Source: Candidatus Altimarinota bacterium (lineage in GTDB: Bacteria > Patescibacteriota > Gracilibacteria > UBA4473). Taken from it: a DNA stretch of 38,987 nt. Positions 1 through 38,987 of the stretch are shown piece after piece. The DNA is taken from positions 1 to 38,987 of the forward strand of contig JALVIB010000017.1 in assembly GCA_027028725.1 (NCBI GenBank), written 5' to 3'. The translations under genes and the position numbers were made by a program. Numbering within the stretch: position 1 is the stretch's first letter; every line of letters starts with the position of its first letter. The notes beneath the pieces are model-generated. The model ran no database searches and had not been told where the DNA came from. It saw nothing but the letters and a program-made list of their open reading frames with translations.

Positions 1-6
1 CTAAAC

Positions 7-1713
7 CTAGTCTTTATGGTCGCCATTAACATGACCAAAACCTATTCTTATCCCATCCCCAACTTTTCTAATGTTAAACATCTTATGAATTCCTTCCTCT
101 CCCAGACACAAAATTCTTGACAGTACCTTTTTAATAGCGGTGGAGACTTTTTTAATAATTTCCGGTTTTGGTTTGAATTTCTCTAAATCAAAATCAGGAA
201 ATTTTTCGCGGATTTTTGCCAAATGAGTGATGATAGTGGAGGTTTTTAATCCGCGTATTTCAGCGATTTCAGCTAAATCTTTTCCTTCAGCAATCAAGTT
301 TTTGGTTATTTCGGCAGTGGGGATTTTTTTCGCAGAAGAAATCTTAAGTCCGGACTTAAACATATTTTTATCTCGTAACAAGTCCGGACTTGATTTCTCT
401 TTTACAAAATCCCGCGAAATTTTTTCCAATTCTGCTTCGGGAATGTTTTCATAAACTTTTTCAATTTCCGCGGAAAGTTGCTGAAACCGCTTATCCGCTG
501 CCATCGCCAGCTCATCCATTTGTAAAACATTACCGTTCGCGCCCAGTAATTTCAATCCGCCCCAACTTTTGACCCGTGACAGGGCGACATAACCTTGCCC
601 GCACTCAAAAGTTTTCGACAAATCCATCTCCGCGCGCTCCAAAGTCATTCCTTGCGATTTATGCACTGTAATTGCCCACGCCAAGCGAAGCGGAATTTGC
701 GAAAAAGTCGCGAGATTTTGCCCGAACTCGTTCGTCACCGACCAATCTTCCGGTTTGGCGACAATTTCCCGTCCGTCCGCAATTTCTACGACTGGCCAGC
801 CGTCCGGCGTAATCCGCGAAATTTCGCCCAGAGTCCCGTTGAAATACCCTTTTTCGTAATTATTTTTCACAAAAATCACTTTCGCACCGACTTTTAATTC
901 CAAAACTTCTGGTGCCAGAACAGATTTCGCCAAAGTTTTGGCAAGTGTTTTATTTCCCGCGAATTTTCCAAAAAACATTTCAACCGGTCCGGGAAGTTTT
1001 TTCAATTCCTCGCGATTAATGCGGTCCACATCAGCATTGTGCGTATAAAGTTTTATCGCGAAATCTTCCGAATTTTCGCGGGATTCTTCCAACTTTTCCA
1101 GCAACAAATCCTGCGCCACATCAGAAATTTCGCCACTCCGCATTTCGTTCAAAATATCGGTTAGAGCGCAATCTGCTTGCCGATATTGTTCGGTGATATA
1201 ACAAACTTTCAAATCCGCTTTGACCCAAACCGGCGACATAAAAGCGAATTTTTCGCGGGAATTTAACCGCTCGCGACTGACAGGCGGAAGCTGAAAAAAG
1301 TCGCCTGAAAAAATCACTTGAATTCCGCCGAACGGCTCAAAACTGACTTTGAAAAACCGTAAAATCTGGTCGATACAGCCCAAAGTTTTTTTGGAAATCA
1401 TTGAGATTTCGTCGATTATCAAAACCTCAACTTGTTCCAAACGCTGGCGAACTTTCTTTTTTTTCGCGATTTTTTCCAAATCGCGTTCGGTGATTTCTTC
1501 CTTAATTCCCAAGCCTGACCACGAGTGAATTGTTTGTCCGCCCAAATGTGTCGCCGCAATTCCGGTGGACGCGGTAATCGCCACCGGCACTCCGTTTTTA
1601 CGGAGATAGTTGATGTATTGGTTCAGCACATAAGTTTTCCCCGCCCCTGCCGATCCTGTCAAAAAGACATTTTCGCCAGCTTTCATGATTTTGAGCGCGG
1701 TGGATTGTTTCAT
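7..1713 (-). CDS. Pif1/RecD-family ATP-dependent DNA helicase with C-terminal helix-turn-helix domain
   Basis: Long ORF with Walker A GSAGAGKTY, motif II LIIDEISM, FGG..GDFFQLPPV and C-terminal ITVHKSQGMT. I moved the start to MKQSTALK (ATG, rc of 1711-1713), because the ORF-track extension to 1827 runs through intergenic repeat elements. Confidence 0.85.
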   Translation of the reverse strand: MKQSTALKIMKAGENVFLTGSAGAGKTYVLNQYINYLRKNGVPVAITASTGIAATHLGGQTIHSWSGLGIKEEITERDLEKIAKKKKVRQRLEQVEVLIIDEISMISKKTLGCIDQILRFFKVSFEPFGGIQVIFSGDFFQLPPVSRERLNSREKFAFMSPVWVKADLKVCYITEQYRQADCALTDILNEMRSGEISDVAQDLLLEKLEESRENSEDFAIKLYTHNADVDRINREELKKLPGPVEMFFGKFAGNKTLAKTLAKSVLAPEVLELKVGAKVIFVKNNYEKGYFNGTLGEISRITPDGWPVVEIADGREIVAKPEDWSVTNEFGQNLATFSQIPLRLAWAITVHKSQGMTLERAEMDLSKTFECGQGYVALSRVKSWGGLKLLGANGNVLQMDELAMAADKRFQQLSAEIEKVYENIPEAELEKISRDFVKEKSSPDLLRDKNMFKSGLKISSAKKIPTAEITKNLIAEGKDLAEIAEIRGLKTSTIITHLAKIREKFPDFDLEKFKPKPEIIKKVSTAIKKVLSRILCLGEEGIHKMFNIRKVGDGIRIGFGHVNGDHKD

Positions 1714-1832
1714 CGTGTGAATTGTAGAGGTTTTTGGAAAATCCCGCGAATTTAACCCCCTCGCCCCCTTGTCAGGGGGGAAATATAATACGCAAAGCAG
1801 CTTTGTAGACGCAATGACGCGTCGCACTTTCT

Positions 1833-1850
1833 AAAATCCCGCGAAATTTT
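1833..1850 (+). repeat. Perfect 18-nt copy of the dispersed motif AAAATCCCGCGAAATTTT (exemplar, intergenic)
   Basis: Read directly at 1833-1850. It is one of about 110 copies of the core CCCGCGAA/TTCGCGGG in the window. Confidence 0.95.
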
Positions 1851-2126
1851 TTAATTTCACTTCCCGCCCAAGAGTTTCTCGCACGATGGCGGGATCTCTT
1901 CTTTTTTCAAAGTTTGTTTACATTCTCCCTCCTAGCAGGAGGGAGAGAGAGGGCGGTAGAAATATTTTGAAACAACCCTTCCCGAGTACTCGGGACTAGG
2001 AGAGGGAGTTCAAAGGAACAGGATTTGTTGTTTTTTCGCGGGATTTTTAATTATCTATGAAATTCTTTTGACAATATTGCAAATATTTGTTTTATTGTGT
2101 GCGATATATTTTTTAACAACTACAAA

Positions 2127-2792
2127 ATGAGAAAAAATGAAGAAAGATTTGAGCTTAATGAAAACATGGCTGTCAAAAATTTAAGAAATGTTTTAAAAGA
2201 AATTATCAAAAAAGAAGGATCAGGAGAAGAGGTAGCAGAATTGATAGATCGTGCTAAATCAATTATTGCAGAAAACATAAAAGTTGCAGATTTTGGACAT
2301 AAAAAAGCCCAAAAACGATTTGAGAAACAAGGAAATCCGCGAAAAGTTAAAAAATTAGGTAGATTAAATACTAAACTAAAACAACTTGAAGATAAAATCC
2401 CGCGCGATTATTGGAAAAATTTTGATGCAGAAGAAATACTAAATGCGGTTGAAGAGGTTTATTTTGAAAATAATAAAAAAGAAAAAGACGATATTGTTCC
2501 TGTTGGAGATGTTCAAAAAGTAGTTCATGGAAAAGTTTATAAACAAATATTGCCATCTGTAAATCCCGCGAAAAAATCTATTCAAGTTGATAAAGGTAGT
2601 ATGGCGGAAGTTCAAGCAAAATCAAAAATTGAAGAGGCGGCGCATCAAGAAAGAAAAATTACAAATCCTAAATGGATGGGGAATGAGAAAATAGGGGTTA
2701 GAAAAGGAAGAAGAAAGTTTTTAGAAGGAGTTGAAAATATAAAAAGAGATTTAAATCGAACTTATGGGATAAATAGTTTAACAGGTTTATAA
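2127..2792 (+). CDS. Hypothetical Lys/Glu-rich protein
   Basis: ORF 2097..2792, for which the ATG at 2127 (MRKNEE) is preferred over the GTG at 2097. No recognisable family. It contains motif copies at about 2397 and 2561. Confidence 0.5.
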   Translation: MRKNEERFELNENMAVKNLRNVLKEIIKKEGSGEEVAELIDRAKSIIAENIKVADFGHKKAQKRFEKQGNPRKVKKLGRLNTKLKQLEDKIPRDYWKNFDAEEILNAVEEVYFENNKKEKDDIVPVGDVQKVVHGKVYKQILPSVNPAKKSIQVDKGSMAEVQAKSKIEEAAHQERKITNPKWMGNEKIGVRKGRRKFLEGVENIKRDLNRTYGINSLTGL

Positions 2793-2808
2793 AATTTCGC
2801 GGGATTTT
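2791..2808 (+). repeat. Perfect 18-nt copy of the motif in reverse orientation (AAAATTTCGCGGGATTTT), overlapping a stop codon
   Basis: Read directly; it begins within the TAA stop of the 2127..2792 ORF. Confidence 0.95.
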
Positions 2809-2819
2809 TATATTAAATC

Positions 2820-3203
2820 ATGGAGTTAATAGAAAAAGAAATCAAAACGGATTTTGGATACGCTAAAATGTCTGTAGTAAAAGATGAAGGGGTGTTTCAA
2901 GGATATTTAGATAAAATTGTATCATACAAGAGGGGCTGTGGTCATGAGATTATGAAAATAGTTTTGGAATGGTTTTATCAACAAAAAGTCGATGAAATTT
3001 TATTACAGATTACGCCTTTAGGAGATGTTTCAGCGGATAAGTTAGTAAAATTTTATAAAAAAGAAGGATTTGAGGTAATTGCTCGTTCAGGGCGAATGAC
3101 CAAGGAATATTTAGAATTTATAGTTAAAGAAAACTTTAAAAATTTCGCGGGATTTTACCGCGGATACATTCCGATTCCCCCTGCTAGATTGACGATTTTG
3201 TAA
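2820..3203 (+). CDS. GNAT-family N-acetyltransferase-like protein
   Basis: 127-aa ORF with a KRGCGHEIM (R/Q-x-x-G-x-G/A-like) motif and FYKKEGFEVI, typical of the GNAT core. Its 3' end overlaps the convergent rhodanese gene by about 49 nt. Confidence 0.55.
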   Translation: MELIEKEIKTDFGYAKMSVVKDEGVFQGYLDKIVSYKRGCGHEIMKIVLEWFYQQKVDEILLQITPLGDVSADKLVKFYKKEGFEVIARSGRMTKEYLEFIVKENFKNFAGFYRGYIPIPPARLTIL

Positions 3204-3478
3204 TCGGGGAATTGGGGAGCAATTTGTTTTTGCAGATATCCTGATGATCCGCCCGAGTGGCAATAAAGCACAAAATAAGTTCCTTTGGGGTATTTTCCCG
3301 CGAAAATTTCGTTGGAAATCGGGACGGCGTCTTCAACCGGATGATTAATCATATCGACCAAAACTACTTTGTCGCCAAGTTCTTCTTTTTTCTTGAAATA
3401 CTCGTCCCAAGTCCAGCTTTCCGCACCACCACCAAAGATAGAGCAGGCGTTTGAGTCATACATTTCGTTGATATCCAT
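3155..3478 (-). CDS. Single-domain rhodanese-like sulfurtransferase
   Basis: 107-aa ORF with VVLVDMINHP...YFVLYCHSGGSSG...IVNLAGGIGMY, which is the rhodanese fold pattern with an active-site Cys loop. Confidence 0.7.
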   Translation of the reverse strand: MDINEMYDSNACSIFGGGAESWTWDEYFKKKEELGDKVVLVDMINHPVEDAVPISNEIFAGKYPKGTYFVLYCHSGGSSGYLQKQIAPQFPDYKIVNLAGGIGMYPR

Positions 3479-3745
3479 GTTTTTTGGCTAAAATTTCGCG
3501 GGAATTTTATTTTGTTCGGTGTTTGTGGCAAATGTTTTTGAGTTACATAAGATGATTGATTAAAGAAAAATCCCCCTCAATCCCCCTTTAAAGAAAGGGG
3601 GAAGTTCCTCAGAAAAATAAACAAAGAAATTCCTTTAGCTCCCTCTTTTTTCAAAGAGGGCGGGGGGTGATTTTATAATTTCGCGGGATTTTGCCCTCAC
3701 CCCCACCCTCTCCCCAAGGGAAAGGGAGTTATTTGGAATTTATAA

Positions 3746-3773
3746 TTGACAAAATACCCCCTGTGGGTATAAT
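3746..3773 (+). promoter_or_regulatory. Sigma70-type promoter (TTGACA, 16-nt spacer, TATAAT) for the CsoR-family gene; transcript probably leaderless
   Basis: TTGACA lies at 3746-3751 and TATAAT at 3768-3773. The ATG at 3781 is only 7 nt downstream of the -10 element. Confidence 0.6.
3754..3770. promoter_or_regulatory. Inverted repeat ATACCC-N5-GGGTAT, a CsoR/CstR-type operator overlapping the -10 element
   Basis: The sequence ATACCCCCTGTGGGTAT was read directly. It has the same TACCC...GGGTA arm type as published CsoR-family operators (recalled from memory, e.g. B. subtilis copZA). Confidence 0.55.
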
Positions 3774-3780
3774 CCGGGCG

Positions 3781-4011
3781 ATGAAAAAAATTCAAAATCG
3801 GTTAAAGCGATTAGAAGGGCAGATTCGCGGTTTGCAAAAACTGCTAGAAACTGCCGATGATTGCGAAAAAATCATCATTCAGTTTTCCGCAGCGAAGTCG
3901 GCGCTGGATAATTGTTATGCGCTTCTGCTTTCTGAAAATCTCGCGAAATGTTTTCGTAATAAAGATAATCAGGATTTGGAGAAGTTGTTGAAATTGATAA
4001 TAAAAAAATAA
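3781..4011 (+). CDS. CsoR/RcnR/CstR-family (DUF156) transcriptional repressor
   Basis: KKIQNRLKRLEGQIRGLQKLLE..DC..IIQFSAAKSAL...ENLAKC. The two Cys are 29 residues apart, as in CsoR and CstR. The start is set at the ATG at 3781, because the upstream ORF extension crosses a hairpin repeat and the promoter. Confidence 0.85.
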   Translation: MKKIQNRLKRLEGQIRGLQKLLETADDCEKIIIQFSAAKSALDNCYALLLSENLAKCFRNKDNQDLEKLLKLIIKK

Positions 4012-4072
4012 GCACCTCACCCCCGCCCTCTCCTAGAAGGAGAGGGAGTATAAATAACTTTCAAATAAGGAA

Positions 4073-5620
4073 ATGAAAAAAATTCTAATGTTATCGGCTC
4101 TCGTGCTACTCTTCGGATGTAGTCAAACAGAAAAACCGCAGGTGGAGCAACCAAAATCCCGCGAAATTTTTACACTCAAAGCAGAAACTGTTGCACCAGT
4201 TCTTAATCTAACTGGAAATGTGGAAGCGGAAAAGCAAATTCCAATTTCCGCGAAAATTATGGGGCGAATTGATTCGCTCAAAGTTGATGTCGGCGACAAA
4301 GTTTACAAAGGACAAATTCTCGCGAGATATTCCGCAGTGGATAATGATTCTTTGGCGCGGTATCAAAGCGCTTTAAGTCAATTCAAGTCAACCGAAGCGT
4401 CTGCCGAAAATGCCGTCAATACAGCGGAAGTTCAACTAGAATCGGCTGAGCGCGCTTTGGAACAAACCAAAAAAGAAGAAGAAGTTCAGCGCAAAAAACA
4501 ATACGACAATTTATACACCAATGCGAAGTTGTCCGAGATTACGATTTCTAATGTTTTAAATTTTTTAGACAAAAACTTGGAAGCTTCCAATAAATTTGAA
4601 GGAATGAGTCCGTACGAAAATGTTTTGGGGCGGAATAATTCTATTTTGAAAAATAATTTAAAAAACCGCGTTGAGGAACTAGTCCGAAATTTCGCGGGAT
4701 TTTCCAAGACCGAACCAAAATCAGAGCAAGCAATCCTAAGTTTCGCCAGTGAGCGACTGGATTTTTTACGCAAAGTGAAAAGTGCTTTACTAGATTTTGA
4801 TTCCTTAGTTCGGGGGACAGTCTCTTCGCGAACTTTTCCCGAAGCTGTGAAAAACGGGTTTGTTGCCGAAACCGCGAATTATTTACAAGCGATTTCGCAA
4901 GCGATTACTAATTTAGAAAACTTTATCACTGGAACGAAAGTGATGGACGAACAACTTGGCTTGAAAGTTTTAGCCATGGAAAATCAGCTAGAATCCGCGA
5001 AATCTGGGGTGGAACTCGCCAAAGCCAATGCCGAAAATCAAGTAGTAGCGGCGCGTTCGCAGGTTAATATCGCTTCCACTTATCAGCGAGAAATGGTGGT
5101 CAAAGCACCGTTTGCTGGAGTAATAATTTCGCGGGATATTGATATGGGGCAACTGGTTTCCCCTGGTCAGAAATTATTTGAGTTAGCGGATATGTCCGGT
5201 TTCAAAATCAAAACTGATGTTTCTGATGCTTACGCGGCGATGATTAAAATTGATATGCCGGTAGAAATTTCTGTCGATGGTTTGAAGGAAAATTTCGCGG
5301 GAATTGTGACCAAGGTAAATCCAGCGCTTGATCCGCGGACACGAAAATTGGGAATTGAAATTACTTTCCAAGAAGATGAGGAAGCCGAGGAAAACATTTT
5401 AGATAAACTCAAAATCGGGTTATTTGCACGGATTAAAATTCAGTTACCGGAACGAGAAACTTTCAAAATCCCGCGAAATTTTGTCCGTTTTGACTACGAC
5501 GGGGCAAAAATTGAATTAGAAAACGGGGAAGTGAAAAAAGTTGATATTTTGTCCGAAGAAAAAGGTAAAGTGGAGATTTATTTTGATGGGATTGAAGAAG
5601 GACTAAAAATTGTTAATTAA
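4073..5620 (+). CDS. Efflux RND periplasmic adaptor (HlyD/MFP family) lipoprotein
   Basis: Lipobox LLFGCSQ, a long coiled-coil middle region, barrel-sandwich motifs (GQILARY, VKAPFAGVI), and a position directly upstream of an RND pump. Confidence 0.85.
   Translation: MKKILMLSALVLLFGCSQTEKPQVEQPKSREIFTLKAETVAPVLNLTGNVEAEKQIPISAKIMGRIDSLKVDVGDKVYKGQILARYSAVDNDSLARYQSALSQFKSTEASAENAVNTAEVQLESAERALEQTKKEEEVQRKKQYDNLYTNAKLSEITISNVLNFLDKNLEASNKFEGMSPYENVLGRNNSILKNNLKNRVEELVRNFAGFSKTEPKSEQAILSFASERLDFLRKVKSALLDFDSLVRGTVSSRTFPEAVKNGFVAETANYLQAISQAITNLENFITGTKVMDEQLGLKVLAMENQLESAKSGVELAKANAENQVVAARSQVNIASTYQREMVVKAPFAGVIISRDIDMGQLVSPGQKLFELADMSGFKIKTDVSDAYAAMIKIDMPVEISVDGLKENFAGIVTKVNPALDPRTRKLGIEITFQEDEEAEENILDKLKIGLFARIKIQLPERETFKIPRNFVRFDYDGAKIELENGEVKKVDILSEEKGKVEIYFDGIEEGLKIVN
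4153..4170 (+). repeat. Perfect 18-nt motif copy inside a CDS (translated KSREI)
   Basis: AAAATCCCGCGAAATTTT was read at 4153-4170 within the adaptor gene. Confidence 0.95.
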
Positions 5621-5680
5621 CAAAAAACCCCTAAATCTCCCGCTTTGCGGGAGACTTTTTGCTAAAAATAATTTAAGAAA

Positions 5681-8600
5681 ATGAACAAAATTAAAGAAAC
5701 AAATTCAAGTAATCTTTCTCCCGCCTTGCGGGAGGCGAGGGGGTTAAAACTAAACTTTGCCGGTAAAATCGCGAAATTTTTCCTAGAAAATCGTCCGTTG
5801 ACGATTCTGATTTTGGTCGGGCTAATTTTCGCGGGATTTTTGTCCTACAAAATGACTCCAAAGCAGTATAATCCGACAATTTCCATGCCGGCATTTACCG
5901 TTATTGTCGATTATCCCGGAGCTTCGGCGGAGGAAGTCGAAAGATTTGTCACCCGCGAACTTGAAGAAAAAATCGCGGATGTTCCCGGAGTTGATAAGAT
6001 TTTTTCTCAATCGATGGACGGCGGGCGTGCAGTTTCTTTTGTCCAATTTTTAGTTGGGGAAGATTTTGAAGATTCTCGCGTGAAATTGACCAACAAAGTT
6101 TTGGGAAATCTAGATTTGCGACAAGGAATGATTCAAACACCGCTAATTAAATCAGTTTCCGCGGACGATGTGCCAGTTTTAACGATTGGTTTTTCTGCGA
6201 AAAATTTATCGCAAAACCAAGTGCGGGTGCTGGCTTACGACATTATGAACCAGCTCAAAAAAGTGCCAAATGTCGCGAATTTAGATATTCACGGTGGAGA
6301 ACCGCGGGTCTTGAAAATTTCCCTAGATCTAGGGCGAATGAAAAATCGCGGGGTTTCCGTGCAGGATATAAAAAATGCGATTTTGGCGAATAATTTCCGT
6401 TTCCGAACCGGGAAAATCGAAAATCCCGCGAATTTTTTTGAAGTAGAGGTGAACGGAGAACTAACCGATCCCGAGTCCGCGAAAAAAATTACCGTTGTGC
6501 CGGGCGTGAAATTAGAAGATGTCGCCAAAGTTTCGGACGGATATCGAGAAAAAACTTCTTTTGTGCAGGTTTTCAAAAAAGATGGCGTGCAAGACACGGT
6601 TTTTGTTTCTCTCGCTAAACGAAAAGGATCAAATGCGCAAACCGTTGTCAAAGACGCGCGGGAAGCTTTGTCGCGAATTATGGCTAACGAAAAATTCGCG
6701 GGATTAGATTTTCACATTTATCGTGATGAAGGAGAAGTTTCGCGGAAAGCAATTGGTGGATTGATGCAAAATCTAATCTCCTCAATTCTGATTGTTTCCA
6801 TCGTTCTGTGGCTGTTTCTCGGACTTCGTTCAGCTTCAATTGTGGCGATTGCTATTCCGCTGACGATGGCGGGAGTTTTCATTATCGGGTATTCCGCGGG
6901 GAAAAATATCAACCGCGTGACTTTGTTTGCTTTGATTTTATCGCTGGGACTTTTGGTCGATTCGGCGACGGTCGTGGTAGAAAACATTTATCGGCATTTG
7001 CAGGAAAAAGCAAAATCCGCGAAAAAATCACTTCAAGTTCGGCGGGAAGCAATTGTCGAAGCGGTAAATGAAGTGGGAATCGGATTATTTTTATCAACTT
7101 TGACTTCGGTGATTGTCTTTTTGCCGACTTCCAACCTGTCAGGAATGATGGGAGATTACATGGGACCATTATCTTTCTTTTTGCCGATGGCGTTGATTGT
7201 TTCCATGTTGGTCGCCTATGTTTTGACGCCTTTTTTGGCTGATGTGATTTTGCCAAGAGACCTCACCCCAAACCCTCTCCTAGAAGGAGAGGGAGCTAAA
7301 AGGAATTTATCATTTTTTGACCGCGTAACAGAAAAATATTCTAAACTACTGACTAAAATTTTGGATAAAGATAAATTCCGCCGATTCTTTTTGATAACGA
7401 TTTTTGGGGCATTGTTTTTAGTTTTTACTTTTCCTGTTTTGAAATTAGTGCATTTCAAAATGCTCCCTTCGGCGAACAAAAACCAATTCTTTGTTTACAT
7501 CGACGCGCCACAAGATACAAATTTCCCGCAAACGCAAAAAATCGCGGGATTTATCAGCAAAGAACTTCTGAAAAATCCGGAAATTGTTTCGGTGCAAAGT
7601 TTTGTCGGCACGGCTTCCGTCGTGGACTTTAACGGACTTTTCAAAGGAGCGAATTACCGCATTGCACCGTATATGGCAACTTTGCGGGTGAATTTAACCG
7701 ACACAGATGATCGTTCGATTAAATCAACACCACTTCTGGACGCGGAACGAGATAAAATTCTCGCGAAAATTTCTAAACTTCAAAATAGTACCGTTTGTCA
7801 GGGGGAAGCTTGTGAAAATCCCGTGAAAAATAGCCCTCACCCCAACCCTCTCCCCGAGGGAGAGGGAGATATAAACTTTTACGAAACTTTGAAAAACACC
7901 ACTTTCAAATTCTTGGAAGATCCACCGGGTCCGCCGGTGCGGGCGACTTTGATGGCTAAAATTAAAGGTCCAAACCGCGAGCTTTTGAAAAAAGTCGCGC
8001 GTGATGTAGAGGAAATGTTCCGCAAAACTGATCGCGTGGTGGACATTGATACTTCTATCAGTGACAATGTGCGAAAAGTTTCGTTTCGCGTAGATCACGA
8101 AAAAGCTTTGGAAGCGGGGATTACGACCATGCAAATTTATGAAGCGTTGTCGGCAATTACTGCGGAAAAAAATATTTCCCAGTTCCACCAAAAAGATTCA
8201 CCGGAAATGATTGACATTACTTTGAGCGTGCCACCAGAAAAACGCGATAAATTGGAAGATTTGACCGAAGTTTACATCAAAAATTTCGCGGGAAATATGG
8301 TGCCGCTTTCCGCTGTCGTTCGTAAAGTGGAAACTCGTCCGGAGGAAGTTCTTTATCTCGACACACGCGATGAAACAATTTATGTGACGGGGGAATTGAA
8401 AAATCGGAGTGTGATTTACGCGACAATTGATTTGATGTTTGATATTTTTGATTACGATTTTCCGGAAGGTGGAAAAATCGTGGATTGGAGTTTGTACGGA
8501 TTTGATTTTGAGACAAAATCCCGCGAAATTTACCATATCGAATGGGGTGGAGAACGCGAGCTGACTTTGGATAATTTTCGCGACTTGGGATTGGCGATGT

Positions 8601-9136
8601 TGATTGCGTTTATCGCGATTTATGGTGTGCTAGTGGCGCAGTTTGAGTCTTTCAAAGTTCCGCTTCTAATCATGAGTACGGTTTTCCTCGGATTTTTGGG
8701 AATTATGCCGGGATTTGCAATTTTAGACAAAACCCTCGGAACTTTCCTAACCGCCACCAGTTTGATTGGATTTATTGCCTTGATGGGGATTGTGGTGAAT
8801 AACGCCATTATTTACTTGGAATATTTTGATATTCTACGCGACCGCGGAGTAAATTTTCGCGATGCTTTATTTCAAGCCGGAAAAACTCGTTTGCGACCGA
8901 TTGTTTTGACTTCCATGACAACGGTTTTGGGAAGTCTGACCATTATTAACGATCCGGTTTGGTCGGGATTGGCGTGGACAATTATTTTTGGATTATCAAT
9001 TTCCGCAGCTTTCACACTAGTGGTTTTCCCAGCGTTAATGGCAAGTTTTCCGCCAAAAGTTCGTGACGAAGACCATTTACTCAAACCGAATCCGAAAGCA
9101 AATTGTGCTTGTGAAATTAAAAATCCCGCGAAATAA
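5681..9136 (+). CDS. RND efflux transporter permease (AcrB/CzcA/CusA superfamily)
   Basis: 1151-aa ORF with a 12-TM RND layout and conserved segments (ALILSLGLLVDSATVVVENI, LIGFIALMGIVVNNAIIYLE). It carries in-frame hairpin-repeat insertions at 5718-5734, 7261-7295 and 7834-7868. Confidence 0.9.
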   Translation: MNKIKETNSSNLSPALREARGLKLNFAGKIAKFFLENRPLTILILVGLIFAGFLSYKMTPKQYNPTISMPAFTVIVDYPGASAEEVERFVTRELEEKIADVPGVDKIFSQSMDGGRAVSFVQFLVGEDFEDSRVKLTNKVLGNLDLRQGMIQTPLIKSVSADDVPVLTIGFSAKNLSQNQVRVLAYDIMNQLKKVPNVANLDIHGGEPRVLKISLDLGRMKNRGVSVQDIKNAILANNFRFRTGKIENPANFFEVEVNGELTDPESAKKITVVPGVKLEDVAKVSDGYREKTSFVQVFKKDGVQDTVFVSLAKRKGSNAQTVVKDAREALSRIMANEKFAGLDFHIYRDEGEVSRKAIGGLMQNLISSILIVSIVLWLFLGLRSASIVAIAIPLTMAGVFIIGYSAGKNINRVTLFALILSLGLLVDSATVVVENIYRHLQEKAKSAKKSLQVRREAIVEAVNEVGIGLFLSTLTSVIVFLPTSNLSGMMGDYMGPLSFFLPMALIVSMLVAYVLTPFLADVILPRDLTPNPLLEGEGAKRNLSFFDRVTEKYSKLLTKILDKDKFRRFFLITIFGALFLVFTFPVLKLVHFKMLPSANKNQFFVYIDAPQDTNFPQTQKIAGFISKELLKNPEIVSVQSFVGTASVVDFNGLFKGANYRIAPYMATLRVNLTDTDDRSIKSTPLLDAERDKILAKISKLQNSTVCQGEACENPVKNSPHPNPLPEGEGDINFYETLKNTTFKFLEDPPGPPVRATLMAKIKGPNRELLKKVARDVEEMFRKTDRVVDIDTSISDNVRKVSFRVDHEKALEAGITTMQIYEALSAITAEKNISQFHQKDSPEMIDITLSVPPEKRDKLEDLTEVYIKNFAGNMVPLSAVVRKVETRPEEVLYLDTRDETIYVTGELKNRSVIYATIDLMFDIFDYDFPEGGKIVDWSLYGFDFETKSREIYHIEWGGERELTLDNFRDLGLAMLIAFIAIYGVLVAQFESFKVPLLIMSTVFLGFLGIMPGFAILDKTLGTFLTATSLIGFIALMGIVVNNAIIYLEYFDILRDRGVNFRDALFQAGKTRLRPIVLTSMTTVLGSLTIINDPVWSGLAWTIIFGLSISAAFTLVVFPALMASFPPKVRDEDHLLKPNPKANCACEIKNPAK

Positions 9137-9209
9137 CCCCCTAACCCCCTTATCAGGGGGAAATAGATGAGCAATAATTTAAAAGTAAAAATTTTAACCC
9201 CTATATAAA

Positions 9210-9641
9210 ATGAAAAAATTCTTATCAGAAAAAGTTTTGGGCAAAATCGCCTACAAAATTTCTACCGACAAACCGTTTGAGGAAGTTTTCCAAAAACTTG
9301 AAAAAGCTATTACAAATAACGATTTCAATATTATCACCACTCATGATATGCGGAAAACTTTTGAGAAAAATAATTTGGAAATTTCGCGGGATTTTCAGTG
9401 TCGCATTGTGGAATTATGTAATGCCAAAAAAGCGCACAAAGCGTTGGGAATGAGTATGGATTTGGGGATTATGATGCCGAAAAGTATCATTATTTCCCGC
9501 GAAAATAACCAAACAGTTCTGCGCTACATGCAGATGAAACCGTGGATGGTGGGAATGATGTTTCCGGATATAAACATTGCGCCGATGTCCAAAAAAGTGA
9601 TGGCGACTTTGAAAAAAATCGTCCACGAAGCGGTGGCTTAA
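9210..9641 (+). CDS. DUF302 domain protein
   Basis: 143 aa with a pattern typical of DUF302 (ITTHDM..., RIVELCNAK.A...L......G.MMP..I.I). Confidence 0.7.
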   Translation: MKKFLSEKVLGKIAYKISTDKPFEEVFQKLEKAITNNDFNIITTHDMRKTFEKNNLEISRDFQCRIVELCNAKKAHKALGMSMDLGIMMPKSIIISRENNQTVLRYMQMKPWMVGMMFPDINIAPMSKKVMATLKKIVHEAVA

Positions 9642-9758
9642 AATCCCGCGAAAAATTCTCTCCCGCCTTGCGGGAGGGCTTCAGTCTTCGCTAAAGCTTC
9701 GACTGACAAGAGGGTAGTGGTAAAAAAATAAGTCATTTAATTCTTAACTAAACATAAA

Positions 9759-9983
9759 ATGTACAAACTAAAAACAGATTCATGGTATCTCGAACGAATT
9801 TTGTTCCTAATTGCTGGGTTTTTCGTCCTTGGCTCAATTTTCGCGGGATTTTATGTTCATCCGTATTTCTTTTATTTCGCGGGATTTGTCGGATTTTCTC
9901 AACTAATTTTTGGACTAACCGGTTGGTGTTTGATGGCGATTATTTTGCGAAGCTGCGGAGTGAAAGGGAAGTTGGAGAAATGA
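9759..9983 (+). CDS. DUF2892 (YgaP-like) small membrane protein
   Basis: 74 aa with two TM helices and the GLTGWCLM motif. Two motif copies are translated as IFAGF and YFAGF. Confidence 0.6.
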   Translation: MYKLKTDSWYLERILFLIAGFFVLGSIFAGFYVHPYFFYFAGFVGFSQLIFGLTGWCLMAIILRSCGVKGKLEK

Positions 9984-10177
9984 TTTCGCGGGATTTTAGA
10001 AAAAAATGCGTTAATGTAGGGAACGAATATTTTCGTTCCTCGTTAAATTATCTTTATTTGAATTAATTTTTTGGAGCGAAGATATTCGCTCCCTACGAAC
10101 AAGAATAAAATCCCGCGAGATTTTTCTCGTAACCCCGCCGCCTTGTAAACTCCCCCAAAACTTTTAGAATACTCCTG

Positions 10178-11689
10178 ATGTTTTCCAATAAGAAAATCCT
10201 CGGGAACGCTTTCGCGCAGTTTGGCGGAAAGTTTATCACGATGTTCACGAGTTTTTTGATTGTGAAGTTGATAACTTCCCTTGGGGCGAGTTTTTATGGA
10301 CAATATGTGACAGCTTCTGAATTTTTAGCGTTTTTTGGGATTATTGCGGATATGGGGCTTTTTGCCGTGGCGGTGCGGGAAATTAGCAAGGCGGATAGTG
10401 CGAAAAATCCCGCGAAAAAAGACCTCACCCCAAACCCTCCCGAACACTCGGGACTAGAAGGAGAGGGAATACACTCAAGTTCGGAATTCATTTTAGGAAA
10501 TATTTTGTCATTTAGATTACTTTTAATTTTAGGAGTAATTATTTTCGCGGGAATTTTTGCGCAATTTGTTCCGCAGTATTCTCCTGATTTGAAACTGGGG
10601 ATTTGGATTACTGCGATTTCTATGGGTTTAACAATTATCGCGGGAACTTTATCCAGTGTTTTGCAGGCACGAATGAAAATTCATAAGTATTCTTTGTCTT
10701 TGGTGATAGGGAAAATACTTTATGCTATTTGCGTATTTTTTATTATCAAAAATACGGAAATTTTCGCGGGATTTAACATCTTTTTTACTATTTTATGGGC
10801 AGGCGCGATTTCCAATTTTATTGTATCTTTATTAGTGTACTACTTTGTTTCCCGCGAAATTAAAATCCGCCTGCTTTGGGACACGAAATTCATCAAAAAA
10901 ACACTGCGCGATACTTTGTCTTACGGGCTGGCACTGGTTTTGCAAACTCTATATTTACGCATCGATATGATCTTGATTTCCATTATTTTGGGGATAACTT
11001 TCGCGGGAATTTACGGTGTGGCGACACGCGTTTTGGAATCAATTTTGGTTTTGGGCGTGTTTTTTGGGCAAGCGATGTTACCGCAGATTTCCGCACAGGA
11101 ACAAGATAGACAAAAATCTTCCGCGAGTTTGGTCTGGGGAATTGAGAAACTGCTCATTTTCTCTCTACCGATTATTATTGGCGTGAGCTTTTTTTCGCGG
11201 GATTTGGTAATACTTTTGAGTTCCAAAGAATTTCTGACCACCGCAACACAAATCGGATCTGACCGAATTTTACAAATCCTCATTCCGACCGTTTTTTTCG
11301 CCTTTTTCAACCAACTTTTCACTTTCACTTTGGTCGCGAAAAATTTACAGCGGAAACTGGTCTGGATAAACGGTTTGGCGCTCATCGCCAACGCGGTTTT
11401 GAACATTATTTTCCTGCGTCAATACGGACTTATCGCGGCGGCTATTTCAACCGTTGTTTGTGAAGTCTTGGTTTTTATTCTACTTTCCCGCGAAATTTCG
11501 CGACATTTTTCGTTTCCATTTTCCCGAAAGAATTTGAGCATAATTTTGCTGGCAAATTTAGCAATTTTCGCGGAAATTTTCTTTACTCCGCTTCGCGATA
11601 ATTTACTTCTAGCGGTTTTGATTTGCGGGATTACTTATTTGGTGATTTTGGGGACGAATGTTCGCGGATTCTTAAATTCATCAGAATAA
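10178..11689 (+). CDS. MOP-superfamily polysaccharide/lipid-linked oligosaccharide flippase (Wzx/MurJ-like)
   Basis: 503-aa polytopic membrane ORF with a typical polysaccharide-biosynthesis-protein layout. An in-frame hairpin element lies at 10423-10469. Confidence 0.75.
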   Translation: MFSNKKILGNAFAQFGGKFITMFTSFLIVKLITSLGASFYGQYVTASEFLAFFGIIADMGLFAVAVREISKADSAKNPAKKDLTPNPPEHSGLEGEGIHSSSEFILGNILSFRLLLILGVIIFAGIFAQFVPQYSPDLKLGIWITAISMGLTIIAGTLSSVLQARMKIHKYSLSLVIGKILYAICVFFIIKNTEIFAGFNIFFTILWAGAISNFIVSLLVYYFVSREIKIRLLWDTKFIKKTLRDTLSYGLALVLQTLYLRIDMILISIILGITFAGIYGVATRVLESILVLGVFFGQAMLPQISAQEQDRQKSSASLVWGIEKLLIFSLPIIIGVSFFSRDLVILLSSKEFLTTATQIGSDRILQILIPTVFFAFFNQLFTFTLVAKNLQRKLVWINGLALIANAVLNIIFLRQYGLIAAAISTVVCEVLVFILLSREISRHFSFPFSRKNLSIILLANLAIFAEIFFTPLRDNLLLAVLICGITYLVILGTNVRGFLNSSE

Positions 11690-11690
11690 A

Positions 11691-11719
11691 TTGACCATTT
11701 TGGGCAAAATTCATACAAT
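11691..11719 (+). promoter_or_regulatory. Candidate sigma70 promoter (TTGACC, 17-nt spacer, TACAAT) upstream of tRNA-Ser
   Basis: TTGACC lies at 11691-11696 and TACAAT at 11714-11719, about 55 nt upstream of the tRNA. Confidence 0.45.
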
Positions 11720-11776
11720 TCACGCGGTTTGACCACGAAATCCCCAACCACAGGTTGGCAGGCGCGAAATTTTTAC

Positions 11777-11866
11777 GGAGAGTTGCCGGAGCGGTCGAAC
11801 GGGGCACCCTGCTAAGGTGTTGTACCCGCAAGGGTACCGAGGGTTCGAATCCCTCACTCTCCGCCA
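11777..11866 (+). tRNA. tRNA-Ser (anticodon GCU), CCA encoded
   Basis: Hand-folded cloverleaf: acceptor GGAGAGT/ACTCTCC, anticodon loop CTGCTAA, long variable arm (TGTACCCGCAAGGGTACC), T arm GAGGG-TTCGAAT-CCCTC, discriminator G plus CCA. Confidence 0.9.
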
Positions 11867-12008
11867 GATTTAAAAATAGAGGGATGAGAACCCGATATTT
11901 CAAGGGTTCGACGCGCCGAAGCAAGACAGAAAAGCGACCGAGCGGAGCGAGGTCATTTTTATGGTGAGCGAGAAGCGAACGGCAAAAGAAAGATAAAAAA
12001 TAAGAAGT

Positions 12009-12038
12009 AATCCCTCACTCTCCGCCAGATTTAAAAAT
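12009..12038 (+). repeat. 30-nt direct duplicate of the tRNA-Ser 3' end plus flank (att-like scar)
   Basis: AATCCCTCACTCTCCGCCAGATTTAAAAAT at 11848-11877 is repeated exactly at 12009-12038. Confidence 0.85.
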
Positions 12039-12092
12039 TTCGCGGGATTTTGTGTTTGCATTTTTTCAAAATTTGTTGTAAATCTTAACTGA

Positions 12093-13388
12093 ATGAAAAA
12101 ATATCTTCTAGCGACTGTTTTACTAGCGGTGATTTTCACAATCCCGCGAATTTTCGCCACTTACGAGTGGCGGGAAACCAAAATTTCGCGGGTTTTGAGT
12201 TCTAATGTTTTTGTAACTTTGGATGATAAAAAGTGGCGGATAATCGGGGTTTTGCCGAATGACGAATTTTCTTCTAACAAGCGAGAGGCCTGCCACGCCA
12301 AGGGAAATTCCCGCGAAATTAGCGAGCTGTTGCTGGATAACAAAATTTTTTCCGCGACTGATGAAAAAGTCAAAGATGCATTGCACTTGAAAATCGGCAA
12401 AGAATATGTGACGGAAATTATTTTGCGAAAAGGTTGGGCAAAAATGAATGATGATGAAGTGAGTTCGTATTTTTCCGCGAGATTTAAGCGAGCGCAGGAA
12501 CTTGCGCAGAAAGAAAAACTTGGTTTGTGGGGACCATGTTTGGATGACTTGAATTGGCAAAAAATTCGCGGGAATTTCGGCGAACGCATGCGGAAATTGA
12601 AACGCGAAAATCCACAATTTCTCGGCTCGGTAGCGGTTGGTGAAGTGGTGGAAGTTTTGTCAGGCAATGAGTTTCGGTTGAAAAACGGACCAATTGTGCG
12701 CTTGGCAGATGTGGAAATTCCCCGCGAAAATAATTCGGCGAGTCGCTGTTTTCAGAAAAACTCGCGAAATTATTTGGAAAATCTGATTTTGGGCAAGAAA
12801 GTTCGTTTGGAAAAACCGGTAAATTCCCGCGAAATTATGGATTACAAGTTGGTGCGGGTGGTTTATTTGGAAGAGGGGAATCGTTTGAAAAAACTACCTC
12901 ACCCTCCCGAGTACTCGGAACTAGGAGAGGGAGCCAACCTAAATTTTCGCCACCACCTTGCGGGGGGAAAGAATAAAAATTTTCGCCACCGCCTTGCGGG
13001 GCACAGCGGGATTTCGGTTAATGAAAAAATGATTCGGGATGGTTTTGGGAAATTCGCGGGATTTTCAAAACCTCACCCCAACCCTCTCCTAGAAGGAGAG
13101 GGAGTTTTAAAGGAATTGCAAAAAGAAGTTTATGCTAATCCGCGGGGGGCGTGGGCGATTTGTGCGCGGGAGATTTTGAATACTTCGGTGGAAAATCCCG
13201 CGAAAAATTCCGAAATTCGTGAAATTGACGAGAATTGTCCGATTAAAGGGAATATTTCTGGCACCAAAGCCAATCCGATAAAAACTTATCACACCGTTTT
13301 GAGCGGTTGGTACGATCGTGTCCAGCCGGAACAATGTTTCCAAACAGAGGAAGAGGCAAATCTCGCGGGATTTCGGAAGGTGAAGTGA
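12093..13388 (+). CDS. Secreted nuclease with two SNase (thermonuclease)-like domains and a C-terminal IKGN..YH..CF..EA..GFR module
   Basis: N-terminal signal/anchor MKKYLLATVLLAVIFT. Domain 1 ends in AQKEKLGLWGPC and domain 2 in ANPRGAWAIC. The tail reads CPIKGNISGTKANPIKTYH...CFQTEEEANLAGFRKV. Several hairpin repeats are translated inside domain 2. Confidence 0.75.
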   Translation: MKKYLLATVLLAVIFTIPRIFATYEWRETKISRVLSSNVFVTLDDKKWRIIGVLPNDEFSSNKREACHAKGNSREISELLLDNKIFSATDEKVKDALHLKIGKEYVTEIILRKGWAKMNDDEVSSYFSARFKRAQELAQKEKLGLWGPCLDDLNWQKIRGNFGERMRKLKRENPQFLGSVAVGEVVEVLSGNEFRLKNGPIVRLADVEIPRENNSASRCFQKNSRNYLENLILGKKVRLEKPVNSREIMDYKLVRVVYLEEGNRLKKLPHPPEYSELGEGANLNFRHHLAGGKNKNFRHRLAGHSGISVNEKMIRDGFGKFAGFSKPHPNPLLEGEGVLKELQKEVYANPRGAWAICAREILNTSVENPAKNSEIREIDENCPIKGNISGTKANPIKTYHTVLSGWYDRVQPEQCFQTEEEANLAGFRKVK

Positions 13389-13428
13389 TGGAGTTGACTT
13401 ATCCACTGTGTTTGTTTATAAGAAAAAT

Positions 13429-13863
13429 ATGAATGAAAAATTACCGGTTCCAGTTGAATTGAAAGATATGACAGAGTTTGATCCTAATTATGGGAGAACT
13501 AGAACATCAATAGAAAGAATTCAGGATATTTTAGAAATGTCTAAAGATGAAAAATCAGGAATAACAATGGTTTTCACCATAGATAATGCTCCAAGTTATG
13601 ATTCTCGAAAAACGCATTACGGACAAGTCGGAGCTAGTGCAGCTAATACTATAAATGAATATAAAATAGGAGATAAACTTTGGGAACAGTGCCCTATAAT
13701 TTATTATACTGATGGCGGAATTGAATTTATTGAGGGGTTTGGAGGTACGGCAACAGAATCTCCTAGTTCAATTGTGATAATTGTTCCACCACAAGGGAAG
13801 GCTATTAAGTATTGGCAAAAAATTACAAACGAGAAAATTAGAGAATATTTAATAAACAAATAA
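13429..13863 (+). CDS. Hypothetical protein (AT-rich, without the dispersed motif)
   Basis: ORF 13408..13863, for which the ATG at 13429 (MNEKL) is preferred over the GTG at 13408. No family recognised. Confidence 0.5.
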   Translation: MNEKLPVPVELKDMTEFDPNYGRTRTSIERIQDILEMSKDEKSGITMVFTIDNAPSYDSRKTHYGQVGASAANTINEYKIGDKLWEQCPIIYYTDGGIEFIEGFGGTATESPSSIVIIVPPQGKAIKYWQKITNEKIREYLINK

Positions 13864-13964
13864 TTTGTAAAAATTTCGCGGGATTTTTAACTATTTCGTA
13901 GACTCTGAATCAAGTTCAGAGAGTTTGTTTTATTTTTTCGCGGGATTTTTGTATACTTTTCGCG

Positions 13965-15065
13965 ATGCAAAAAATTAAAAATCAACCTCACCCCAACCCT
14001 CTCCTAGAAGGAGAGGGAGTTAAAAGGATTTATTTAAAACAACCCCCTCAATCCCCCTTGTCAGGGGGAAGCTCTGGAAATCCCGCGAAAAAAAAGCCGT
14101 TTATTCCAAATTTGAAAAAATTGTCCCAAAATCCGCAACGATTAGCTAGCGGGCATCGGCTTTGTCCGGGGTGTGGGATTGGAGTGATTTTGAAGCAAGC
14201 ACTGACGACGATTGATAATCCTGTGGTGGTTGCCAATGCGACAGGGTGTTCGGAAATTTGTTTTTCGCCGTATCCGCAAAACGCTTTCAAAGTGCCGTGG
14301 ATTCACTCGGTTTTTGAAAACAGCGCGGCGGTGATTTCCGGTGTGGAGTCGGCGTGGCGAGTTTTCGTGAAAAAAGGAAAACTGACTGAGGAACAGAAAA
14401 AAATTAAATTTTTAGCCGTCGGCGGAGACGGAGCGACTTACGATATCGGGTTTCAGTGGCTGAGTGGGGCGATTGAACGCGGGCACGATTTCACTTACAT
14501 TTGTTTCGATAACGAAGGATATATGAACACTGGTTATCAGCGATCGGGAGCGACAAATTTGGGGTTCGCGACACATACTTCCCCAGTTGGAAAGAAAATT
14601 GTCGGGAAAATTCAGCAACGGAAAGATCTAACGCGGATTATTGCGGCGCACCATATTCCGTATGTGGCGCAGGTAAATCCCGCGAATTCTTTTGATTTGA
14701 TGAAAAAAGCCAAAAAAGCGTTTGATGCGGAAGGACCAGCTTTTTTAAACGCTTTCTCGATGTGTCCGACAAACTGGAAATATTCCAGCGAACAGGGGAT
14801 TGAGATTGCGGCGTTGGCAACTGAAGCGGGATTATGGCCACTTTATGAAGTCGATCACGGGCGTTGGAAAATTAATTTCAAACCGAAAGCCAGCAAAACT
14901 TACCGCGAAAAAAACGAGCCGTTGGAGAAATTTTTATCACTGCAAGGACGGACTAAACACCTTCTCAAACCGGAAAATCGCGGGATTTTGGACCAACTCA
15001 AAAAGCAAATCGCTGACGATTGGGATTATTTGCTGGGTATGGAGGAAGCGTTTCCGTTGAAGTAA
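13965..15065 (+). CDS. porB: 2-oxoacid:ferredoxin oxidoreductase beta subunit (TPP-binding, PorB-type)
   Basis: GHRLCPGCG and GGDGATYDIGFQWLSGAIERGHDFTYICFDNEGYMNTG (TPP-binding signature). The first roughly 45 codons are translated repeat elements. Confidence 0.85.
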   Translation: MQKIKNQPHPNPLLEGEGVKRIYLKQPPQSPLSGGSSGNPAKKKPFIPNLKKLSQNPQRLASGHRLCPGCGIGVILKQALTTIDNPVVVANATGCSEICFSPYPQNAFKVPWIHSVFENSAAVISGVESAWRVFVKKGKLTEEQKKIKFLAVGGDGATYDIGFQWLSGAIERGHDFTYICFDNEGYMNTGYQRSGATNLGFATHTSPVGKKIVGKIQQRKDLTRIIAAHHIPYVAQVNPANSFDLMKKAKKAFDAEGPAFLNAFSMCPTNWKYSSEQGIEIAALATEAGLWPLYEVDHGRWKINFKPKASKTYREKNEPLEKFLSLQGRTKHLLKPENRGILDQLKKQIADDWDYLLGMEEAFPLK

Positions 15066-15134
15066 AATTTCGCGGGATTTTTCCAGAGGAAAGGAAGAAT
15101 TTTAGAGGTCAGAAGAGAATCTCGTGAAAAAACC

Positions 15135-15286
15135 ACATTGTTATCTCGACCGACAAGTTGGGGATAAAAAAGTTAAAAAACAAGTTCGAACTTAGCACAG
15201 GATAAAAAAGTGTTTAAGTTCGAACTTAAGTTTTTTAAAGTAGCAAGATCTCTCCGCTCGTCGTGCCTCCTCGGTCGAGATGACAA
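15135..15286. repeat. MITE-like element with 17-nt terminal inverted repeats (ATTGTTATCTCGACCGA / TCGGTCGAGATGACAAT)
   Basis: The TIRs were read directly and differ at 1 position. Internally, AAGTTCGAACTTA is duplicated. A related copy lies at 27634-27747. Confidence 0.5.
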
Positions 15287-15307
15287 TAGGAAAAATCCCG
15301 CGAAAAT

Positions 15308-15883
15308 TTAACTATTCAAAATTTCATCAATAACTTTAAAGTCTTTTTCTGTTAAAAATGAAATATCTTTGAATACAAAGTCACCATAAATCTCTTCTGC
15401 TAAATTAGCTTTTTTCAATCTAAGCCAAACTTTTTTGGCTTGTCTGCTTGGAGAGTCTGATGACAAAGACTTGTATCCCAAACTTTTTATCGATAAAAAT
15501 ATGGCTAACTTTACATATGATAAAACACCAAGCCCCTTATTTATATATTCTTTCTTAATTTCTTCATTATTAAACACGCTTCTTGAGTCTGCTCCAAAAA
15601 ATCTGTTATATTCAATAGATCCTATAACTTCCCCTGCTTTACTGGATATTTCTAATTTACTATCTTCAATAGGACTGAATTTTACCTTTAATTTTTTTTC
15701 TCGTTTTAAAAAAAACAAGAGAGCTTTAATTATTTTTTCTTGTTCTTCTGTAAATTCACGATTTAAAGCTTGCTTAACTTTATTAAAAATTGGTTTCTCA
15801 ATTATTAATATTTCTTTCAAAGAAACTTCTGGTTCAAAACGATCATCTAAAATGTCTCTAAGTATTTGATCTAATATACTCAT
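15308..15883 (-). CDS. Hypothetical protein, possibly GNAT-fold (AT-rich, motif-free)
   Basis: 191-aa ORF whose start overlaps the stop of the upstream DHH-like gene (TAATG). It has a weak GNAT-like segment, INKGLGVLSY...AKKVWLRL. Confidence 0.5.
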   Translation of the reverse strand: MSILDQILRDILDDRFEPEVSLKEILIIEKPIFNKVKQALNREFTEEQEKIIKALLFFLKREKKLKVKFSPIEDSKLEISSKAGEVIGSIEYNRFFGADSRSVFNNEEIKKEYINKGLGVLSYVKLAIFLSIKSLGYKSLSSDSPSRQAKKVWLRLKKANLAEEIYGDFVFKDISFLTEKDFKVIDEILNS

Positions 15884-17178
15884 TATTTCATCGGGACAAT
15901 AAACGGGACTTCCGCTGGGGCGCTGGCGGATTTCTTTGGTGAAAATTTTCGACCGTCGCCATGGCTTTGGTCGACACGCGCGGCTTCAGCTTTTTGCTTT
16001 TCATATTCCGCGTAAATATCAACTTTGGTGATGTCCGTCCCCGTTGGAAGTCCTAAGCGAGATTCCTGAAAATCCGCGAATTTTCGTAAGACAACGGCTT
16101 GTACTTCCGCCACGGATTTTTTCGGAATAATGAAATTCACACCAAACGGCACCGAAATTAAATCAAAATCCGCTTCCAAATCCGAGAAATCAAAATCCTC
16201 CATTTCCGCGCGCAATTGCACGAGCGTGTGGTCGGGATATTCGATAAATCCCGCGAAAAAATCCGCGCCATTGGTGTGTCGCAAAAGTTCTTCTGCCCAC
16301 GAATCAATGTCGTCTGGAGTTGCCTCCGCTAATTCAAAATCAGATTGCGTCAAAGTTGTCCAAGCAAAACGATGTTGCGCATCAAGTTGCAAATTATTGA
16401 GCATTCGCCCCAAAACCTGCACATTTTCGCGGGATTTTCGTTTGAATAAATATTCAATGATTGTCGAATGATCTGCGCCCAAAACTTGCAATTCCGCGGC
16501 TAGCGAAAGCGATCGCGAAGAAGTTTTCGCTGATAAAAAGTTGTCGGTGCTGGCGGAAATTCCCGCGAAAAAAGCGTTAATGGCGTTTTTCTTCAAAGAT
16601 TTTTGAAGTGTCTCGTCTTCCATCACCAAATTCGCGATAATTTCCGAAACGGAAGACGCCGAAGCATTGATTAAATTCACATTTCCAAACATTTCGTTGG
16701 CGGGATTGTTGGAAATATTCAAAACCGTCGTATTGGAAAAAAGCGCGGTATTTTTCGCGAAAATTTCCCCGCAATCCTCCAAGGCATCAACACCAATGGT
16801 CACAATCAAATCAAATTTCCCGACATAATCCTCCACGGAAACCAAATCCCGCGAAATTTTGCCGTCTTCGTCAGTGACAAAAATGTGCAGTTTTCCATCG
16901 ACGATTTCGTAATTCAATCCGTTTTCATCGGCATTATAAATGGTAATCGCTACGCCTTTTCCGTCTTGCAAAGTCTTTTGGACGATCGCGTGGTTTTTGA
17001 GAAAACTTAATTTTTTGGAAACTTTCTCAGGCGATACAGCGGTCACTTCCTTCGATTCAGAAAGCAAACTTTCCAATCCCAGAAGCCCCGCCATATCGTC
17101 TAATTGCCAATTTTGGGAACCAACTAACAGAATTTTCGCGGAATTTCGGATTAATGAGATGGCTTTTTTGTTATTCAT
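15883..17178 (-). CDS. DHH/NrnA-family phosphoesterase homolog with degenerate catalytic motifs
   Basis: NASASSVSEIIANLV matches the NrnA segment DTSASSVSEMIYELY. However, the DHH motif position reads ISNNPAN, and the N-terminal DxD region is also degenerate. Confidence 0.65.
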   Translation of the reverse strand: MNNKKAISLIRNSAKILLVGSQNWQLDDMAGLLGLESLLSESKEVTAVSPEKVSKKLSFLKNHAIVQKTLQDGKGVAITIYNADENGLNYEIVDGKLHIFVTDEDGKISRDLVSVEDYVGKFDLIVTIGVDALEDCGEIFAKNTALFSNTTVLNISNNPANEMFGNVNLINASASSVSEIIANLVMEDETLQKSLKKNAINAFFAGISASTDNFLSAKTSSRSLSLAAELQVLGADHSTIIEYLFKRKSRENVQVLGRMLNNLQLDAQHRFAWTTLTQSDFELAEATPDDIDSWAEELLRHTNGADFFAGFIEYPDHTLVQLRAEMEDFDFSDLEADFDLISVPFGVNFIIPKKSVAEVQAVVLRKFADFQESRLGLPTGTDITKVDIYAEYEKQKAEAARVDQSHGDGRKFSPKKSASAPAEVPFIVPMK

Positions 17179-17412
17179 GGTTTTGTGATAGAAATCCGCC
17201 CTTGATTTGAGCGAGAAATTATTTTACAACATAAAAAAATAAAAGTCAAATAAATTTCGCGGGATTTTTTTGCCCCCCTTGTAAGGGGGGAGCGGGGGGT
17301 TAATTTTTCGCGGGATTTTTTATATGGGCGATTACTAATCGCCCCTACTATTAACTATTAACTCTTAATTATTAACTAAAAAACTGTCCCTACTTGTAAA
17401 CTCGTGAACTTG

Positions 17413-18609
17413 TTAACTCGTTAACTTCCGATACTCCCTCAAACCAGCCTCAAAAATATCCATAGCTCGGCTTAATTTTTTTTCTTCCAAAACATAAGCT
17501 ATCCGAATTTCGTTTTTCCCCAAACCTTTAGTCGCATAAAATCCTTCCGCTGGTGCAAACATCACCGTTTCTCCATCTAAATTAAAGTCAGTTAACATCC
17601 ATTTCGCGAAATCTTCGGCATTCTCAATTGGCAATTCCGCCATGATATAAAAAGCTCCGCGGGGTTTTTGGCACTGCACACCCGGAATTTTCGCGAGTTT
17701 TTCAAAAACGATATCTCGCCGTTTTTTGTATTCGGCATTAACTTTTTCAAAATAAGAATGTGGTGTCTTATACAATTCCACCGCGCCCGCTTGTTCCAAA
17801 GTCGGCACACACAAACGGCTCTGGCAAAGTTTTAAAATATTCGCCATCAGTTCCTTATTTTTAGAAGCAATCGAGCCAATCCGCGCTCCGCAGGCACTAT
17901 ACCTTTTAGAAATACTATCAATGATAATCACGCGGTCGGAAATTCCCGCGAAATTTTCGCAACTCGTAAACTCAAATCCGTCGTAAACAAATTCCCGATA
18001 AACTTCGTCCGAAATTAAATACAAGTCGTGTTTTTTCGCCAAATCCGCCAAAACTTTCAATTCTTCATAACTATAAACTGCCCCGGTCGGATTTCCCGGA
18101 TTAGAAAATAAAATTGCTTTGGTTTTAGGTGTAATTAATTTTTCAATCTCTTTTTTCGCGGGAATTTTAAAACCGGTTTCCGGTAGAGTGGTTATAGGTT
18201 TAATGCTTATTCCGGCGATTTTTGCAATAGTGTTGTAATTTGTATAAAAAGGTTCCGGCACCAAGATTTCGTCTCCCGGTTCAGTTGTTGCCAACAAACT
18301 AAACAATAGAGCTTCACTTCCTCCGTTAGTGATTAAAATCTCATTTTCCGCGAAATTTATATTTTGTTTTTTGTAGTAATCAACAATCGCTTGGCGCAGG
18401 TTGGGACAGCCGTTAGAAATAGAATATCCAACAACTTTTTCATCAAAATTTTTAATCGCTCGCAAAAAATTAGGCGGAGTTTCAATATCCGGTTGCCCGA
18501 TATTTAAATGATAAACCTTAATTCCTTTTTTCTTGGCTTCATCAGCCAGAGGAATAAGTTTTCGCAAGGGAGATTCCTGCATTTCGATGACGCGAGCAGA
18601 AGTTTTCAT
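17413..18609 (-). CDS. PLP-dependent aminotransferase, class I/II (aspartate/aromatic type)
   Basis: 398 aa with SNPGNPTG and the SISKRYSACGARIG (Schiff-base Lys) motif. Confidence 0.9.
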   Translation of the reverse strand: MKTSARVIEMQESPLRKLIPLADEAKKKGIKVYHLNIGQPDIETPPNFLRAIKNFDEKVVGYSISNGCPNLRQAIVDYYKKQNINFAENEILITNGGSEALLFSLLATTEPGDEILVPEPFYTNYNTIAKIAGISIKPITTLPETGFKIPAKKEIEKLITPKTKAILFSNPGNPTGAVYSYEELKVLADLAKKHDLYLISDEVYREFVYDGFEFTSCENFAGISDRVIIIDSISKRYSACGARIGSIASKNKELMANILKLCQSRLCVPTLEQAGAVELYKTPHSYFEKVNAEYKKRRDIVFEKLAKIPGVQCQKPRGAFYIMAELPIENAEDFAKWMLTDFNLDGETVMFAPAEGFYATKGLGKNEIRIAYVLEEKKLSRAMDIFEAGLREYRKLTS

Positions 18610-18652
18610 TGCCCTAATTTTAAAGAAAAAAAGAAATAAGGAAAATTTACCG

Positions 18653-18857
18653 AGAATTTAAGGAAACTCTAATAAATAACGCAAAACAGAAAATTTCAAG
18701 ATTTTTGAGATAATTTTTTCAAGAAATTAATTTTCGTAGCGGGCTACGGAAATCACTATTTCGAGGGAAAATTAGCCAAAAAGATGAATTTTATTTTTGC
18801 GCCTGCCTAATTCCTTTATTGTGTAGAATTTTTATTTATCAGAGTTTTCTTAATTTC
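18653..18857. repeat. Roughly 205-nt long imperfect palindrome (MITE-like) centred on CGTAGCGGGCTACG
   Basis: The outer arm GAGAATTTAAGGAAACTCTAATAAATAA pairs with TTATTTATCAGAGTTTTCTTAATTTC. The inner arms also pair. Confidence 0.4.
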
Positions 18858-18967
18858 ATTCTTTTTAAATCGGTATTAGTTTTATTTAGCCACTCATTCT
18901 TCGTGGAATAAAACTTAAATCGCGGGATTTTGATGACAAAACTAATTTTTTCCCTAAAATAACATTG

Positions 18968-19909
18968 ATGAAAGTATTAGAAGTAACAGATTTGTTCAAA
19001 AATAAGACAATTCAGATTGAGTTGCCGAAAGATGTGGAATTTAAGACCTATCAACTTGTTTTGCTAAATACCGGCAAAGAAAGGGTCGTCGGAAAGGTGA
19101 TAACTTTTTCACTGGATAAGAAAAATCCGATTTTGGATAAAGATTATAAATTTGAACGAGCTTTGACCGATGAAGAAATTAAAACTTGGAAAGAAAAAGT
19201 GGATAACTCTTTCGAGCGCGTCAAAGTGGCTCGTGAATTGGCGGAGCAAAACAAGTTGGATATTCATTTTTTCCAATCCCGCGAAGATTTTGATAGTCAG
19301 CAGTATTCGTTTTTCTTTACTTCCAAGGATAAAGTAGATTTCCGCGAATTATTGAAAGATATGGCGCGAACTTTCAAAAAACGGATTTACCTACAACGCG
19401 TTTCGGCGAACGATCGGCTCAAAATGGTCGGCGTTTACGATATCAGCGGGCGGTATAATGTGAATGATTTCGCGAAATTTTTTCCGGATCGTCCGACTAT
19501 GAATGTGGTGCGCGACCAAGGAATTATGATTCGCGGAAATAACCGCATTTTTGATTTTAGCGGGAAAATTAAAGGAAGTATGGTTTACGAAGTGGAACAT
19601 TACCGCGAAATGCGCCGTTATTTGCCACACATTAAGCAAAAAGTGAAGGTTAACGGACGCGAAGGAGTCGTTAGTGGGCTGGATATTTTGAACCAACGAG
19701 TCAAAATTAAGTTTAATGACGGCGTTTTTTCTGAACCTTTCCATGTTGATGAGGTGGAATTTGAAGGAAAAATAAAACGACCACCGGAAAAAAAGGAGGA
19801 AAATCCCGCCCTTCAACGAAGTTCAGGGCAAGCGAAAAAATTGCCGGACTCCGAAGAACTTTTAGCAGACGCGGAACTTACTGAATCACAACCGGTCAAA
19901 AACCACTAA
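18968..19909 (+). CDS. PSP1-domain protein (YaaT/RicT-like)
   Basis: YSFFFTSKDKVDFRELLKDMARTFKKRIYLQRV..NDRLKMVG matches the PSP1 C-terminal domain pattern. Confidence 0.75.
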   Translation: MKVLEVTDLFKNKTIQIELPKDVEFKTYQLVLLNTGKERVVGKVITFSLDKKNPILDKDYKFERALTDEEIKTWKEKVDNSFERVKVARELAEQNKLDIHFFQSREDFDSQQYSFFFTSKDKVDFRELLKDMARTFKKRIYLQRVSANDRLKMVGVYDISGRYNVNDFAKFFPDRPTMNVVRDQGIMIRGNNRIFDFSGKIKGSMVYEVEHYREMRRYLPHIKQKVKVNGREGVVSGLDILNQRVKIKFNDGVFSEPFHVDEVEFEGKIKRPPEKKEENPALQRSSGQAKKLPDSEELLADAELTESQPVKNH

Positions 19910-19911
19910 AA

Positions 19912-20226
19912 ATGTTCTGGATTTACTTTTTGCTGACGATGTTTATGGATTTAGCGTCAATGTTTTTCGCGAAAAAATATGTTTTGACGCATAATTATCT
20001 TTGGTTAATCGCGACGATTATCGGATTTATGATAATGGGATTTCTGATGATCGCCATGATGAAATTCAAAGGCGCGGCGATTGTTAATATTCTTTGGTCA
20101 GGGGGAATTGCGATTGGGAGCGTCCTTTTGGGATACTATTATTTCCACGAAAAACTGACTTTTTTGCAGTTAGTCGGAATTTTTATCGTAATTGTGGGGA
20201 TGATTTTTATTGAGCTTTTTAAATAA
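19912..20226 (+). CDS. SMR/DMT-superfamily small 4-TM membrane protein (EmrE/ArnE-like)
   Basis: 104 aa with four TM helices. NILWSGGIAIGSVLLGYYYFHEKLTFLQLVGIFIVIVGMIFI resembles TM3-TM4 of SMR proteins. Confidence 0.55.
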   Translation: MFWIYFLLTMFMDLASMFFAKKYVLTHNYLWLIATIIGFMIMGFLMIAMMKFKGAAIVNILWSGGIAIGSVLLGYYYFHEKLTFLQLVGIFIVIVGMIFIELFK

Positions 20227-20518
20227 CCCCCTCGCACCCTTGTCAGGGGGGAAATTTTCGCGGGATATTTCACGGAAGAATAGAAGAAATTTAGAGGTCA
20301 GAAGAAAGTAGGGGACGGTTTCAAACCGTTCCTACCAAAACATTTTATTTTTTGTGATGTTTGTAGGGGCGATCCCTTGTGGTCGCCCAATAATTTGAAT
20401 TACATTTTTTGGACACCCATAAAGGGCGTCCCTACAATTTTTCGTAAAATCCCGCGAAATTTCCCTTCCACTTGTTGTCAAAATAAATAGAATGTGGATG
20501 ATTTTTAATAAATTTTTG

Positions 20519-21856
20519 ATGACTTACCCACTTTCCCCACTCGACGGACGATACGCTGAAAAAGTAAAAGCAGTCGCCCATATTTTTTCTGAATTCGGTC
20601 TAGCGCGCGCACGGACAAAAGTAGAAATTTCCTGGCTGATGTTTTTGTCCGCCGAAGGAATTGCACCAAAAATTTCGCGGGAAACTACGGCAGAACTAAT
20701 GGATTTGTTCAAAAACTTTTCCGACGAAGACTTTTCCGAAATCAAGAAAATAGAGCAAAAAACAAACCACGATGTCAAAGCGGTGGAAATTTTTCTGCAA
20801 GGATTTGTGCCGAAAGAATTGTGGTCGTGGATTCACTTTGGTTGCACTTCTGAAGACATCAATTCCACTTCTTACGCGCTGATGTTGCAACAAGGAACAA
20901 CCGAATTGAAAAAATTTATCTTGGAAATTACTGCGGATTTACGGAAAAAATCCGCCGACTGGAAAAATGTCGCGATGCTTTCGCGGACACACGGACAAAC
21001 CGCCACACCAACAACTTTGGGGAAAGAGTTTTGCGTGTTTCTGATGCGGACTGAAAAAGTTTTGAAAAAATTGGAATCAGTGGAATTTCCCGCGAAATTT
21101 GCGGGAGCAACCGGAAATTTTGCCGCACACAAAGTCGCTTTTCCGGATAAAAACTGGCCAGAATTATCACGAAAATTCATTGAGGAGAGACTTGGACTGA
21201 CTTGGAATGGGATGACGACACAAATTGAACCGCATGATAATCAAGCGGAATTATTGAACGAAATTTCGCGGCTTTCAACGATTTGGATTGATTTGTGTCG
21301 CGATATTTGGGGCTACATTTCACTCGGATATTTCGGGCAAAAAACAGTCGCGGGCGAAGTTGGATCATCAACAATGCCTCACAAAGTGAATCCGATTGAT
21401 TTTGAGAACGCCGAAGGAAACTTGAAACTGGCACGAGGAATTGCGCGAACTTTGAGCGACGAATTGCCAATTTCTCGCTGGCAACGAGATTTAACAGACT
21501 CAACTTTGCAAAGAAATTTAGGGCTGGTTTTTGGTCATTTTTTACTCGCTGGGAAGTCTTTGAAAAAAGGGTTAGGGAAATTAGAACTGCGCGAAGACAA
21601 AATTTCGCGGGATTTACAAAATGCTCCCGAAGTGCTGACCGAAGCGGTACAAACCGTTATGCGTGCACACGGACACGCCGATGCTTACGATCAATTGAAG
21701 GCATTTTCTCGCGGAAAAGCCTTATCTTTGGAAGAAATCCGCGAATTTATCACGCAGACAGATTTACCGAATGAGGTTAAAGAAAATCTCGCGAAATTAA
21801 CTCCCGAAACTTATACCGGATATTCCGCGGAATTGGTGGATTTGTTTTTGAAGTAA
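20519..21856 (+). CDS. purB: Adenylosuccinate lyase
   Basis: LSPLDGRY N-terminus and the SSTMPHKVNPIDFENAEGN signature. The start is set at the ATG at 20519. Confidence 0.92.
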   Translation: MTYPLSPLDGRYAEKVKAVAHIFSEFGLARARTKVEISWLMFLSAEGIAPKISRETTAELMDLFKNFSDEDFSEIKKIEQKTNHDVKAVEIFLQGFVPKELWSWIHFGCTSEDINSTSYALMLQQGTTELKKFILEITADLRKKSADWKNVAMLSRTHGQTATPTTLGKEFCVFLMRTEKVLKKLESVEFPAKFAGATGNFAAHKVAFPDKNWPELSRKFIEERLGLTWNGMTTQIEPHDNQAELLNEISRLSTIWIDLCRDIWGYISLGYFGQKTVAGEVGSSTMPHKVNPIDFENAEGNLKLARGIARTLSDELPISRWQRDLTDSTLQRNLGLVFGHFLLAGKSLKKGLGKLELREDKISRDLQNAPEVLTEAVQTVMRAHGHADAYDQLKAFSRGKALSLEEIREFITQTDLPNEVKENLAKLTPETYTGYSAELVDLFLK

Positions 21857-21872
21857 AATCCCGCGAAAATTT

Positions 21873-22385
21873 TCACCGCAAGGCATATAAGGCAATCCCC
21901 GTGGCGATGGAAACATTGAGCGAAGTTTTTTGTCCATACATCGGGATTTCTAAATGTAAATCACATTTGTCCAAAGTTTCTTCGGACACTCCCGTCACCT
22001 CGTTCCCTAGAATAAGCGCCATTTTTTCGATTCCTGAAACATTTTCCGTAAAAATTTCGCGGGATTTTGGTGTCTGTTCCAAGGCCACAATTTGGAAACC
22101 ATCTGCTTTTAATTTATCTAAAAGTTCAGCAATGTTCTCAACTTTTTCCCATTCAATAAAGTCTTCCGCGCCCAAGGAAACCTTTTCAATTCTACGATCT
22201 GGGGGACAACCTGTGTAGCCACATAAAAAAACTTTGTTCCAGCCGGCTCCGTCCGCTGTCCGAAAAACAGATCCAACATTATGCAAAGAACGCAGGTTCT
22301 CCAAAATAACCACTCGTTTTTTCGCGGGATTTTTACTCCCTCTCCCCCGGGGAGAGGGTTGGGGTGAGGGCTTAATAAAATTCAT
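21873..22385 (-). CDS. SpoU/TrmH-family RNA 2'-O-methyltransferase
   Basis: LRSLHNVGSVFRTADGAG, LILGNEVTGVS and EIPMYGQKTSLNVSIATGIALY. The N-terminal roughly 25 residues are translated repeats (PSPQPSPRGRGSKNPAKK). Confidence 0.85.
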   Translation of the reverse strand: MNFIKPSPQPSPRGRGSKNPAKKRVVILENLRSLHNVGSVFRTADGAGWNKVFLCGYTGCPPDRRIEKVSLGAEDFIEWEKVENIAELLDKLKADGFQIVALEQTPKSREIFTENVSGIEKMALILGNEVTGVSEETLDKCDLHLEIPMYGQKTSLNVSIATGIALYALR

Positions 22386-22391
22386 TGCCAA

Positions 22392-22796
22392 TTATTCTTC
22401 GGTTTCTTTTTTCTCTGTGTCGAAAGTTGCGGCTTTTTCTAGTTTTGCCGCTTCCTCAGCTGCCGCCAGTTCTTTCTTTTGTTTCGGAGTAAGTTTAATT
22501 TTATGAACTCGTCCTTTCTCTTTATTTGTAGTGTGTTGCGGATTGTGTCCGGCTAGTTTAGCTTTTTCCGCAGCTTTCTCGGCAGTTGTTTTAAACCCCG
22601 CTTTTTTCGCGAGTTTTTTCAAAGTCTTAATAGCTTTCGCTGATAATCGCATTCTTTCCACTCGTCCGGTTTCCGGATTCCACATTTTTTTCCAGAACAA
22701 ATTTGGACGGAAAGTTCGTTTAGTTGCTTTCAATGAAAAGGGACGATTTTGTCCGCTAGTTGTCTTTTTTCCGGTATGTTGACAGACTCGAGCCAT
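22392..22796 (-). CDS. rpmB: 50S ribosomal protein L28 with a roughly 70-aa Lys/Ala/Glu-rich C-terminal extension
   Basis: MARVCQHTGKKTTSGQNRPFSLKATKRTFRPNL matches the L28 N-terminus. The start is the ATG (rc of 22794-22796). Confidence 0.85.
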   Translation of the reverse strand: MARVCQHTGKKTTSGQNRPFSLKATKRTFRPNLFWKKMWNPETGRVERMRLSAKAIKTLKKLAKKAGFKTTAEKAAEKAKLAGHNPQHTTNKEKGRVHKIKLTPKQKKELAAAEEAAKLEKAATFDTEKKETEE

Positions 22797-22822
22797 TTTA
22801 AAATATGTATTAAATCGGCGCG

Positions 22823-22850
22823 ATGTTATGAAATTTTTTTGTTTGGTCAA
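22823..22850 (-). promoter_or_regulatory. Candidate promoter for rpmB (TTGACC, 16-nt spacer, TAACAT on the minus strand)
   Basis: The rc of 22845-22850 is TTGACC and the rc of 22823-22828 is TAACAT. Confidence 0.4.
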
Positions 22851-22916
22851 GTTTTTCTACTTAGATTCTAAAAAGAACCGCAACAAAAGTGAAAAAATTT
22901 ATAAACTTTTGTTGAA

Positions 22917-23358
22917 ATGAAAAAATATATTAAATCGTCTGCAAAGAAAGTTATCAGGATATGATAAAAATAAATTCAATAATAATTTAGATATTTTATT
23001 TGATGATTTGAATTCAGAAGAATTATATATAGATGGAGTTCCTGAGAAAATTAAAAAAGCTAAAAGTTATGTAAAAAAGAATATAAAGTTTATTTTAGAA
23101 GACAATCGAACATTATCAGATTTAGATGCTAATTTATTGAAAAAGCTGTAAAAGTATTAGATTCTGGTATTGATTTCTTTTCGAATGCAGATAAATATAC
23201 CATTTTAAAGAATAAAAAAAGGAGAACTTACAGGAAATGTTTTTGAAGAACAATTAGGTGCAATTGGTGAAGTAGGGAAGCTTGCTTTGGATGTGATAGA
23301 TTCATTAAAAGGAATAAAAGATTTCCCCTTAGCAATCAGAAATAAATTAAAAAAATAA
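22917..23358 (+). pseudogene. Frameshifted remnant of an AT-rich gene of unknown function
   Basis: Three consecutive plus-strand ORF fragments (..NLDILFDDLNSEELYIDGVPEKIKK..; VKVLDSGIDFFSNADKYTILK..; GELTGNVFEEQLGAIGEVGKLALDVIDSLKG..) lie in different frames. They are joined at poly-A runs. Confidence 0.3.
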
Positions 23359-23470
23359 AGAAAATAATTTTGAAAATTTCGCGGGATTTTAAACAACCCC
23401 CTCTAGCTCCCCCTTGTCAGGGGGAGAATGGAAGGAATTATTTTTGATTTTCTGCTAAACTTTTCCCGTG

Positions 23471-24019
23471 ATGGAAATTTTTTACAAAGAAAGTAAGCGG
23501 GCGCGGAATGTGCGGATTAAGATTAATTTTTACGGAAAAGTGGAAGTTGTATATCCCGCGAAATTTTTGCTAGGCGGAAAAAAATCCGCGAAAAAATACG
23601 CGGAAAAGTTTGTCGCGCAAAAAATGCCGTGGATTGAAAAACAAGTTGCCAAAATCTCGCGAAAAAACATTAATCCGGTTTTAAAAATAGATTCTCGTGA
23701 ACATTTTTTAATCCACAAACAGCAGGCGCTTGATTTTGTCACGGAGCGCGTGGAGTTTTGGAATCAGAAATATGGTTTCCAATACAACGAAATTCGCGTG
23801 AAAAAACTGAAAAGTAACTGGGGAACTTGTTCGTCAAAAAAAGTTTTAACTTTTAATTACAAAATTTTATTTCTCGCGCCACATGTCGCCGATTATATTG
23901 TCGTGCACGAGATTTGTCATTTGCGGGAAATGAATCATTCCGCGAGATTTTGGGCGCTGGTAGAAAAAGAAATTCCCAACGCGCGGGAACTTCAAAAAAA
24001 TATCGGAGCTTTGGATTAA
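23471..24019 (+). CDS. M48-family/DUF45 (YgjP-like) zinc metallohydrolase
   Basis: HEICHLREMNHSARFW is the HExxH..NHS..FW signature of DUF45/YgjP proteins. Confidence 0.85.
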   Translation: MEIFYKESKRARNVRIKINFYGKVEVVYPAKFLLGGKKSAKKYAEKFVAQKMPWIEKQVAKISRKNINPVLKIDSREHFLIHKQQALDFVTERVEFWNQKYGFQYNEIRVKKLKSNWGTCSSKKVLTFNYKILFLAPHVADYIVVHEICHLREMNHSARFWALVEKEIPNARELQKNIGALD

Positions 24020-24185
24020 TTTCACGGGATTTTCCTTGCCCTCATTCCCGCGGAAGCGGGAATCTAGACTTTAAAATAATTCCTTAAACTTCCCCCTTGA
24101 GAAAGGGGGATTGAGGGGGATTTGTTAAAAATATTCTTCTTTTCTCTGACTTTTTTTATGAGAAAAAAAGTCAGCAAAAAACTCA

Positions 24186-24324
24186 CCTCGCAGTATTCCA
24201 ATTTCTGAAATAAAACTCTTCAGAATCTAAATTCGCAAACGTTCTCAAAAAATAAACAATAAGTTCACTGTGCGAATTTTACGATTTTTTCAGAGATTAT
24301 TTCTAGAAATTTCCATAGGCGAGG
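24186..24324. repeat. Roughly 140-nt long imperfect palindrome upstream of uvrB
   Basis: CCTCGCAGTATTCCAATTTCTGAAATAA... pairs with ...TTATTTCTAGAAATTTCCATAGGCGAGG. Confidence 0.4.
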
Positions 24325-24434
24325 AAAATTGGAATTGATTTAATTATTTTTTCTGAATAAATGCCCCACCGCGAAAATATTCTTGCAAAAAGTTCGTTTT
24401 TTTGTAAGAATCTCCCAGTTATAATTATTTCCCA

Positions 24435-26462
24435 ATGTCTCAGAAAAAAAGCACCGAAAATCCCCACCGCCTTGCGGGGCACAGCGCGAAATTATTTAAT
24501 TTAGTTTCCGAATTCAAGCCAACTGGTGATCAGCCAGTGGCGATTGAGAAACTAAATCAAGGTTTAAATGATGGCTTGCGTCACCAAACTTTACTCGGGG
24601 CGACGGGGACAGGGAAAACTTTTACTATGGCGAATATTATCGCTAAACAGAATAAACCAACGCTAATTCTCGCGCATAATAAAACGCTGGCGGCGCAACT
24701 TTGTGCGGAGTTTCAGCAGTTTTTTCCCGATAACGCGGTGAATTATTTTGTTTCTTATTACGATTATTACCAGCCAGAGGCGTATATGCCACGAACGGAT
24801 ACTTTCATCGAAAAAGAGGCAACCATTAACGAAGAAATCGCGAAATTTCGGCACGCGGCGACCCAAAATTTGCTGACTAGAAAAGACACAATTATTATTT
24901 CCTCAGTTTCTTGTATTTACGGAATTGGGAGTCGCGAAGATTACGAAAACGCCGCTTTTACAATTAAAAATGGGGAAGAATATCCGCGAAAAGAGTTTCT
25001 GAAAAAGTTAGTTGATATGCGTTACGAACGCGTTAAAGCAGATTTTTCGCGGGGAACTTTTGAAGTTTTGGGCGATGTTATCACAATTTTCCCGCCAGGT
25101 GGAGATATCGCTTACCAGCTGGAATTTTGGGGCGATTCTTTAGACAAAATTTCAGAAATTGACGCTTTTACGAGCGAAGTTTTTCGCGAGTTAGACGAAA
25201 TAACTCTTTTCCCCGCGAAACATAATATTACTTCTCCCGCGAAAGTTGAGCAGGCGATTGCCAAAATTGAAGCCGAGCTAAAATCCCGCGAAAAACAGCT
25301 TCGCGATATGGGAAACCCGTTGGCGGCGCACCGCCTTCACCAGCGAACGATGTATGATATTGAAATGTTGCGTGAAACGGGCTACATTTCCGGTATTGAG
25401 AACTACACGCGATATTTAAACAATACGCCAGAAGGCGCTCCACCGACAACTTTAATCGACTTTTTTCCAGACGATTTTTTATGTTTTGTTGATGAATCGC
25501 ACATTACGATTCCGCAAATTGGCGGAATGTATAACGGAAATTTGTCGCGAAAACAGACCTTGATTGAGCACGGGTTTCGGCTTCCTTCGGCGATGGATAA
25601 TCGTCCGTTAAAATTCGCGGAATTTGAGCAAAAAATCAAACAAGCCATTTATGTTTCCGCGACTCCGGGGAAATATGAGTATGAGCATTGTCCAAAAGAC
25701 CAAATTGTCGAGCAGATTATTCGGCCGACGGGATTGCTTGATCCAAAAATCGATGTTCGTCCGACCGAAAACCAGATTGACGATTTAATGAACGAAATTG
25801 ACGCAACAATTAAGAAAGGATTTCGTGTGCTTTTGACGACCGTCACCAAGAAATCGGCCGAAGATCTCGCGGAATATTTAATCGAAAACGGAATTCGCGC
25901 GAAATATTTGCATTCGGAAATTCAGACTTTTGAGCGCGTGGAAATTTTGACAGAGTTGCGAAAAGGAACGATTGATGTGGTAGTCGGAATTAATCTTTTG
26001 CGGGAAGGATTAGATTTGCCGGAAGTGGCTTTAATCGGAATTTTGGACGCTGATAAACGCGGATTTTTGCGGTCGCGAGATGCGATGCTTCAAATTATCG
26101 GACGAGCGGCGCGAAACGAGGAAGGTCGCGTGATTATGTATGCGGACACAATGACCGAGGCGATGCAAGAAGCCATTTCCGAGACAAATCGACGGCGCGC
26201 GATTCAGGAAGCGTATAACAAAAAACACGGAATTACGCCGAAGACAATTATCAAAAAAATTGTAGATATTTCTAAAGACTTGTCCGGCGGAAAACCGCGA
26301 AATTTTGAAAAACTCACAAAGAGCGACCAAATCGGACAAATGATTGTTGAACTTGAATTAGAGATGGACATTGCAACCAAAAACCTTGATTTTGAGCGCG
26401 CGGCAGCACTGCGTGATCAAATTGAGGAGTTGGAGGAAAGATTAAGGAAGATGAAGCGGTAA
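24435..26462 (+). CDS. uvrB: Excinuclease ABC subunit B
   Basis: GATGTGKTFTMA, YYDYYQPEAY, DESH and a C-terminal UVR domain (AAALRDQIEELE). A hairpin element at 24463-24487 is translated as PHRLAGHS near the N-terminus. Confidence 0.96.
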   Translation: MSQKKSTENPHRLAGHSAKLFNLVSEFKPTGDQPVAIEKLNQGLNDGLRHQTLLGATGTGKTFTMANIIAKQNKPTLILAHNKTLAAQLCAEFQQFFPDNAVNYFVSYYDYYQPEAYMPRTDTFIEKEATINEEIAKFRHAATQNLLTRKDTIIISSVSCIYGIGSREDYENAAFTIKNGEEYPRKEFLKKLVDMRYERVKADFSRGTFEVLGDVITIFPPGGDIAYQLEFWGDSLDKISEIDAFTSEVFRELDEITLFPAKHNITSPAKVEQAIAKIEAELKSREKQLRDMGNPLAAHRLHQRTMYDIEMLRETGYISGIENYTRYLNNTPEGAPPTTLIDFFPDDFLCFVDESHITIPQIGGMYNGNLSRKQTLIEHGFRLPSAMDNRPLKFAEFEQKIKQAIYVSATPGKYEYEHCPKDQIVEQIIRPTGLLDPKIDVRPTENQIDDLMNEIDATIKKGFRVLLTTVTKKSAEDLAEYLIENGIRAKYLHSEIQTFERVEILTELRKGTIDVVVGINLLREGLDLPEVALIGILDADKRGFLRSRDAMLQIIGRAARNEEGRVIMYADTMTEAMQEAISETNRRRAIQEAYNKKHGITPKTIIKKIVDISKDLSGGKPRNFEKLTKSDQIGQMIVELELEMDIATKNLDFERAAALRDQIEELEERLRKMKR

Positions 26463-26735
26463 AATTTTCGCGGGAAATTTTTAGAAATTAATAGTTAAAA
26501 GTTAAGAGTTAATAATTATTTTTCGTGGGAAGATAAAGAGGGAGGACTCCCATATAAGTGGGAAAATCCCGCGAAATTTTTCTCGTCATTGCGATCCCGT
26601 CTTGCGGGGGTGGCAATCTCCTTCCTTTTCTATTCCTTCTTATCGCGGAATACATAATTTTTATGGAAAAAATTTGAAGTAGATTGCCACGGTCGTTCCG
26701 CTCCGCTATACTCCCTCGCAATGACAATTTTTTAA

Positions 26736-27572
26736 TTAAACCATTAACAATCCCCAATACCAATCAATAATTTCTTGCCCACTGTGTAGGAATAATAACA
26801 AGCTTGGCATCAAAAAAGCGCCCATCGGTAAAGCGAGTTTTCCAGAAATTCGCGGGATTTTTTTCGCGAGTTTTTTTTGAAATATCAAAATTGGCAAAGC
26901 GACGATAGTTCCAAGAATGTAGGCGACAAATAAAGATCCGAGTAAAAGTTTCCAGCCGAGTAAAATTCCCATCAGCGCGCCAAATTCAAAATCTCCTTGT
27001 CCAACTCCTTCGCGTTTTAATAAAATTTTTGTGCCCCAAAATTGTAAATAATAAAACAAAAATCCCGCGAAACCTCCGATTAAATAAAGCGAATAATCTG
27101 CTCCGTTGTAAACTTTCCAGCCCGCCCAGAGAATCGCGATAAAAATCGCGGGAAACGAGATACGGCGGTCAACTTCCATGAATTTTAAGTCGTAAAAGAA
27201 AAGAATTAAAATCAGAAAAACGGAAGTTATTAAAAAGATGAAATCTATGTCAAAAAATACCCCCGCGGAGCGGGGCGCGGCGTGAAAAAATTTTTCTGCG
27301 AAAATATAGAATGTTATAGCGAAAGTAAGCTCTACTAACGGATAAAAAAACGGGATTTTTTTTCCACAATTTTTGCACATTCCACGCTGACAGAGCCAAG
27401 AAAAAATTGGGATAAGGGAGAGTGCGGAAAGTTTTTTTTGGCATTTCGGACACTTGCTTCGTCCCGCGAAAATTCCCGATTCATCGAAATGTAATCGCCA
27501 AATCAGCATTGTCGAAAAACTTCCGAGCATAGCTCCGAGGATGGCAAAAAGGATTGGATAAAGATTATTCAT
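26736..27572 (-). CDS. pilD: Prepilin peptidase (A24 family, PilD-type)
   Basis: N-terminal CPKCQ..CKNCG zinc-ribbon-like segment with LIPIFSWL, plus the catalytic-Asp contexts FYDLKFMEVD and GQGDFEFGALMG. The start is the ATG (rc of 27570-27572). Confidence 0.9.
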   Translation of the reverse strand: MNNLYPILFAILGAMLGSFSTMLIWRLHFDESGIFAGRSKCPKCQKKLSALSLIPIFSWLCQRGMCKNCGKKIPFFYPLVELTFAITFYIFAEKFFHAAPRSAGVFFDIDFIFLITSVFLILILFFYDLKFMEVDRRISFPAIFIAILWAGWKVYNGADYSLYLIGGFAGFLFYYLQFWGTKILLKREGVGQGDFEFGALMGILLGWKLLLGSLFVAYILGTIVALPILIFQKKLAKKIPRISGKLALPMGAFLMPSLLLFLHSGQEIIDWYWGLLMV

Positions 27573-27633
27573 TGGTTGGATTTTAGTAGTTTGTAAATAA
27601 AAATGCGAAAATTTCGCGGGATTTTCAAAAATC

Positions 27634-27747
27634 GTTGTCATCTCGACCGATGAATTTAAGCTTAAAAACAGAGTAGTGGAGAGATCTCAACAAAAGATTT
27701 CTCCATTCTGTCCTAACACAAGTTTTAACTTCCAGTCGAAATGACAA
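27634..27747. repeat. Second, more degenerate copy of the TTGTCATCTCGACCGA-TIR MITE-like element
   Basis: The 5' end reads GTTGTCATCTCGACCGA and the 3' end reads CCAGTCGAAATGACAAA. Confidence 0.4.
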
Positions 27748-27822
27748 AGGAAAAAACTTCGCGGGAATTTTTGAGAAATCACCCCCCGCCCTCTTTGAAA
27801 AAAGAGGGAGCCAAAAGAATTT

Positions 27823-28794
27823 TTACGAACAAAACTTCACAATAAATTTTTCTACTGCGAGTTCTAATTCGCCAGTATCATTACTAGTTGATTGGATTCC
27901 ACCGGTTTTGATTTTCATATCAATATCAAAAAGGGCGTCATACATCATCTCAATTTTTTCCCGCGAAAAATTACGCGATAAAGGAAGTGTTTTTTTGACT
28001 GTAAAAGGATGTAGTTTGGTTTCCTGCGCAATATCTCGTTCAGATAAATTTCTTTCCAATCCCTCAATAATTTGAGCGTGAATACGGATTTCCCGCTGAA
28101 CCATCGAAAAAATTTGTTGTACTGGCGTGCCACTAATTAATAAATCGCGGAATTTTTGAATTGCTCCCTGCGCATTGCATCTACTCATATTTGTCAGAAA
28201 ATCCCAAATTTCCAGCTGGGGATTGGGCAAAGTCAGAGTTTCGATAAAATCCCGCGAAATTTCTCCATTTCCTGCGGAAATAAGTTTTTTTATCTCACTT
28301 GATAAGCGCCATAAATCGTCTCCACATCGTTGCCAAAGTTGGCGGGCATTTTCCCGCGAAATTTTGCCACCTTCTTGTGCCGTAAACTTCTCAATCCAGC
28401 GAATAAGCTCGTTTTCGGCGAGTTTTTCAAATTTTTCGGTGCGCGCCTTAGCCAATAAAAATTTAGAAAATTTTGTCCGTTTATCTAACTTCGGCGCAAC
28501 AATCATCAGCGAACATTCCGCCTCGTAGTCAGGGAGTTTTTCAAAAAACTTTTTTTTCGCGGATTTTTCATATTTCTCCGCGTCCCAAAAGTTTTCGCAA
28601 ACAATTAAGCGTTTTCCACCAAACAAATTCGGCGTGAAAACAGAGTTTTCCAAATCAGCGTAAGTGTCCTCCTTGCCAAACAAAACAATTTCTCCGTCAG
28701 GATATTTCTCGCGAAATTTTTGTTTATAGAATTTTAACCGATTACTTAATCGGTAGGAATCTTCGCCAGTTAGTAGAACTAGGTTTTTTATCAT
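27823..28794 (-). CDS. holA: DNA polymerase III delta subunit
   Basis: 323 aa. The N-terminus LLTGEDSYRL...LFGGKRLIV and the overall layout are typical of HolA. Confidence 0.75.
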   Translation of the reverse strand: MIKNLVLLTGEDSYRLSNRLKFYKQKFREKYPDGEIVLFGKEDTYADLENSVFTPNLFGGKRLIVCENFWDAEKYEKSAKKKFFEKLPDYEAECSLMIVAPKLDKRTKFSKFLLAKARTEKFEKLAENELIRWIEKFTAQEGGKISRENARQLWQRCGDDLWRLSSEIKKLISAGNGEISRDFIETLTLPNPQLEIWDFLTNMSRCNAQGAIQKFRDLLISGTPVQQIFSMVQREIRIHAQIIEGLERNLSERDIAQETKLHPFTVKKTLPLSRNFSREKIEMMYDALFDIDMKIKTGGIQSTSNDTGELELAVEKFIVKFCS

Positions 28795-29011
28795 TTTTCT
28801 AGTTTATTATAGGAAAAACGATTGATTTGGAAAATTTCCCGCGAAATTTTGGCATTGTCCTTTGATAGCGGGATTAATTCCTTCAACCGCTCGTTTCTTG
28901 CGGGAAGTCATTTAATCGCGGGATTTGCAACCTGTTTTTTTAATCCTCAAAATTCTTGTATTTTTTCGCGGGATTTCCTAAACTTAATATGAAAATAATA
29001 AACAAACAAAA

Positions 29012-31393
29012 ATGAATTTTCGTAAATGGTCGCTTTCAGTTCTAATATTCTTTTGTGGAGCTACTTTTTTTAATCTAGCCAATGCTTTGACCTTGAAAAG
29101 TTATTCGGTCTCTCGGGCGAATATTGCTGTTATGAAAAATGATGATCCGAATGTTTTTCAAGTGAGAGTTTGGGCGGACAATATGGCTCAAGCGCAAAAA
29201 GTTTTGCTCCAAATAATTGATAAAAATGGAGCGGCAGTTTTTGAGCAAGAAAATCCCGCGAAATTTTCTGAGCGCAAACCAACACAGCTTGATGTTGATT
29301 TTGCAGTAGATTTAACCAAAAACAAATTAGCGGGTGATTATAAATTGAAAGCAGGCATTTTTAACGAAGACGGACAAAAGATTGCTTGGGCAGAGCTTCC
29401 GCGAAATTTCGCGGGGAATTCGGTTAGTTCGGAGATTTCTGATTTAAAAATTAAAGCTGATAAAGATTTAGTGAAAGGGAGTGTGCAATTTAAAAATAAC
29501 GGGGAAGCGGGCGATTTTGTCGCGAAAATTGATGTTTATAAAGACAACAATCAAAAAGAGTATGTCGGGACATATTCATCAGAAATCATTTCTGTCGGAG
29601 CGGGCGAAGAGTTGGGAATTCCTTTTACTTTTGCGAAACCAGCAGCCCCGCAACTTTATAATGTAAAAGTGGGGATAGTTCAAAATAATCAAGCGGTTAC
29701 AGGAAAATTGGCGGGAAGTTTTTTGGTAGAAGGAGATTTTGGAGAATTTTATTCACTAGCAATTTCTCCACAAAAGTATTTCAAAAAAGGAGACACGGCG
29801 ACAATTGAGTTTACCGGATCAACGACCACAGATAAAGAAACTCCACTTAGCGTGGAAATTAATGTTAAAAATGAGGCGGGAATGGCTTTGCAAAAAATAA
29901 TTAATGTTATGCCAGAGGATGCTTTGGGAAATTTCGCGGGAAAAGAGATGTTTTTAGTTACCGAAGGATCAAAAAAATTGTTTGTAGAAGCAATTTTGTG
30001 GCAAGGAAATAATGAGTTAGGGAGAATTTCTAAGGCTACCAAAGAATTTGCGAAACCAAAAGAAATTGGATTTATCAATAAAATCAAAGAACTAAAATCC
30101 CGCGAAAATTTATCAACAGCGGATAAATACAAAATTATTGCCGTTTTGATTGTAATTGTTTTGGCAATCATCATCTTTATTCGCGGGCTAGTGCGCGCTA
30201 ATAAAGGGAAAAACTTCTTTATTTTCTTCTGTTTGATTTTGGCTAGTGGGACAGCTTTTGCTAATGTTAAAATATATTATCCTCAGCCTGATGAAATTTA
30301 TAGCAATCATTCAAATTCTGATCCAAAATTGCAATTCAATGAAATTGGATTCATGGGAAGAATTACATCGAATCAAGGAGGATTATTGCCTAATGACGGA
30401 AAAGTCGTCAATTACGAGGTTACAATTGGTGGAGATGAAAATGGGGTAGGTGGTGATACTGCCGGGACTGGTAGCTTTACCATGACAGATGGTGGGAATG
30501 AAATCTATAAATTTTCGTTTAAAATTCCTGATGGGTTTACACAAGGGAAGTGGAATGTTCATGTTAGATTTTATGGGACAGATGTTAATGCTCGTCTAGA
30601 TGATTTAGGAATAGGAACTTCTGGAGTAGATGATGATATTGAGTTTAACGGAGTTGGTAGTGGTAATAAGATTATTATTGATGGGGCTGCTCCGAATGTA
30701 GATTTTGGGTTTTCTGGAGATAATTATAATAGTTTAACAAAATTTGCTAATAATACATTTAGAATGAAGCCGAAATGTGATGATAATCTTGCAAAGTGTT
30801 ATAGAAATTTCGCGAGCTTTCCGGTAACAGGAAATTTCTGTGATCCTGCTGAAAATTCTGATCATAAGGCTATCTGTAAGGATTCTAGTGGTACTGCTGT
30901 CCGCGTTCATAAGTTTAAAATCTGTGACAGAGCGGGAAATTGCAATACGAGATCCGCGGGAATTAATTTTTTTGATCCAGTGAAGCCGACAATGGGGAAT
31001 TTAGTTTTTAAACTACCTGATGGAAGAAAAATAGTTTTAGGAAACAACAATGTGTCAGCTGAATATACCAATAATCTTATTCTAAAAAATGTAGAAGATC
31101 CCGCGACCGGGACTTTGTCTGATCCAAACATTGTCCTTGATGACTATGTTTGTAATAATAGTAATGAATTCTCACTAGATGATTCCAATAAAGTTTGTGT
31201 TGAAAATTTTATAAATTGTGCAACAGGGCCATGGAGTCATGGATATTGTACTTGGGATGACATAAATAATGTTTATGTTGGGCCAGTTGTTAATTGTCCA
31301 AATGGAACAACTTATAACAGTACAACTAATGAGTGTGATCCAAGTTGTTATCACGATAGGTTCCCATATTGTTTTGCAGTAGAACCTGAATAA
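29012..31393 (+). CDS. Large surface protein. The N-terminal half has a signal peptide, Ig/CARDB-like region and TM anchor; the C-terminal half starts with a second signal-peptide-like segment and is Cys-rich.
   Basis: Signal peptide MNFRKWSLSVLIFFCGATFFNLANA, TM helix IIAVLIVIVLAIIIFI (about 30130-30190), then RANKGKNFFIFFCLILASGTAFA-NVK. No family recognised. Confidence 0.55.
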   Translation: MNFRKWSLSVLIFFCGATFFNLANALTLKSYSVSRANIAVMKNDDPNVFQVRVWADNMAQAQKVLLQIIDKNGAAVFEQENPAKFSERKPTQLDVDFAVDLTKNKLAGDYKLKAGIFNEDGQKIAWAELPRNFAGNSVSSEISDLKIKADKDLVKGSVQFKNNGEAGDFVAKIDVYKDNNQKEYVGTYSSEIISVGAGEELGIPFTFAKPAAPQLYNVKVGIVQNNQAVTGKLAGSFLVEGDFGEFYSLAISPQKYFKKGDTATIEFTGSTTTDKETPLSVEINVKNEAGMALQKIINVMPEDALGNFAGKEMFLVTEGSKKLFVEAILWQGNNELGRISKATKEFAKPKEIGFINKIKELKSRENLSTADKYKIIAVLIVIVLAIIIFIRGLVRANKGKNFFIFFCLILASGTAFANVKIYYPQPDEIYSNHSNSDPKLQFNEIGFMGRITSNQGGLLPNDGKVVNYEVTIGGDENGVGGDTAGTGSFTMTDGGNEIYKFSFKIPDGFTQGKWNVHVRFYGTDVNARLDDLGIGTSGVDDDIEFNGVGSGNKIIIDGAAPNVDFGFSGDNYNSLTKFANNTFRMKPKCDDNLAKCYRNFASFPVTGNFCDPAENSDHKAICKDSSGTAVRVHKFKICDRAGNCNTRSAGINFFDPVKPTMGNLVFKLPDGRKIVLGNNNVSAEYTNNLILKNVEDPATGTLSDPNIVLDDYVCNNSNEFSLDDSNKVCVENFINCATGPWSHGYCTWDDINNVYVGPVVNCPNGTTYNSTTNECDPSCYHDRFPYCFAVEPE

Positions 31394-31430
31394 GATAAAA
31401 ATCCCGCGAAATTTTTACCTCAGACAATAA

Positions 31431-31457
31431 AAAAGCGCTCTTGCGGAGCGCTTTTTT
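31431..31457. terminator. Bidirectional rho-independent terminator between the surface-protein gene and dnaK
   Basis: The hairpin GCGCTC-TTGCG-GAGCGC is flanked by an A-run on one side and a T-run on the other. Confidence 0.6.
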
Positions 31458-31529
31458 GAGTTCTTTCATTTTTTAAACTACCTCACCCCAGCCCTCTCCT
31501 AGAAGGAGAGGGAGGCGAAAGGAATATTT

Positions 31530-33464
<1,935 letters not shown>

Positions 33465-33645
33465 TTAAGTAGTTGAAGAGCTAAAAAGATAAAGAGATTA
33501 AAAGCTTTTTTTTTCGCGGGGTTTATTATAGTATCACAGTTCTACGAGCTTCATTAATTCCCTTTTGCCAAATCTTTAATTTCTTAATGTTCATTAGCTT
33601 TTAGACTTTTTAGCTTTTTATCTTTTAGGCTGGTTTTTTCAAAAC

Positions 33646-33672
33646 CTAGCACTCAGATTATACAACTGCTAA
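33646..33672. promoter_or_regulatory. CIRCE-like HrcA operator 1 (CTAGCACTC-N9-AACTGCTAA), overlapping the dnaK -10 element
   Basis: Compared with the CIRCE consensus TTAGCACTC-N9-GAGTGCTAA, the half-sites match in 8/9 and 7/9 positions. Confidence 0.65.
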
Positions 33673-33685
33673 AAGTGGATGTCAA
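33657..33685 (-). promoter_or_regulatory. Consensus sigma70 promoter for dnaK (TTGACA, 17-nt spacer, TATAAT on the minus strand)
   Basis: The rc of 33680-33685 is TTGACA and the rc of 33657-33662 is TATAAT. It lies about 200 nt upstream of the dnaK ATG. Confidence 0.65.
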
Positions 33686-33692
33686 AAGTTTT

Positions 33693-33719
33693 TTAGCAGA
33701 CTTTTTGGTGGAGTGCTAA
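33693..33719. promoter_or_regulatory. CIRCE-like HrcA operator 2 (TTAGCAGAC-N9-GAGTGCTAA), just upstream of the -35 element
   Basis: Read directly; the half-sites match the consensus in 7/9 and 9/9 positions. Confidence 0.65.
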
Positions 33720-33769
33720 AATCCCGCGAAATTTTTCTTATCCCGCCAAAATCCCTAAACTAAACCTGA

Positions 33770-34174
33770 ATGAAAAAGTTTAACAAGGTTTTTGTGGCGG
33801 GGACTTTTGACTTCCTGCATATTGGGCATCAGTATTTGTTGTGGACTGCGGCAAATTCCGCGGAAAAATTAGTGGTGATTGTGGCACGGGATGAAAATGT
33901 TCTGAAAATTAAAGGAAAACGACCGCATTTTTCGGGAAAAGAGCGAATGGACAGAATTTCGCGGGAATTTCTGCCAAATGCGGAAATCAAACTTGGTGGA
34001 AAAAGTTTAGACGAGTTTTTCCAAACTCTCAAAAACGAAAAACCGGACGCGATTTTTCTTGGTTATGATCAGCGATTGCAATTCCCCGCGAAATTATTAG
34101 AAGATTTAGGAATCGAGATTGTGCGCGTGGAGGCATTTCATCCGAAGTTTTTTAAGAGTTCCTATTTTAAATAA
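33770..34174 (+). CDS. Cytidylyltransferase-like nucleotidyltransferase (FAD synthetase RibL / TagD-like family)
   Basis: VAGTFDFLHIGHQYLL (HxGH nucleotidyltransferase motif) in a 134-aa protein. Confidence 0.75.
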   Translation: MKKFNKVFVAGTFDFLHIGHQYLLWTAANSAEKLVVIVARDENVLKIKGKRPHFSGKERMDRISREFLPNAEIKLGGKSLDEFFQTLKNEKPDAIFLGYDQRLQFPAKLLEDLGIEIVRVEAFHPKFFKSSYFK

Positions 34175-34318
34175 CAGACAAATCCCCCTCGCCCCCTTTA
34201 TCAAGAGGGAATAGATGGGAATTAGTGGGATTTGCGAGATTTTGAAATTTATCGTAAGGAAGTCCCTCTTGATAAAGAGGGATTTAGGGAGATTTGTTTT
34301 TTAAATAATTTCCCTATA

Positions 34319-35179
34319 ATGAAACGGAAAACAAAAATGGAAAAAACAAAAAAACTAATTTCGCGAAGTTTTAGCGAGGGATTGACCCAGCTTTGGCGAA
34401 ACAAATTCCTATCAGTGATGACGATTGGACTGGGAGCTTTGATTTTGATTTTGTTAAATTTAGTTTTTTCGGTGCAATATTTCGCGGAAAAATCTCTGCA
34501 AGATATTGAGTCGCGGGCAGATTTTTCCATAGCTCTGCGTGAGAATTTCGATGGATTTGAATTAGAAGCACTGCAAAACGATTTAAGTAAATTTGATGTA
34601 GAAACGAAAGTTCTGGAAGCGCACCAATTCAATGATTTCCCGCTTCCGCCTCGGTTGTACTTAAAATTTCGCGACATTTCACAGGTGTCTGACATTTTGG
34701 AAACTATCAAAAATCCGCGATATGTAGACATTATCGCGGCGTGGGATACGGACGGCGAGCGGGATTTTGTGAATGTGATTTCCAAACTGCTTTCCCTGCG
34801 AAAAAATGTTGAGCGTGCCGCGCAAATTCTCATTATTCTCTTTATCATCGGGGGAGTTTTGCTGGTTATTAATACTTTTCGTTTGGTGATTTTTTCGCGG
34901 AAAAATGAGATTTTTATTGCGCGTTTGGTCGGAGCTGATCCGGAATTTATTATGGGACCATTTGTTTTTGAGGGCGCTTTTCTCGGTTTTCTCGCGAGTA
35001 TTTTGTCGATTGTAATTTTTGTGTTTTTGCTCCGCGAAGTGACAATTTTTCCAGGAGCGGCGATTTTTCTCCATCTCTGGAATAATATTTTTATGTGGGA
35101 AGTTTTAGCAGCAATTATTGTTGGAATGTTTGGAGCGTGGCTAGCTGTACGGAAATATCTTTTTGGGAAATTGCAGTAG
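34319..35179 (+). CDS. ftsX: FtsX-like permease (cell-division ABC transporter permease)
   Basis: N-terminus SFSEGLTQLWRNKFLSVMTIG, a large extracytoplasmic loop and three C-terminal TM helices (IARLVGADPEFIMGPFVFEG). The start could be 34319 or 34337. No ftsE lies adjacent. Confidence 0.75.
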   Translation: MKRKTKMEKTKKLISRSFSEGLTQLWRNKFLSVMTIGLGALILILLNLVFSVQYFAEKSLQDIESRADFSIALRENFDGFELEALQNDLSKFDVETKVLEAHQFNDFPLPPRLYLKFRDISQVSDILETIKNPRYVDIIAAWDTDGERDFVNVISKLLSLRKNVERAAQILIILFIIGGVLLVINTFRLVIFSRKNEIFIARLVGADPEFIMGPFVFEGAFLGFLASILSIVIFVFLLREVTIFPGAAIFLHLWNNIFMWEVLAAIIVGMFGAWLAVRKYLFGKLQ

Positions 35180-35337
35180 AAAAGAAAAATCCCCCTTTAT
35201 TTTTTATCTCAACTTTTGTCCCCCTTTCTCAAGGGGGAAAACTAAGGAATTATTTTATTTTTCCGCGAAATTTTCAGGACAGGTCGCGACCTGTCCCTAC
35301 GGTTGTTATCTTTTGGTAAATTTTTAAACTACACTTG

Positions 35338-36015
35338 ATGGGCGAAAAAAAAACTCTGGCACTTCTGTTGAAAAAAACTTTACTACCAAATGATGATGCG
35401 GTTTTGGAGTTTTTGACAATGGAAATGGGGAAAATCACGGTCTTTGCCAAAAAATTCGCGAAATCTAAAAAACGCAACGAAATCGATTTTTTCCGAGTAA
35501 TTGAGCTGGGAATTTTTCAGGGACGAAACTCAAAATCCCTGAAACAAGCGCAAACTTTTTCCCTATTCCATAATTTTTCGCGGGATTTTTGGTCAACGCA
35601 AATTGGTTTTGAGTGGCTGGAATTTATTCGGCAAATCGTCCCCGAAGAAGAAATTGACCATAAGCTATTTAAGAAAATTATTGACCTGTTTACACATTAT
35701 TCCGCGGATTATAAAGACCAGTGGAACGCTTATTTTCAGGTGCAGTTGCTAGATTTCGCGGGATTTTGGCCGAAGTTTGACCGTGTCCGAAGTGATATTT
35801 ATTTTGATCCATTGACCAAGAAAATTTCGCCACCGCCTTGCGGGGCACAGCGAGATTTTGTTTCTGAAGCTATCGCCATTACTAATTTAGAAAGACAAAC
35901 TTTGGAATTTTTGCGGCGAGCTGATTTAGCTGAATTTTCCGTAAAAATAGAGAAAATCCCGCGAAATTTTGCGAAAATTTTTGAAGTCCTCTCTGCAGTG
36001 CAAAGTTTTAAATAA
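35338..36015 (+). CDS. recO: DNA repair protein RecO
   Basis: N-terminal OB-fold pattern (LLLKKTLLPNDDAVLEFLTMEMGKITVFAKKFAKSKKR) and a RecO-like length. A hairpin element at 35827-35853 is translated as SPPPCGAQRD. Confidence 0.65.
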   Translation: MGEKKTLALLLKKTLLPNDDAVLEFLTMEMGKITVFAKKFAKSKKRNEIDFFRVIELGIFQGRNSKSLKQAQTFSLFHNFSRDFWSTQIGFEWLEFIRQIVPEEEIDHKLFKKIIDLFTHYSADYKDQWNAYFQVQLLDFAGFWPKFDRVRSDIYFDPLTKKISPPPCGAQRDFVSEAIAITNLERQTLEFLRRADLAEFSVKIEKIPRNFAKIFEVLSAVQSFK

Positions 36016-36095
36016 AATAAATAAAGAGTCCGCGCAATAGAAAATCGTTGACCTTTTTCTATTAAAAATGAAAAATTAGTATACAAAACTTATTC

Positions 36096-36641
36096 ATGAT
36101 GAAAAAAATTGTTCTCGTTCTCGGATTAATGGTTTCCTCAATTTTCGCGGGAAATTATTTTGTAAATGCTCAATCGGCAAATTACAATGTCAGATGGAAT
36201 GCTGTAAATATTTCCAAAGATAATGTAGATGCGGTTGCGAATGGAGTTCGTCCCGGTGATGTCGTGCGTTACGAAGTTATTTTGAGTGGCGGAGATGGTC
36301 CAGGGACTTATAATCCACGAGTTGATTTAGCGGATGTTTTAAACAAAGCCGAAATGGTTAATATGGGTGGGGGAAGTTTGGAAGGAACAGATTTAGTTTT
36401 CCCGCAAAAATTATGTGCTGGTTGTGAAGAACAAGTTTTTTCTTTCTTCGTTCGTGCCAAAGATGTTTGTGGACAAGCTACAAATATGACGGCTTCAATT
36501 AACAATGTTAAAGTAGTTGTGCCTTTTGATTGTGATTTAACACAAAGTGGTCCAAGTCTTTTATTATCTTTGTCAGTTGGTCTAATTCTAGTAATTATGG
36601 TCTACTTCATCATTTCTCTGAGAAGAGAGGAAATTAAATAA
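36096..36641 (+). CDS. Hypothetical secreted protein with a C-terminal TM anchor
   Basis: Signal peptide MMKKIVLVLGLMVSSIFAGNYFVNA and C-terminal LLLSLSVGLILVIMVYFIISLRRE. Confidence 0.55.
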   Translation: MMKKIVLVLGLMVSSIFAGNYFVNAQSANYNVRWNAVNISKDNVDAVANGVRPGDVVRYEVILSGGDGPGTYNPRVDLADVLNKAEMVNMGGGSLEGTDLVFPQKLCAGCEEQVFSFFVRAKDVCGQATNMTASINNVKVVVPFDCDLTQSGPSLLLSLSVGLILVIMVYFIISLRREEIK

Positions 36642-36671
36642 GTAAAACAAAAACAAATACAAAATATAAAG

Positions 36672-36700
36672 AAAAAACCGCCTCGGCGGTTTTTTCTTTT
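36672..36700 (+). terminator. Rho-independent terminator
   Basis: The hairpin ACCGCC-TC-GGCGGT is followed by TTTTTCTTTT. Confidence 0.7.
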
Positions 36701-36851
36701 GGCTCCCTCTTTTTTCAAAGAGGGCGGGGGGTGATTTTCTTTTAAAAAAATCCTCCTAAATCCTCCTTTCAAAAAAAGGAGGACTTATTTGAAAAATCCC
36801 GCGAAATTTTCTCGTAAACTTGTAAACTCGTTAACTCGCGAACTATTCGCA

Positions 36852-36925
36852 TGGTGTTCCCACTCAGGATCGAACTGAGGTCTACTCCTTAGGAGGGAGT
36901 CGTTTTTCCACTAAACTATGGGAAC
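36852..36925 (-). tRNA. tRNA-Arg (anticodon CCU), CCA encoded
   Basis: The rc reads GTTCCCATAGTTTAGTGGAAAAACGACTCCCTCCTAAGGAGTAGACCTCAGTTCGATCCTGAGTGGGAACACCA. Fold: anticodon loop CTCCTAA, T arm CTCAG-TTCGATC-CTGAG. Confidence 0.9.
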
Positions 36926-37140
36926 TTTGGAACCCCTTTATCCCCTTATCAGGGGAAAATTTTAGATCCTCGCCTACGTGGGGATAAATTCCACTAACAG
37001 CTCGTTCCTCGCTGGGTGTCATTTAATTTCGCGGGATTTTGATTTCCCGCCGACAAGAAGGGATTAGTTTTTTGAGATTTGTAAAAAATCGCTAGAATTT
37101 TACACGATAAATCGTCAAAGGCGAGTAATTTTTCAGCAAA

Positions 37141-37947
37141 ATGTTAGCGAAACCACTTGAAGTTAGTGCCAAAAACTTACATTCACCAGCCGAAATGCTG
37201 GAAAAAACCCGCGAATTTTTGCAAAAAAATCCGCAGGGGATTATTGAAATTCTGGGCCCAACCGCTTCCGGAAAAACCGGCTATTCCATTTATTTAGCCA
37301 AATGGATTGAGGAAAATTTCGCGGAAAAATGCGAAATAATCTCTGTCGATTCGCGACAAGTTTTTCGCGAGATGGATATTTCGTCTGCCAAGATTACAGA
37401 GGAAGAAATGCAGGGAATTCCGCACCATGGACTTGATTTAATCAATCCGGATGAAGATTTCAGTGTGGCGGATTTTCAGAAATACGCTTTTGAAAAAATC
37501 GCGGAAATTCAAGCTCGCGGAAATCGCGTGATTTTATGCGGGGGAACGATGTTGTGGCTGGATGCGATTAGTGAGAATTATATTTTTACCGATAAAAAAG
37601 GAGTGAAATCGAATAAAAAAGGAAAACCGAAGTGGCCGGTTTTCAAAATCGGGATGTATTGGAAGCGTTCAAAGTTATACAAACGGACAGATTTGCGATC
37701 GGAATTGCTTTTTGAGCAGGGATTGATTGCAGAAACCCGCGAAATTTTACAAAAATATCCCAAGATTACCAAAAGTGCGCTAACGAGTTTCGGATATTTA
37801 GAAATTAAACAATATTTAGACGGAGAAATAACTTTAGAGCGGGCGCTAGAGCTAAACAAGCAAAAAAATCGCAAATATGCCAAACGCCAGCTGACTTGGT
37901 GGCGTGGGCGAGATGATGTGCATTGGTTAAGGGCGAAGGATTTATAA
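37141..37947 (+). CDS. miaA: tRNA dimethylallyltransferase
   Basis: ILGPTASGKTG P-loop, ISVDSRQVFREMDISSAK, GIPHHGLD and KRQLTWWR. Confidence 0.92.
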   Translation: MLAKPLEVSAKNLHSPAEMLEKTREFLQKNPQGIIEILGPTASGKTGYSIYLAKWIEENFAEKCEIISVDSRQVFREMDISSAKITEEEMQGIPHHGLDLINPDEDFSVADFQKYAFEKIAEIQARGNRVILCGGTMLWLDAISENYIFTDKKGVKSNKKGKPKWPVFKIGMYWKRSKLYKRTDLRSELLFEQGLIAETREILQKYPKITKSALTSFGYLEIKQYLDGEITLERALELNKQKNRKYAKRQLTWWRGRDDVHWLRAKDL

Positions 37948-37962
37948 AATTTCGCGGGATTT

Positions 37963-38586
37963 TTAATTAAAATTAGGGTCAAGCGGTAGAGTTCTAAATC
38001 TTATATAATGTCCAGCTTCTGGGTATCCTGTTTCGTCTAAATCTAGAGCTAATCCATTCCAAGTAGAATTAACTCTTTGGCAATTATTGTTTTTATATAA
38101 CCGTACATAATTATGCAGTCTTCCAAAGTTTTCATATTTATAATCCCCCGGAATATTAGAAATATGATTTTTTATGGAACTGTTCCCATAAAAAACAAGA
38201 ACCTCATCTAAATATTGTTCAGCAGAGACAAGTAAAAATTTACTATTGTCATAGGCTTCACGGATAAACACATAACAATCTTTTTCGGCAGGCGGAAGAG
38301 TGATGCCTTTTTCTTTTAATTTATCTACGATGCATTTTGTAGTATTGTTTATTTCATCAGTGGTGCCAGTACAACCTTCCTGAAATTTAATATTTCCAGT
38401 TTCGAGTGATTCTAGAAGAATTATTTTTTCAACCTGTTTTAATTCGGATATTCTTTTAGTGTCGCGAGATTTCTTCTGATAACCACTAAAAGTAGTTACG
38501 GAAACCGTCGCAAGAATACCAATGATTACAATCACCACCAAGAGTTCAATTAGAGTAAATCCCGCGAAATTTCGTTTGTTTGGCAT
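37963..38586 (-). CDS. Type IV pilin / pseudopilin with a prepilin N-terminal cleavage-methylation domain
   Basis: The leader MPNKRNFAG is followed by FTLIELLVVIVIIGILA. The globular part contains 4 Cys. Confidence 0.85.
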   Translation of the reverse strand: MPNKRNFAGFTLIELLVVIVIIGILATVSVTTFSGYQKKSRDTKRISELKQVEKIILLESLETGNIKFQEGCTGTTDEINNTTKCIVDKLKEKGITLPPAEKDCYVFIREAYDNSKFLLVSAEQYLDEVLVFYGNSSIKNHISNIPGDYKYENFGRLHNYVRLYKNNNCQRVNSTWNGLALDLDETGYPEAGHYIRFRTLPLDPNFN

Positions 38587-38830
38587 TTTGAAAGAGTTTT
38601 TTCCAGGGAAAGTATATCAGAACTAAAATCAAGACCAAAACCAAAATTATTTTTTCGCCTTTCGATAAAAACTCAAGATAAACGGGAATTTCCCTGTTCT
38701 GTTATTGCAAGCGATATTAAAAGTTGAATTTTAAAATAAAGCGCGGCAATCTTTTTCTAAAATAGGAAGTAGATTGCTTCGTCATTCTTCCTCGCAATGA
38801 CGATGCTATTTTTTCGCGGGATTTTGAATA

Positions 38831-38862
38831 AAAAAAAGAGCGACGATGTCGCTCTTTTTTCT
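38831..38862. terminator. Bidirectional rho-independent terminator
   Basis: The hairpin AGAGCGAC-GAT-GTCGCTCT is flanked by an A-run and a T-run. Confidence 0.6.
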
Positions 38863-38878
38863 TATTTTTTATAAAAAT

Positions 38879-38986
38879 CTAATCGTTAAGCCATTTCAAG
38901 CTAGTGAAAGGTGAAAGCATGTTTTGTAGGAAATCACCAGTTCGGTAATTAGCTACTCTTTTTTTTGTTCCTTCGTATTTAGGAGC
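38879..38986 (-). CDS. 3' end of an unidentified gene (partial, continues beyond the window)
   Basis: An open frame runs to the window edge (..APKYEGTKKRVANYRTGDFLQNMLSPFTSLKWLND*) and is followed by the terminator. Confidence 0.3.
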   Translation of the reverse strand, partial: APKYEGTKKRVANYRTGDFLQNMLSPFTSLKWLND

Positions 38987-38987
38987 A

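Follow-up and report, generated by a model that had tools for sequence, protein, structure and literature searches.

What process could make a single short word recur throughout a housekeeping stretch of chromosome from an uncultured member of Candidatus Peribacteria (Patescibacteria/CPR)? The window, by which we mean the whole 38,987-nt stretch of DNA analysed (39.5% G+C), had been described in a sequence-only reading as holding about 110 copies of an 8-mer in near-equal orientations. Counting gave 111 copies of this core, CCCGCGAA (reverse orientation TTCGCGGG), with 55 on the plus and 56 on the minus strand and hence no polarity, at a density of 2.85 per kb. Markov models of order 0, 2 and 3 predict 0.42, 4.6 and 11.8 copies, respectively (higher orders are contaminated by the word itself), so that the reported enrichment holds against each null. 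The 10-mer TCCCGCGAAA occurs 88 times (2.3 per kb), the 12-mer ATCCCGCGAAAT 37 times and the exact 18-mer AAAATCCCGCGAAATTTT 20 times, ten per strand, where 3e-6 to 0.003 copies are expected. The field of the word extends over positions 1-38987, comprising the cores, 132 sites within four mismatches of the AAAATCCCGCGAAATTTT consensus (6% of the window) and about 170 of 359 CGCG sites that score above 0 against the motif matrix, compared with about 4% by chance. The abundance of the 18-bp word is far above chance, and the observation is real.

A logo built from 147 CCGCGAA sites confined the information to 18 positions, with background level on either side, and a matrix from the 62 best sites holds about 26.6 bits. 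The word is thus sharply bounded, and it is asymmetric. Although palindromy extends to 14 of 18 positions, with A/T tracts that begin 11 bp apart, the palindromic variant TTCGCGAA is rare (7 copies in the window) and CCCGCGGG is missing from the 25 commonest NNCGCGNN words, each with at least three occurrences. None of the six frames contains a stop codon, and the predicted folding energy is 0.0 kcal/mol. The earlier rejection of a CRISPR array is supported, and a literature search found no mention of the word.

Copies lie both within and between genes. At least one core is present in 25 of 31 ORFs, and 69% of cores fall inside ORFs, dnaK, uvrB and recO included; the initial description of copies in "nearly every gene" and in "all frames" was therefore mildly overstated, since the remaining ORFs have no core and four frames are common (NFAGF, KISRDF, NPAKF, KSREI) while two are rare. 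Relative to gene direction, 38 copies run with the gene and 39 against it. The perfect copies within ORFs are found at 406-423 (+) in a PIF1-like helicase ORF, with the coding-strand reading KISRDF; at 3139-3156 (-) in ORF 2820-3203 (KNFAGFY); at 4153-4170 (+, PKSREIF) and 5465-5482 (+, KIPRNF) in the HlyD-family gene; at 22051-22068 (-) in the SpoU methylase gene (PKSREIF); at 27608-27625 (-) in the prepilin peptidase gene (ENPAKFS); at 29250-29267 (+) in a 793-aa secreted-protein ORF (ENPAKFS); at 31732-31749 (-) in dnaK (EKSREIL); and at 35953-35970 (+) in recO (KIPRNF).

Intergenic sequence, 17% of the window, holds 34 of the 111 cores, about twice the density in genes. In twelve ORFs the stop codon touches a copy, in either orientation, or lies no more than 7 nt from one, and a thirteenth (5681-9136) terminates within a copy. 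Perfect examples overlap the TAA stop of ORF 2097-2792, filling most of a 27-bp spacer (2791-2808, -), and that of the TPP-enzyme gene (15064-15081, -), or follow the stops of ORF 13408-13863 by 7 nt (13870-13887, -) and of ORF 29012-31393 by 5 nt (31398-31415, +). All that separates miaA from the convergent pilin gene is the copy at 37946-37963 (-), which overlaps the miaA stop and ends with the first base of the pilin gene's stop codon. The other intergenic perfect copies are at 1833-1850 (+); at 12034-12051 (-), overlapping the final five bases of a duplicated tRNA-Ser 3' end (12009-12038); at 23373-23390 (-), adjoining a GC-rich hairpin; at 26563-26580 (+), with an inverted partner at 26462; at 33718-33735 (+), upstream of ORF 33770; and at 36793-36810 (+), which brackets tRNA-Arg together with an inverted copy at 37023. 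The 18-mers at 1833, 2791 and 4153 had been reported before, with exactly these sequences.

Neighbouring copies strongly prefer opposite orientations, which is a new feature. Adjacent pairs switch orientation in 77 of 110 cases in the window (z = 4.1), 279 of 430 in CAZMOH (z = 5.3) and 48 of 68 in CAZYIR (z = 3.0), and the alternation is also seen inside ORFs in pooled data (z = 2.9). Gaps below 60 bp are depleted (5 observed, 17 expected), CAZMOH pairs 100-300 bp apart are 72-84% inverted, and same-orientation pairs are depleted within 300 bp and peak at 400-500 bp. Close inverted pairs able to form terminator hairpins are absent, and no co-variation was found between neighbouring inverted copies. 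To our knowledge, uptake sequences of the DUS/USS type offer no precedent for such a preference. Alternation would be expected of a strand-specific signal for a DNA-tracking enzyme, such as a Chi-like recombination or self-DNA marker or a control site for a helicase or translocase, if the word were required both ways so that the orientations stay interleaved; the depletion of same-orientation neighbours fits this, and RecO, UvrB and a PIF1-like helicase are encoded in the window. However, the word shows no strand skew despite a GC skew of one sign across most of the 39-kb window, known Chi sites are replichore-skewed and, at 5-8 nt, all much shorter than an 18-mer, and an intracellular repair signal would need selection site by site. 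We consider this explanation improbable.

Alignments of orthologs indicate how copies originate. In the UvrB codon alignment, the word coincides with in-place substitutions (GDVEDY to GSREDY, KFDEFE to KFAEFE, SPEKV to SPAKV and NTRLEE to KSREKQ), and neither this alignment nor a three-species HlyD alignment contains 18-bp indels at copies. Alignment gap columns number 4 within copies and 404 outside. Within the clade, third-codon-position identity is 83.5% in copies versus 56.3% outside, and of 22 aligned copies 12 persist with no more than three mismatches. The copy at 5465-5482 is perfectly conserved in three species with divergent flanks, and the site orthologous to 4153-4170 also bears the word, perfect in L027 and with one mismatch in L004. 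These alignments show copies arising in place through point substitution, at times altering conserved amino acids.

Spread by insertion, in which a miniature mobile element of MITE, REP or REPIN type left the copies behind or had them as its ends, could account for several spacers bracketed by inverted pairs; GC-rich hairpin elements distinct from the word have indeed inserted into ORFs, with 8 of 14 abutting a copy, and a 26-aa insertion in an RND transporter has a degenerate copy. For the bulk of the copies, however, this is already contradicted by the lack of indels, by similarity among copies that falls to background directly beyond the 18-mer, by the share of cores within ORFs and by the folding energy of the word, leaving a mobile origin highly improbable. 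The view of the sequence-only reading that the copies are not transposed units is upheld.

The word is confined to a shallow lineage. A genome scan across 185,579 species gave at least 63 matching stretches, and among those listed multi-copy matches came only from Candidatus Peribacteria MAGs and two "Saprospiraceae"-MAG contigs, both 95% identical to the window. Core densities are 2.1 per kb in CAZMOH, 1.8 in CAZYIR, 2.5 in both L071 and L193, and 2.66 across 62 motif-rich metagenome contigs. At least three related species thus carry the word at comparable density, and shifted variants, or dialects, occur: TCCGCGAA is as frequent as or more frequent than CCCGCGAA in CAZYIR and L070. Five sister genomes (UvrB 78, 77, 77, 72 and 63% identical) have 0-1 cores per 16-22 kb, and no other word of comparable abundance occurs in these 16-22 kb each. 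The word is also scarce in accessory-like genes. In L193, a single core lies in the 2.6 kb of an 870-aa hypothetical ORF and none in the HicAB and YafQ genes, whereas aaRS, SufBD and FtsK genes are rich in cores. The exact 18-mer has one match in the whole of IMG/VR; the 14-mer occurs at most once per viral contig among the matches listed, in a database that may hold no phages of this clade, and none of the viral stretches fetched has a window-like core density.

CGCG as such reaches 9.2 per kb, versus 1.0-1.5 per kb in sisters of similar G+C (6.5 per kb in L068, at 51% G+C), and partial forms such as CGCGAAA and TCCGCGAA make a continuum. Both observations suit a HIP1-type word, whose CGCG core would be tied to methylation or biased repair: through an orphan methyltransferase acting with a sequence-specific mismatch or nicking enzyme, repair or gene conversion would come to favour the word, which may in addition stimulate the recombination of homologous DNA when this is methylated. 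The density, the presence in and between ORFs and the interspecies conservation match HIP1 (PMC5861425, PMC4390886), and a preprint describes a homology- and methylation-dependent increase in transformation efficiency by HIP1 (10.1101/2024.09.10.611283). However, the ORFs of the window include neither a DNA methyltransferase gene nor one of Vsr type, and it is not obvious how biased repair would make orientations alternate. Moreover, the information spans 18 asymmetric positions, A/T flanks included, whereas very-short-patch repair and typical methyltransferases read 4-8 bp. We therefore regard a HIP1-type origin as unlikely, if less so than a tracking signal.

The near-palindromic, A-tract-flanked design would also suit a binding-site array for an abundant, clade-specific nucleoid-associated protein, in which antiparallel neighbours 100-300 bp apart would be bridged or looped to organise the chromosome or mark gene boundaries, the sites being maintained by selection. 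The 11-bp spacing of the A/T tracts, the exclusion of close neighbours, the inverted CAZMOH pairs and the excess of copies between genes, at stop codons and next to GC-rich hairpins are consistent with this, and a role in nucleoid structure has been proposed for HIP1 (PMC5861425). Yet by extrapolation there would be thousands of sites, each needing selection strong enough to change conserved UvrB residues, and individual selection of this kind is implausible where the benefit per site is weak. We are aware of no nucleoid protein that recognises its sites with 26-bit specificity and has one every 200-350 bp. The absence of any trace of the word in close sister lineages, the rarity of palindromic half-site combinations, which argues against a simple homodimer, and the lack of co-variation between inverted neighbours also speak against it. 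A nucleoid protein is unlikely too, but the most credible of these alternatives.

The best available hypothesis, to which we assign a probability of about 0.4, is that the word marks DNA for uptake or self-recognition within this lineage, functionally analogous to DUS/USS but evolved independently in one shallow Peribacteria clade; its evolutionary signature is that of DUS/USS. The receptor would sit at the cell surface, most likely as a minor pilin in the type IV or competence pilus, and would prefer dsDNA with AAAATCCCGCGAAATTTT over other DNA. The biased step would be DNA uptake, with word-bearing fragments imported and recombined more often, so that point mutations creating or improving a copy would be over-transmitted (molecular drive) while selection would purge only protein-damaging copies. 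All computationally testable predictions of this idea were borne out: no polarity, one lineage with dialects, point-substitution origin, synonymous-site conservation, intergenic enrichment, frame bias, accessory-gene scarcity, at most one copy per viral contig among the matches listed, and pilus genes.

Pilus genes in the genome include one for a prepilin peptidase and those for three or more paralogous pilins. The type IV pilin at 37963-38586 (-), which has an N_methyl motif, is by inference a candidate component of the DNA-uptake pilus, and the prepilin peptidase at 26736-27641 (-; Peptidase_A24) would provide the pilus-biogenesis context. A copy of the word (38556-38573) supplies the codons of the pilin's G|F cleavage site. 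In published work, com genes and type IV pili are shared as conserved features by CPR phyla, and natural transformation through ComEC is known from Saccharibacteria (PMC10633639).

Support for the uptake idea as first put forward is nevertheless partial. A screen of fragmentary clade DNA, about 390 kb, yielded no ComEC, DprA or ComFC, and the pilin model (pLDDT 76) had no significant PDB match and resembled no solved DNA-receptor pilin, providing no ComP-like lead. The density is two- to threefold that of DUS/USS at comparable word length, whereas a drive for which one copy per fragment suffices should saturate near 1 per kb. HIP1 bears the same signature, and its function is still debated (PMC5861425). 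Strong alternation is not what orientation-independent uptake, as measured in Haemophilus, would predict (PMC1939737). It suggests that recognition or a later step might be strand-specific here, unlike in Haemophilus, in which case a fragment with one copy per strand would do best. If the uptake reading is right, the word would be the first candidate self-recognition DNA signal in this group of the candidate phyla radiation.

Among known systems, REP/BIME and REPIN elements are likewise short repeats, often inverted between neighbours and frequent at gene ends, but REPs lie outside genes, are palindromic, form hairpins and are moved by RAYT transposases, unlike this largely intra-ORF word free of indels, hairpin and extended similarity. 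Chi and KOPS are also over-represented oriented words, and an orientation-dependent reader could explain the alternation, but both are 5-8 nt and replichore-skewed. HIP1 (GCGATCGC, cyanobacterial) resembles the word in occurring about once per gene or more, in and between ORFs, and in being substitution-produced and conserved between genomes at otherwise free sites (PMC5861425, PMC4390886); it is, however, a perfect 8-bp palindrome, phylum-wide and with cognate orphan methyltransferases, whereas the present word is an asymmetric 18-mer that avoids palindromic variants and is confined to a shallow clade.

The closest counterparts are USS of Pasteurellaceae (AAGTGCGGT core with phased AT-rich flanks) and DUS of Neisseriaceae (GCCGTCTGAA and dialects), a comparison of sequence signatures in which uptake bias and receptor are proposed. 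The present word is unrelated in sequence, belongs to another host phylum, has a longer, contiguous conserved block (18 bp, about 26 bits), is denser, and alternates at 100-300 bp, with close inverted terminator-hairpin pairs absent. Reading-frame bias, absence from genes without homologs, non-coding excess and lack of orientation bias are documented for DUS/USS (PMC2817400, PMC1939737). Like them, it is a hyper-abundant, non-palindromic word equal on both strands, frame-biased within genes with enriched encoded peptides, over-represented near gene ends and in non-coding DNA, scarce in accessory-like genes as DUS/USS are absent from recently acquired ones, and lineage-specific with dialects, accumulating by point mutation; with USS it also shares a GC core between A/T-tract flanks.

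The 8-mer core CCCGCGAA occurs 111 times in the window (38,987 bp, GC 39.5%), 55 times on the forward strand and 56 times on the reverse, bearing out the sequence-only reading, which had estimated about 110 copies in roughly equal orientations. The 10-mer TCCCGCGAAA was counted 88 times and ATCCCGCGAAAT 37 times, the 12-mer AAATCCCGCGAA reaches 1.6/kb, and the full 18-mer AAAATCCCGCGAAATTTT, hereafter the word, is present in 20 perfect copies (10 in each orientation, 0.5/kb); the three 18-mers quoted in the earlier reading were all recovered exactly. Expected counts were calculated from analytic Markov models, the higher orders of which are contaminated by the word itself, giving 0.42 (order 0), 4.6 (order 2) and 11.8 (order 3) for the 8-mer against 111 observed, and 3e-6 to 0.003 for the 18-mer against 20 observed. 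In the window, the word combines the over-representation (about 100-fold or more) and the density of about one per kb expected of the DUS/USS class, the uptake sequences of Neisseriaceae and Pasteurellaceae. A logo built from 147 CCGCGAA sites confined the information to 18 positions, with background level on either side, so that the A/T flanks are indeed conserved beside the core, as had been proposed. The matrix from the best 62 sites carries about 26.6 bits. Sites with at most four mismatches to the consensus number 132 and make up 6% of the window, and about 170 of its 359 CGCG sites score above zero, where chance would give about 4%. The copies grade into one another as a continuum.

The word is quasi-palindromic, matching at 14 of 18 positions, and its asymmetry is specific: the palindromic alternative TTCGCGAA has 7 copies in the window against 111 of the asymmetric form, and CCCGCGGG falls outside the 25 most frequent NNCGCGNN words. 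HIP1, the iterated palindrome of cyanobacteria, shows the same signature without a settled function (PMC5861425), and a comparable methylation or repair word could be considered here. We regard this as unlikely. Words of the HIP1 type are perfect short palindromes with a cognate orphan methyltransferase acting on their core, and a search of the window ORFs gave no DNA methyltransferase. That the word serves an architectural DNA-binding protein is rather unlikely, and a model with a homodimer reading two half-sites was rejected because palindromic combinations are rare. The word by itself remains unfolded (0.0 kcal/mol), which excluded an RNA or single-strand hairpin. Terminator and promoter elements were rejected as well, as consensus scans did not exceed the number of sites obtained from shuffled sequence; the convincing terminator hairpins of the window are sequences other than the word. 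A search of the window against Rfam returned only two tRNAs, the word matching no family.

The window is ordinary chromosome, encoding a PIF1-like helicase, a CsoR-type repressor, an RND efflux pair, a flippase, an SNase-type nuclease, a TPP enzyme, an aminotransferase, adenylosuccinate lyase, a SpoU methylase, L28, UvrB, a prepilin peptidase, HolA, DnaK, FtsX, RecO, MiaA, a type IV pilin and two tRNAs. At least one core lies in 25 of the 31 ORFs, and 69% of cores are ORF-internal; the sequence outside ORFs (17% of the total) holds 34 of the 111, a twofold excess. Relative to the genes of the window, 38 copies are co-oriented and 39 opposed, a balance shared with the DUS/USS class. The word contains no stop codon in any of its six reading frames, of which four are used frequently (encoding NFAGF, KISRDF, NPAKF and KSREI) and two infrequently (KIPRNF and KFRGI). 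In 12 ORFs a copy, in either orientation, lies against the stop codon or within 7 nt of it, the word typically opening with the AA of a TAA stop; a 13th ORF, at 5681-9136, terminates within a copy, and three spacers consist of little else than the word. The ~520 bp at 22851-23372, separating the L28 gene from the one that follows, are AT-rich and contain neither a copy of the word nor a long ORF; they may represent a degraded or recently acquired segment.

Accessory-like genes are poor in the word, although this scarcity rests on a small sample, namely L193, a contig from the same metagenome sample as the window (ERZ23491094) with matching core density and GC. On this contig, the HicAB and YafQ toxin-antitoxin genes (883-1256 and 13100-13977) contain no core and an 870-aa hypothetical ORF (10070-12682) has a single core in its 2.6 kb, while the neighbouring aaRS, SufBD, AlaRS and FtsK genes are word-rich. 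The word-poor genes may have been recently acquired.

The origin of the copies was followed in alignments of an HlyD-family gene from three species and of UvrB codons from seven genomes. In both, the number of bases at every copy is unchanged in the other genomes and the differences are substitutions; in UvrB, 4 gap columns fall inside copies and 404 outside. Motif-clade UvrB genes, those of the word-bearing genomes, have shifted synonymous codons at copies, and at several of them residues conserved in every outgroup are altered as well (GDVEDY to GSREDY, KFDEFE to KFAEFE, SPEKV to SPAKV, NTRLEE to KSREKQ, and DFNRGS to DFSRGT). Between clade species of ~75-82% DNA identity, identity at third codon positions is 83.5% within copies and 56.3% elsewhere. 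Of 22 aligned copies, 12 are kept with at most three mismatches and about 5 are lacking at the orthologous site. Because synonymous-site identity is higher inside copies, it is the DNA word itself that is maintained, with some turnover. A point-mutation origin, tolerated reading frames, an excess in non-coding sequence and scarcity in accessory-like genes, as in the DUS/USS class, were thus all found. A mobile element of the REP, REPIN or MITE kind would have spread by insertion, as hairpin-forming copies outside genes, and we consider it extremely improbable: most cores (69%) lie inside ORFs, the copies show no indels, the folding energy is 0.0 kcal/mol and no similarity flanks the word. The alignments in this way support the earlier view that the copies are not transposed units.

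A second repeat family in the window consists of GC-rich palindromic hairpin elements, located at 1759, 3695, 4015, 7261, 7835, 9140, 10423, 12897, 13071, 13986, 20230, 22361 (minus strand), 31481 and 34187. One type reads CCTCACCCCAACCCTCTCC-TAGAA-GGAGAGGGAG and another CCCCCTCGCCCCCTTGTCAGGGGGG, and several are ORF-internal, translated as PHPNPLLEGEG-like peptides. The RND transporter encoded at 5681-9136 has a 26-aa insertion (~7800-7880) that is missing in its ortholog on L027, a stretch from another genome, indicating that the hairpin elements spread by insertion; in this they resemble the Rickettsia palindromic elements. In the window, 8 of the 14 elements adjoin the word within ~10 nt, and a strict hairpin finder applied to the window and the Candidatus Peribacteria genomes CAZMOH and CAZYIR likewise placed 8 of 14 within 15 nt, where a fraction of ~0.16 was expected. 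The elements either target the edge of the word or bring a copy along. Separately, a perfect 30-nt direct repeat (11848-11877 and 12009-12038, 161 bp apart) comprises the 3' end of tRNA-Ser(GCT) plus 11 nt, and looks like the attL/attR scar of an integrated and later lost element.

A scan for the exact 18-mer in one genome per species (185,579 species) matched at least 63 stretches. Among the matches listed, multiple copies were confined to the Candidatus Peribacteria MAGs CAZMOH01 and CAZYIR01 and to two contigs of a 'Saprospiraceae' MAG, and the other genomes had single, chance-level occurrences. Those two contigs (JALVEG01) are word-filled; one is 95% identical to window positions 37083-37964 (L064), and the other has a 66-nt match to the window at 86% (L016). 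They are very probably Peribacteria contigs mis-binned into a Bacteroidota MAG. Core density is 2.1/kb in CAZMOH and 1.8/kb in CAZYIR; it reaches 2.5/kb in L071 and L193, two more contigs from the organism of the window, and 2.66/kb over 62 motif-rich metagenome contigs, values somewhat inflated on short contigs because the loci were selected for carrying the word. Hits were most numerous in the sample ERZ23491094 and in the metagenomes Ga0256832, Ga0256833 and Ga0256841. The variant TCCGCGAA equals CCCGCGAA in number in CAZYIR and exceeds it in L070, a stretch whose UvrB is 91% identical to that of the window, and the palindromic TTCGCGAA is more frequent there as well. Five sister genomes with UvrB 78, 77, 77, 72 and 63% identical have 0-1 cores per 16-22 kb, and no other word of comparable abundance was found in these stretches, two of which are located on contigs of 0.96 and 1.33 Mb. 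CGCG itself occurs at about 1.0-1.7/kb in four of the sisters and at 6.5/kb in the fifth, which is G+C-rich (L068, 51% GC). The word therefore shows lineage specificity with dialects, as does the DUS/USS class. In IMG/VR, the exact 18-mer was found once, and carriage by phages was rejected, as the 14-mer is single-copy in every contig among the matches listed.

Neighbouring copies tend to alternate in orientation, a property absent from the sequence-only reading. Adjacent pairs switch orientation in 77 of 110 cases in the window (permutation mean 55.4, z = 4.1), in 279 of 430 in CAZMOH (L003-L063; z = 5.3) and in 48 of 68 at the CAZYIR loci (z = 3.0). Within single ORFs, 185 of 275 pairs switch in the pooled data (z = 2.9 by a conservative permutation), and pairs inside ORFs of the window by themselves do not reach significance (z = 1.0). 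When all CAZMOH pairs were sorted into 100-bp bins, the four bins up to 400 bp contained 23, 78, 79 and 55 pairs of opposite orientation, over a baseline of ~40, and 11, 15, 31 and 40 of the same orientation, the latter with a maximum of 57 at 400-500 bp. Inverted pairs are thus about twofold enriched at 100-300 bp, the +- and -+ arrangements each contributing, and pairs of like orientation are under-represented at distances of less than 300 bp. Gaps shorter than 60 bp are rare in the window (5 observed, 17 expected); even spacing was rejected, as the coefficient of variation of 0.93 does not differ significantly from the 0.99 of random placement, and the shortage of very short gaps is the one clear departure. 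Complementarity between inverted neighbours is no better than between random pairs and ends at the word, and no co-variation was detected, so that long-range or hairpin pairing and template-switch copying were discarded as causes.

A Chi-like signal for a tracking enzyme is distinctly unlikely, because such polar words, like KOPS, show a strong skew co-oriented with replication; here the strands are balanced at 55 and 56 while the GC skew of the window is largely one-signed. The earlier dismissal of a CRISPR array also stands, given the irregular spacing, the mixed and mostly alternating orientation, the copies within housekeeping genes and, as had been stated, the absence of cas domains among the window ORFs.

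The window and clade DNA encode pilus components, namely three or more pilins and a prepilin peptidase. A Pfam search of 18 membrane-rich ORFs, taken from ~390 kb of fragmentary clade DNA, gave PAP2, Wzy_C, DUF389, V-ATPase I subunit, FtsW, ArsP, EamA and others, but neither ComEC nor any Competence domain. The AlphaFold model of the window pilin is of moderate confidence (pLDDT 76.3) and has no significant Foldseek match in the PDB (none better than E = 0.48), giving no lead towards a sequence-specific receptor like ComP, the minor pilin of Neisseria. Full-length homologs of the window pilin are scarce, and some of them are paralogs from the same organism. The pilin gene occupies 37963-38586 on the minus strand; its prepilin leader ends in ...RNFAG|FTLIELL, and the codons for NFAGF, spanning the G|F cleavage site, coincide with a copy of the word (38556-38573); the same NFAGF leader is found in a close homolog (P0121, 96% identical) and a paralog (P0125). 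Past the right end of the window, the contig L071 carries TraC-like and PrgI-like genes and a second pilin paralog (6377-7561), less than 4 kb from the window pilin gene and with normal word density. TraC-like and PrgI-like proteins belong to the type IV secretion system of Patescibacteria. The com genes are reported as conserved throughout the CPR, and Saccharibacteria have been shown to undergo natural transformation (PMC10633639).

The spread in place by point mutation, affecting resident DNA of every kind, the restriction to one young clade, the harm to conserved proteins and the scarcity in accessory-like genes together point to transmission bias (molecular drive), not to thousands of individually selected sites. 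To our knowledge, biased DNA uptake followed by recombination is the sole demonstrated process of such drive. The published traits of DUS and USS include reading-frame bias, peptide enrichment, an excess in non-coding sequence, unbiased orientation, absence from genes that lack homologs, and dialects (PMC2817400, PMC1939737), and all of these are reproduced by the word. Given these shared traits, the pilus components and the CPR com genes, we rank first the reading that the word may be a DNA uptake or self-recognition signal, at a probability of roughly 0.4. This figure is held down because ComEC was not found in the screened fragments and the pilin model gave no structural lead, because the signature shared with HIP1 has no settled function there, and because alternation is not expected under orientation-independent uptake. 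A strand-specific step would reconcile alternation with transformation-linked drive: if the single entering strand must bear the word in one polarity, a fragment with one copy per strand would fare best. As a more tentative reading, the word may form, in place of a simple uptake tag, an oriented genome-wide code of a hitherto undescribed kind that evolved in one genus-level clade of an ultra-small CPR bacterium, alternating every 200-250 bp (a correctly oriented copy per strand about every 450 bp) and read strand-specifically. The machine reading it could act as a self-DNA licence on incoming or broken single strands in transformation or recombination, or could be a nucleoid-bridging protein that would pair antiparallel sites.

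In the literature, the word itself was encountered only within a pET/T7-promoter primer region and never in a genomic sense, and no paper tying uptake sequences to CPR was found; one review names DUS and CPR, unconnected, and the Peribacteria genome paper describes genomes of 58.5% GC and no such repeat. As the clade is young and its sisters are motif-free, comparative study can address how such a word is born, what it costs the proteins and what drives it. The word would also make a near-perfect, sensitive marker for binning and for mis-binned contigs, and its alternation is a new constraint for models of hyper-abundant words, HIP1 included. If the uptake reading is true, adding the 18-mer to donor DNA could render these uncultured organisms transformable.

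We know of genome-saturating uptake sequences in two bacterial families only, Neisseriaceae and Pasteurellaceae. A third independent case, in the CPR, would imply that exchange of DNA biased towards self arises repeatedly, also among ultra-small bacteria that probably depend on a host and are thought to scavenge DNA. The GC core of the word and its A/T tracts starting 11 bp apart recall the architecture of the USS. In contrast to the Neisseria DUS (GCCGTCTGAA-like) and the Pasteurellaceae USS (AAGTGCGGT-like), the word lies outside both by sequence and by host taxon, is longer and contiguous, alternates in orientation and is 2-3 times denser, the higher density having been anticipated from the sequence. 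By its behaviour, the word is a new instance of the DUS/USS kind.

Follow-up and report, generated by a model that had tools for sequence, protein, structure and literature searches.

A 34-base G/C-rich repeat is expanded in the genome of a hydrothermal-vent Patescibacteria bacterium and lies in frame within at least five ordinary genes

Copies, sequence and structure of the repeat

The window, by which we mean the whole 39-kb stretch of DNA analyzed here, comes from a Patescibacteria-like bacterium of hydrothermal vents with a G+C content of 39%. A 34-base G/C-rich repeat is expanded in this genome and lies in frame within at least five ordinary genes, encoding an RND pump, a flippase, a nuclease, PorB and TrmH. 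A census with an nhmmer model gave 15 copies, in agreement with the original prediction of at least 15 hairpin elements. Eight are near-identical, here called canonical or A-type, and share the architecture CCTCACCCC-NN-CCCTCTCC-loop-GGAGAGGGAG, for which the chance expectation is none; the other seven are variants. The A copies differ pairwise at 0-7 of the 34 positions, the one at 7261-7295 being canonical with one additional A, and the nuclease copy at 13071 and the PorB copy are 100% identical across 38 nt. The 19-nt head has seven matches in the window and none in shuffled sequences. A 3' tail, AAAGGAATTT, is common to five of the eight A copies, all three C-type copies and some copies of the D family described below. 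As DNA, the core was predicted by ViennaRNA to form a 9-bp stem capped by a 3-nt loop (-9.5 to -10 kcal/mol); this is the only hairpin predicted, and the 11-nt C-rich 5' tail is left unpaired.

In variant B the left hairpin arm is split by a 12-14-nt palindrome, CCCGAGTACTCGGGA. C-type copies lie at 3627-3673 (minus strand; CACCCCCCGCCCTCTTTGAAAAAAGAGGGAG plus the tail), 27776-27822 (plus strand) and 36694-36737 (minus strand), and variant E (1924-1946, minus strand) is a 10-bp pyrimidine/purine hairpin, TCTCCCTCCT/AGGAGGGAGA, with the CCGCCCTCTC head in its flanks. All of these are intergenic, as are a B-type copy with a degenerate head (1975-2008, plus strand) and the A-type copies, likewise on the plus strand, at 3695-3728 (imperfect stem, upstream of a csoR-like repressor gene), 4015-4048 (between the csoR-like gene and a membrane-fusion-protein gene) and 31481-31514 (between convergent genes). 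The remaining 7 of the 15 copies are inside coding sequences, two each in the RND pump and nuclease genes, one in the flippase gene and one at each of the PorB and TrmH N-termini. A smaller related family, D (ACCCCCT-NN-CCCCCT-loop-AGGGGG), is exemplified by positions 9134-9165 (plus strand), with further starts near 1753, 3568, 17273 (minus strand), 20224, 23398, 24091 (minus strand), 34181 and 36930; outside composites its copies lie between genes, several of them directly past a stop codon.

A terminator reading of the A, B and C cores was rejected: no such core appears among the terminator-like sites of the window, none has a T tail, and true terminators sit beside two of the copies, a canonical one at 31428-31458 adjoining the 31481 copy and another at 36668-36699 whose foot is overlapped by the 36694 copy. 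An Rfam scan returned two tRNAs only, and the elements are covered by no known RNA family. Three further ORFs begin in elements, namely the csoR-like ORF (3691-4011), a Pif1-like ORF and an FtsX-like ORF, and all were rejected as translated copies. The 106-aa csoR-like ORF is over-extended, since the repressor orthologs have 76 aa, and the true starts of all three are placed downstream by ortholog length or an internal ATG.

Copies within the RND pump and flippase genes

In the RND pump (1151 aa), flippase and nuclease genes the ORF is intact and the element has homologous sequence before and after it, and going by the reading frames the elements would be translated. At the first RND pump site the A-type copy with one extra A (7261-7295, plus strand) reads as LTPNPLLEGEGA (aa 528-539) in a cytoplasmic linker past the helix that ends at residue 523. 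This copy was found in every sister strain seen, and orthologs have an unrelated linker that is 4-6 aa shorter, which corresponds to a net gain of +4 to +6 aa. The second site is a composite (7772-7882, plus strand) of a D-like half-element, a CGCGGGA-like motif and an A-type copy (7835-7868, PHPNPLPEGEG), with a net insertion of 81 nt (+26 to +27 aa) and 26 aa lacking in orthologs. Sister strains X3, X4 and X5 have 30 nt (encoding RAGEVDPEIK and similar) or 42 nt in its place, in frame, and the element is kept on an X2 contig. The predicted junction peptide of the RND pump is NSPHPNPLPEGEGDINFYETLK.

The gene for the Polysacc_synt/MurJ-like flippase carries a 60-nt in-frame insertion (10417-10476, plus strand) that contains a B-type copy (10423-10468, DLTPNPPEHSGLEGEG) and adjoins AAATCCCGCGAA. 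Relative to its L003 ortholog (82% identity), which is exactly 20 aa shorter at this point, the net gain is +20 aa in the window and +16 aa in sister strains. The latter carry the canonical A form, which is shorter by 12 nt than the B form of the window. Compared base by base with the empty L003 site, this one junction shows neither a target-site duplication nor terminal inverted repeats.

Copies within the nuclease, PorB and TrmH genes

The nuclease carries, within its second SNase-like domain, a composite insertion (12869-12962, plus strand) in which a B-type copy (12897-12932, PHPPEYSELGEG) precedes D-like and G-family repeats. About 39 aa are missing at this site from eleven orthologs (net gain ~+39 aa). 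In strain X4 the place is taken by 22 nt of a D-type element, the two alleles differing by 72 nt, and a D-type copy is also present in ortholog P0122. The second nuclease site is an A-type copy (13071-13104, plus strand; PHPNPLLEGEGV, aa 327-338) with a CGCGGGA motif 10 nt upstream, where the ortholog loop is unrelated and 4 aa shorter (net gain +4 aa).

At the N-terminus of PorB, a composite (13975-14093, plus strand) of an A-type copy (13986-14019) and its tail, a D-type copy (14042-14073) and a CGCGGGA motif codes for 36 extra residues past MQK, after which comes the TPP_enzyme_C domain. The N-terminal peptide predicted for PorB includes PHPNPLLEGEGVK. At this site the sister-strain allele has 11 nt and, starting from the same ATG (13965), reads MQKTDKPKPFIPNLKK; the two alleles differ by 108 nt and the frame is kept. 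The A-type copy at the N-terminus of TrmH, a SpoU methylase (22336-22369, minus strand), is read as PSPQPSPRGRGS with a net gain of ~+15 aa, and the X4 allele has 28 nt in place of 22333-22413, giving MGNPAKKRVVILENL. No in-frame start exists in the window between the ATG at 22385 and NPAKK, and the TrmH copy is probably translated. For both PorB and TrmH, translation of the N-terminal copies is supported by sister alleles that keep the same ATG or frame.

Variation among orthologs and sister strains

The element-coded segments are absent from orthologs at 70-85% identity, and in sister strains from other vent metagenomes, sampled as short assembly contigs that break at repeats, the alleles are element-free or different. 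Among these close strains copies have been gained, lost, swapped for other repeat types and converted between the A and B forms. Sister alleles differ in length by 81, 63, 12, 108 and 72 nt, and every difference in a coding region is a multiple of three. The original prediction that the element is inserted in frame into real genes is therefore borne out: the host ORFs are intact and not pseudogenes, alignment with orthologs confirmed that the segments are extra, and no ortholog has the peptide at the same site. Its estimate of 11-16 added residues was imprecise, with net gains ranging from +4 aa at the second nuclease site to ~+39 aa at the first. AlphaFold models of the RND pump and nuclease place the segments in low-confidence loops, with pLDDT < 50 across every element-coded segment (residues 529-542 and 704-729 of the pump, 263-304 and 325-334 of the nuclease) and confident elements on either side.

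The idea of a simple insertion of a single unit did not hold up. More than one repeat type contributes to several of the insertions, resident loop sequence has been replaced in some, and the events comprise mosaics, replacements and conversions whose modules recur elsewhere in varying order. A CGCGGGA motif is present within ~10 nt of the 5' end in 5 of 14 copies in the window and in all 3 copies on related contigs (P ~4e-4). The sense strand is the C-rich one in all seven genic copies of the window and in a gmk copy on contig L129, a bias that becomes marginal when stop codons are taken into account, (2/3)^8 = 0.04. The expansion is lineage-specific, with 23 pyrimidine/purine hairpins in the window (~6 per 10 kb) compared with none in 64 kb of three related genomes (L001, L003 and L004). 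No transposase, including any with a RAYT (IS200/IS605-like Y1 transposase) domain, was found among the 32 ORFs of the 39-kb window; one could be encoded elsewhere in the genome.

Relation to the BoxC/PIT/TMECO motif

BoxC/PIT elements have been known since the 1990s, and we know of no established function or mode of spread for them. By its sequence, the vent element fits the published BoxC/PIT/TMECO intrastrand-triplex motif, which has the pattern 5'-CCCTCNCCC N3-6 GGGNGAGGG N3 GGGNGAGGG-3' with at most one mismatched stem pair (Holder et al. 2015, PMC4666352). The window contains two exact matches to this pattern (7834-7866 and 22338-22370), and with at most one mismatch per stem seven copies match (3694, 4014, 7834, 13070, 13985, 22338 and 31480), compared with none in 50 shuffled sequences; the 7261 copy misses the pattern solely because its linker is 4 nt.

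The G-rich strand, CCCTCTCC(Y)-loop-(R)GGAGAGGG-TTG-GGGTGAGG, comprises a 9-bp pyrimidine/purine hairpin and a second purine tract, which on paper can fold back antiparallel on the first by means of G·G-C, A·A-T and T·A-T triplets. In an on-paper pairing check of GGGAGAGGG against reversed GGGTGAGGG, all nine triplets were of the allowed types in the 7835 and 22336 copies, and eight of nine in the copies with a TAGAA loop. As judged from the sequence, the conserved CCTCACCCC head is complementary to the third strand in a predicted purine-motif triplex. The term hairpin used in the original prediction under-describes an element with such a head. The TAGAA loop was rejected as a marker of the lineage, as unrelated genomes with 50-66% G+C have the identical loop.

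At least 120 genome loci, spread over more than 12 phyla and unrelated in their flanks, contain the same 34-nt core, and 4525 of 5426 E. coli genomes have it. All 23 copies of the motif in E. coli MG1655 are intergenic, and no association with mobile elements was found in this species (Holder et al. 2015, PMC4666352). With 7 of 15 copies of the window inside coding sequences, the phrase "always located intergenically" describes E. coli MG1655 and does not define the motif. In-frame copies are also present in genes for a Polaromonas YgiQ radical-SAM protein, a UvrA-like protein and an SLT transglycosylase, and genic residence is therefore not restricted to one lineage. A protein search with three concatenated element-coded peptides found only four tiny ORFs, all with E > 1, and nothing relevant was found in the literature on the element-coded peptide strings. 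Triplex formation has been reported for E. coli oligonucleotides (PMC4666352) and a G-quadruplex-hairpin motif has been described (Kaplan et al. 2016, PMC5100583), and the literature ties the motif to local genome instability and a hairpin/G-quadruplex switch. Published tests in E. coli detected neither promoter nor terminator activity, and in vivo they did not find a stable triplex.

Origin and persistence of the copies

The explanation we favor, with a probability of roughly 0.7, is that the element is a selfish or neutral repeat of the triplex type, turned over by recombination or repair, which survives within genes only where frame and fold allow. It would be selfish or neutral DNA rather than a part of the genes, expanded in one vent lineage of Patescibacteria alongside the B, C, D and G families and the CGCGGGA motif. 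Turnover may proceed through recombination or repair-templated events, often beside CGCGGGA, and cut-and-paste transposition of one defined unit appears to be disfavored. Persistence within a gene would depend on three conditions, for which the evidence is partial: a change in length that is divisible by three; an orientation that makes the C-rich strand the sense strand, which leaves two or three frames open (PHPNPLLEGEG, SPQPSPRGRG, LTPALSPRERE); and a Pro/Gly/Glu-rich peptide placed in a disordered surface loop, a linker or an N-terminus. The peptide would have no function of its own. Counting against this explanation, the shared AAAGGAATTT tail suggests a defined unit of ~50 nt, such as would suit a trans-acting HUH/RAYT-like enzyme.

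That enzyme is central to an alternative which we regard as unlikely, namely that a non-autonomous RPE- or MITE-like element with a unit of ~35-50 nt (core plus AAAGGAATTT tail) is moved by a transposase encoded elsewhere, e.g. of HUH/RAYT type recognizing the hairpin, with selection filtering for frame. The high identity of the copies, including the two without a difference over 38 nt, the fixed distance of the conserved tail from the hairpin foot, the variable presence among closely related strains and the precedent of RPEs for in-frame residence (PMC10969869) are all as expected from such an element. The flippase junction, which has neither a target-site duplication nor a terminal inverted repeat, argues against it, as do an inserted unit that varies from the 34-nt core alone to composites of 48, 60, 81 and 108 nt, the replacement of resident sequence in several events, a window of 32 ORFs without a transposase, the reported lack of mobile-element association in E. 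coli (Holder et al. 2015, PMC4666352) and a core that is constant while the flanks differ in every phylum.

The same constancy of the core despite unrelated flanks could instead reflect structural selection on a functional nucleic-acid element, i.e. a hairpin/triplex/G-quadruplex pausing switch, which could act on transcription, translation or replication, a transcript stabilizer, or a recombination hot spot that diversifies loops. The genic copies are conserved at all codon positions and the same loop has been struck repeatedly by different repeats across strains, as might also be expected under this proposal, and the reports of local genome instability and structural switching agree with it. 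Nevertheless, close strains and orthologs manage without the copies, the host genes have no common function, the A copies lack a terminator-like T tail, true terminators lie next to two of the intergenic copies, and the published activity tests were negative; we consider this proposal improbable. It is least probable by far that the copies are artefacts, either misassemblies at repeats or decaying pseudogene ORFs. The short-read contigs of the source run do break at elements. In every case, though, the host ORF can be aligned with orthologs along its whole length, before and after the element. The copies at both RND sites and in the flippase and PorB genes are spanned by independent contigs assembled from other samples, and all length differences in coding regions are multiples of three.

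Returning to a selfish or neutral repeat, its status as a neutral passenger leaves the near-identity of the 34-nt core across phyla unexplained. A speculative answer, to which we would give rather long odds, is that the core propagates itself by virtue of its structure, being copied by a universal host process without a dedicated transposase. Candidate processes would be template switching at stalled forks or break repair that is primed at short motifs such as CGCGGGA, and copying of this kind would explain the same core with unrelated flanks in more than 12 phyla. If so, the process would be active now in the vent lineage, building and reshuffling the surface loops and N-termini of housekeeping proteins.

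Significance

The published picture is that of an intergenic motif found mainly in proteobacteria and cyanobacteria; new here are the very high density and the in-frame genic copies. Element-bearing and element-free alleles of close strains coexist in public metagenomes, which makes gain, loss and conversion directly measurable. The copies suggest that even very small, streamlined genomes may tolerate selfish DNA inside essential genes. For annotation, loops and N-termini coded by repeats may inflate protein lengths, shift predicted starts and yield spurious "hypothetical proteins" in metagenome-assembled genomes.

Comparison with known systems

Intragenic MITEs, ERIC and Correia elements are sometimes found in ORFs, where they give rise to in-frame fusions or strain-specific variants (PMC10969869). 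Unlike the vent element, they are 100-300 bp long and have terminal inverted repeats and target-site duplications, neither of which was seen at the flippase junction, the one compared, and in the window both length and content of the unit vary by site. RPEs form ten families of ~150 bp in Rickettsia (Ogata et al. 2000, summarised in PMC10969869). The original prediction named them as precedent, and the likeness in behavior stands: both are palindromic repeats in frame in unrelated housekeeping genes, with functional ORFs and an added peptide at positions compatible with the host fold. Membership of the RPE family does not, as the core of the window is 34 nt (~50 nt with tail) rather than ~100-150 bp, matches the TMECO pattern, is of triplex rather than long-stem type and is spread over more than 12 phyla, and the element is often part of a mosaic on arrival or takes the place of loop sequence; this separation is based on length, host and fit to the TMECO pattern.

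REP/BIME elements and REPINs are similar in being short (20-40 nt) G/C-rich hairpins in many copies and mosaic clusters with a conserved short flank. REPs are extragenic, have species-specific sequences and are tied to a RAYT gene, whereas the core described here is the same across phyla, has genic copies and is accompanied by no RAYT among the 32 ORFs of the window.

Compared with BoxC/PIT/TMECO copies in MG1655, which are intergenic in 23 of 23 cases, the copies in the window are in frame in coding sequences in 7 of 15 cases and are ~40 times denser (8 canonical copies in 39 kb vs. 23 on a chromosome of ~4.6 Mb). The host is a Patescibacteria bacterium of 39% G+C rather than a proteobacterium or cyanobacterium, and most copies have an 8-9-bp stem, a TAGAA loop region and the lineage-specific AAAGGAATTT tail. 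The two are alike in other respects: they share the sequence pattern and the pyrimidine/purine hairpin with a third purine tract, occur as dispersed single copies in both orientations and in mosaics with other repeats, and are tied to local sequence turnover between strains.

Element copies and their structure

Two copies of CCTCACCCC(A)AACCCTCTCC-loop-GGAGAGGGAG lie inside a single 1151-aa ORF, in the stretch 7261-7868. An nhmmer model trained on the 8 canonical (A-type) copies regained these at E 1e-16 to 1e-19 and gave weaker scores to the variants of B type (1975-2008, 10423-10468 and 12897-12932), in which the left arm is broken by the palindrome CCCGAGTACTCGGGA, and of C type (3627-3673, 27776-27822 and 36694-36737), while a separate hairpin scan recovered an E-type copy (1924-1946). 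The total is 15, and all coordinates in the original prediction, which counted at least 15 copies, check out. The 19-nt head has 7 window matches at ≤3 mismatches vs. 0 in dinucleotide-preserving shuffles. Canonical copies differ pairwise at 0-7 of 34 positions, those at 13071 and 13986 share 38 nt without any difference, and a 3' tail resembling AAAGGAATTT is common to 5 of the 8 A copies and all C copies.

The cores all fold as 9-bp stems capped by a 3-nt loop, with an 11-nt C-rich head left unpaired. On the G-rich strand, GGGTGAGGG reversed can pair against GGGAGAGGG by allowed triplets throughout, and the conserved head is therefore the complement of a triplex third strand.

Genic copies in orthologs and structure models

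Insertion of the element in frame into real genes, as first proposed from sequence, is confirmed by ortholog alignments of the RND pump, flippase and nuclease, all of which show the extra segment. For the RND pump 17 homologs align full length; site 1 reads DLTPNPLLEGEGAKRN in the window vs. DLSKKEKNNKK, 6 aa shorter, in the nearest ortholog (P0010, 82% identical), which at site 2 lacks 26 aa. The flippase ortholog from the related locus L003 (82% identical) lacks exactly 20 aa, KKDLTPNPPEHSGLEGEGIH, corresponding at the DNA level to a clean 60-nt insertion directly after AAATCCCGYGAA, and neither target-site duplication nor terminal inverted repeats were found at this junction. The nuclease has two SNase-like domains; compared with 11 orthologs it has about 39 extra aa at site 1, and at site 2 the orthologs carry a loop of unrelated sequence that is 4 aa shorter. 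For the pump, the AlphaFold model has pLDDT <50 at residues 529-542 and 704-729 among others, and for the nuclease at 263-304 and 325-334. These element-coded parts sit in loops between confidently modelled helices and strands.

At its N- and C-termini the pump is also extended by about 20 and 15 aa (5681-5743 and 9089-9136), both extensions being at pLDDT <50 and missing from orthologs; the last residues of the C-terminal one are EIKNPAK, which the CGCGGGA motif encodes. Related lineages have their own unrelated insertions in other or the same loops, namely YLKTGSPLSRGLIPSSAHSSRDVIEI and NPGPKGTSLSNDGK in one RND pump (P0006) and others in three nucleases (P0122, P0123 and P0125), where that of P0122, NPLAPLSGGKDKNN, appears to be coded by the D-type repeat described below. 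Loops coded by repeats may be widespread in the clade.

Alleles in sister strains

Alleles were read from contigs of sister strains, about 90-97% identical to the window, in four further metagenome runs. At RND site 1 the element is present in the window and in all sister strains, including a contig without site 2, with no length difference, and this copy looks older. At RND site 2 (7772-7882) the window has 111 nt vs. 30 nt (RAGEVDPEIK and similar) or 42 nt in sister strains, a difference of 81 or 63 nt, and one contig of sister strain X2 has kept the element. Nuclease site 1 has 94 nt vs. 22 nt of D-type element, a difference of 72 nt. The flippase carries the B form in the window vs. the canonical A form (DLTPNPLLEGEGIH) in sister strains, 12 nt apart; this two-gap alignment can only come from a read with the canonical A sequence, so that the difference represents a conversion of one repeat form into another while the site stays the same.

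In PorB (13975-14093) 119 nt in the window face 11 nt in sister strains, a difference of 108 nt; the shorter allele starts at the same ATG and reads MQKTDKPKPFIPNLKK, and the sequence comparison supports predicted translation of this N-terminal copy. The TrmH difference (22333-22413; 81 nt vs. 28 nt, giving MGNPAKKRVVILENL) spans the gene boundary, and in the window NPAKK has a single in-frame start ahead of it, the ATG preceding the element. On L129, a short metagenome contig of the same lineage, the P-loop strand of guanylate kinase begins 6 codons past the element with no ATG, GTG or TTG between, so that the element must be translated there. All length differences within coding regions are multiples of three, as predicted by selection on the translated sequence.

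The ORF of ribosomal protein L28 (22392-22850, minus strand; 152 aa) matches its Pfam domain at residues 21-79 only; the remainder is a Lys/Glu/Ala-rich C-terminal extension ending in TEKKETEE* or TEVKKAA* depending on the strain. At tRNA-Ser(GCT) (11777-11866), contigs in three runs link end to start via 11 nt at a depth of about 1000, which could reflect either tandem duplication of the tRNA in related genomes or, the tRNA being conserved, cross-mapping.

Reading frame and orientation

The sense frame PHPNPLLEGEG is used at RND site 2, nuclease site 2 and PorB; at RND site 1 and in the flippase an extra A brings this frame over the hairpin, with the reading LTPNPLLEGEG. TrmH and the L129 guanylate kinase use SPQPSPRGRG, and a Wzy-like ORF on another such contig (L140) uses LTPALSPRERE, possible only with a loop lacking TAG. 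The TAGAA loop leaves 2 of 3 sense frames and 1 of 3 antisense frames open. All 8 genic copies are in sense orientation (probability 0.04 counting open frames alone), which hints weakly at additional selection against having the G-rich strand as sense. Genic copies (7/15) are depleted relative to random placement, given a coding share of 84%, yet far from excluded.

Host lineage and other repeats

The best homologs of the RND pump are from Patescibacteria (CPR) MAGs, the nearest named ones being Gracilibacteria and Dojkabacteria at 49-53% identity, and a hydrothermal-vent metagenome run covers 99% of the window. The orthologous loci L001, L003 and L004 of three related genomes, together 64 kb (RND pump 76-79% identical; 29-33% G+C), hold zero element copies and zero pyrimidine/purine hairpins. 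The window has 23 such hairpins (5.9 per 10 kb), including a smaller second triplex-type family, D (ACCCCCT-NN-CCCCCT-loop-AGGGGG), whose copies lie between genes, several directly past a stop codon, except for pieces within composite insertions. Three short contigs of the same lineage (L129, L132 and L140) carry these repeats too. The G+C content is 39.5% in the window vs. 29-33% in relatives (L001-L004), and part of this gap may come from the G/C-rich repeats together with the CGCGGGA motif.

A motif of about 19 nt, aAAAtTTTCGCGGGATTTT, is very frequent throughout the window (e.g. 2031-2046, 13874-13886 and 22317-22332). The 9-nt core of this motif, TTCGCGGGA, occurs 99 times in 39 kb vs. 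0.14 in shuffles, split 51/48 between strands, with 70 inside genes, often translated as NPAK or FAGF; L003 has 49 copies in 21 kb and L001, L002 and L004 have none. With about one copy per 400 bp, this motif exceeds DNA uptake sequences and the cyanobacterial HIP1 palindrome in density. Family G (12977-13014, 35825-35858, 24464-24486 and 12941-12965), read as NFRH(H/R)LAG, occurs twice in the nuclease insertion and once each in a RecO-like ORF and the UvrB N-terminus, at a very high metagenome depth of about 800. A D-type repeat lies directly upstream of the likely ATG of a PIF1-like helicase gene (about 7-1722, minus strand). Helicases of the Pif1 family open up G-quadruplexes and further kinds of non-B DNA, in keeping with a genome so rich in structured, G-rich repeats.

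Distribution across phyla

A scan of one genome per bacterial species with the pattern CCTCACCCC-NN-CCCTCTCC-N5-GGAGAGGGAG found the core in at least 120 loci. Hosts among the matches listed include Enterobacter, Citrobacter, Pseudomonas, Acinetobacter and Polaromonas, a further genome of Patescibacteria, and members of Verrucomicrobiota, Planctomycetota, Acidobacteriota, Chloroflexota, Nitrospirota, Myxococcota, Bacteroidia, Melainabacteria, Elusimicrobia and Omnitrophota. Flanking sequences of the 139 listed copies are unrelated from lineage to lineage, and lineage-specific flanks do exist. Among complete E. coli genomes, 4525 of 5426 carry the motif, in a median of 6 places, with no annotated features beneath the best matches listed.

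Outside the window's lineage, 45 of the 139 copies lie in a frame free of stops for 60 codons or more to either side; in high-G+C genomes many such cases must be spurious. Three cases that were checked have host genes verified as real by Pfam, a Polaromonas YgiQ-type radical-SAM protein (element within PF08497), a UvrA-like protein with several copies and an SLT transglycosylase, and in-frame genic residence thus also occurs there. A search of the open-access literature returned no paper on translated BoxC/PIT copies, an absence of match only.

Origin of the copies

The inserted segments are mosaics of window modules (A core, D core, CGCGGGA motif and repeat G) whose order varies between insertion sites. 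Some insertion events swap out resident loop sequence, and at the nuclease site 1 loop the repeat type differs by strain and ortholog. A CGCGGGA-type motif lies within about 10 nt of the element 5' end in 5 of 14 window copies and 3 of 3 related-contig copies (P ~4e-4). These features are fitted better by ectopic recombination, gene conversion or repair-templated insertion than by transposition of one defined unit. It is possible that a trans-acting enzyme spreads the element, for which the shared 3' tail and the limited sequence at hand leave room, but mosaic insertions, replaced loops and the absence of transposase domains from the 32 window ORFs speak against such an enzyme and a defined unit. 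That copies would arise by recombination, conversion or repair is a tentative reading, with a probability of roughly 0.35-0.4; the status of the genic copies as in-frame passengers is much firmer.

Relation to known elements

Holder et al. 2015 (PMC4666352) described a motif named BoxC, PIT elements or “TMECO”, with the pattern CCCTCNCCC-N3-6-GGGNGAGGG-N3-GGGNGAGGG and 3610 occurrences in 262 proteobacterial genomes, which in vitro adopts an intrastrand triplex of the purine-motif type; Kaplan et al. 2016 (PMC5100583) interpreted it as a G-quadruplex/hairpin switch. For E. coli MG1655 neither promoter nor terminator activity was found, nor any tie to mobile elements, and the motif goes with local sequence turnover between strains (PMC4666352). 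The published pattern matches the window exactly at 2 sites and at 7 with ≤1 mismatch per stem, and has no match in shuffles. Membership of the window element in this class is much firmer than the mechanism of its spread. The original analogy with the Rickettsia palindromic element (RPE) holds for behaviour, i.e. in-frame residence in genes, and fails for family. The setting appears to be unreported, with a Patescibacteria host, extreme density, in-frame copies in housekeeping genes and strain-level turnover. The element resembles BoxC/PIT/TMECO in sequence pattern and triplex pairing logic; the copies of E. coli MG1655 are intergenic without exception (PMC4666352), whereas 7 of the 15 in the window are genic.

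Follow-up and report, generated by a model that had tools for sequence, protein, structure and literature searches.

Here, we propose that a 17-base word with the consensus AAAAT-CCCGCGA-AATTT, scattered through the whole 38,987-bp stretch of DNA analysed here (the window), is almost certainly maintained at the level of DNA, with the pattern of reading frames in which it occurs being filtered by purifying selection on the encoded proteins. We further infer, with the balance about even, that it serves a Peribacteria-like lineage of the CPR as a USS/DUS-type signal for the uptake of self DNA. The full explanation, which joins DNA-level maintenance, the protein filter and an uptake signal, is one that we lean slightly towards.

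The 7-base core CCCGCGA is present 124 times in the window (58 copies on the + strand and 66 on the - strand; 3.2 per kb), with a mean spacing of 312 bp, and the copies give the logo AAAA(T)-CCCGCGA-AA(T)TT(T). The 9-mer ATCCCGCGA is found at 78 of these cores (2.0 per kb) against 0.41 expected from shuffles, and, allowing up to 2 mismatches, the 13-mer is found 122 times against 4.0 expected. As AAAATCCCGCGAAATTT is not identical to its own reverse complement, the word is asymmetric and its two orientations yield distinct peptide sets. No gene-orientation bias is seen (coding strand to template strand 41:49, p = 0.46, over the 39 kb of the window only). Gene calls were ORF-based and, after the correction of four ORFs, 90 cores are genic and 34 noncoding; Rfam and tRNA scans of the window returned two tRNAs and nothing else, with one spurious ORF being dropped as a result. 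The word itself forms no hairpin, and a terminator scan found no terminator-like sites above the level in shuffles. Separate from the word, the window also holds a true in-frame insertion of another element family, here called D8.

A preliminary description of this DNA had claimed that the word is read in all six frames, and the 90 genic cores do cover all six, albeit unequally (F0, F1, F2, R0, R1 and R2: 18, 19, 4, 17, 28 and 4; chi-square p = 2e-5). Expressed as peptides, the readings are FAG 28, SRE 19, NPAK 18, SRD 17, IPR 4 and (F/I)RG 4, the last two frames being about 5-fold under-used. A single dominant frame or peptide, which that description had set out as the mark of a protein-level repeat, was not found, with the top frame (FAG) accounting for 31% of the copies within genes and 34 copies lying in noncoding DNA. 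A replicate set of 43 other motif-rich contigs (91.7 kb), picked by the presence of a perfect 17-mer, gave counts of 29, 23, 6, 22, 43 and 15 in the same order, a ranking nearly as in the window, and the frame bias was seen again in a 126.6 kb set. The suggested comparison with published Haemophilus-type frame statistics shows agreement, since the bias in the window matches the USS/DUS pattern of a top frame holding 34-49% of copies and some frames holding 0-9% (PMC2817400 Table 2). The correlation between frame ranks and dipeptide/tripeptide frequency in motif-free relatives is positive and not significant (rho ~0.5, n = 6), and the R-G frame is rarer than the peptide frequencies of those relatives predict.

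The claim that membrane segments prefer the FAG reading survives as a modest, weak trend, which follows from FAG being the sole reading without a charged residue. In the window, 8/28 FAG copies fall in crudely predicted TM segments against 4/62 copies in the other frames (p = 0.007), in a test that partly counts the motif residues themselves. When hydropathy was scored on the flanks only, neither the window (p = 0.17) nor the 126.6 kb replicate set (5/63 vs 4/132, p = 0.12) showed a significant preference.

Individual copies show how the frame suits its setting, and every peptide quoted in the preliminary description is present. The focal gene (9759..9983, + strand) encodes a 74-aa YgaP-like TM/DUF2892 protein, as identified by Pfam PF11127 (28.6 bits against a cut-off of 25.3, E = 1.6e-6) and by homologue alignment. 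It contains two - strand copies, both in frame R1, which read S-I-F-A-G-F-Y (9836..9852, core 9841) and F-Y-F-A-G-F-V (9872..9888, core 9877); their cores are 36 nt apart, in keeping with the reported distance of less than 50 nt between IFAGF and YFAGF. The first copy is derived, with relatives having VILGF or TALGF at this site. At the second, the FAGF peptide is ancestral, and one relative spells it TTT GCG GGA, a single base short of the word. Immediately beyond the gene, a noncoding - strand copy (9981..9997) has its core (9986) beginning 3 nt past the stop codon and its A/T flank overlapping the TGA, and upstream a noncoding + strand copy (9640..9656) begins 4 nt past the stop codon of a DUF302 gene, whose TAA belongs to its A-tract.

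The other frames are exemplified by K-N-P-A-K-K in a flippase (F0; 10404..10420, core 10409, + strand), P-K-S-R-E-I-F in an HlyD-type adaptor (F1; 4153..4169, core 4158, + strand), and E-I-S-R-D-F in the DUF302 protein (R0; 9379..9395, core 9384, - strand), the last being conserved in 3/3 motif-rich genomes. Examples of the 2 rare frames are K-I-P-R-N-F in the adaptor (F2; 5465..5481, core 5470, + strand), also conserved in 3/3 motif-rich genomes, and K-I-R-G-N-F in an SNase-domain nuclease (R2; 12561..12577, core 12566, - strand). Additional FAG readings are LIFAGFL in an RND pump (5829), IIFAGIF, EIFAGFN and ITFAGIY in the flippase, and SIFAGNY in a signal peptide (36145). A + strand copy in DnaK (32966..32982) encodes G-K-I-A-G-L-E with the codons ATC GCG GGA TTA matching the word; this peptide is universally conserved, and relatives spell it with other synonymous codons.

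The pilin copy reads R-N-F-A-G/F-T (38556..38572, + strand) and lies inside a type IV pilin gene (37963-38586, - strand) that was identified by Pfam N_methyl. It encodes the prepilin G/F cleavage site, with mature PDB pilin chains aligning from residue F10, and a second pilin just beyond the window (L001, 517-1224) has the same arrangement. This upholds the earlier statement that the copy supplies the G/F site and corrects its position, which had been given as 38566-38583: the N-F-A-G-F codons occupy 38557-38571 and the core 38561-38567.

Several lines of evidence identify the DNA word, and not a peptide, as the object of selection, as had been suggested. Noncoding DNA makes up 16% of the window, yet it holds 27% of the cores and 46% of the perfect 13-mers, with 10/34 noncoding copies starting at most 13 nt past a stop codon. 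Within genes, codon choice is skewed towards the word: 50% of P-A dipeptides are encoded by CCCGCG (vs 6% expected), 48% of A-G dipeptides by GCGGGA, and 54% of S-R dipeptides by TCCCGC or TCGCGG (p values for the synonymous skew from 6e-6 to 3e-17). The proteome carries the same imprint, with the encodable tripeptides being 5- to 14-fold more frequent per 1000 aa in the window than in motif-free relatives (FAG 2.39 vs 0.26, SRE 2.03 vs 0.15, SRD 1.01 vs 0.09, PAK 1.38 vs 0.27), while the reversed tripeptides show no enrichment in the same comparison. In addition, genomes differ in the orientation of the word at one conserved S-R-E site in the adaptor (4153..4169): two of them encode it with the forward word, whereas a third (L324) uses the reverse word.

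Comparisons with orthologues show how copies have come about and how well they are kept. Between genomes that are ~75% identical (~25% nucleotide divergence), 62% of cores are retained against 16% of other 7-mers (p = 3e-7), and a further comparison gave 35% vs 14%. Across 34 orthologous sites, part of the copies are shared and part are lineage-specific. Some overlie ancestral AG or SRE peptides by means of synonymous changes (AGA to CGC, GCT to GCG); others came with conservative replacements such as VILGF to IFAGF and KITRAK to KISRAK, the latter changing a near-universally conserved site in DnaK. The alignments thus agree with the earlier view that the frame used fits the local protein, as copies lie on compatible peptides or on conservative replacements. 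Most copies align to their orthologues free of gaps and 1-4 substitutions apart, and a few meet alignment gaps (10409, 10764 and the C-terminal copy in the RND pump).

In light of the word being maintained as DNA, what might its role be? Most likely, it marks self DNA for uptake. The word is almost certainly kept genome-wide in a narrow Peribacteria-like CPR lineage, where fragments bearing it would be preferentially bound by the type IV pilus/competence machinery; bound fragments would be recombined into the chromosome, and word-creating mutations would spread by molecular drive. As the comparisons above show, new copies arise by point substitution, not insertion, and are retained far above neighbouring sequence, and a genic copy survives only if the protein tolerates at least one of the six readings. 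Synonymous changes place copies on existing Ala-Gly or Ser-Arg-Glu/Asp sites, and at variable positions copies come about via conservative replacements. Membrane helices and the pilin G/F site take mostly the uncharged F-A-G frame, and the I-P-R and F/I-R-G frames are left under-used.

Components of such a machinery are partly in evidence. The window encodes the pilin and a PilD prepilin peptidase, and a PilB-type ATPase is found on a related contig (L323). ComEC has been reported in 86% of CPR genomes (PMC6744442); in the sequence examined, none of comEC, dprA and comEA was found. The pilin shows no similarity to ComP, the DUS receptor of Neisseria, beyond a generic N-terminal helix, and its PDB matches are generic type IV pilins that align over their N-terminal part only, none of them a ComP entry. 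As Peribacteria are reported to synthesise their own nucleotides (PMC4736985), the need to scavenge DNA gives less of a reason for uptake here than in most CPR lineages.

In its sequence properties, the word resembles known uptake signals. The USS of the Pasteurellaceae is AAGTGCGGT with AT-rich flanks and the DUS of the Neisseriaceae is GCCGTCTGAA; like these, the word described here is short and oriented with a GC-rich core (and A/T-rich flanks as in the USS), occurs in both orientations, and would be present in thousands of copies per genome if the density in the window is extrapolated. As with USS and DUS, it is enriched in noncoding DNA even though most copies are genic, its frame bias is strong and not exclusive with two frames under-used, the proteome is enriched in encodable but not in reversed tripeptides, copies occupy positions that tolerate them, and the word or a variant of it is found in near relatives and is missing in more distant ones. 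The differences concern the host, a Peribacteria-like member of the CPR as opposed to two proteobacterial families; density, with the 9-mer at 2.0 and the 7-mer core at 3.2 per kb vs ~0.8 per kb; and the proteome imprint, 5- to 14-fold vs ~2-fold. Furthermore, inverted-pair terminators account for a large share of intergenic USS/DUS and are rare here, with inverted-repeat pairs amounting to four close doublets among 457 cores (none in the window), and it is single copies that cluster right after stop codons.

Among the related loci, high densities of the word are confined to the clade of the window, an uncultured lineage known from metagenomes only: L324 carries 2.1 per kb and L021/L323 carry 1.5-2.7 per kb. 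The 43 further motif-rich contigs described above were found in addition. One relative (L003) has a weak TTCCCGCGA variant, and the word is close to zero in 75 other DnaK-neighbourhood loci. Candidate dispersed words in four related CPR loci (L079, L063, L036 and L017) turned out to be tandem or protein repeats. Among viruses, a 14-mer scan found the word in single copy only among the matches listed, and a 17-mer scan matched 21 contigs, each with a single perfect copy, which is about chance level. Among the loci in which cores were counted, 26 viral ones have at least 3, mostly at 0.2-0.6 per kb and at most 1.2, far below the motif-rich contigs, and the densest of these loci are high-GC contigs; the viral scans are weakly informative, as the collection may lack phages of the host lineage. 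Literature matches to the word string that could be recognised were pET-vector or T7-promoter primers, which contain ATCCCGCGAAAT by chance.

Alternatively, the word may be the product of a sequence-specific repair or methylation bias (such as very-short-patch-type repair), which would make it a hyper-abundant word akin to HIP1, independent of uptake and subject to the same protein filter. We consider this unlikely, though it is the strongest of the alternatives. HIP1 is GCGATCGC, a perfect 8-bp palindrome of cyanobacteria that is tied to cognate methyltransferases. The density of one word per 300-500 bp is nearer to that of HIP1, and near the highest reported, than to the ~0.8 per kb of USS/DUS; HIP1 is likewise genic in several frames with a CG-rich core, and the core of our word contains a CGCG palindrome. 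CpG is in general over-represented (rho 1.36 with the word masked) and GCG and CGN codons prevail at a genomic GC content of 39%, so that this excess and codon choice could reflect mutation or repair bias instead of uptake, and the rarity of inverted-pair terminators points the same way. Against this, the word lacks the symmetry of an 8-bp palindrome and, with its A/T-tract flanks, extends over ~17 bp, and neither a DNA methyltransferase (cognate or otherwise) nor a repair nuclease gene was found in the window. In addition, its behaviour as a lineage-specific "dialect" and the imprint it leaves on frames and proteome agree with USS/DUS in every point. To our knowledge, no repair bias yields so long an oriented word.

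Another alternative, which we regard as improbable, is that an abundant chromosomal protein with a role in nucleoid organisation, replication or segregation binds the word, which would then be selected at thousands of positions. Core retention well over background, the symmetric orientation and a core spacing slightly evener than random in the window (CV 0.85 vs 0.99, p ~0.04) are all consistent with this. However, known architectural sites number tens to hundreds per genome, not thousands, and selection per site, if spread over thousands of sites, would be extremely weak. The amino-acid replacement forced at the near-universal DnaK site (KITRAK to KISRAK) fits drive better, and the word is wholly absent in closely related lineages.

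It is highly improbable that the word acts as a polar signal on the chromosome, like Chi or KOPS, and steers RecBCD/AddAB or FtsK. Chi and KOPS/AIMS octamers are also over-represented short words tolerated within genes; however, polar signals are strongly strand-skewed within a replichore, whereas here the 58 + and 66 - copies show no skew despite a cumulative GC skew that climbs along the whole window, and the word is about ten-fold denser than Chi or KOPS. Least probable, to the point of being negligible, is that the repeat is a protein-level motif (such as F-A-G-F) or was left behind by repeated insertion of a small mobile element. FAG does outnumber each of the other readings and the D8 family in the window does insert in frame, but copies fall in all six frames, 27-46% of them lie in noncoding DNA and the same S-R-E is encoded by opposite orientations of the word, and the frame table together with the orthologue alignments rules out a protein-level repeat, just as a miniature mobile element (REP, MITE or RPE-like) is ruled out by most copies not being insertions relative to orthologues.

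Returning to an uptake signal, the six-frame pattern is what a DNA word under a protein filter is expected to show; it is a textbook feature of USS/DUS and is not new in kind. What would be new is the host, a member of the CPR, and the strength of the effect, the word being denser and its imprint on the proteome five-fold stronger. A 2025 survey describes uptake sequences only in the Pasteurellaceae and Neisseriaceae, and we found no publication tying them to any CPR group. We tentatively suggest, at somewhat less than even confidence, that the word represents a third, independently evolved family of uptake signals, the first outside the Proteobacteria and the one with the highest density yet (2-3 per kb, ~5% of the DNA). 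On a practical level, word density is a sharp signal for metagenome binning and strain tracking of this lineage, and the word is a candidate addition to donor DNA for the genetic manipulation of these bacteria.

If this is correct, drive in this lineage would be strong enough to rewrite tripeptide content 5- to 14-fold and to change a near-universal residue of DnaK, making it an extreme case in nature on which to test the molecular-drive model. It would also mean that natural transformation in the CPR can be sequence-selective, which amounts to self-recognition beyond the scavenging of DNA, and that the recognition of self DNA extends to ultra-small, probably episymbiotic cells that lack outer-membrane, secretin-based uptake.

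Five results point to a constraint on the word built around CCCGCGA that acts on DNA: its enrichment in noncoding sequence, a skew in codon pairs, a distortion of the proteome, retention of the core in relatives, and a conserved Ser-Arg-Glu spelled by both orientations of the word. In the 38,987-bp window, ATCCCGCGA occurs 78 times (0.41 expected from dinucleotide-preserving shuffles) and the 13-mer AATCCCGCGAAAT, with up to 2 mismatches, 122 times (4.0 expected). Aligned, the 124 CCCGCGA cores yield the logo AAAA(T)-CCCGCGA-AA(T)TT(T), in which about 17 positions are informative, and this 17-base footprint takes up about 5% of the window. The word is asymmetric, its cores being split between the strands (58 on plus, 66 on minus) and spaced slightly more regularly than random. 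Noncoding DNA, which is 16% of the window, has 27% of the cores, 36% of the 9-mers and 46% of the perfect 13-mers.

The window forms part of a metagenome scaffold whose DnaK shares 96% identity with the protein of an uncultured "Candidatus Peribacteria" MAG and 70-83% with those of other Peribacteria/Gracilibacteria-class CPR genomes. We compared 36 called ORFs, some with uncertain start codons, with Pfam; they include a PIF1-type helicase, CsoR-type repressor, HlyD-type adaptor, RND pump, DUF302, YgaP-like protein, MurJ/Wzx-type flippase, SNase-domain nuclease, aminotransferase, PurB, SpoU, L28, UvrB, PilD prepilin peptidase, HolA, DnaK, FtsX, RecO, MiaA and type IV pilin. One small ORF is spurious because of the two tRNAs in the window. 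The ORFs are long and intact under table 11, indicating a standard genetic code. The 74-aa ORF at 9759-9983 (plus strand) has a YgaP-like transmembrane (DUF2892) match above the Pfam cut-off, and contains two copies of TTTCGCGGGATTT, with a third after its stop codon. The related contig Ga0256832_1038201 (L155) joins homologues of window 499-1753 and 26729-28263, a junction that indicates a probable rearrangement between close relatives.

For each core we logged which gene holds it, its orientation to that gene, its codon phase and the peptide that results. Among the 90 cores within confident genes, the forward word is read as N-P-A-K (F0, 18 copies), (K)-S-R-E (F1, 19) or I-P-R (F2, 4), and the reverse word as (I)-S-R-D/E (R0, 17), F-A-G (R1, 28) or F/I-R-G (R2, 4), with no significant bias between forward and reverse (41:49). 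The preliminary description held that all frames are used and that selection acts on the DNA word and not on a peptide. All six are indeed in use, though very unequally (chi-square p = 2e-5), and selection on the word is upheld, since no single frame dominates; every peptide example offered appears in our per-core table. The pattern recurs elsewhere: a perfect 17-mer scan of metagenome contigs yielded 47 short contigs rich in the word, drawn from several further samples, and, with window overlaps removed, the 43 contigs so ascertained (91.7 kb) give 29, 23, 6, 22, 43 and 15 copies in F0, F1, F2, R0, R1 and R2, a ranking near-identical to that of the window, while a wider 126.6-kb set gives 34, 33, 10, 38, 63 and 17.

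Codon choice in the window follows the word. Measured against codon usage elsewhere, Ala-Gly dipeptides are spelled GCGGGA in 48% of cases (23% expected), Pro-Ala CCCGCG in 50% (6% expected), and Ser-Arg TCCCGC in 22% (6% expected) or TCGCGG in 32% (3% expected). Tripeptides that the word can encode are enriched 5- to 14-fold over 96,371 residues from 20 motif-free relatives: per 1000 aa, FAG stands at 2.39 against 0.26, SRE at 2.03 against 0.15, SRD at 1.01 against 0.09 and PAK at 1.38 against 0.27. Their reversals GAF, DRS and KAP show no enrichment in the same comparison. An identical control for Pasteurellaceae uptake signal sequences (USS) and Neisseriaceae DNA uptake sequences (DUS) gave roughly 2-fold enrichment (Findlay and Redfield, PMC2817400).

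Sites were compared one by one with two syntenic, partly orthologous contigs of relatives that are also rich in the word, L323 (from the same MAG as the 96% DnaK match) and L324 (from a separate sample), each sharing about 75% nucleotide identity with the window. At 34 orthologous sites the core is present in all three genomes at 5, in two at 11 and in one at 18. L323 keeps 62% of window cores as against 16% of all other 7-mers (p = 3e-7), and L324 35% as against 14%. The adaptor's conserved S-R-E is TCC CGC GAA (forward word) in the window and L323, and TCG CGG GAA (reverse word) in L324.

It had also been claimed that the frame used fits the local protein. Orthologues in genomes without the word, from which we inferred the earlier state, bear this out, because the ancestral peptides are compatible or the replacements tolerated. 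In the flippase, TIIAGTL corresponds to TIVAGTL with GCT GGA now GCG GGA, and FVSREIK to FASREVP with AGA now CGC, both codon changes being synonymous. DnaK GKIAGLE is kept in most relatives (A-G in all) and is written ATC GCG GGA TTA in the window lineage; KITRAK, where nearly every sampled relative has K-I/L-T-R, is now KISRAK, a conservative change creating TCGCGGG. Variable positions have been replaced elsewhere (LLMYEIV to LLSREIS, SSAVGIY to ITFAGIY). In the 74-aa protein, YFAGF is the ancestral peptide, one relative's spelling being one base from the word, and IFAGF derives from VILGF/TALGF by two hydrophobic-to-hydrophobic or small replacements in a predicted membrane helix. Copies are thus gained by substitution, either where change is tolerated or where the site already suits the word.

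The suggested preference of F-A-G for membrane segments stands in part: by a crude Kyte-Doolittle measure, which partly counts the motif's own residues, 8/28 F-A-G copies lie in hydrophobic segments as against 4/62 in other frames (p = 0.007), whereas tests restricted to the flanks reach significance neither in the window (p = 0.17) nor in the replicate set (p = 0.12). Such a trend is expected, F-A-G being the sole reading without a charged residue, and most of its copies are in soluble contexts. The window pilin begins MPNKRNFAG|FTLIELLVV, and PDB chains of mature pilins align with it from F10; therefore, the word spells the G|F cleavage site, as had been proposed, although its codons lie at 38557-38571, some 10 bases from the position first given. 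Another type IV pilin, encoded 4 kb outside the window (517-1224 of the adjoining sequence L001), likewise has its G|F site spelled by the word; TraC-like and PrgI-like genes occur nearby (L001, including 1237-2421).

What might the word do? We favour a candidate uptake-signal function, by which it would spread through biased uptake and recombination, on the grounds of strand symmetry, mostly gapless copies, clade restriction, spacing, resemblance to USS/DUS, and pilus genes. Like published USS/DUS, the word combines A/T flanks with a GC-rich core, is enriched in noncoding DNA, shows a frame bias in which Arg-rich frames are rare, leaves an imprint on the proteome, sits at tolerant positions and has variants specific to clades. 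The window and related loci carry type IV pilus genes, and 86% of CPR genomes are reported to have ComEC (PMC6744442). Against an uptake role, comEC and dprA were not found in the sequence covered, and no ComP-like receptor is evident there. Among 80 DnaK-neighbourhood loci the word is dense in the closest relative only. L003 (JABGQW010000031.1; 83% DnaK identity) has 10 cores in 19.5 kb and is less strongly enriched for a variant, TTCCCGCGA, with 7 copies (about 0.1 expected), perhaps a "dialect"; the remaining loci have essentially no word, and abundant words seemingly present in them are tandem or protein repeats. Scans of viral contigs, which may lack phages of this lineage, gave single-copy matches among those listed for the 14-mer and, for the 17-mer, 21 contigs with one perfect copy apiece, near the chance level.

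The main rival is a HIP1-like repair or methylation bias, which stays alive because CpG is in excess beyond the word itself and, at 39% GC, codon use is dominated by GCG and CGN. The CpG odds ratio is 1.45 (1.36 with the word masked), high for such a genome, and the excess could reflect decayed copies or an independent mutational/repair bias; GCG makes up 49% of Ala, CGN 86% of Arg and CCG 41% of Pro codons, and TpA is depleted (0.58). A polar signal of the Chi or KOPS type is rejected, since copies favour neither strand and neither gene orientation even as cumulative GC skew climbs along the window, as is a mobile-element footprint, most copies aligning gaplessly to orthologues. Counting against the uptake-signal reading, inverted-pair terminators are rare: 457 cores include 4 head-to-head doublets, and the window has none of them. 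Such a doublet, in which two overlapping copies form the perfect palindrome AAAATCCCGCGAAATTTCGCGGGATTTT, has a terminator-like GC-rich stem and T-run, and occurs elsewhere in the lineage (L106 559-586, L128 6-33, L136 155-182, L175 about 243-279).

Several further features were noted. Of 34 noncoding copies, 10 begin no more than 13 nt downstream of a stop codon (5.5% expected, p = 1e-5; 2797, 9645, 9986, 13876, 15070, 15297, 21860, 26468, 31403 and 37952), their A/T flank often including the stop codon itself; those at 21860 and 37952 lie exactly between convergent genes, and the copy at 9125 runs across the stop codon of the RND pump (KNPAK*). A second repeat family, a palindromic and GC-rich element some 56 nt long, CCTCACCCCAACCCTCTCCTAGAAGGAGAGGGAG, lies at 3689-3744, 4009-4064, 7256-7311, 7829-7884, 13065-13120, 13980-14035 and 31475-31530. 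Two in-frame copies in the RND pump ORF, read PNPLLEGEG and PHPNPLPEGEG, are missing from the L323 and L324 orthologues, and others lie in the SNase nuclease ORF and the TPP-enzyme ORF N-terminus; these insertions resemble those of Rickettsia palindromic elements. The L324 pump (1900-5241) has a lineage-specific insertion of about 24 aa (GSPLSRGLIPSSAHSSRDVIEISRDF) with two word copies. A third repeat family, a hairpin of about 32 nt, TAACCCCCTCGCCCCCTTGTCAGGGGGGAAAT, has 9 copies, including 1753, 9134, 14042, 20224, 23398, 34181, 35210 and 36930, many intergenic and often adjoining the word. Literature string searches for the word return cloning primers because ATCCCGCGAAAT belongs to pET vector sequence, in the stretch that directly precedes the T7 promoter; screens for vector contamination might therefore pick up this lineage.

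Our search for uptake sequences in any CPR group found no linking paper, and the paper on the Peribacteria genome (PMC4736985) makes no mention of such a word. A 2025 survey confines uptake sequences to two proteobacterial families, at up to about 2% of the chromosome, as against the word's larger share of the window. Judged from sequence, the word is a candidate member of the uptake sequences. Since frame bias and co-evolution of the proteome are already established for USS/DUS, the finding as worded adds an instance to a known phenomenon.
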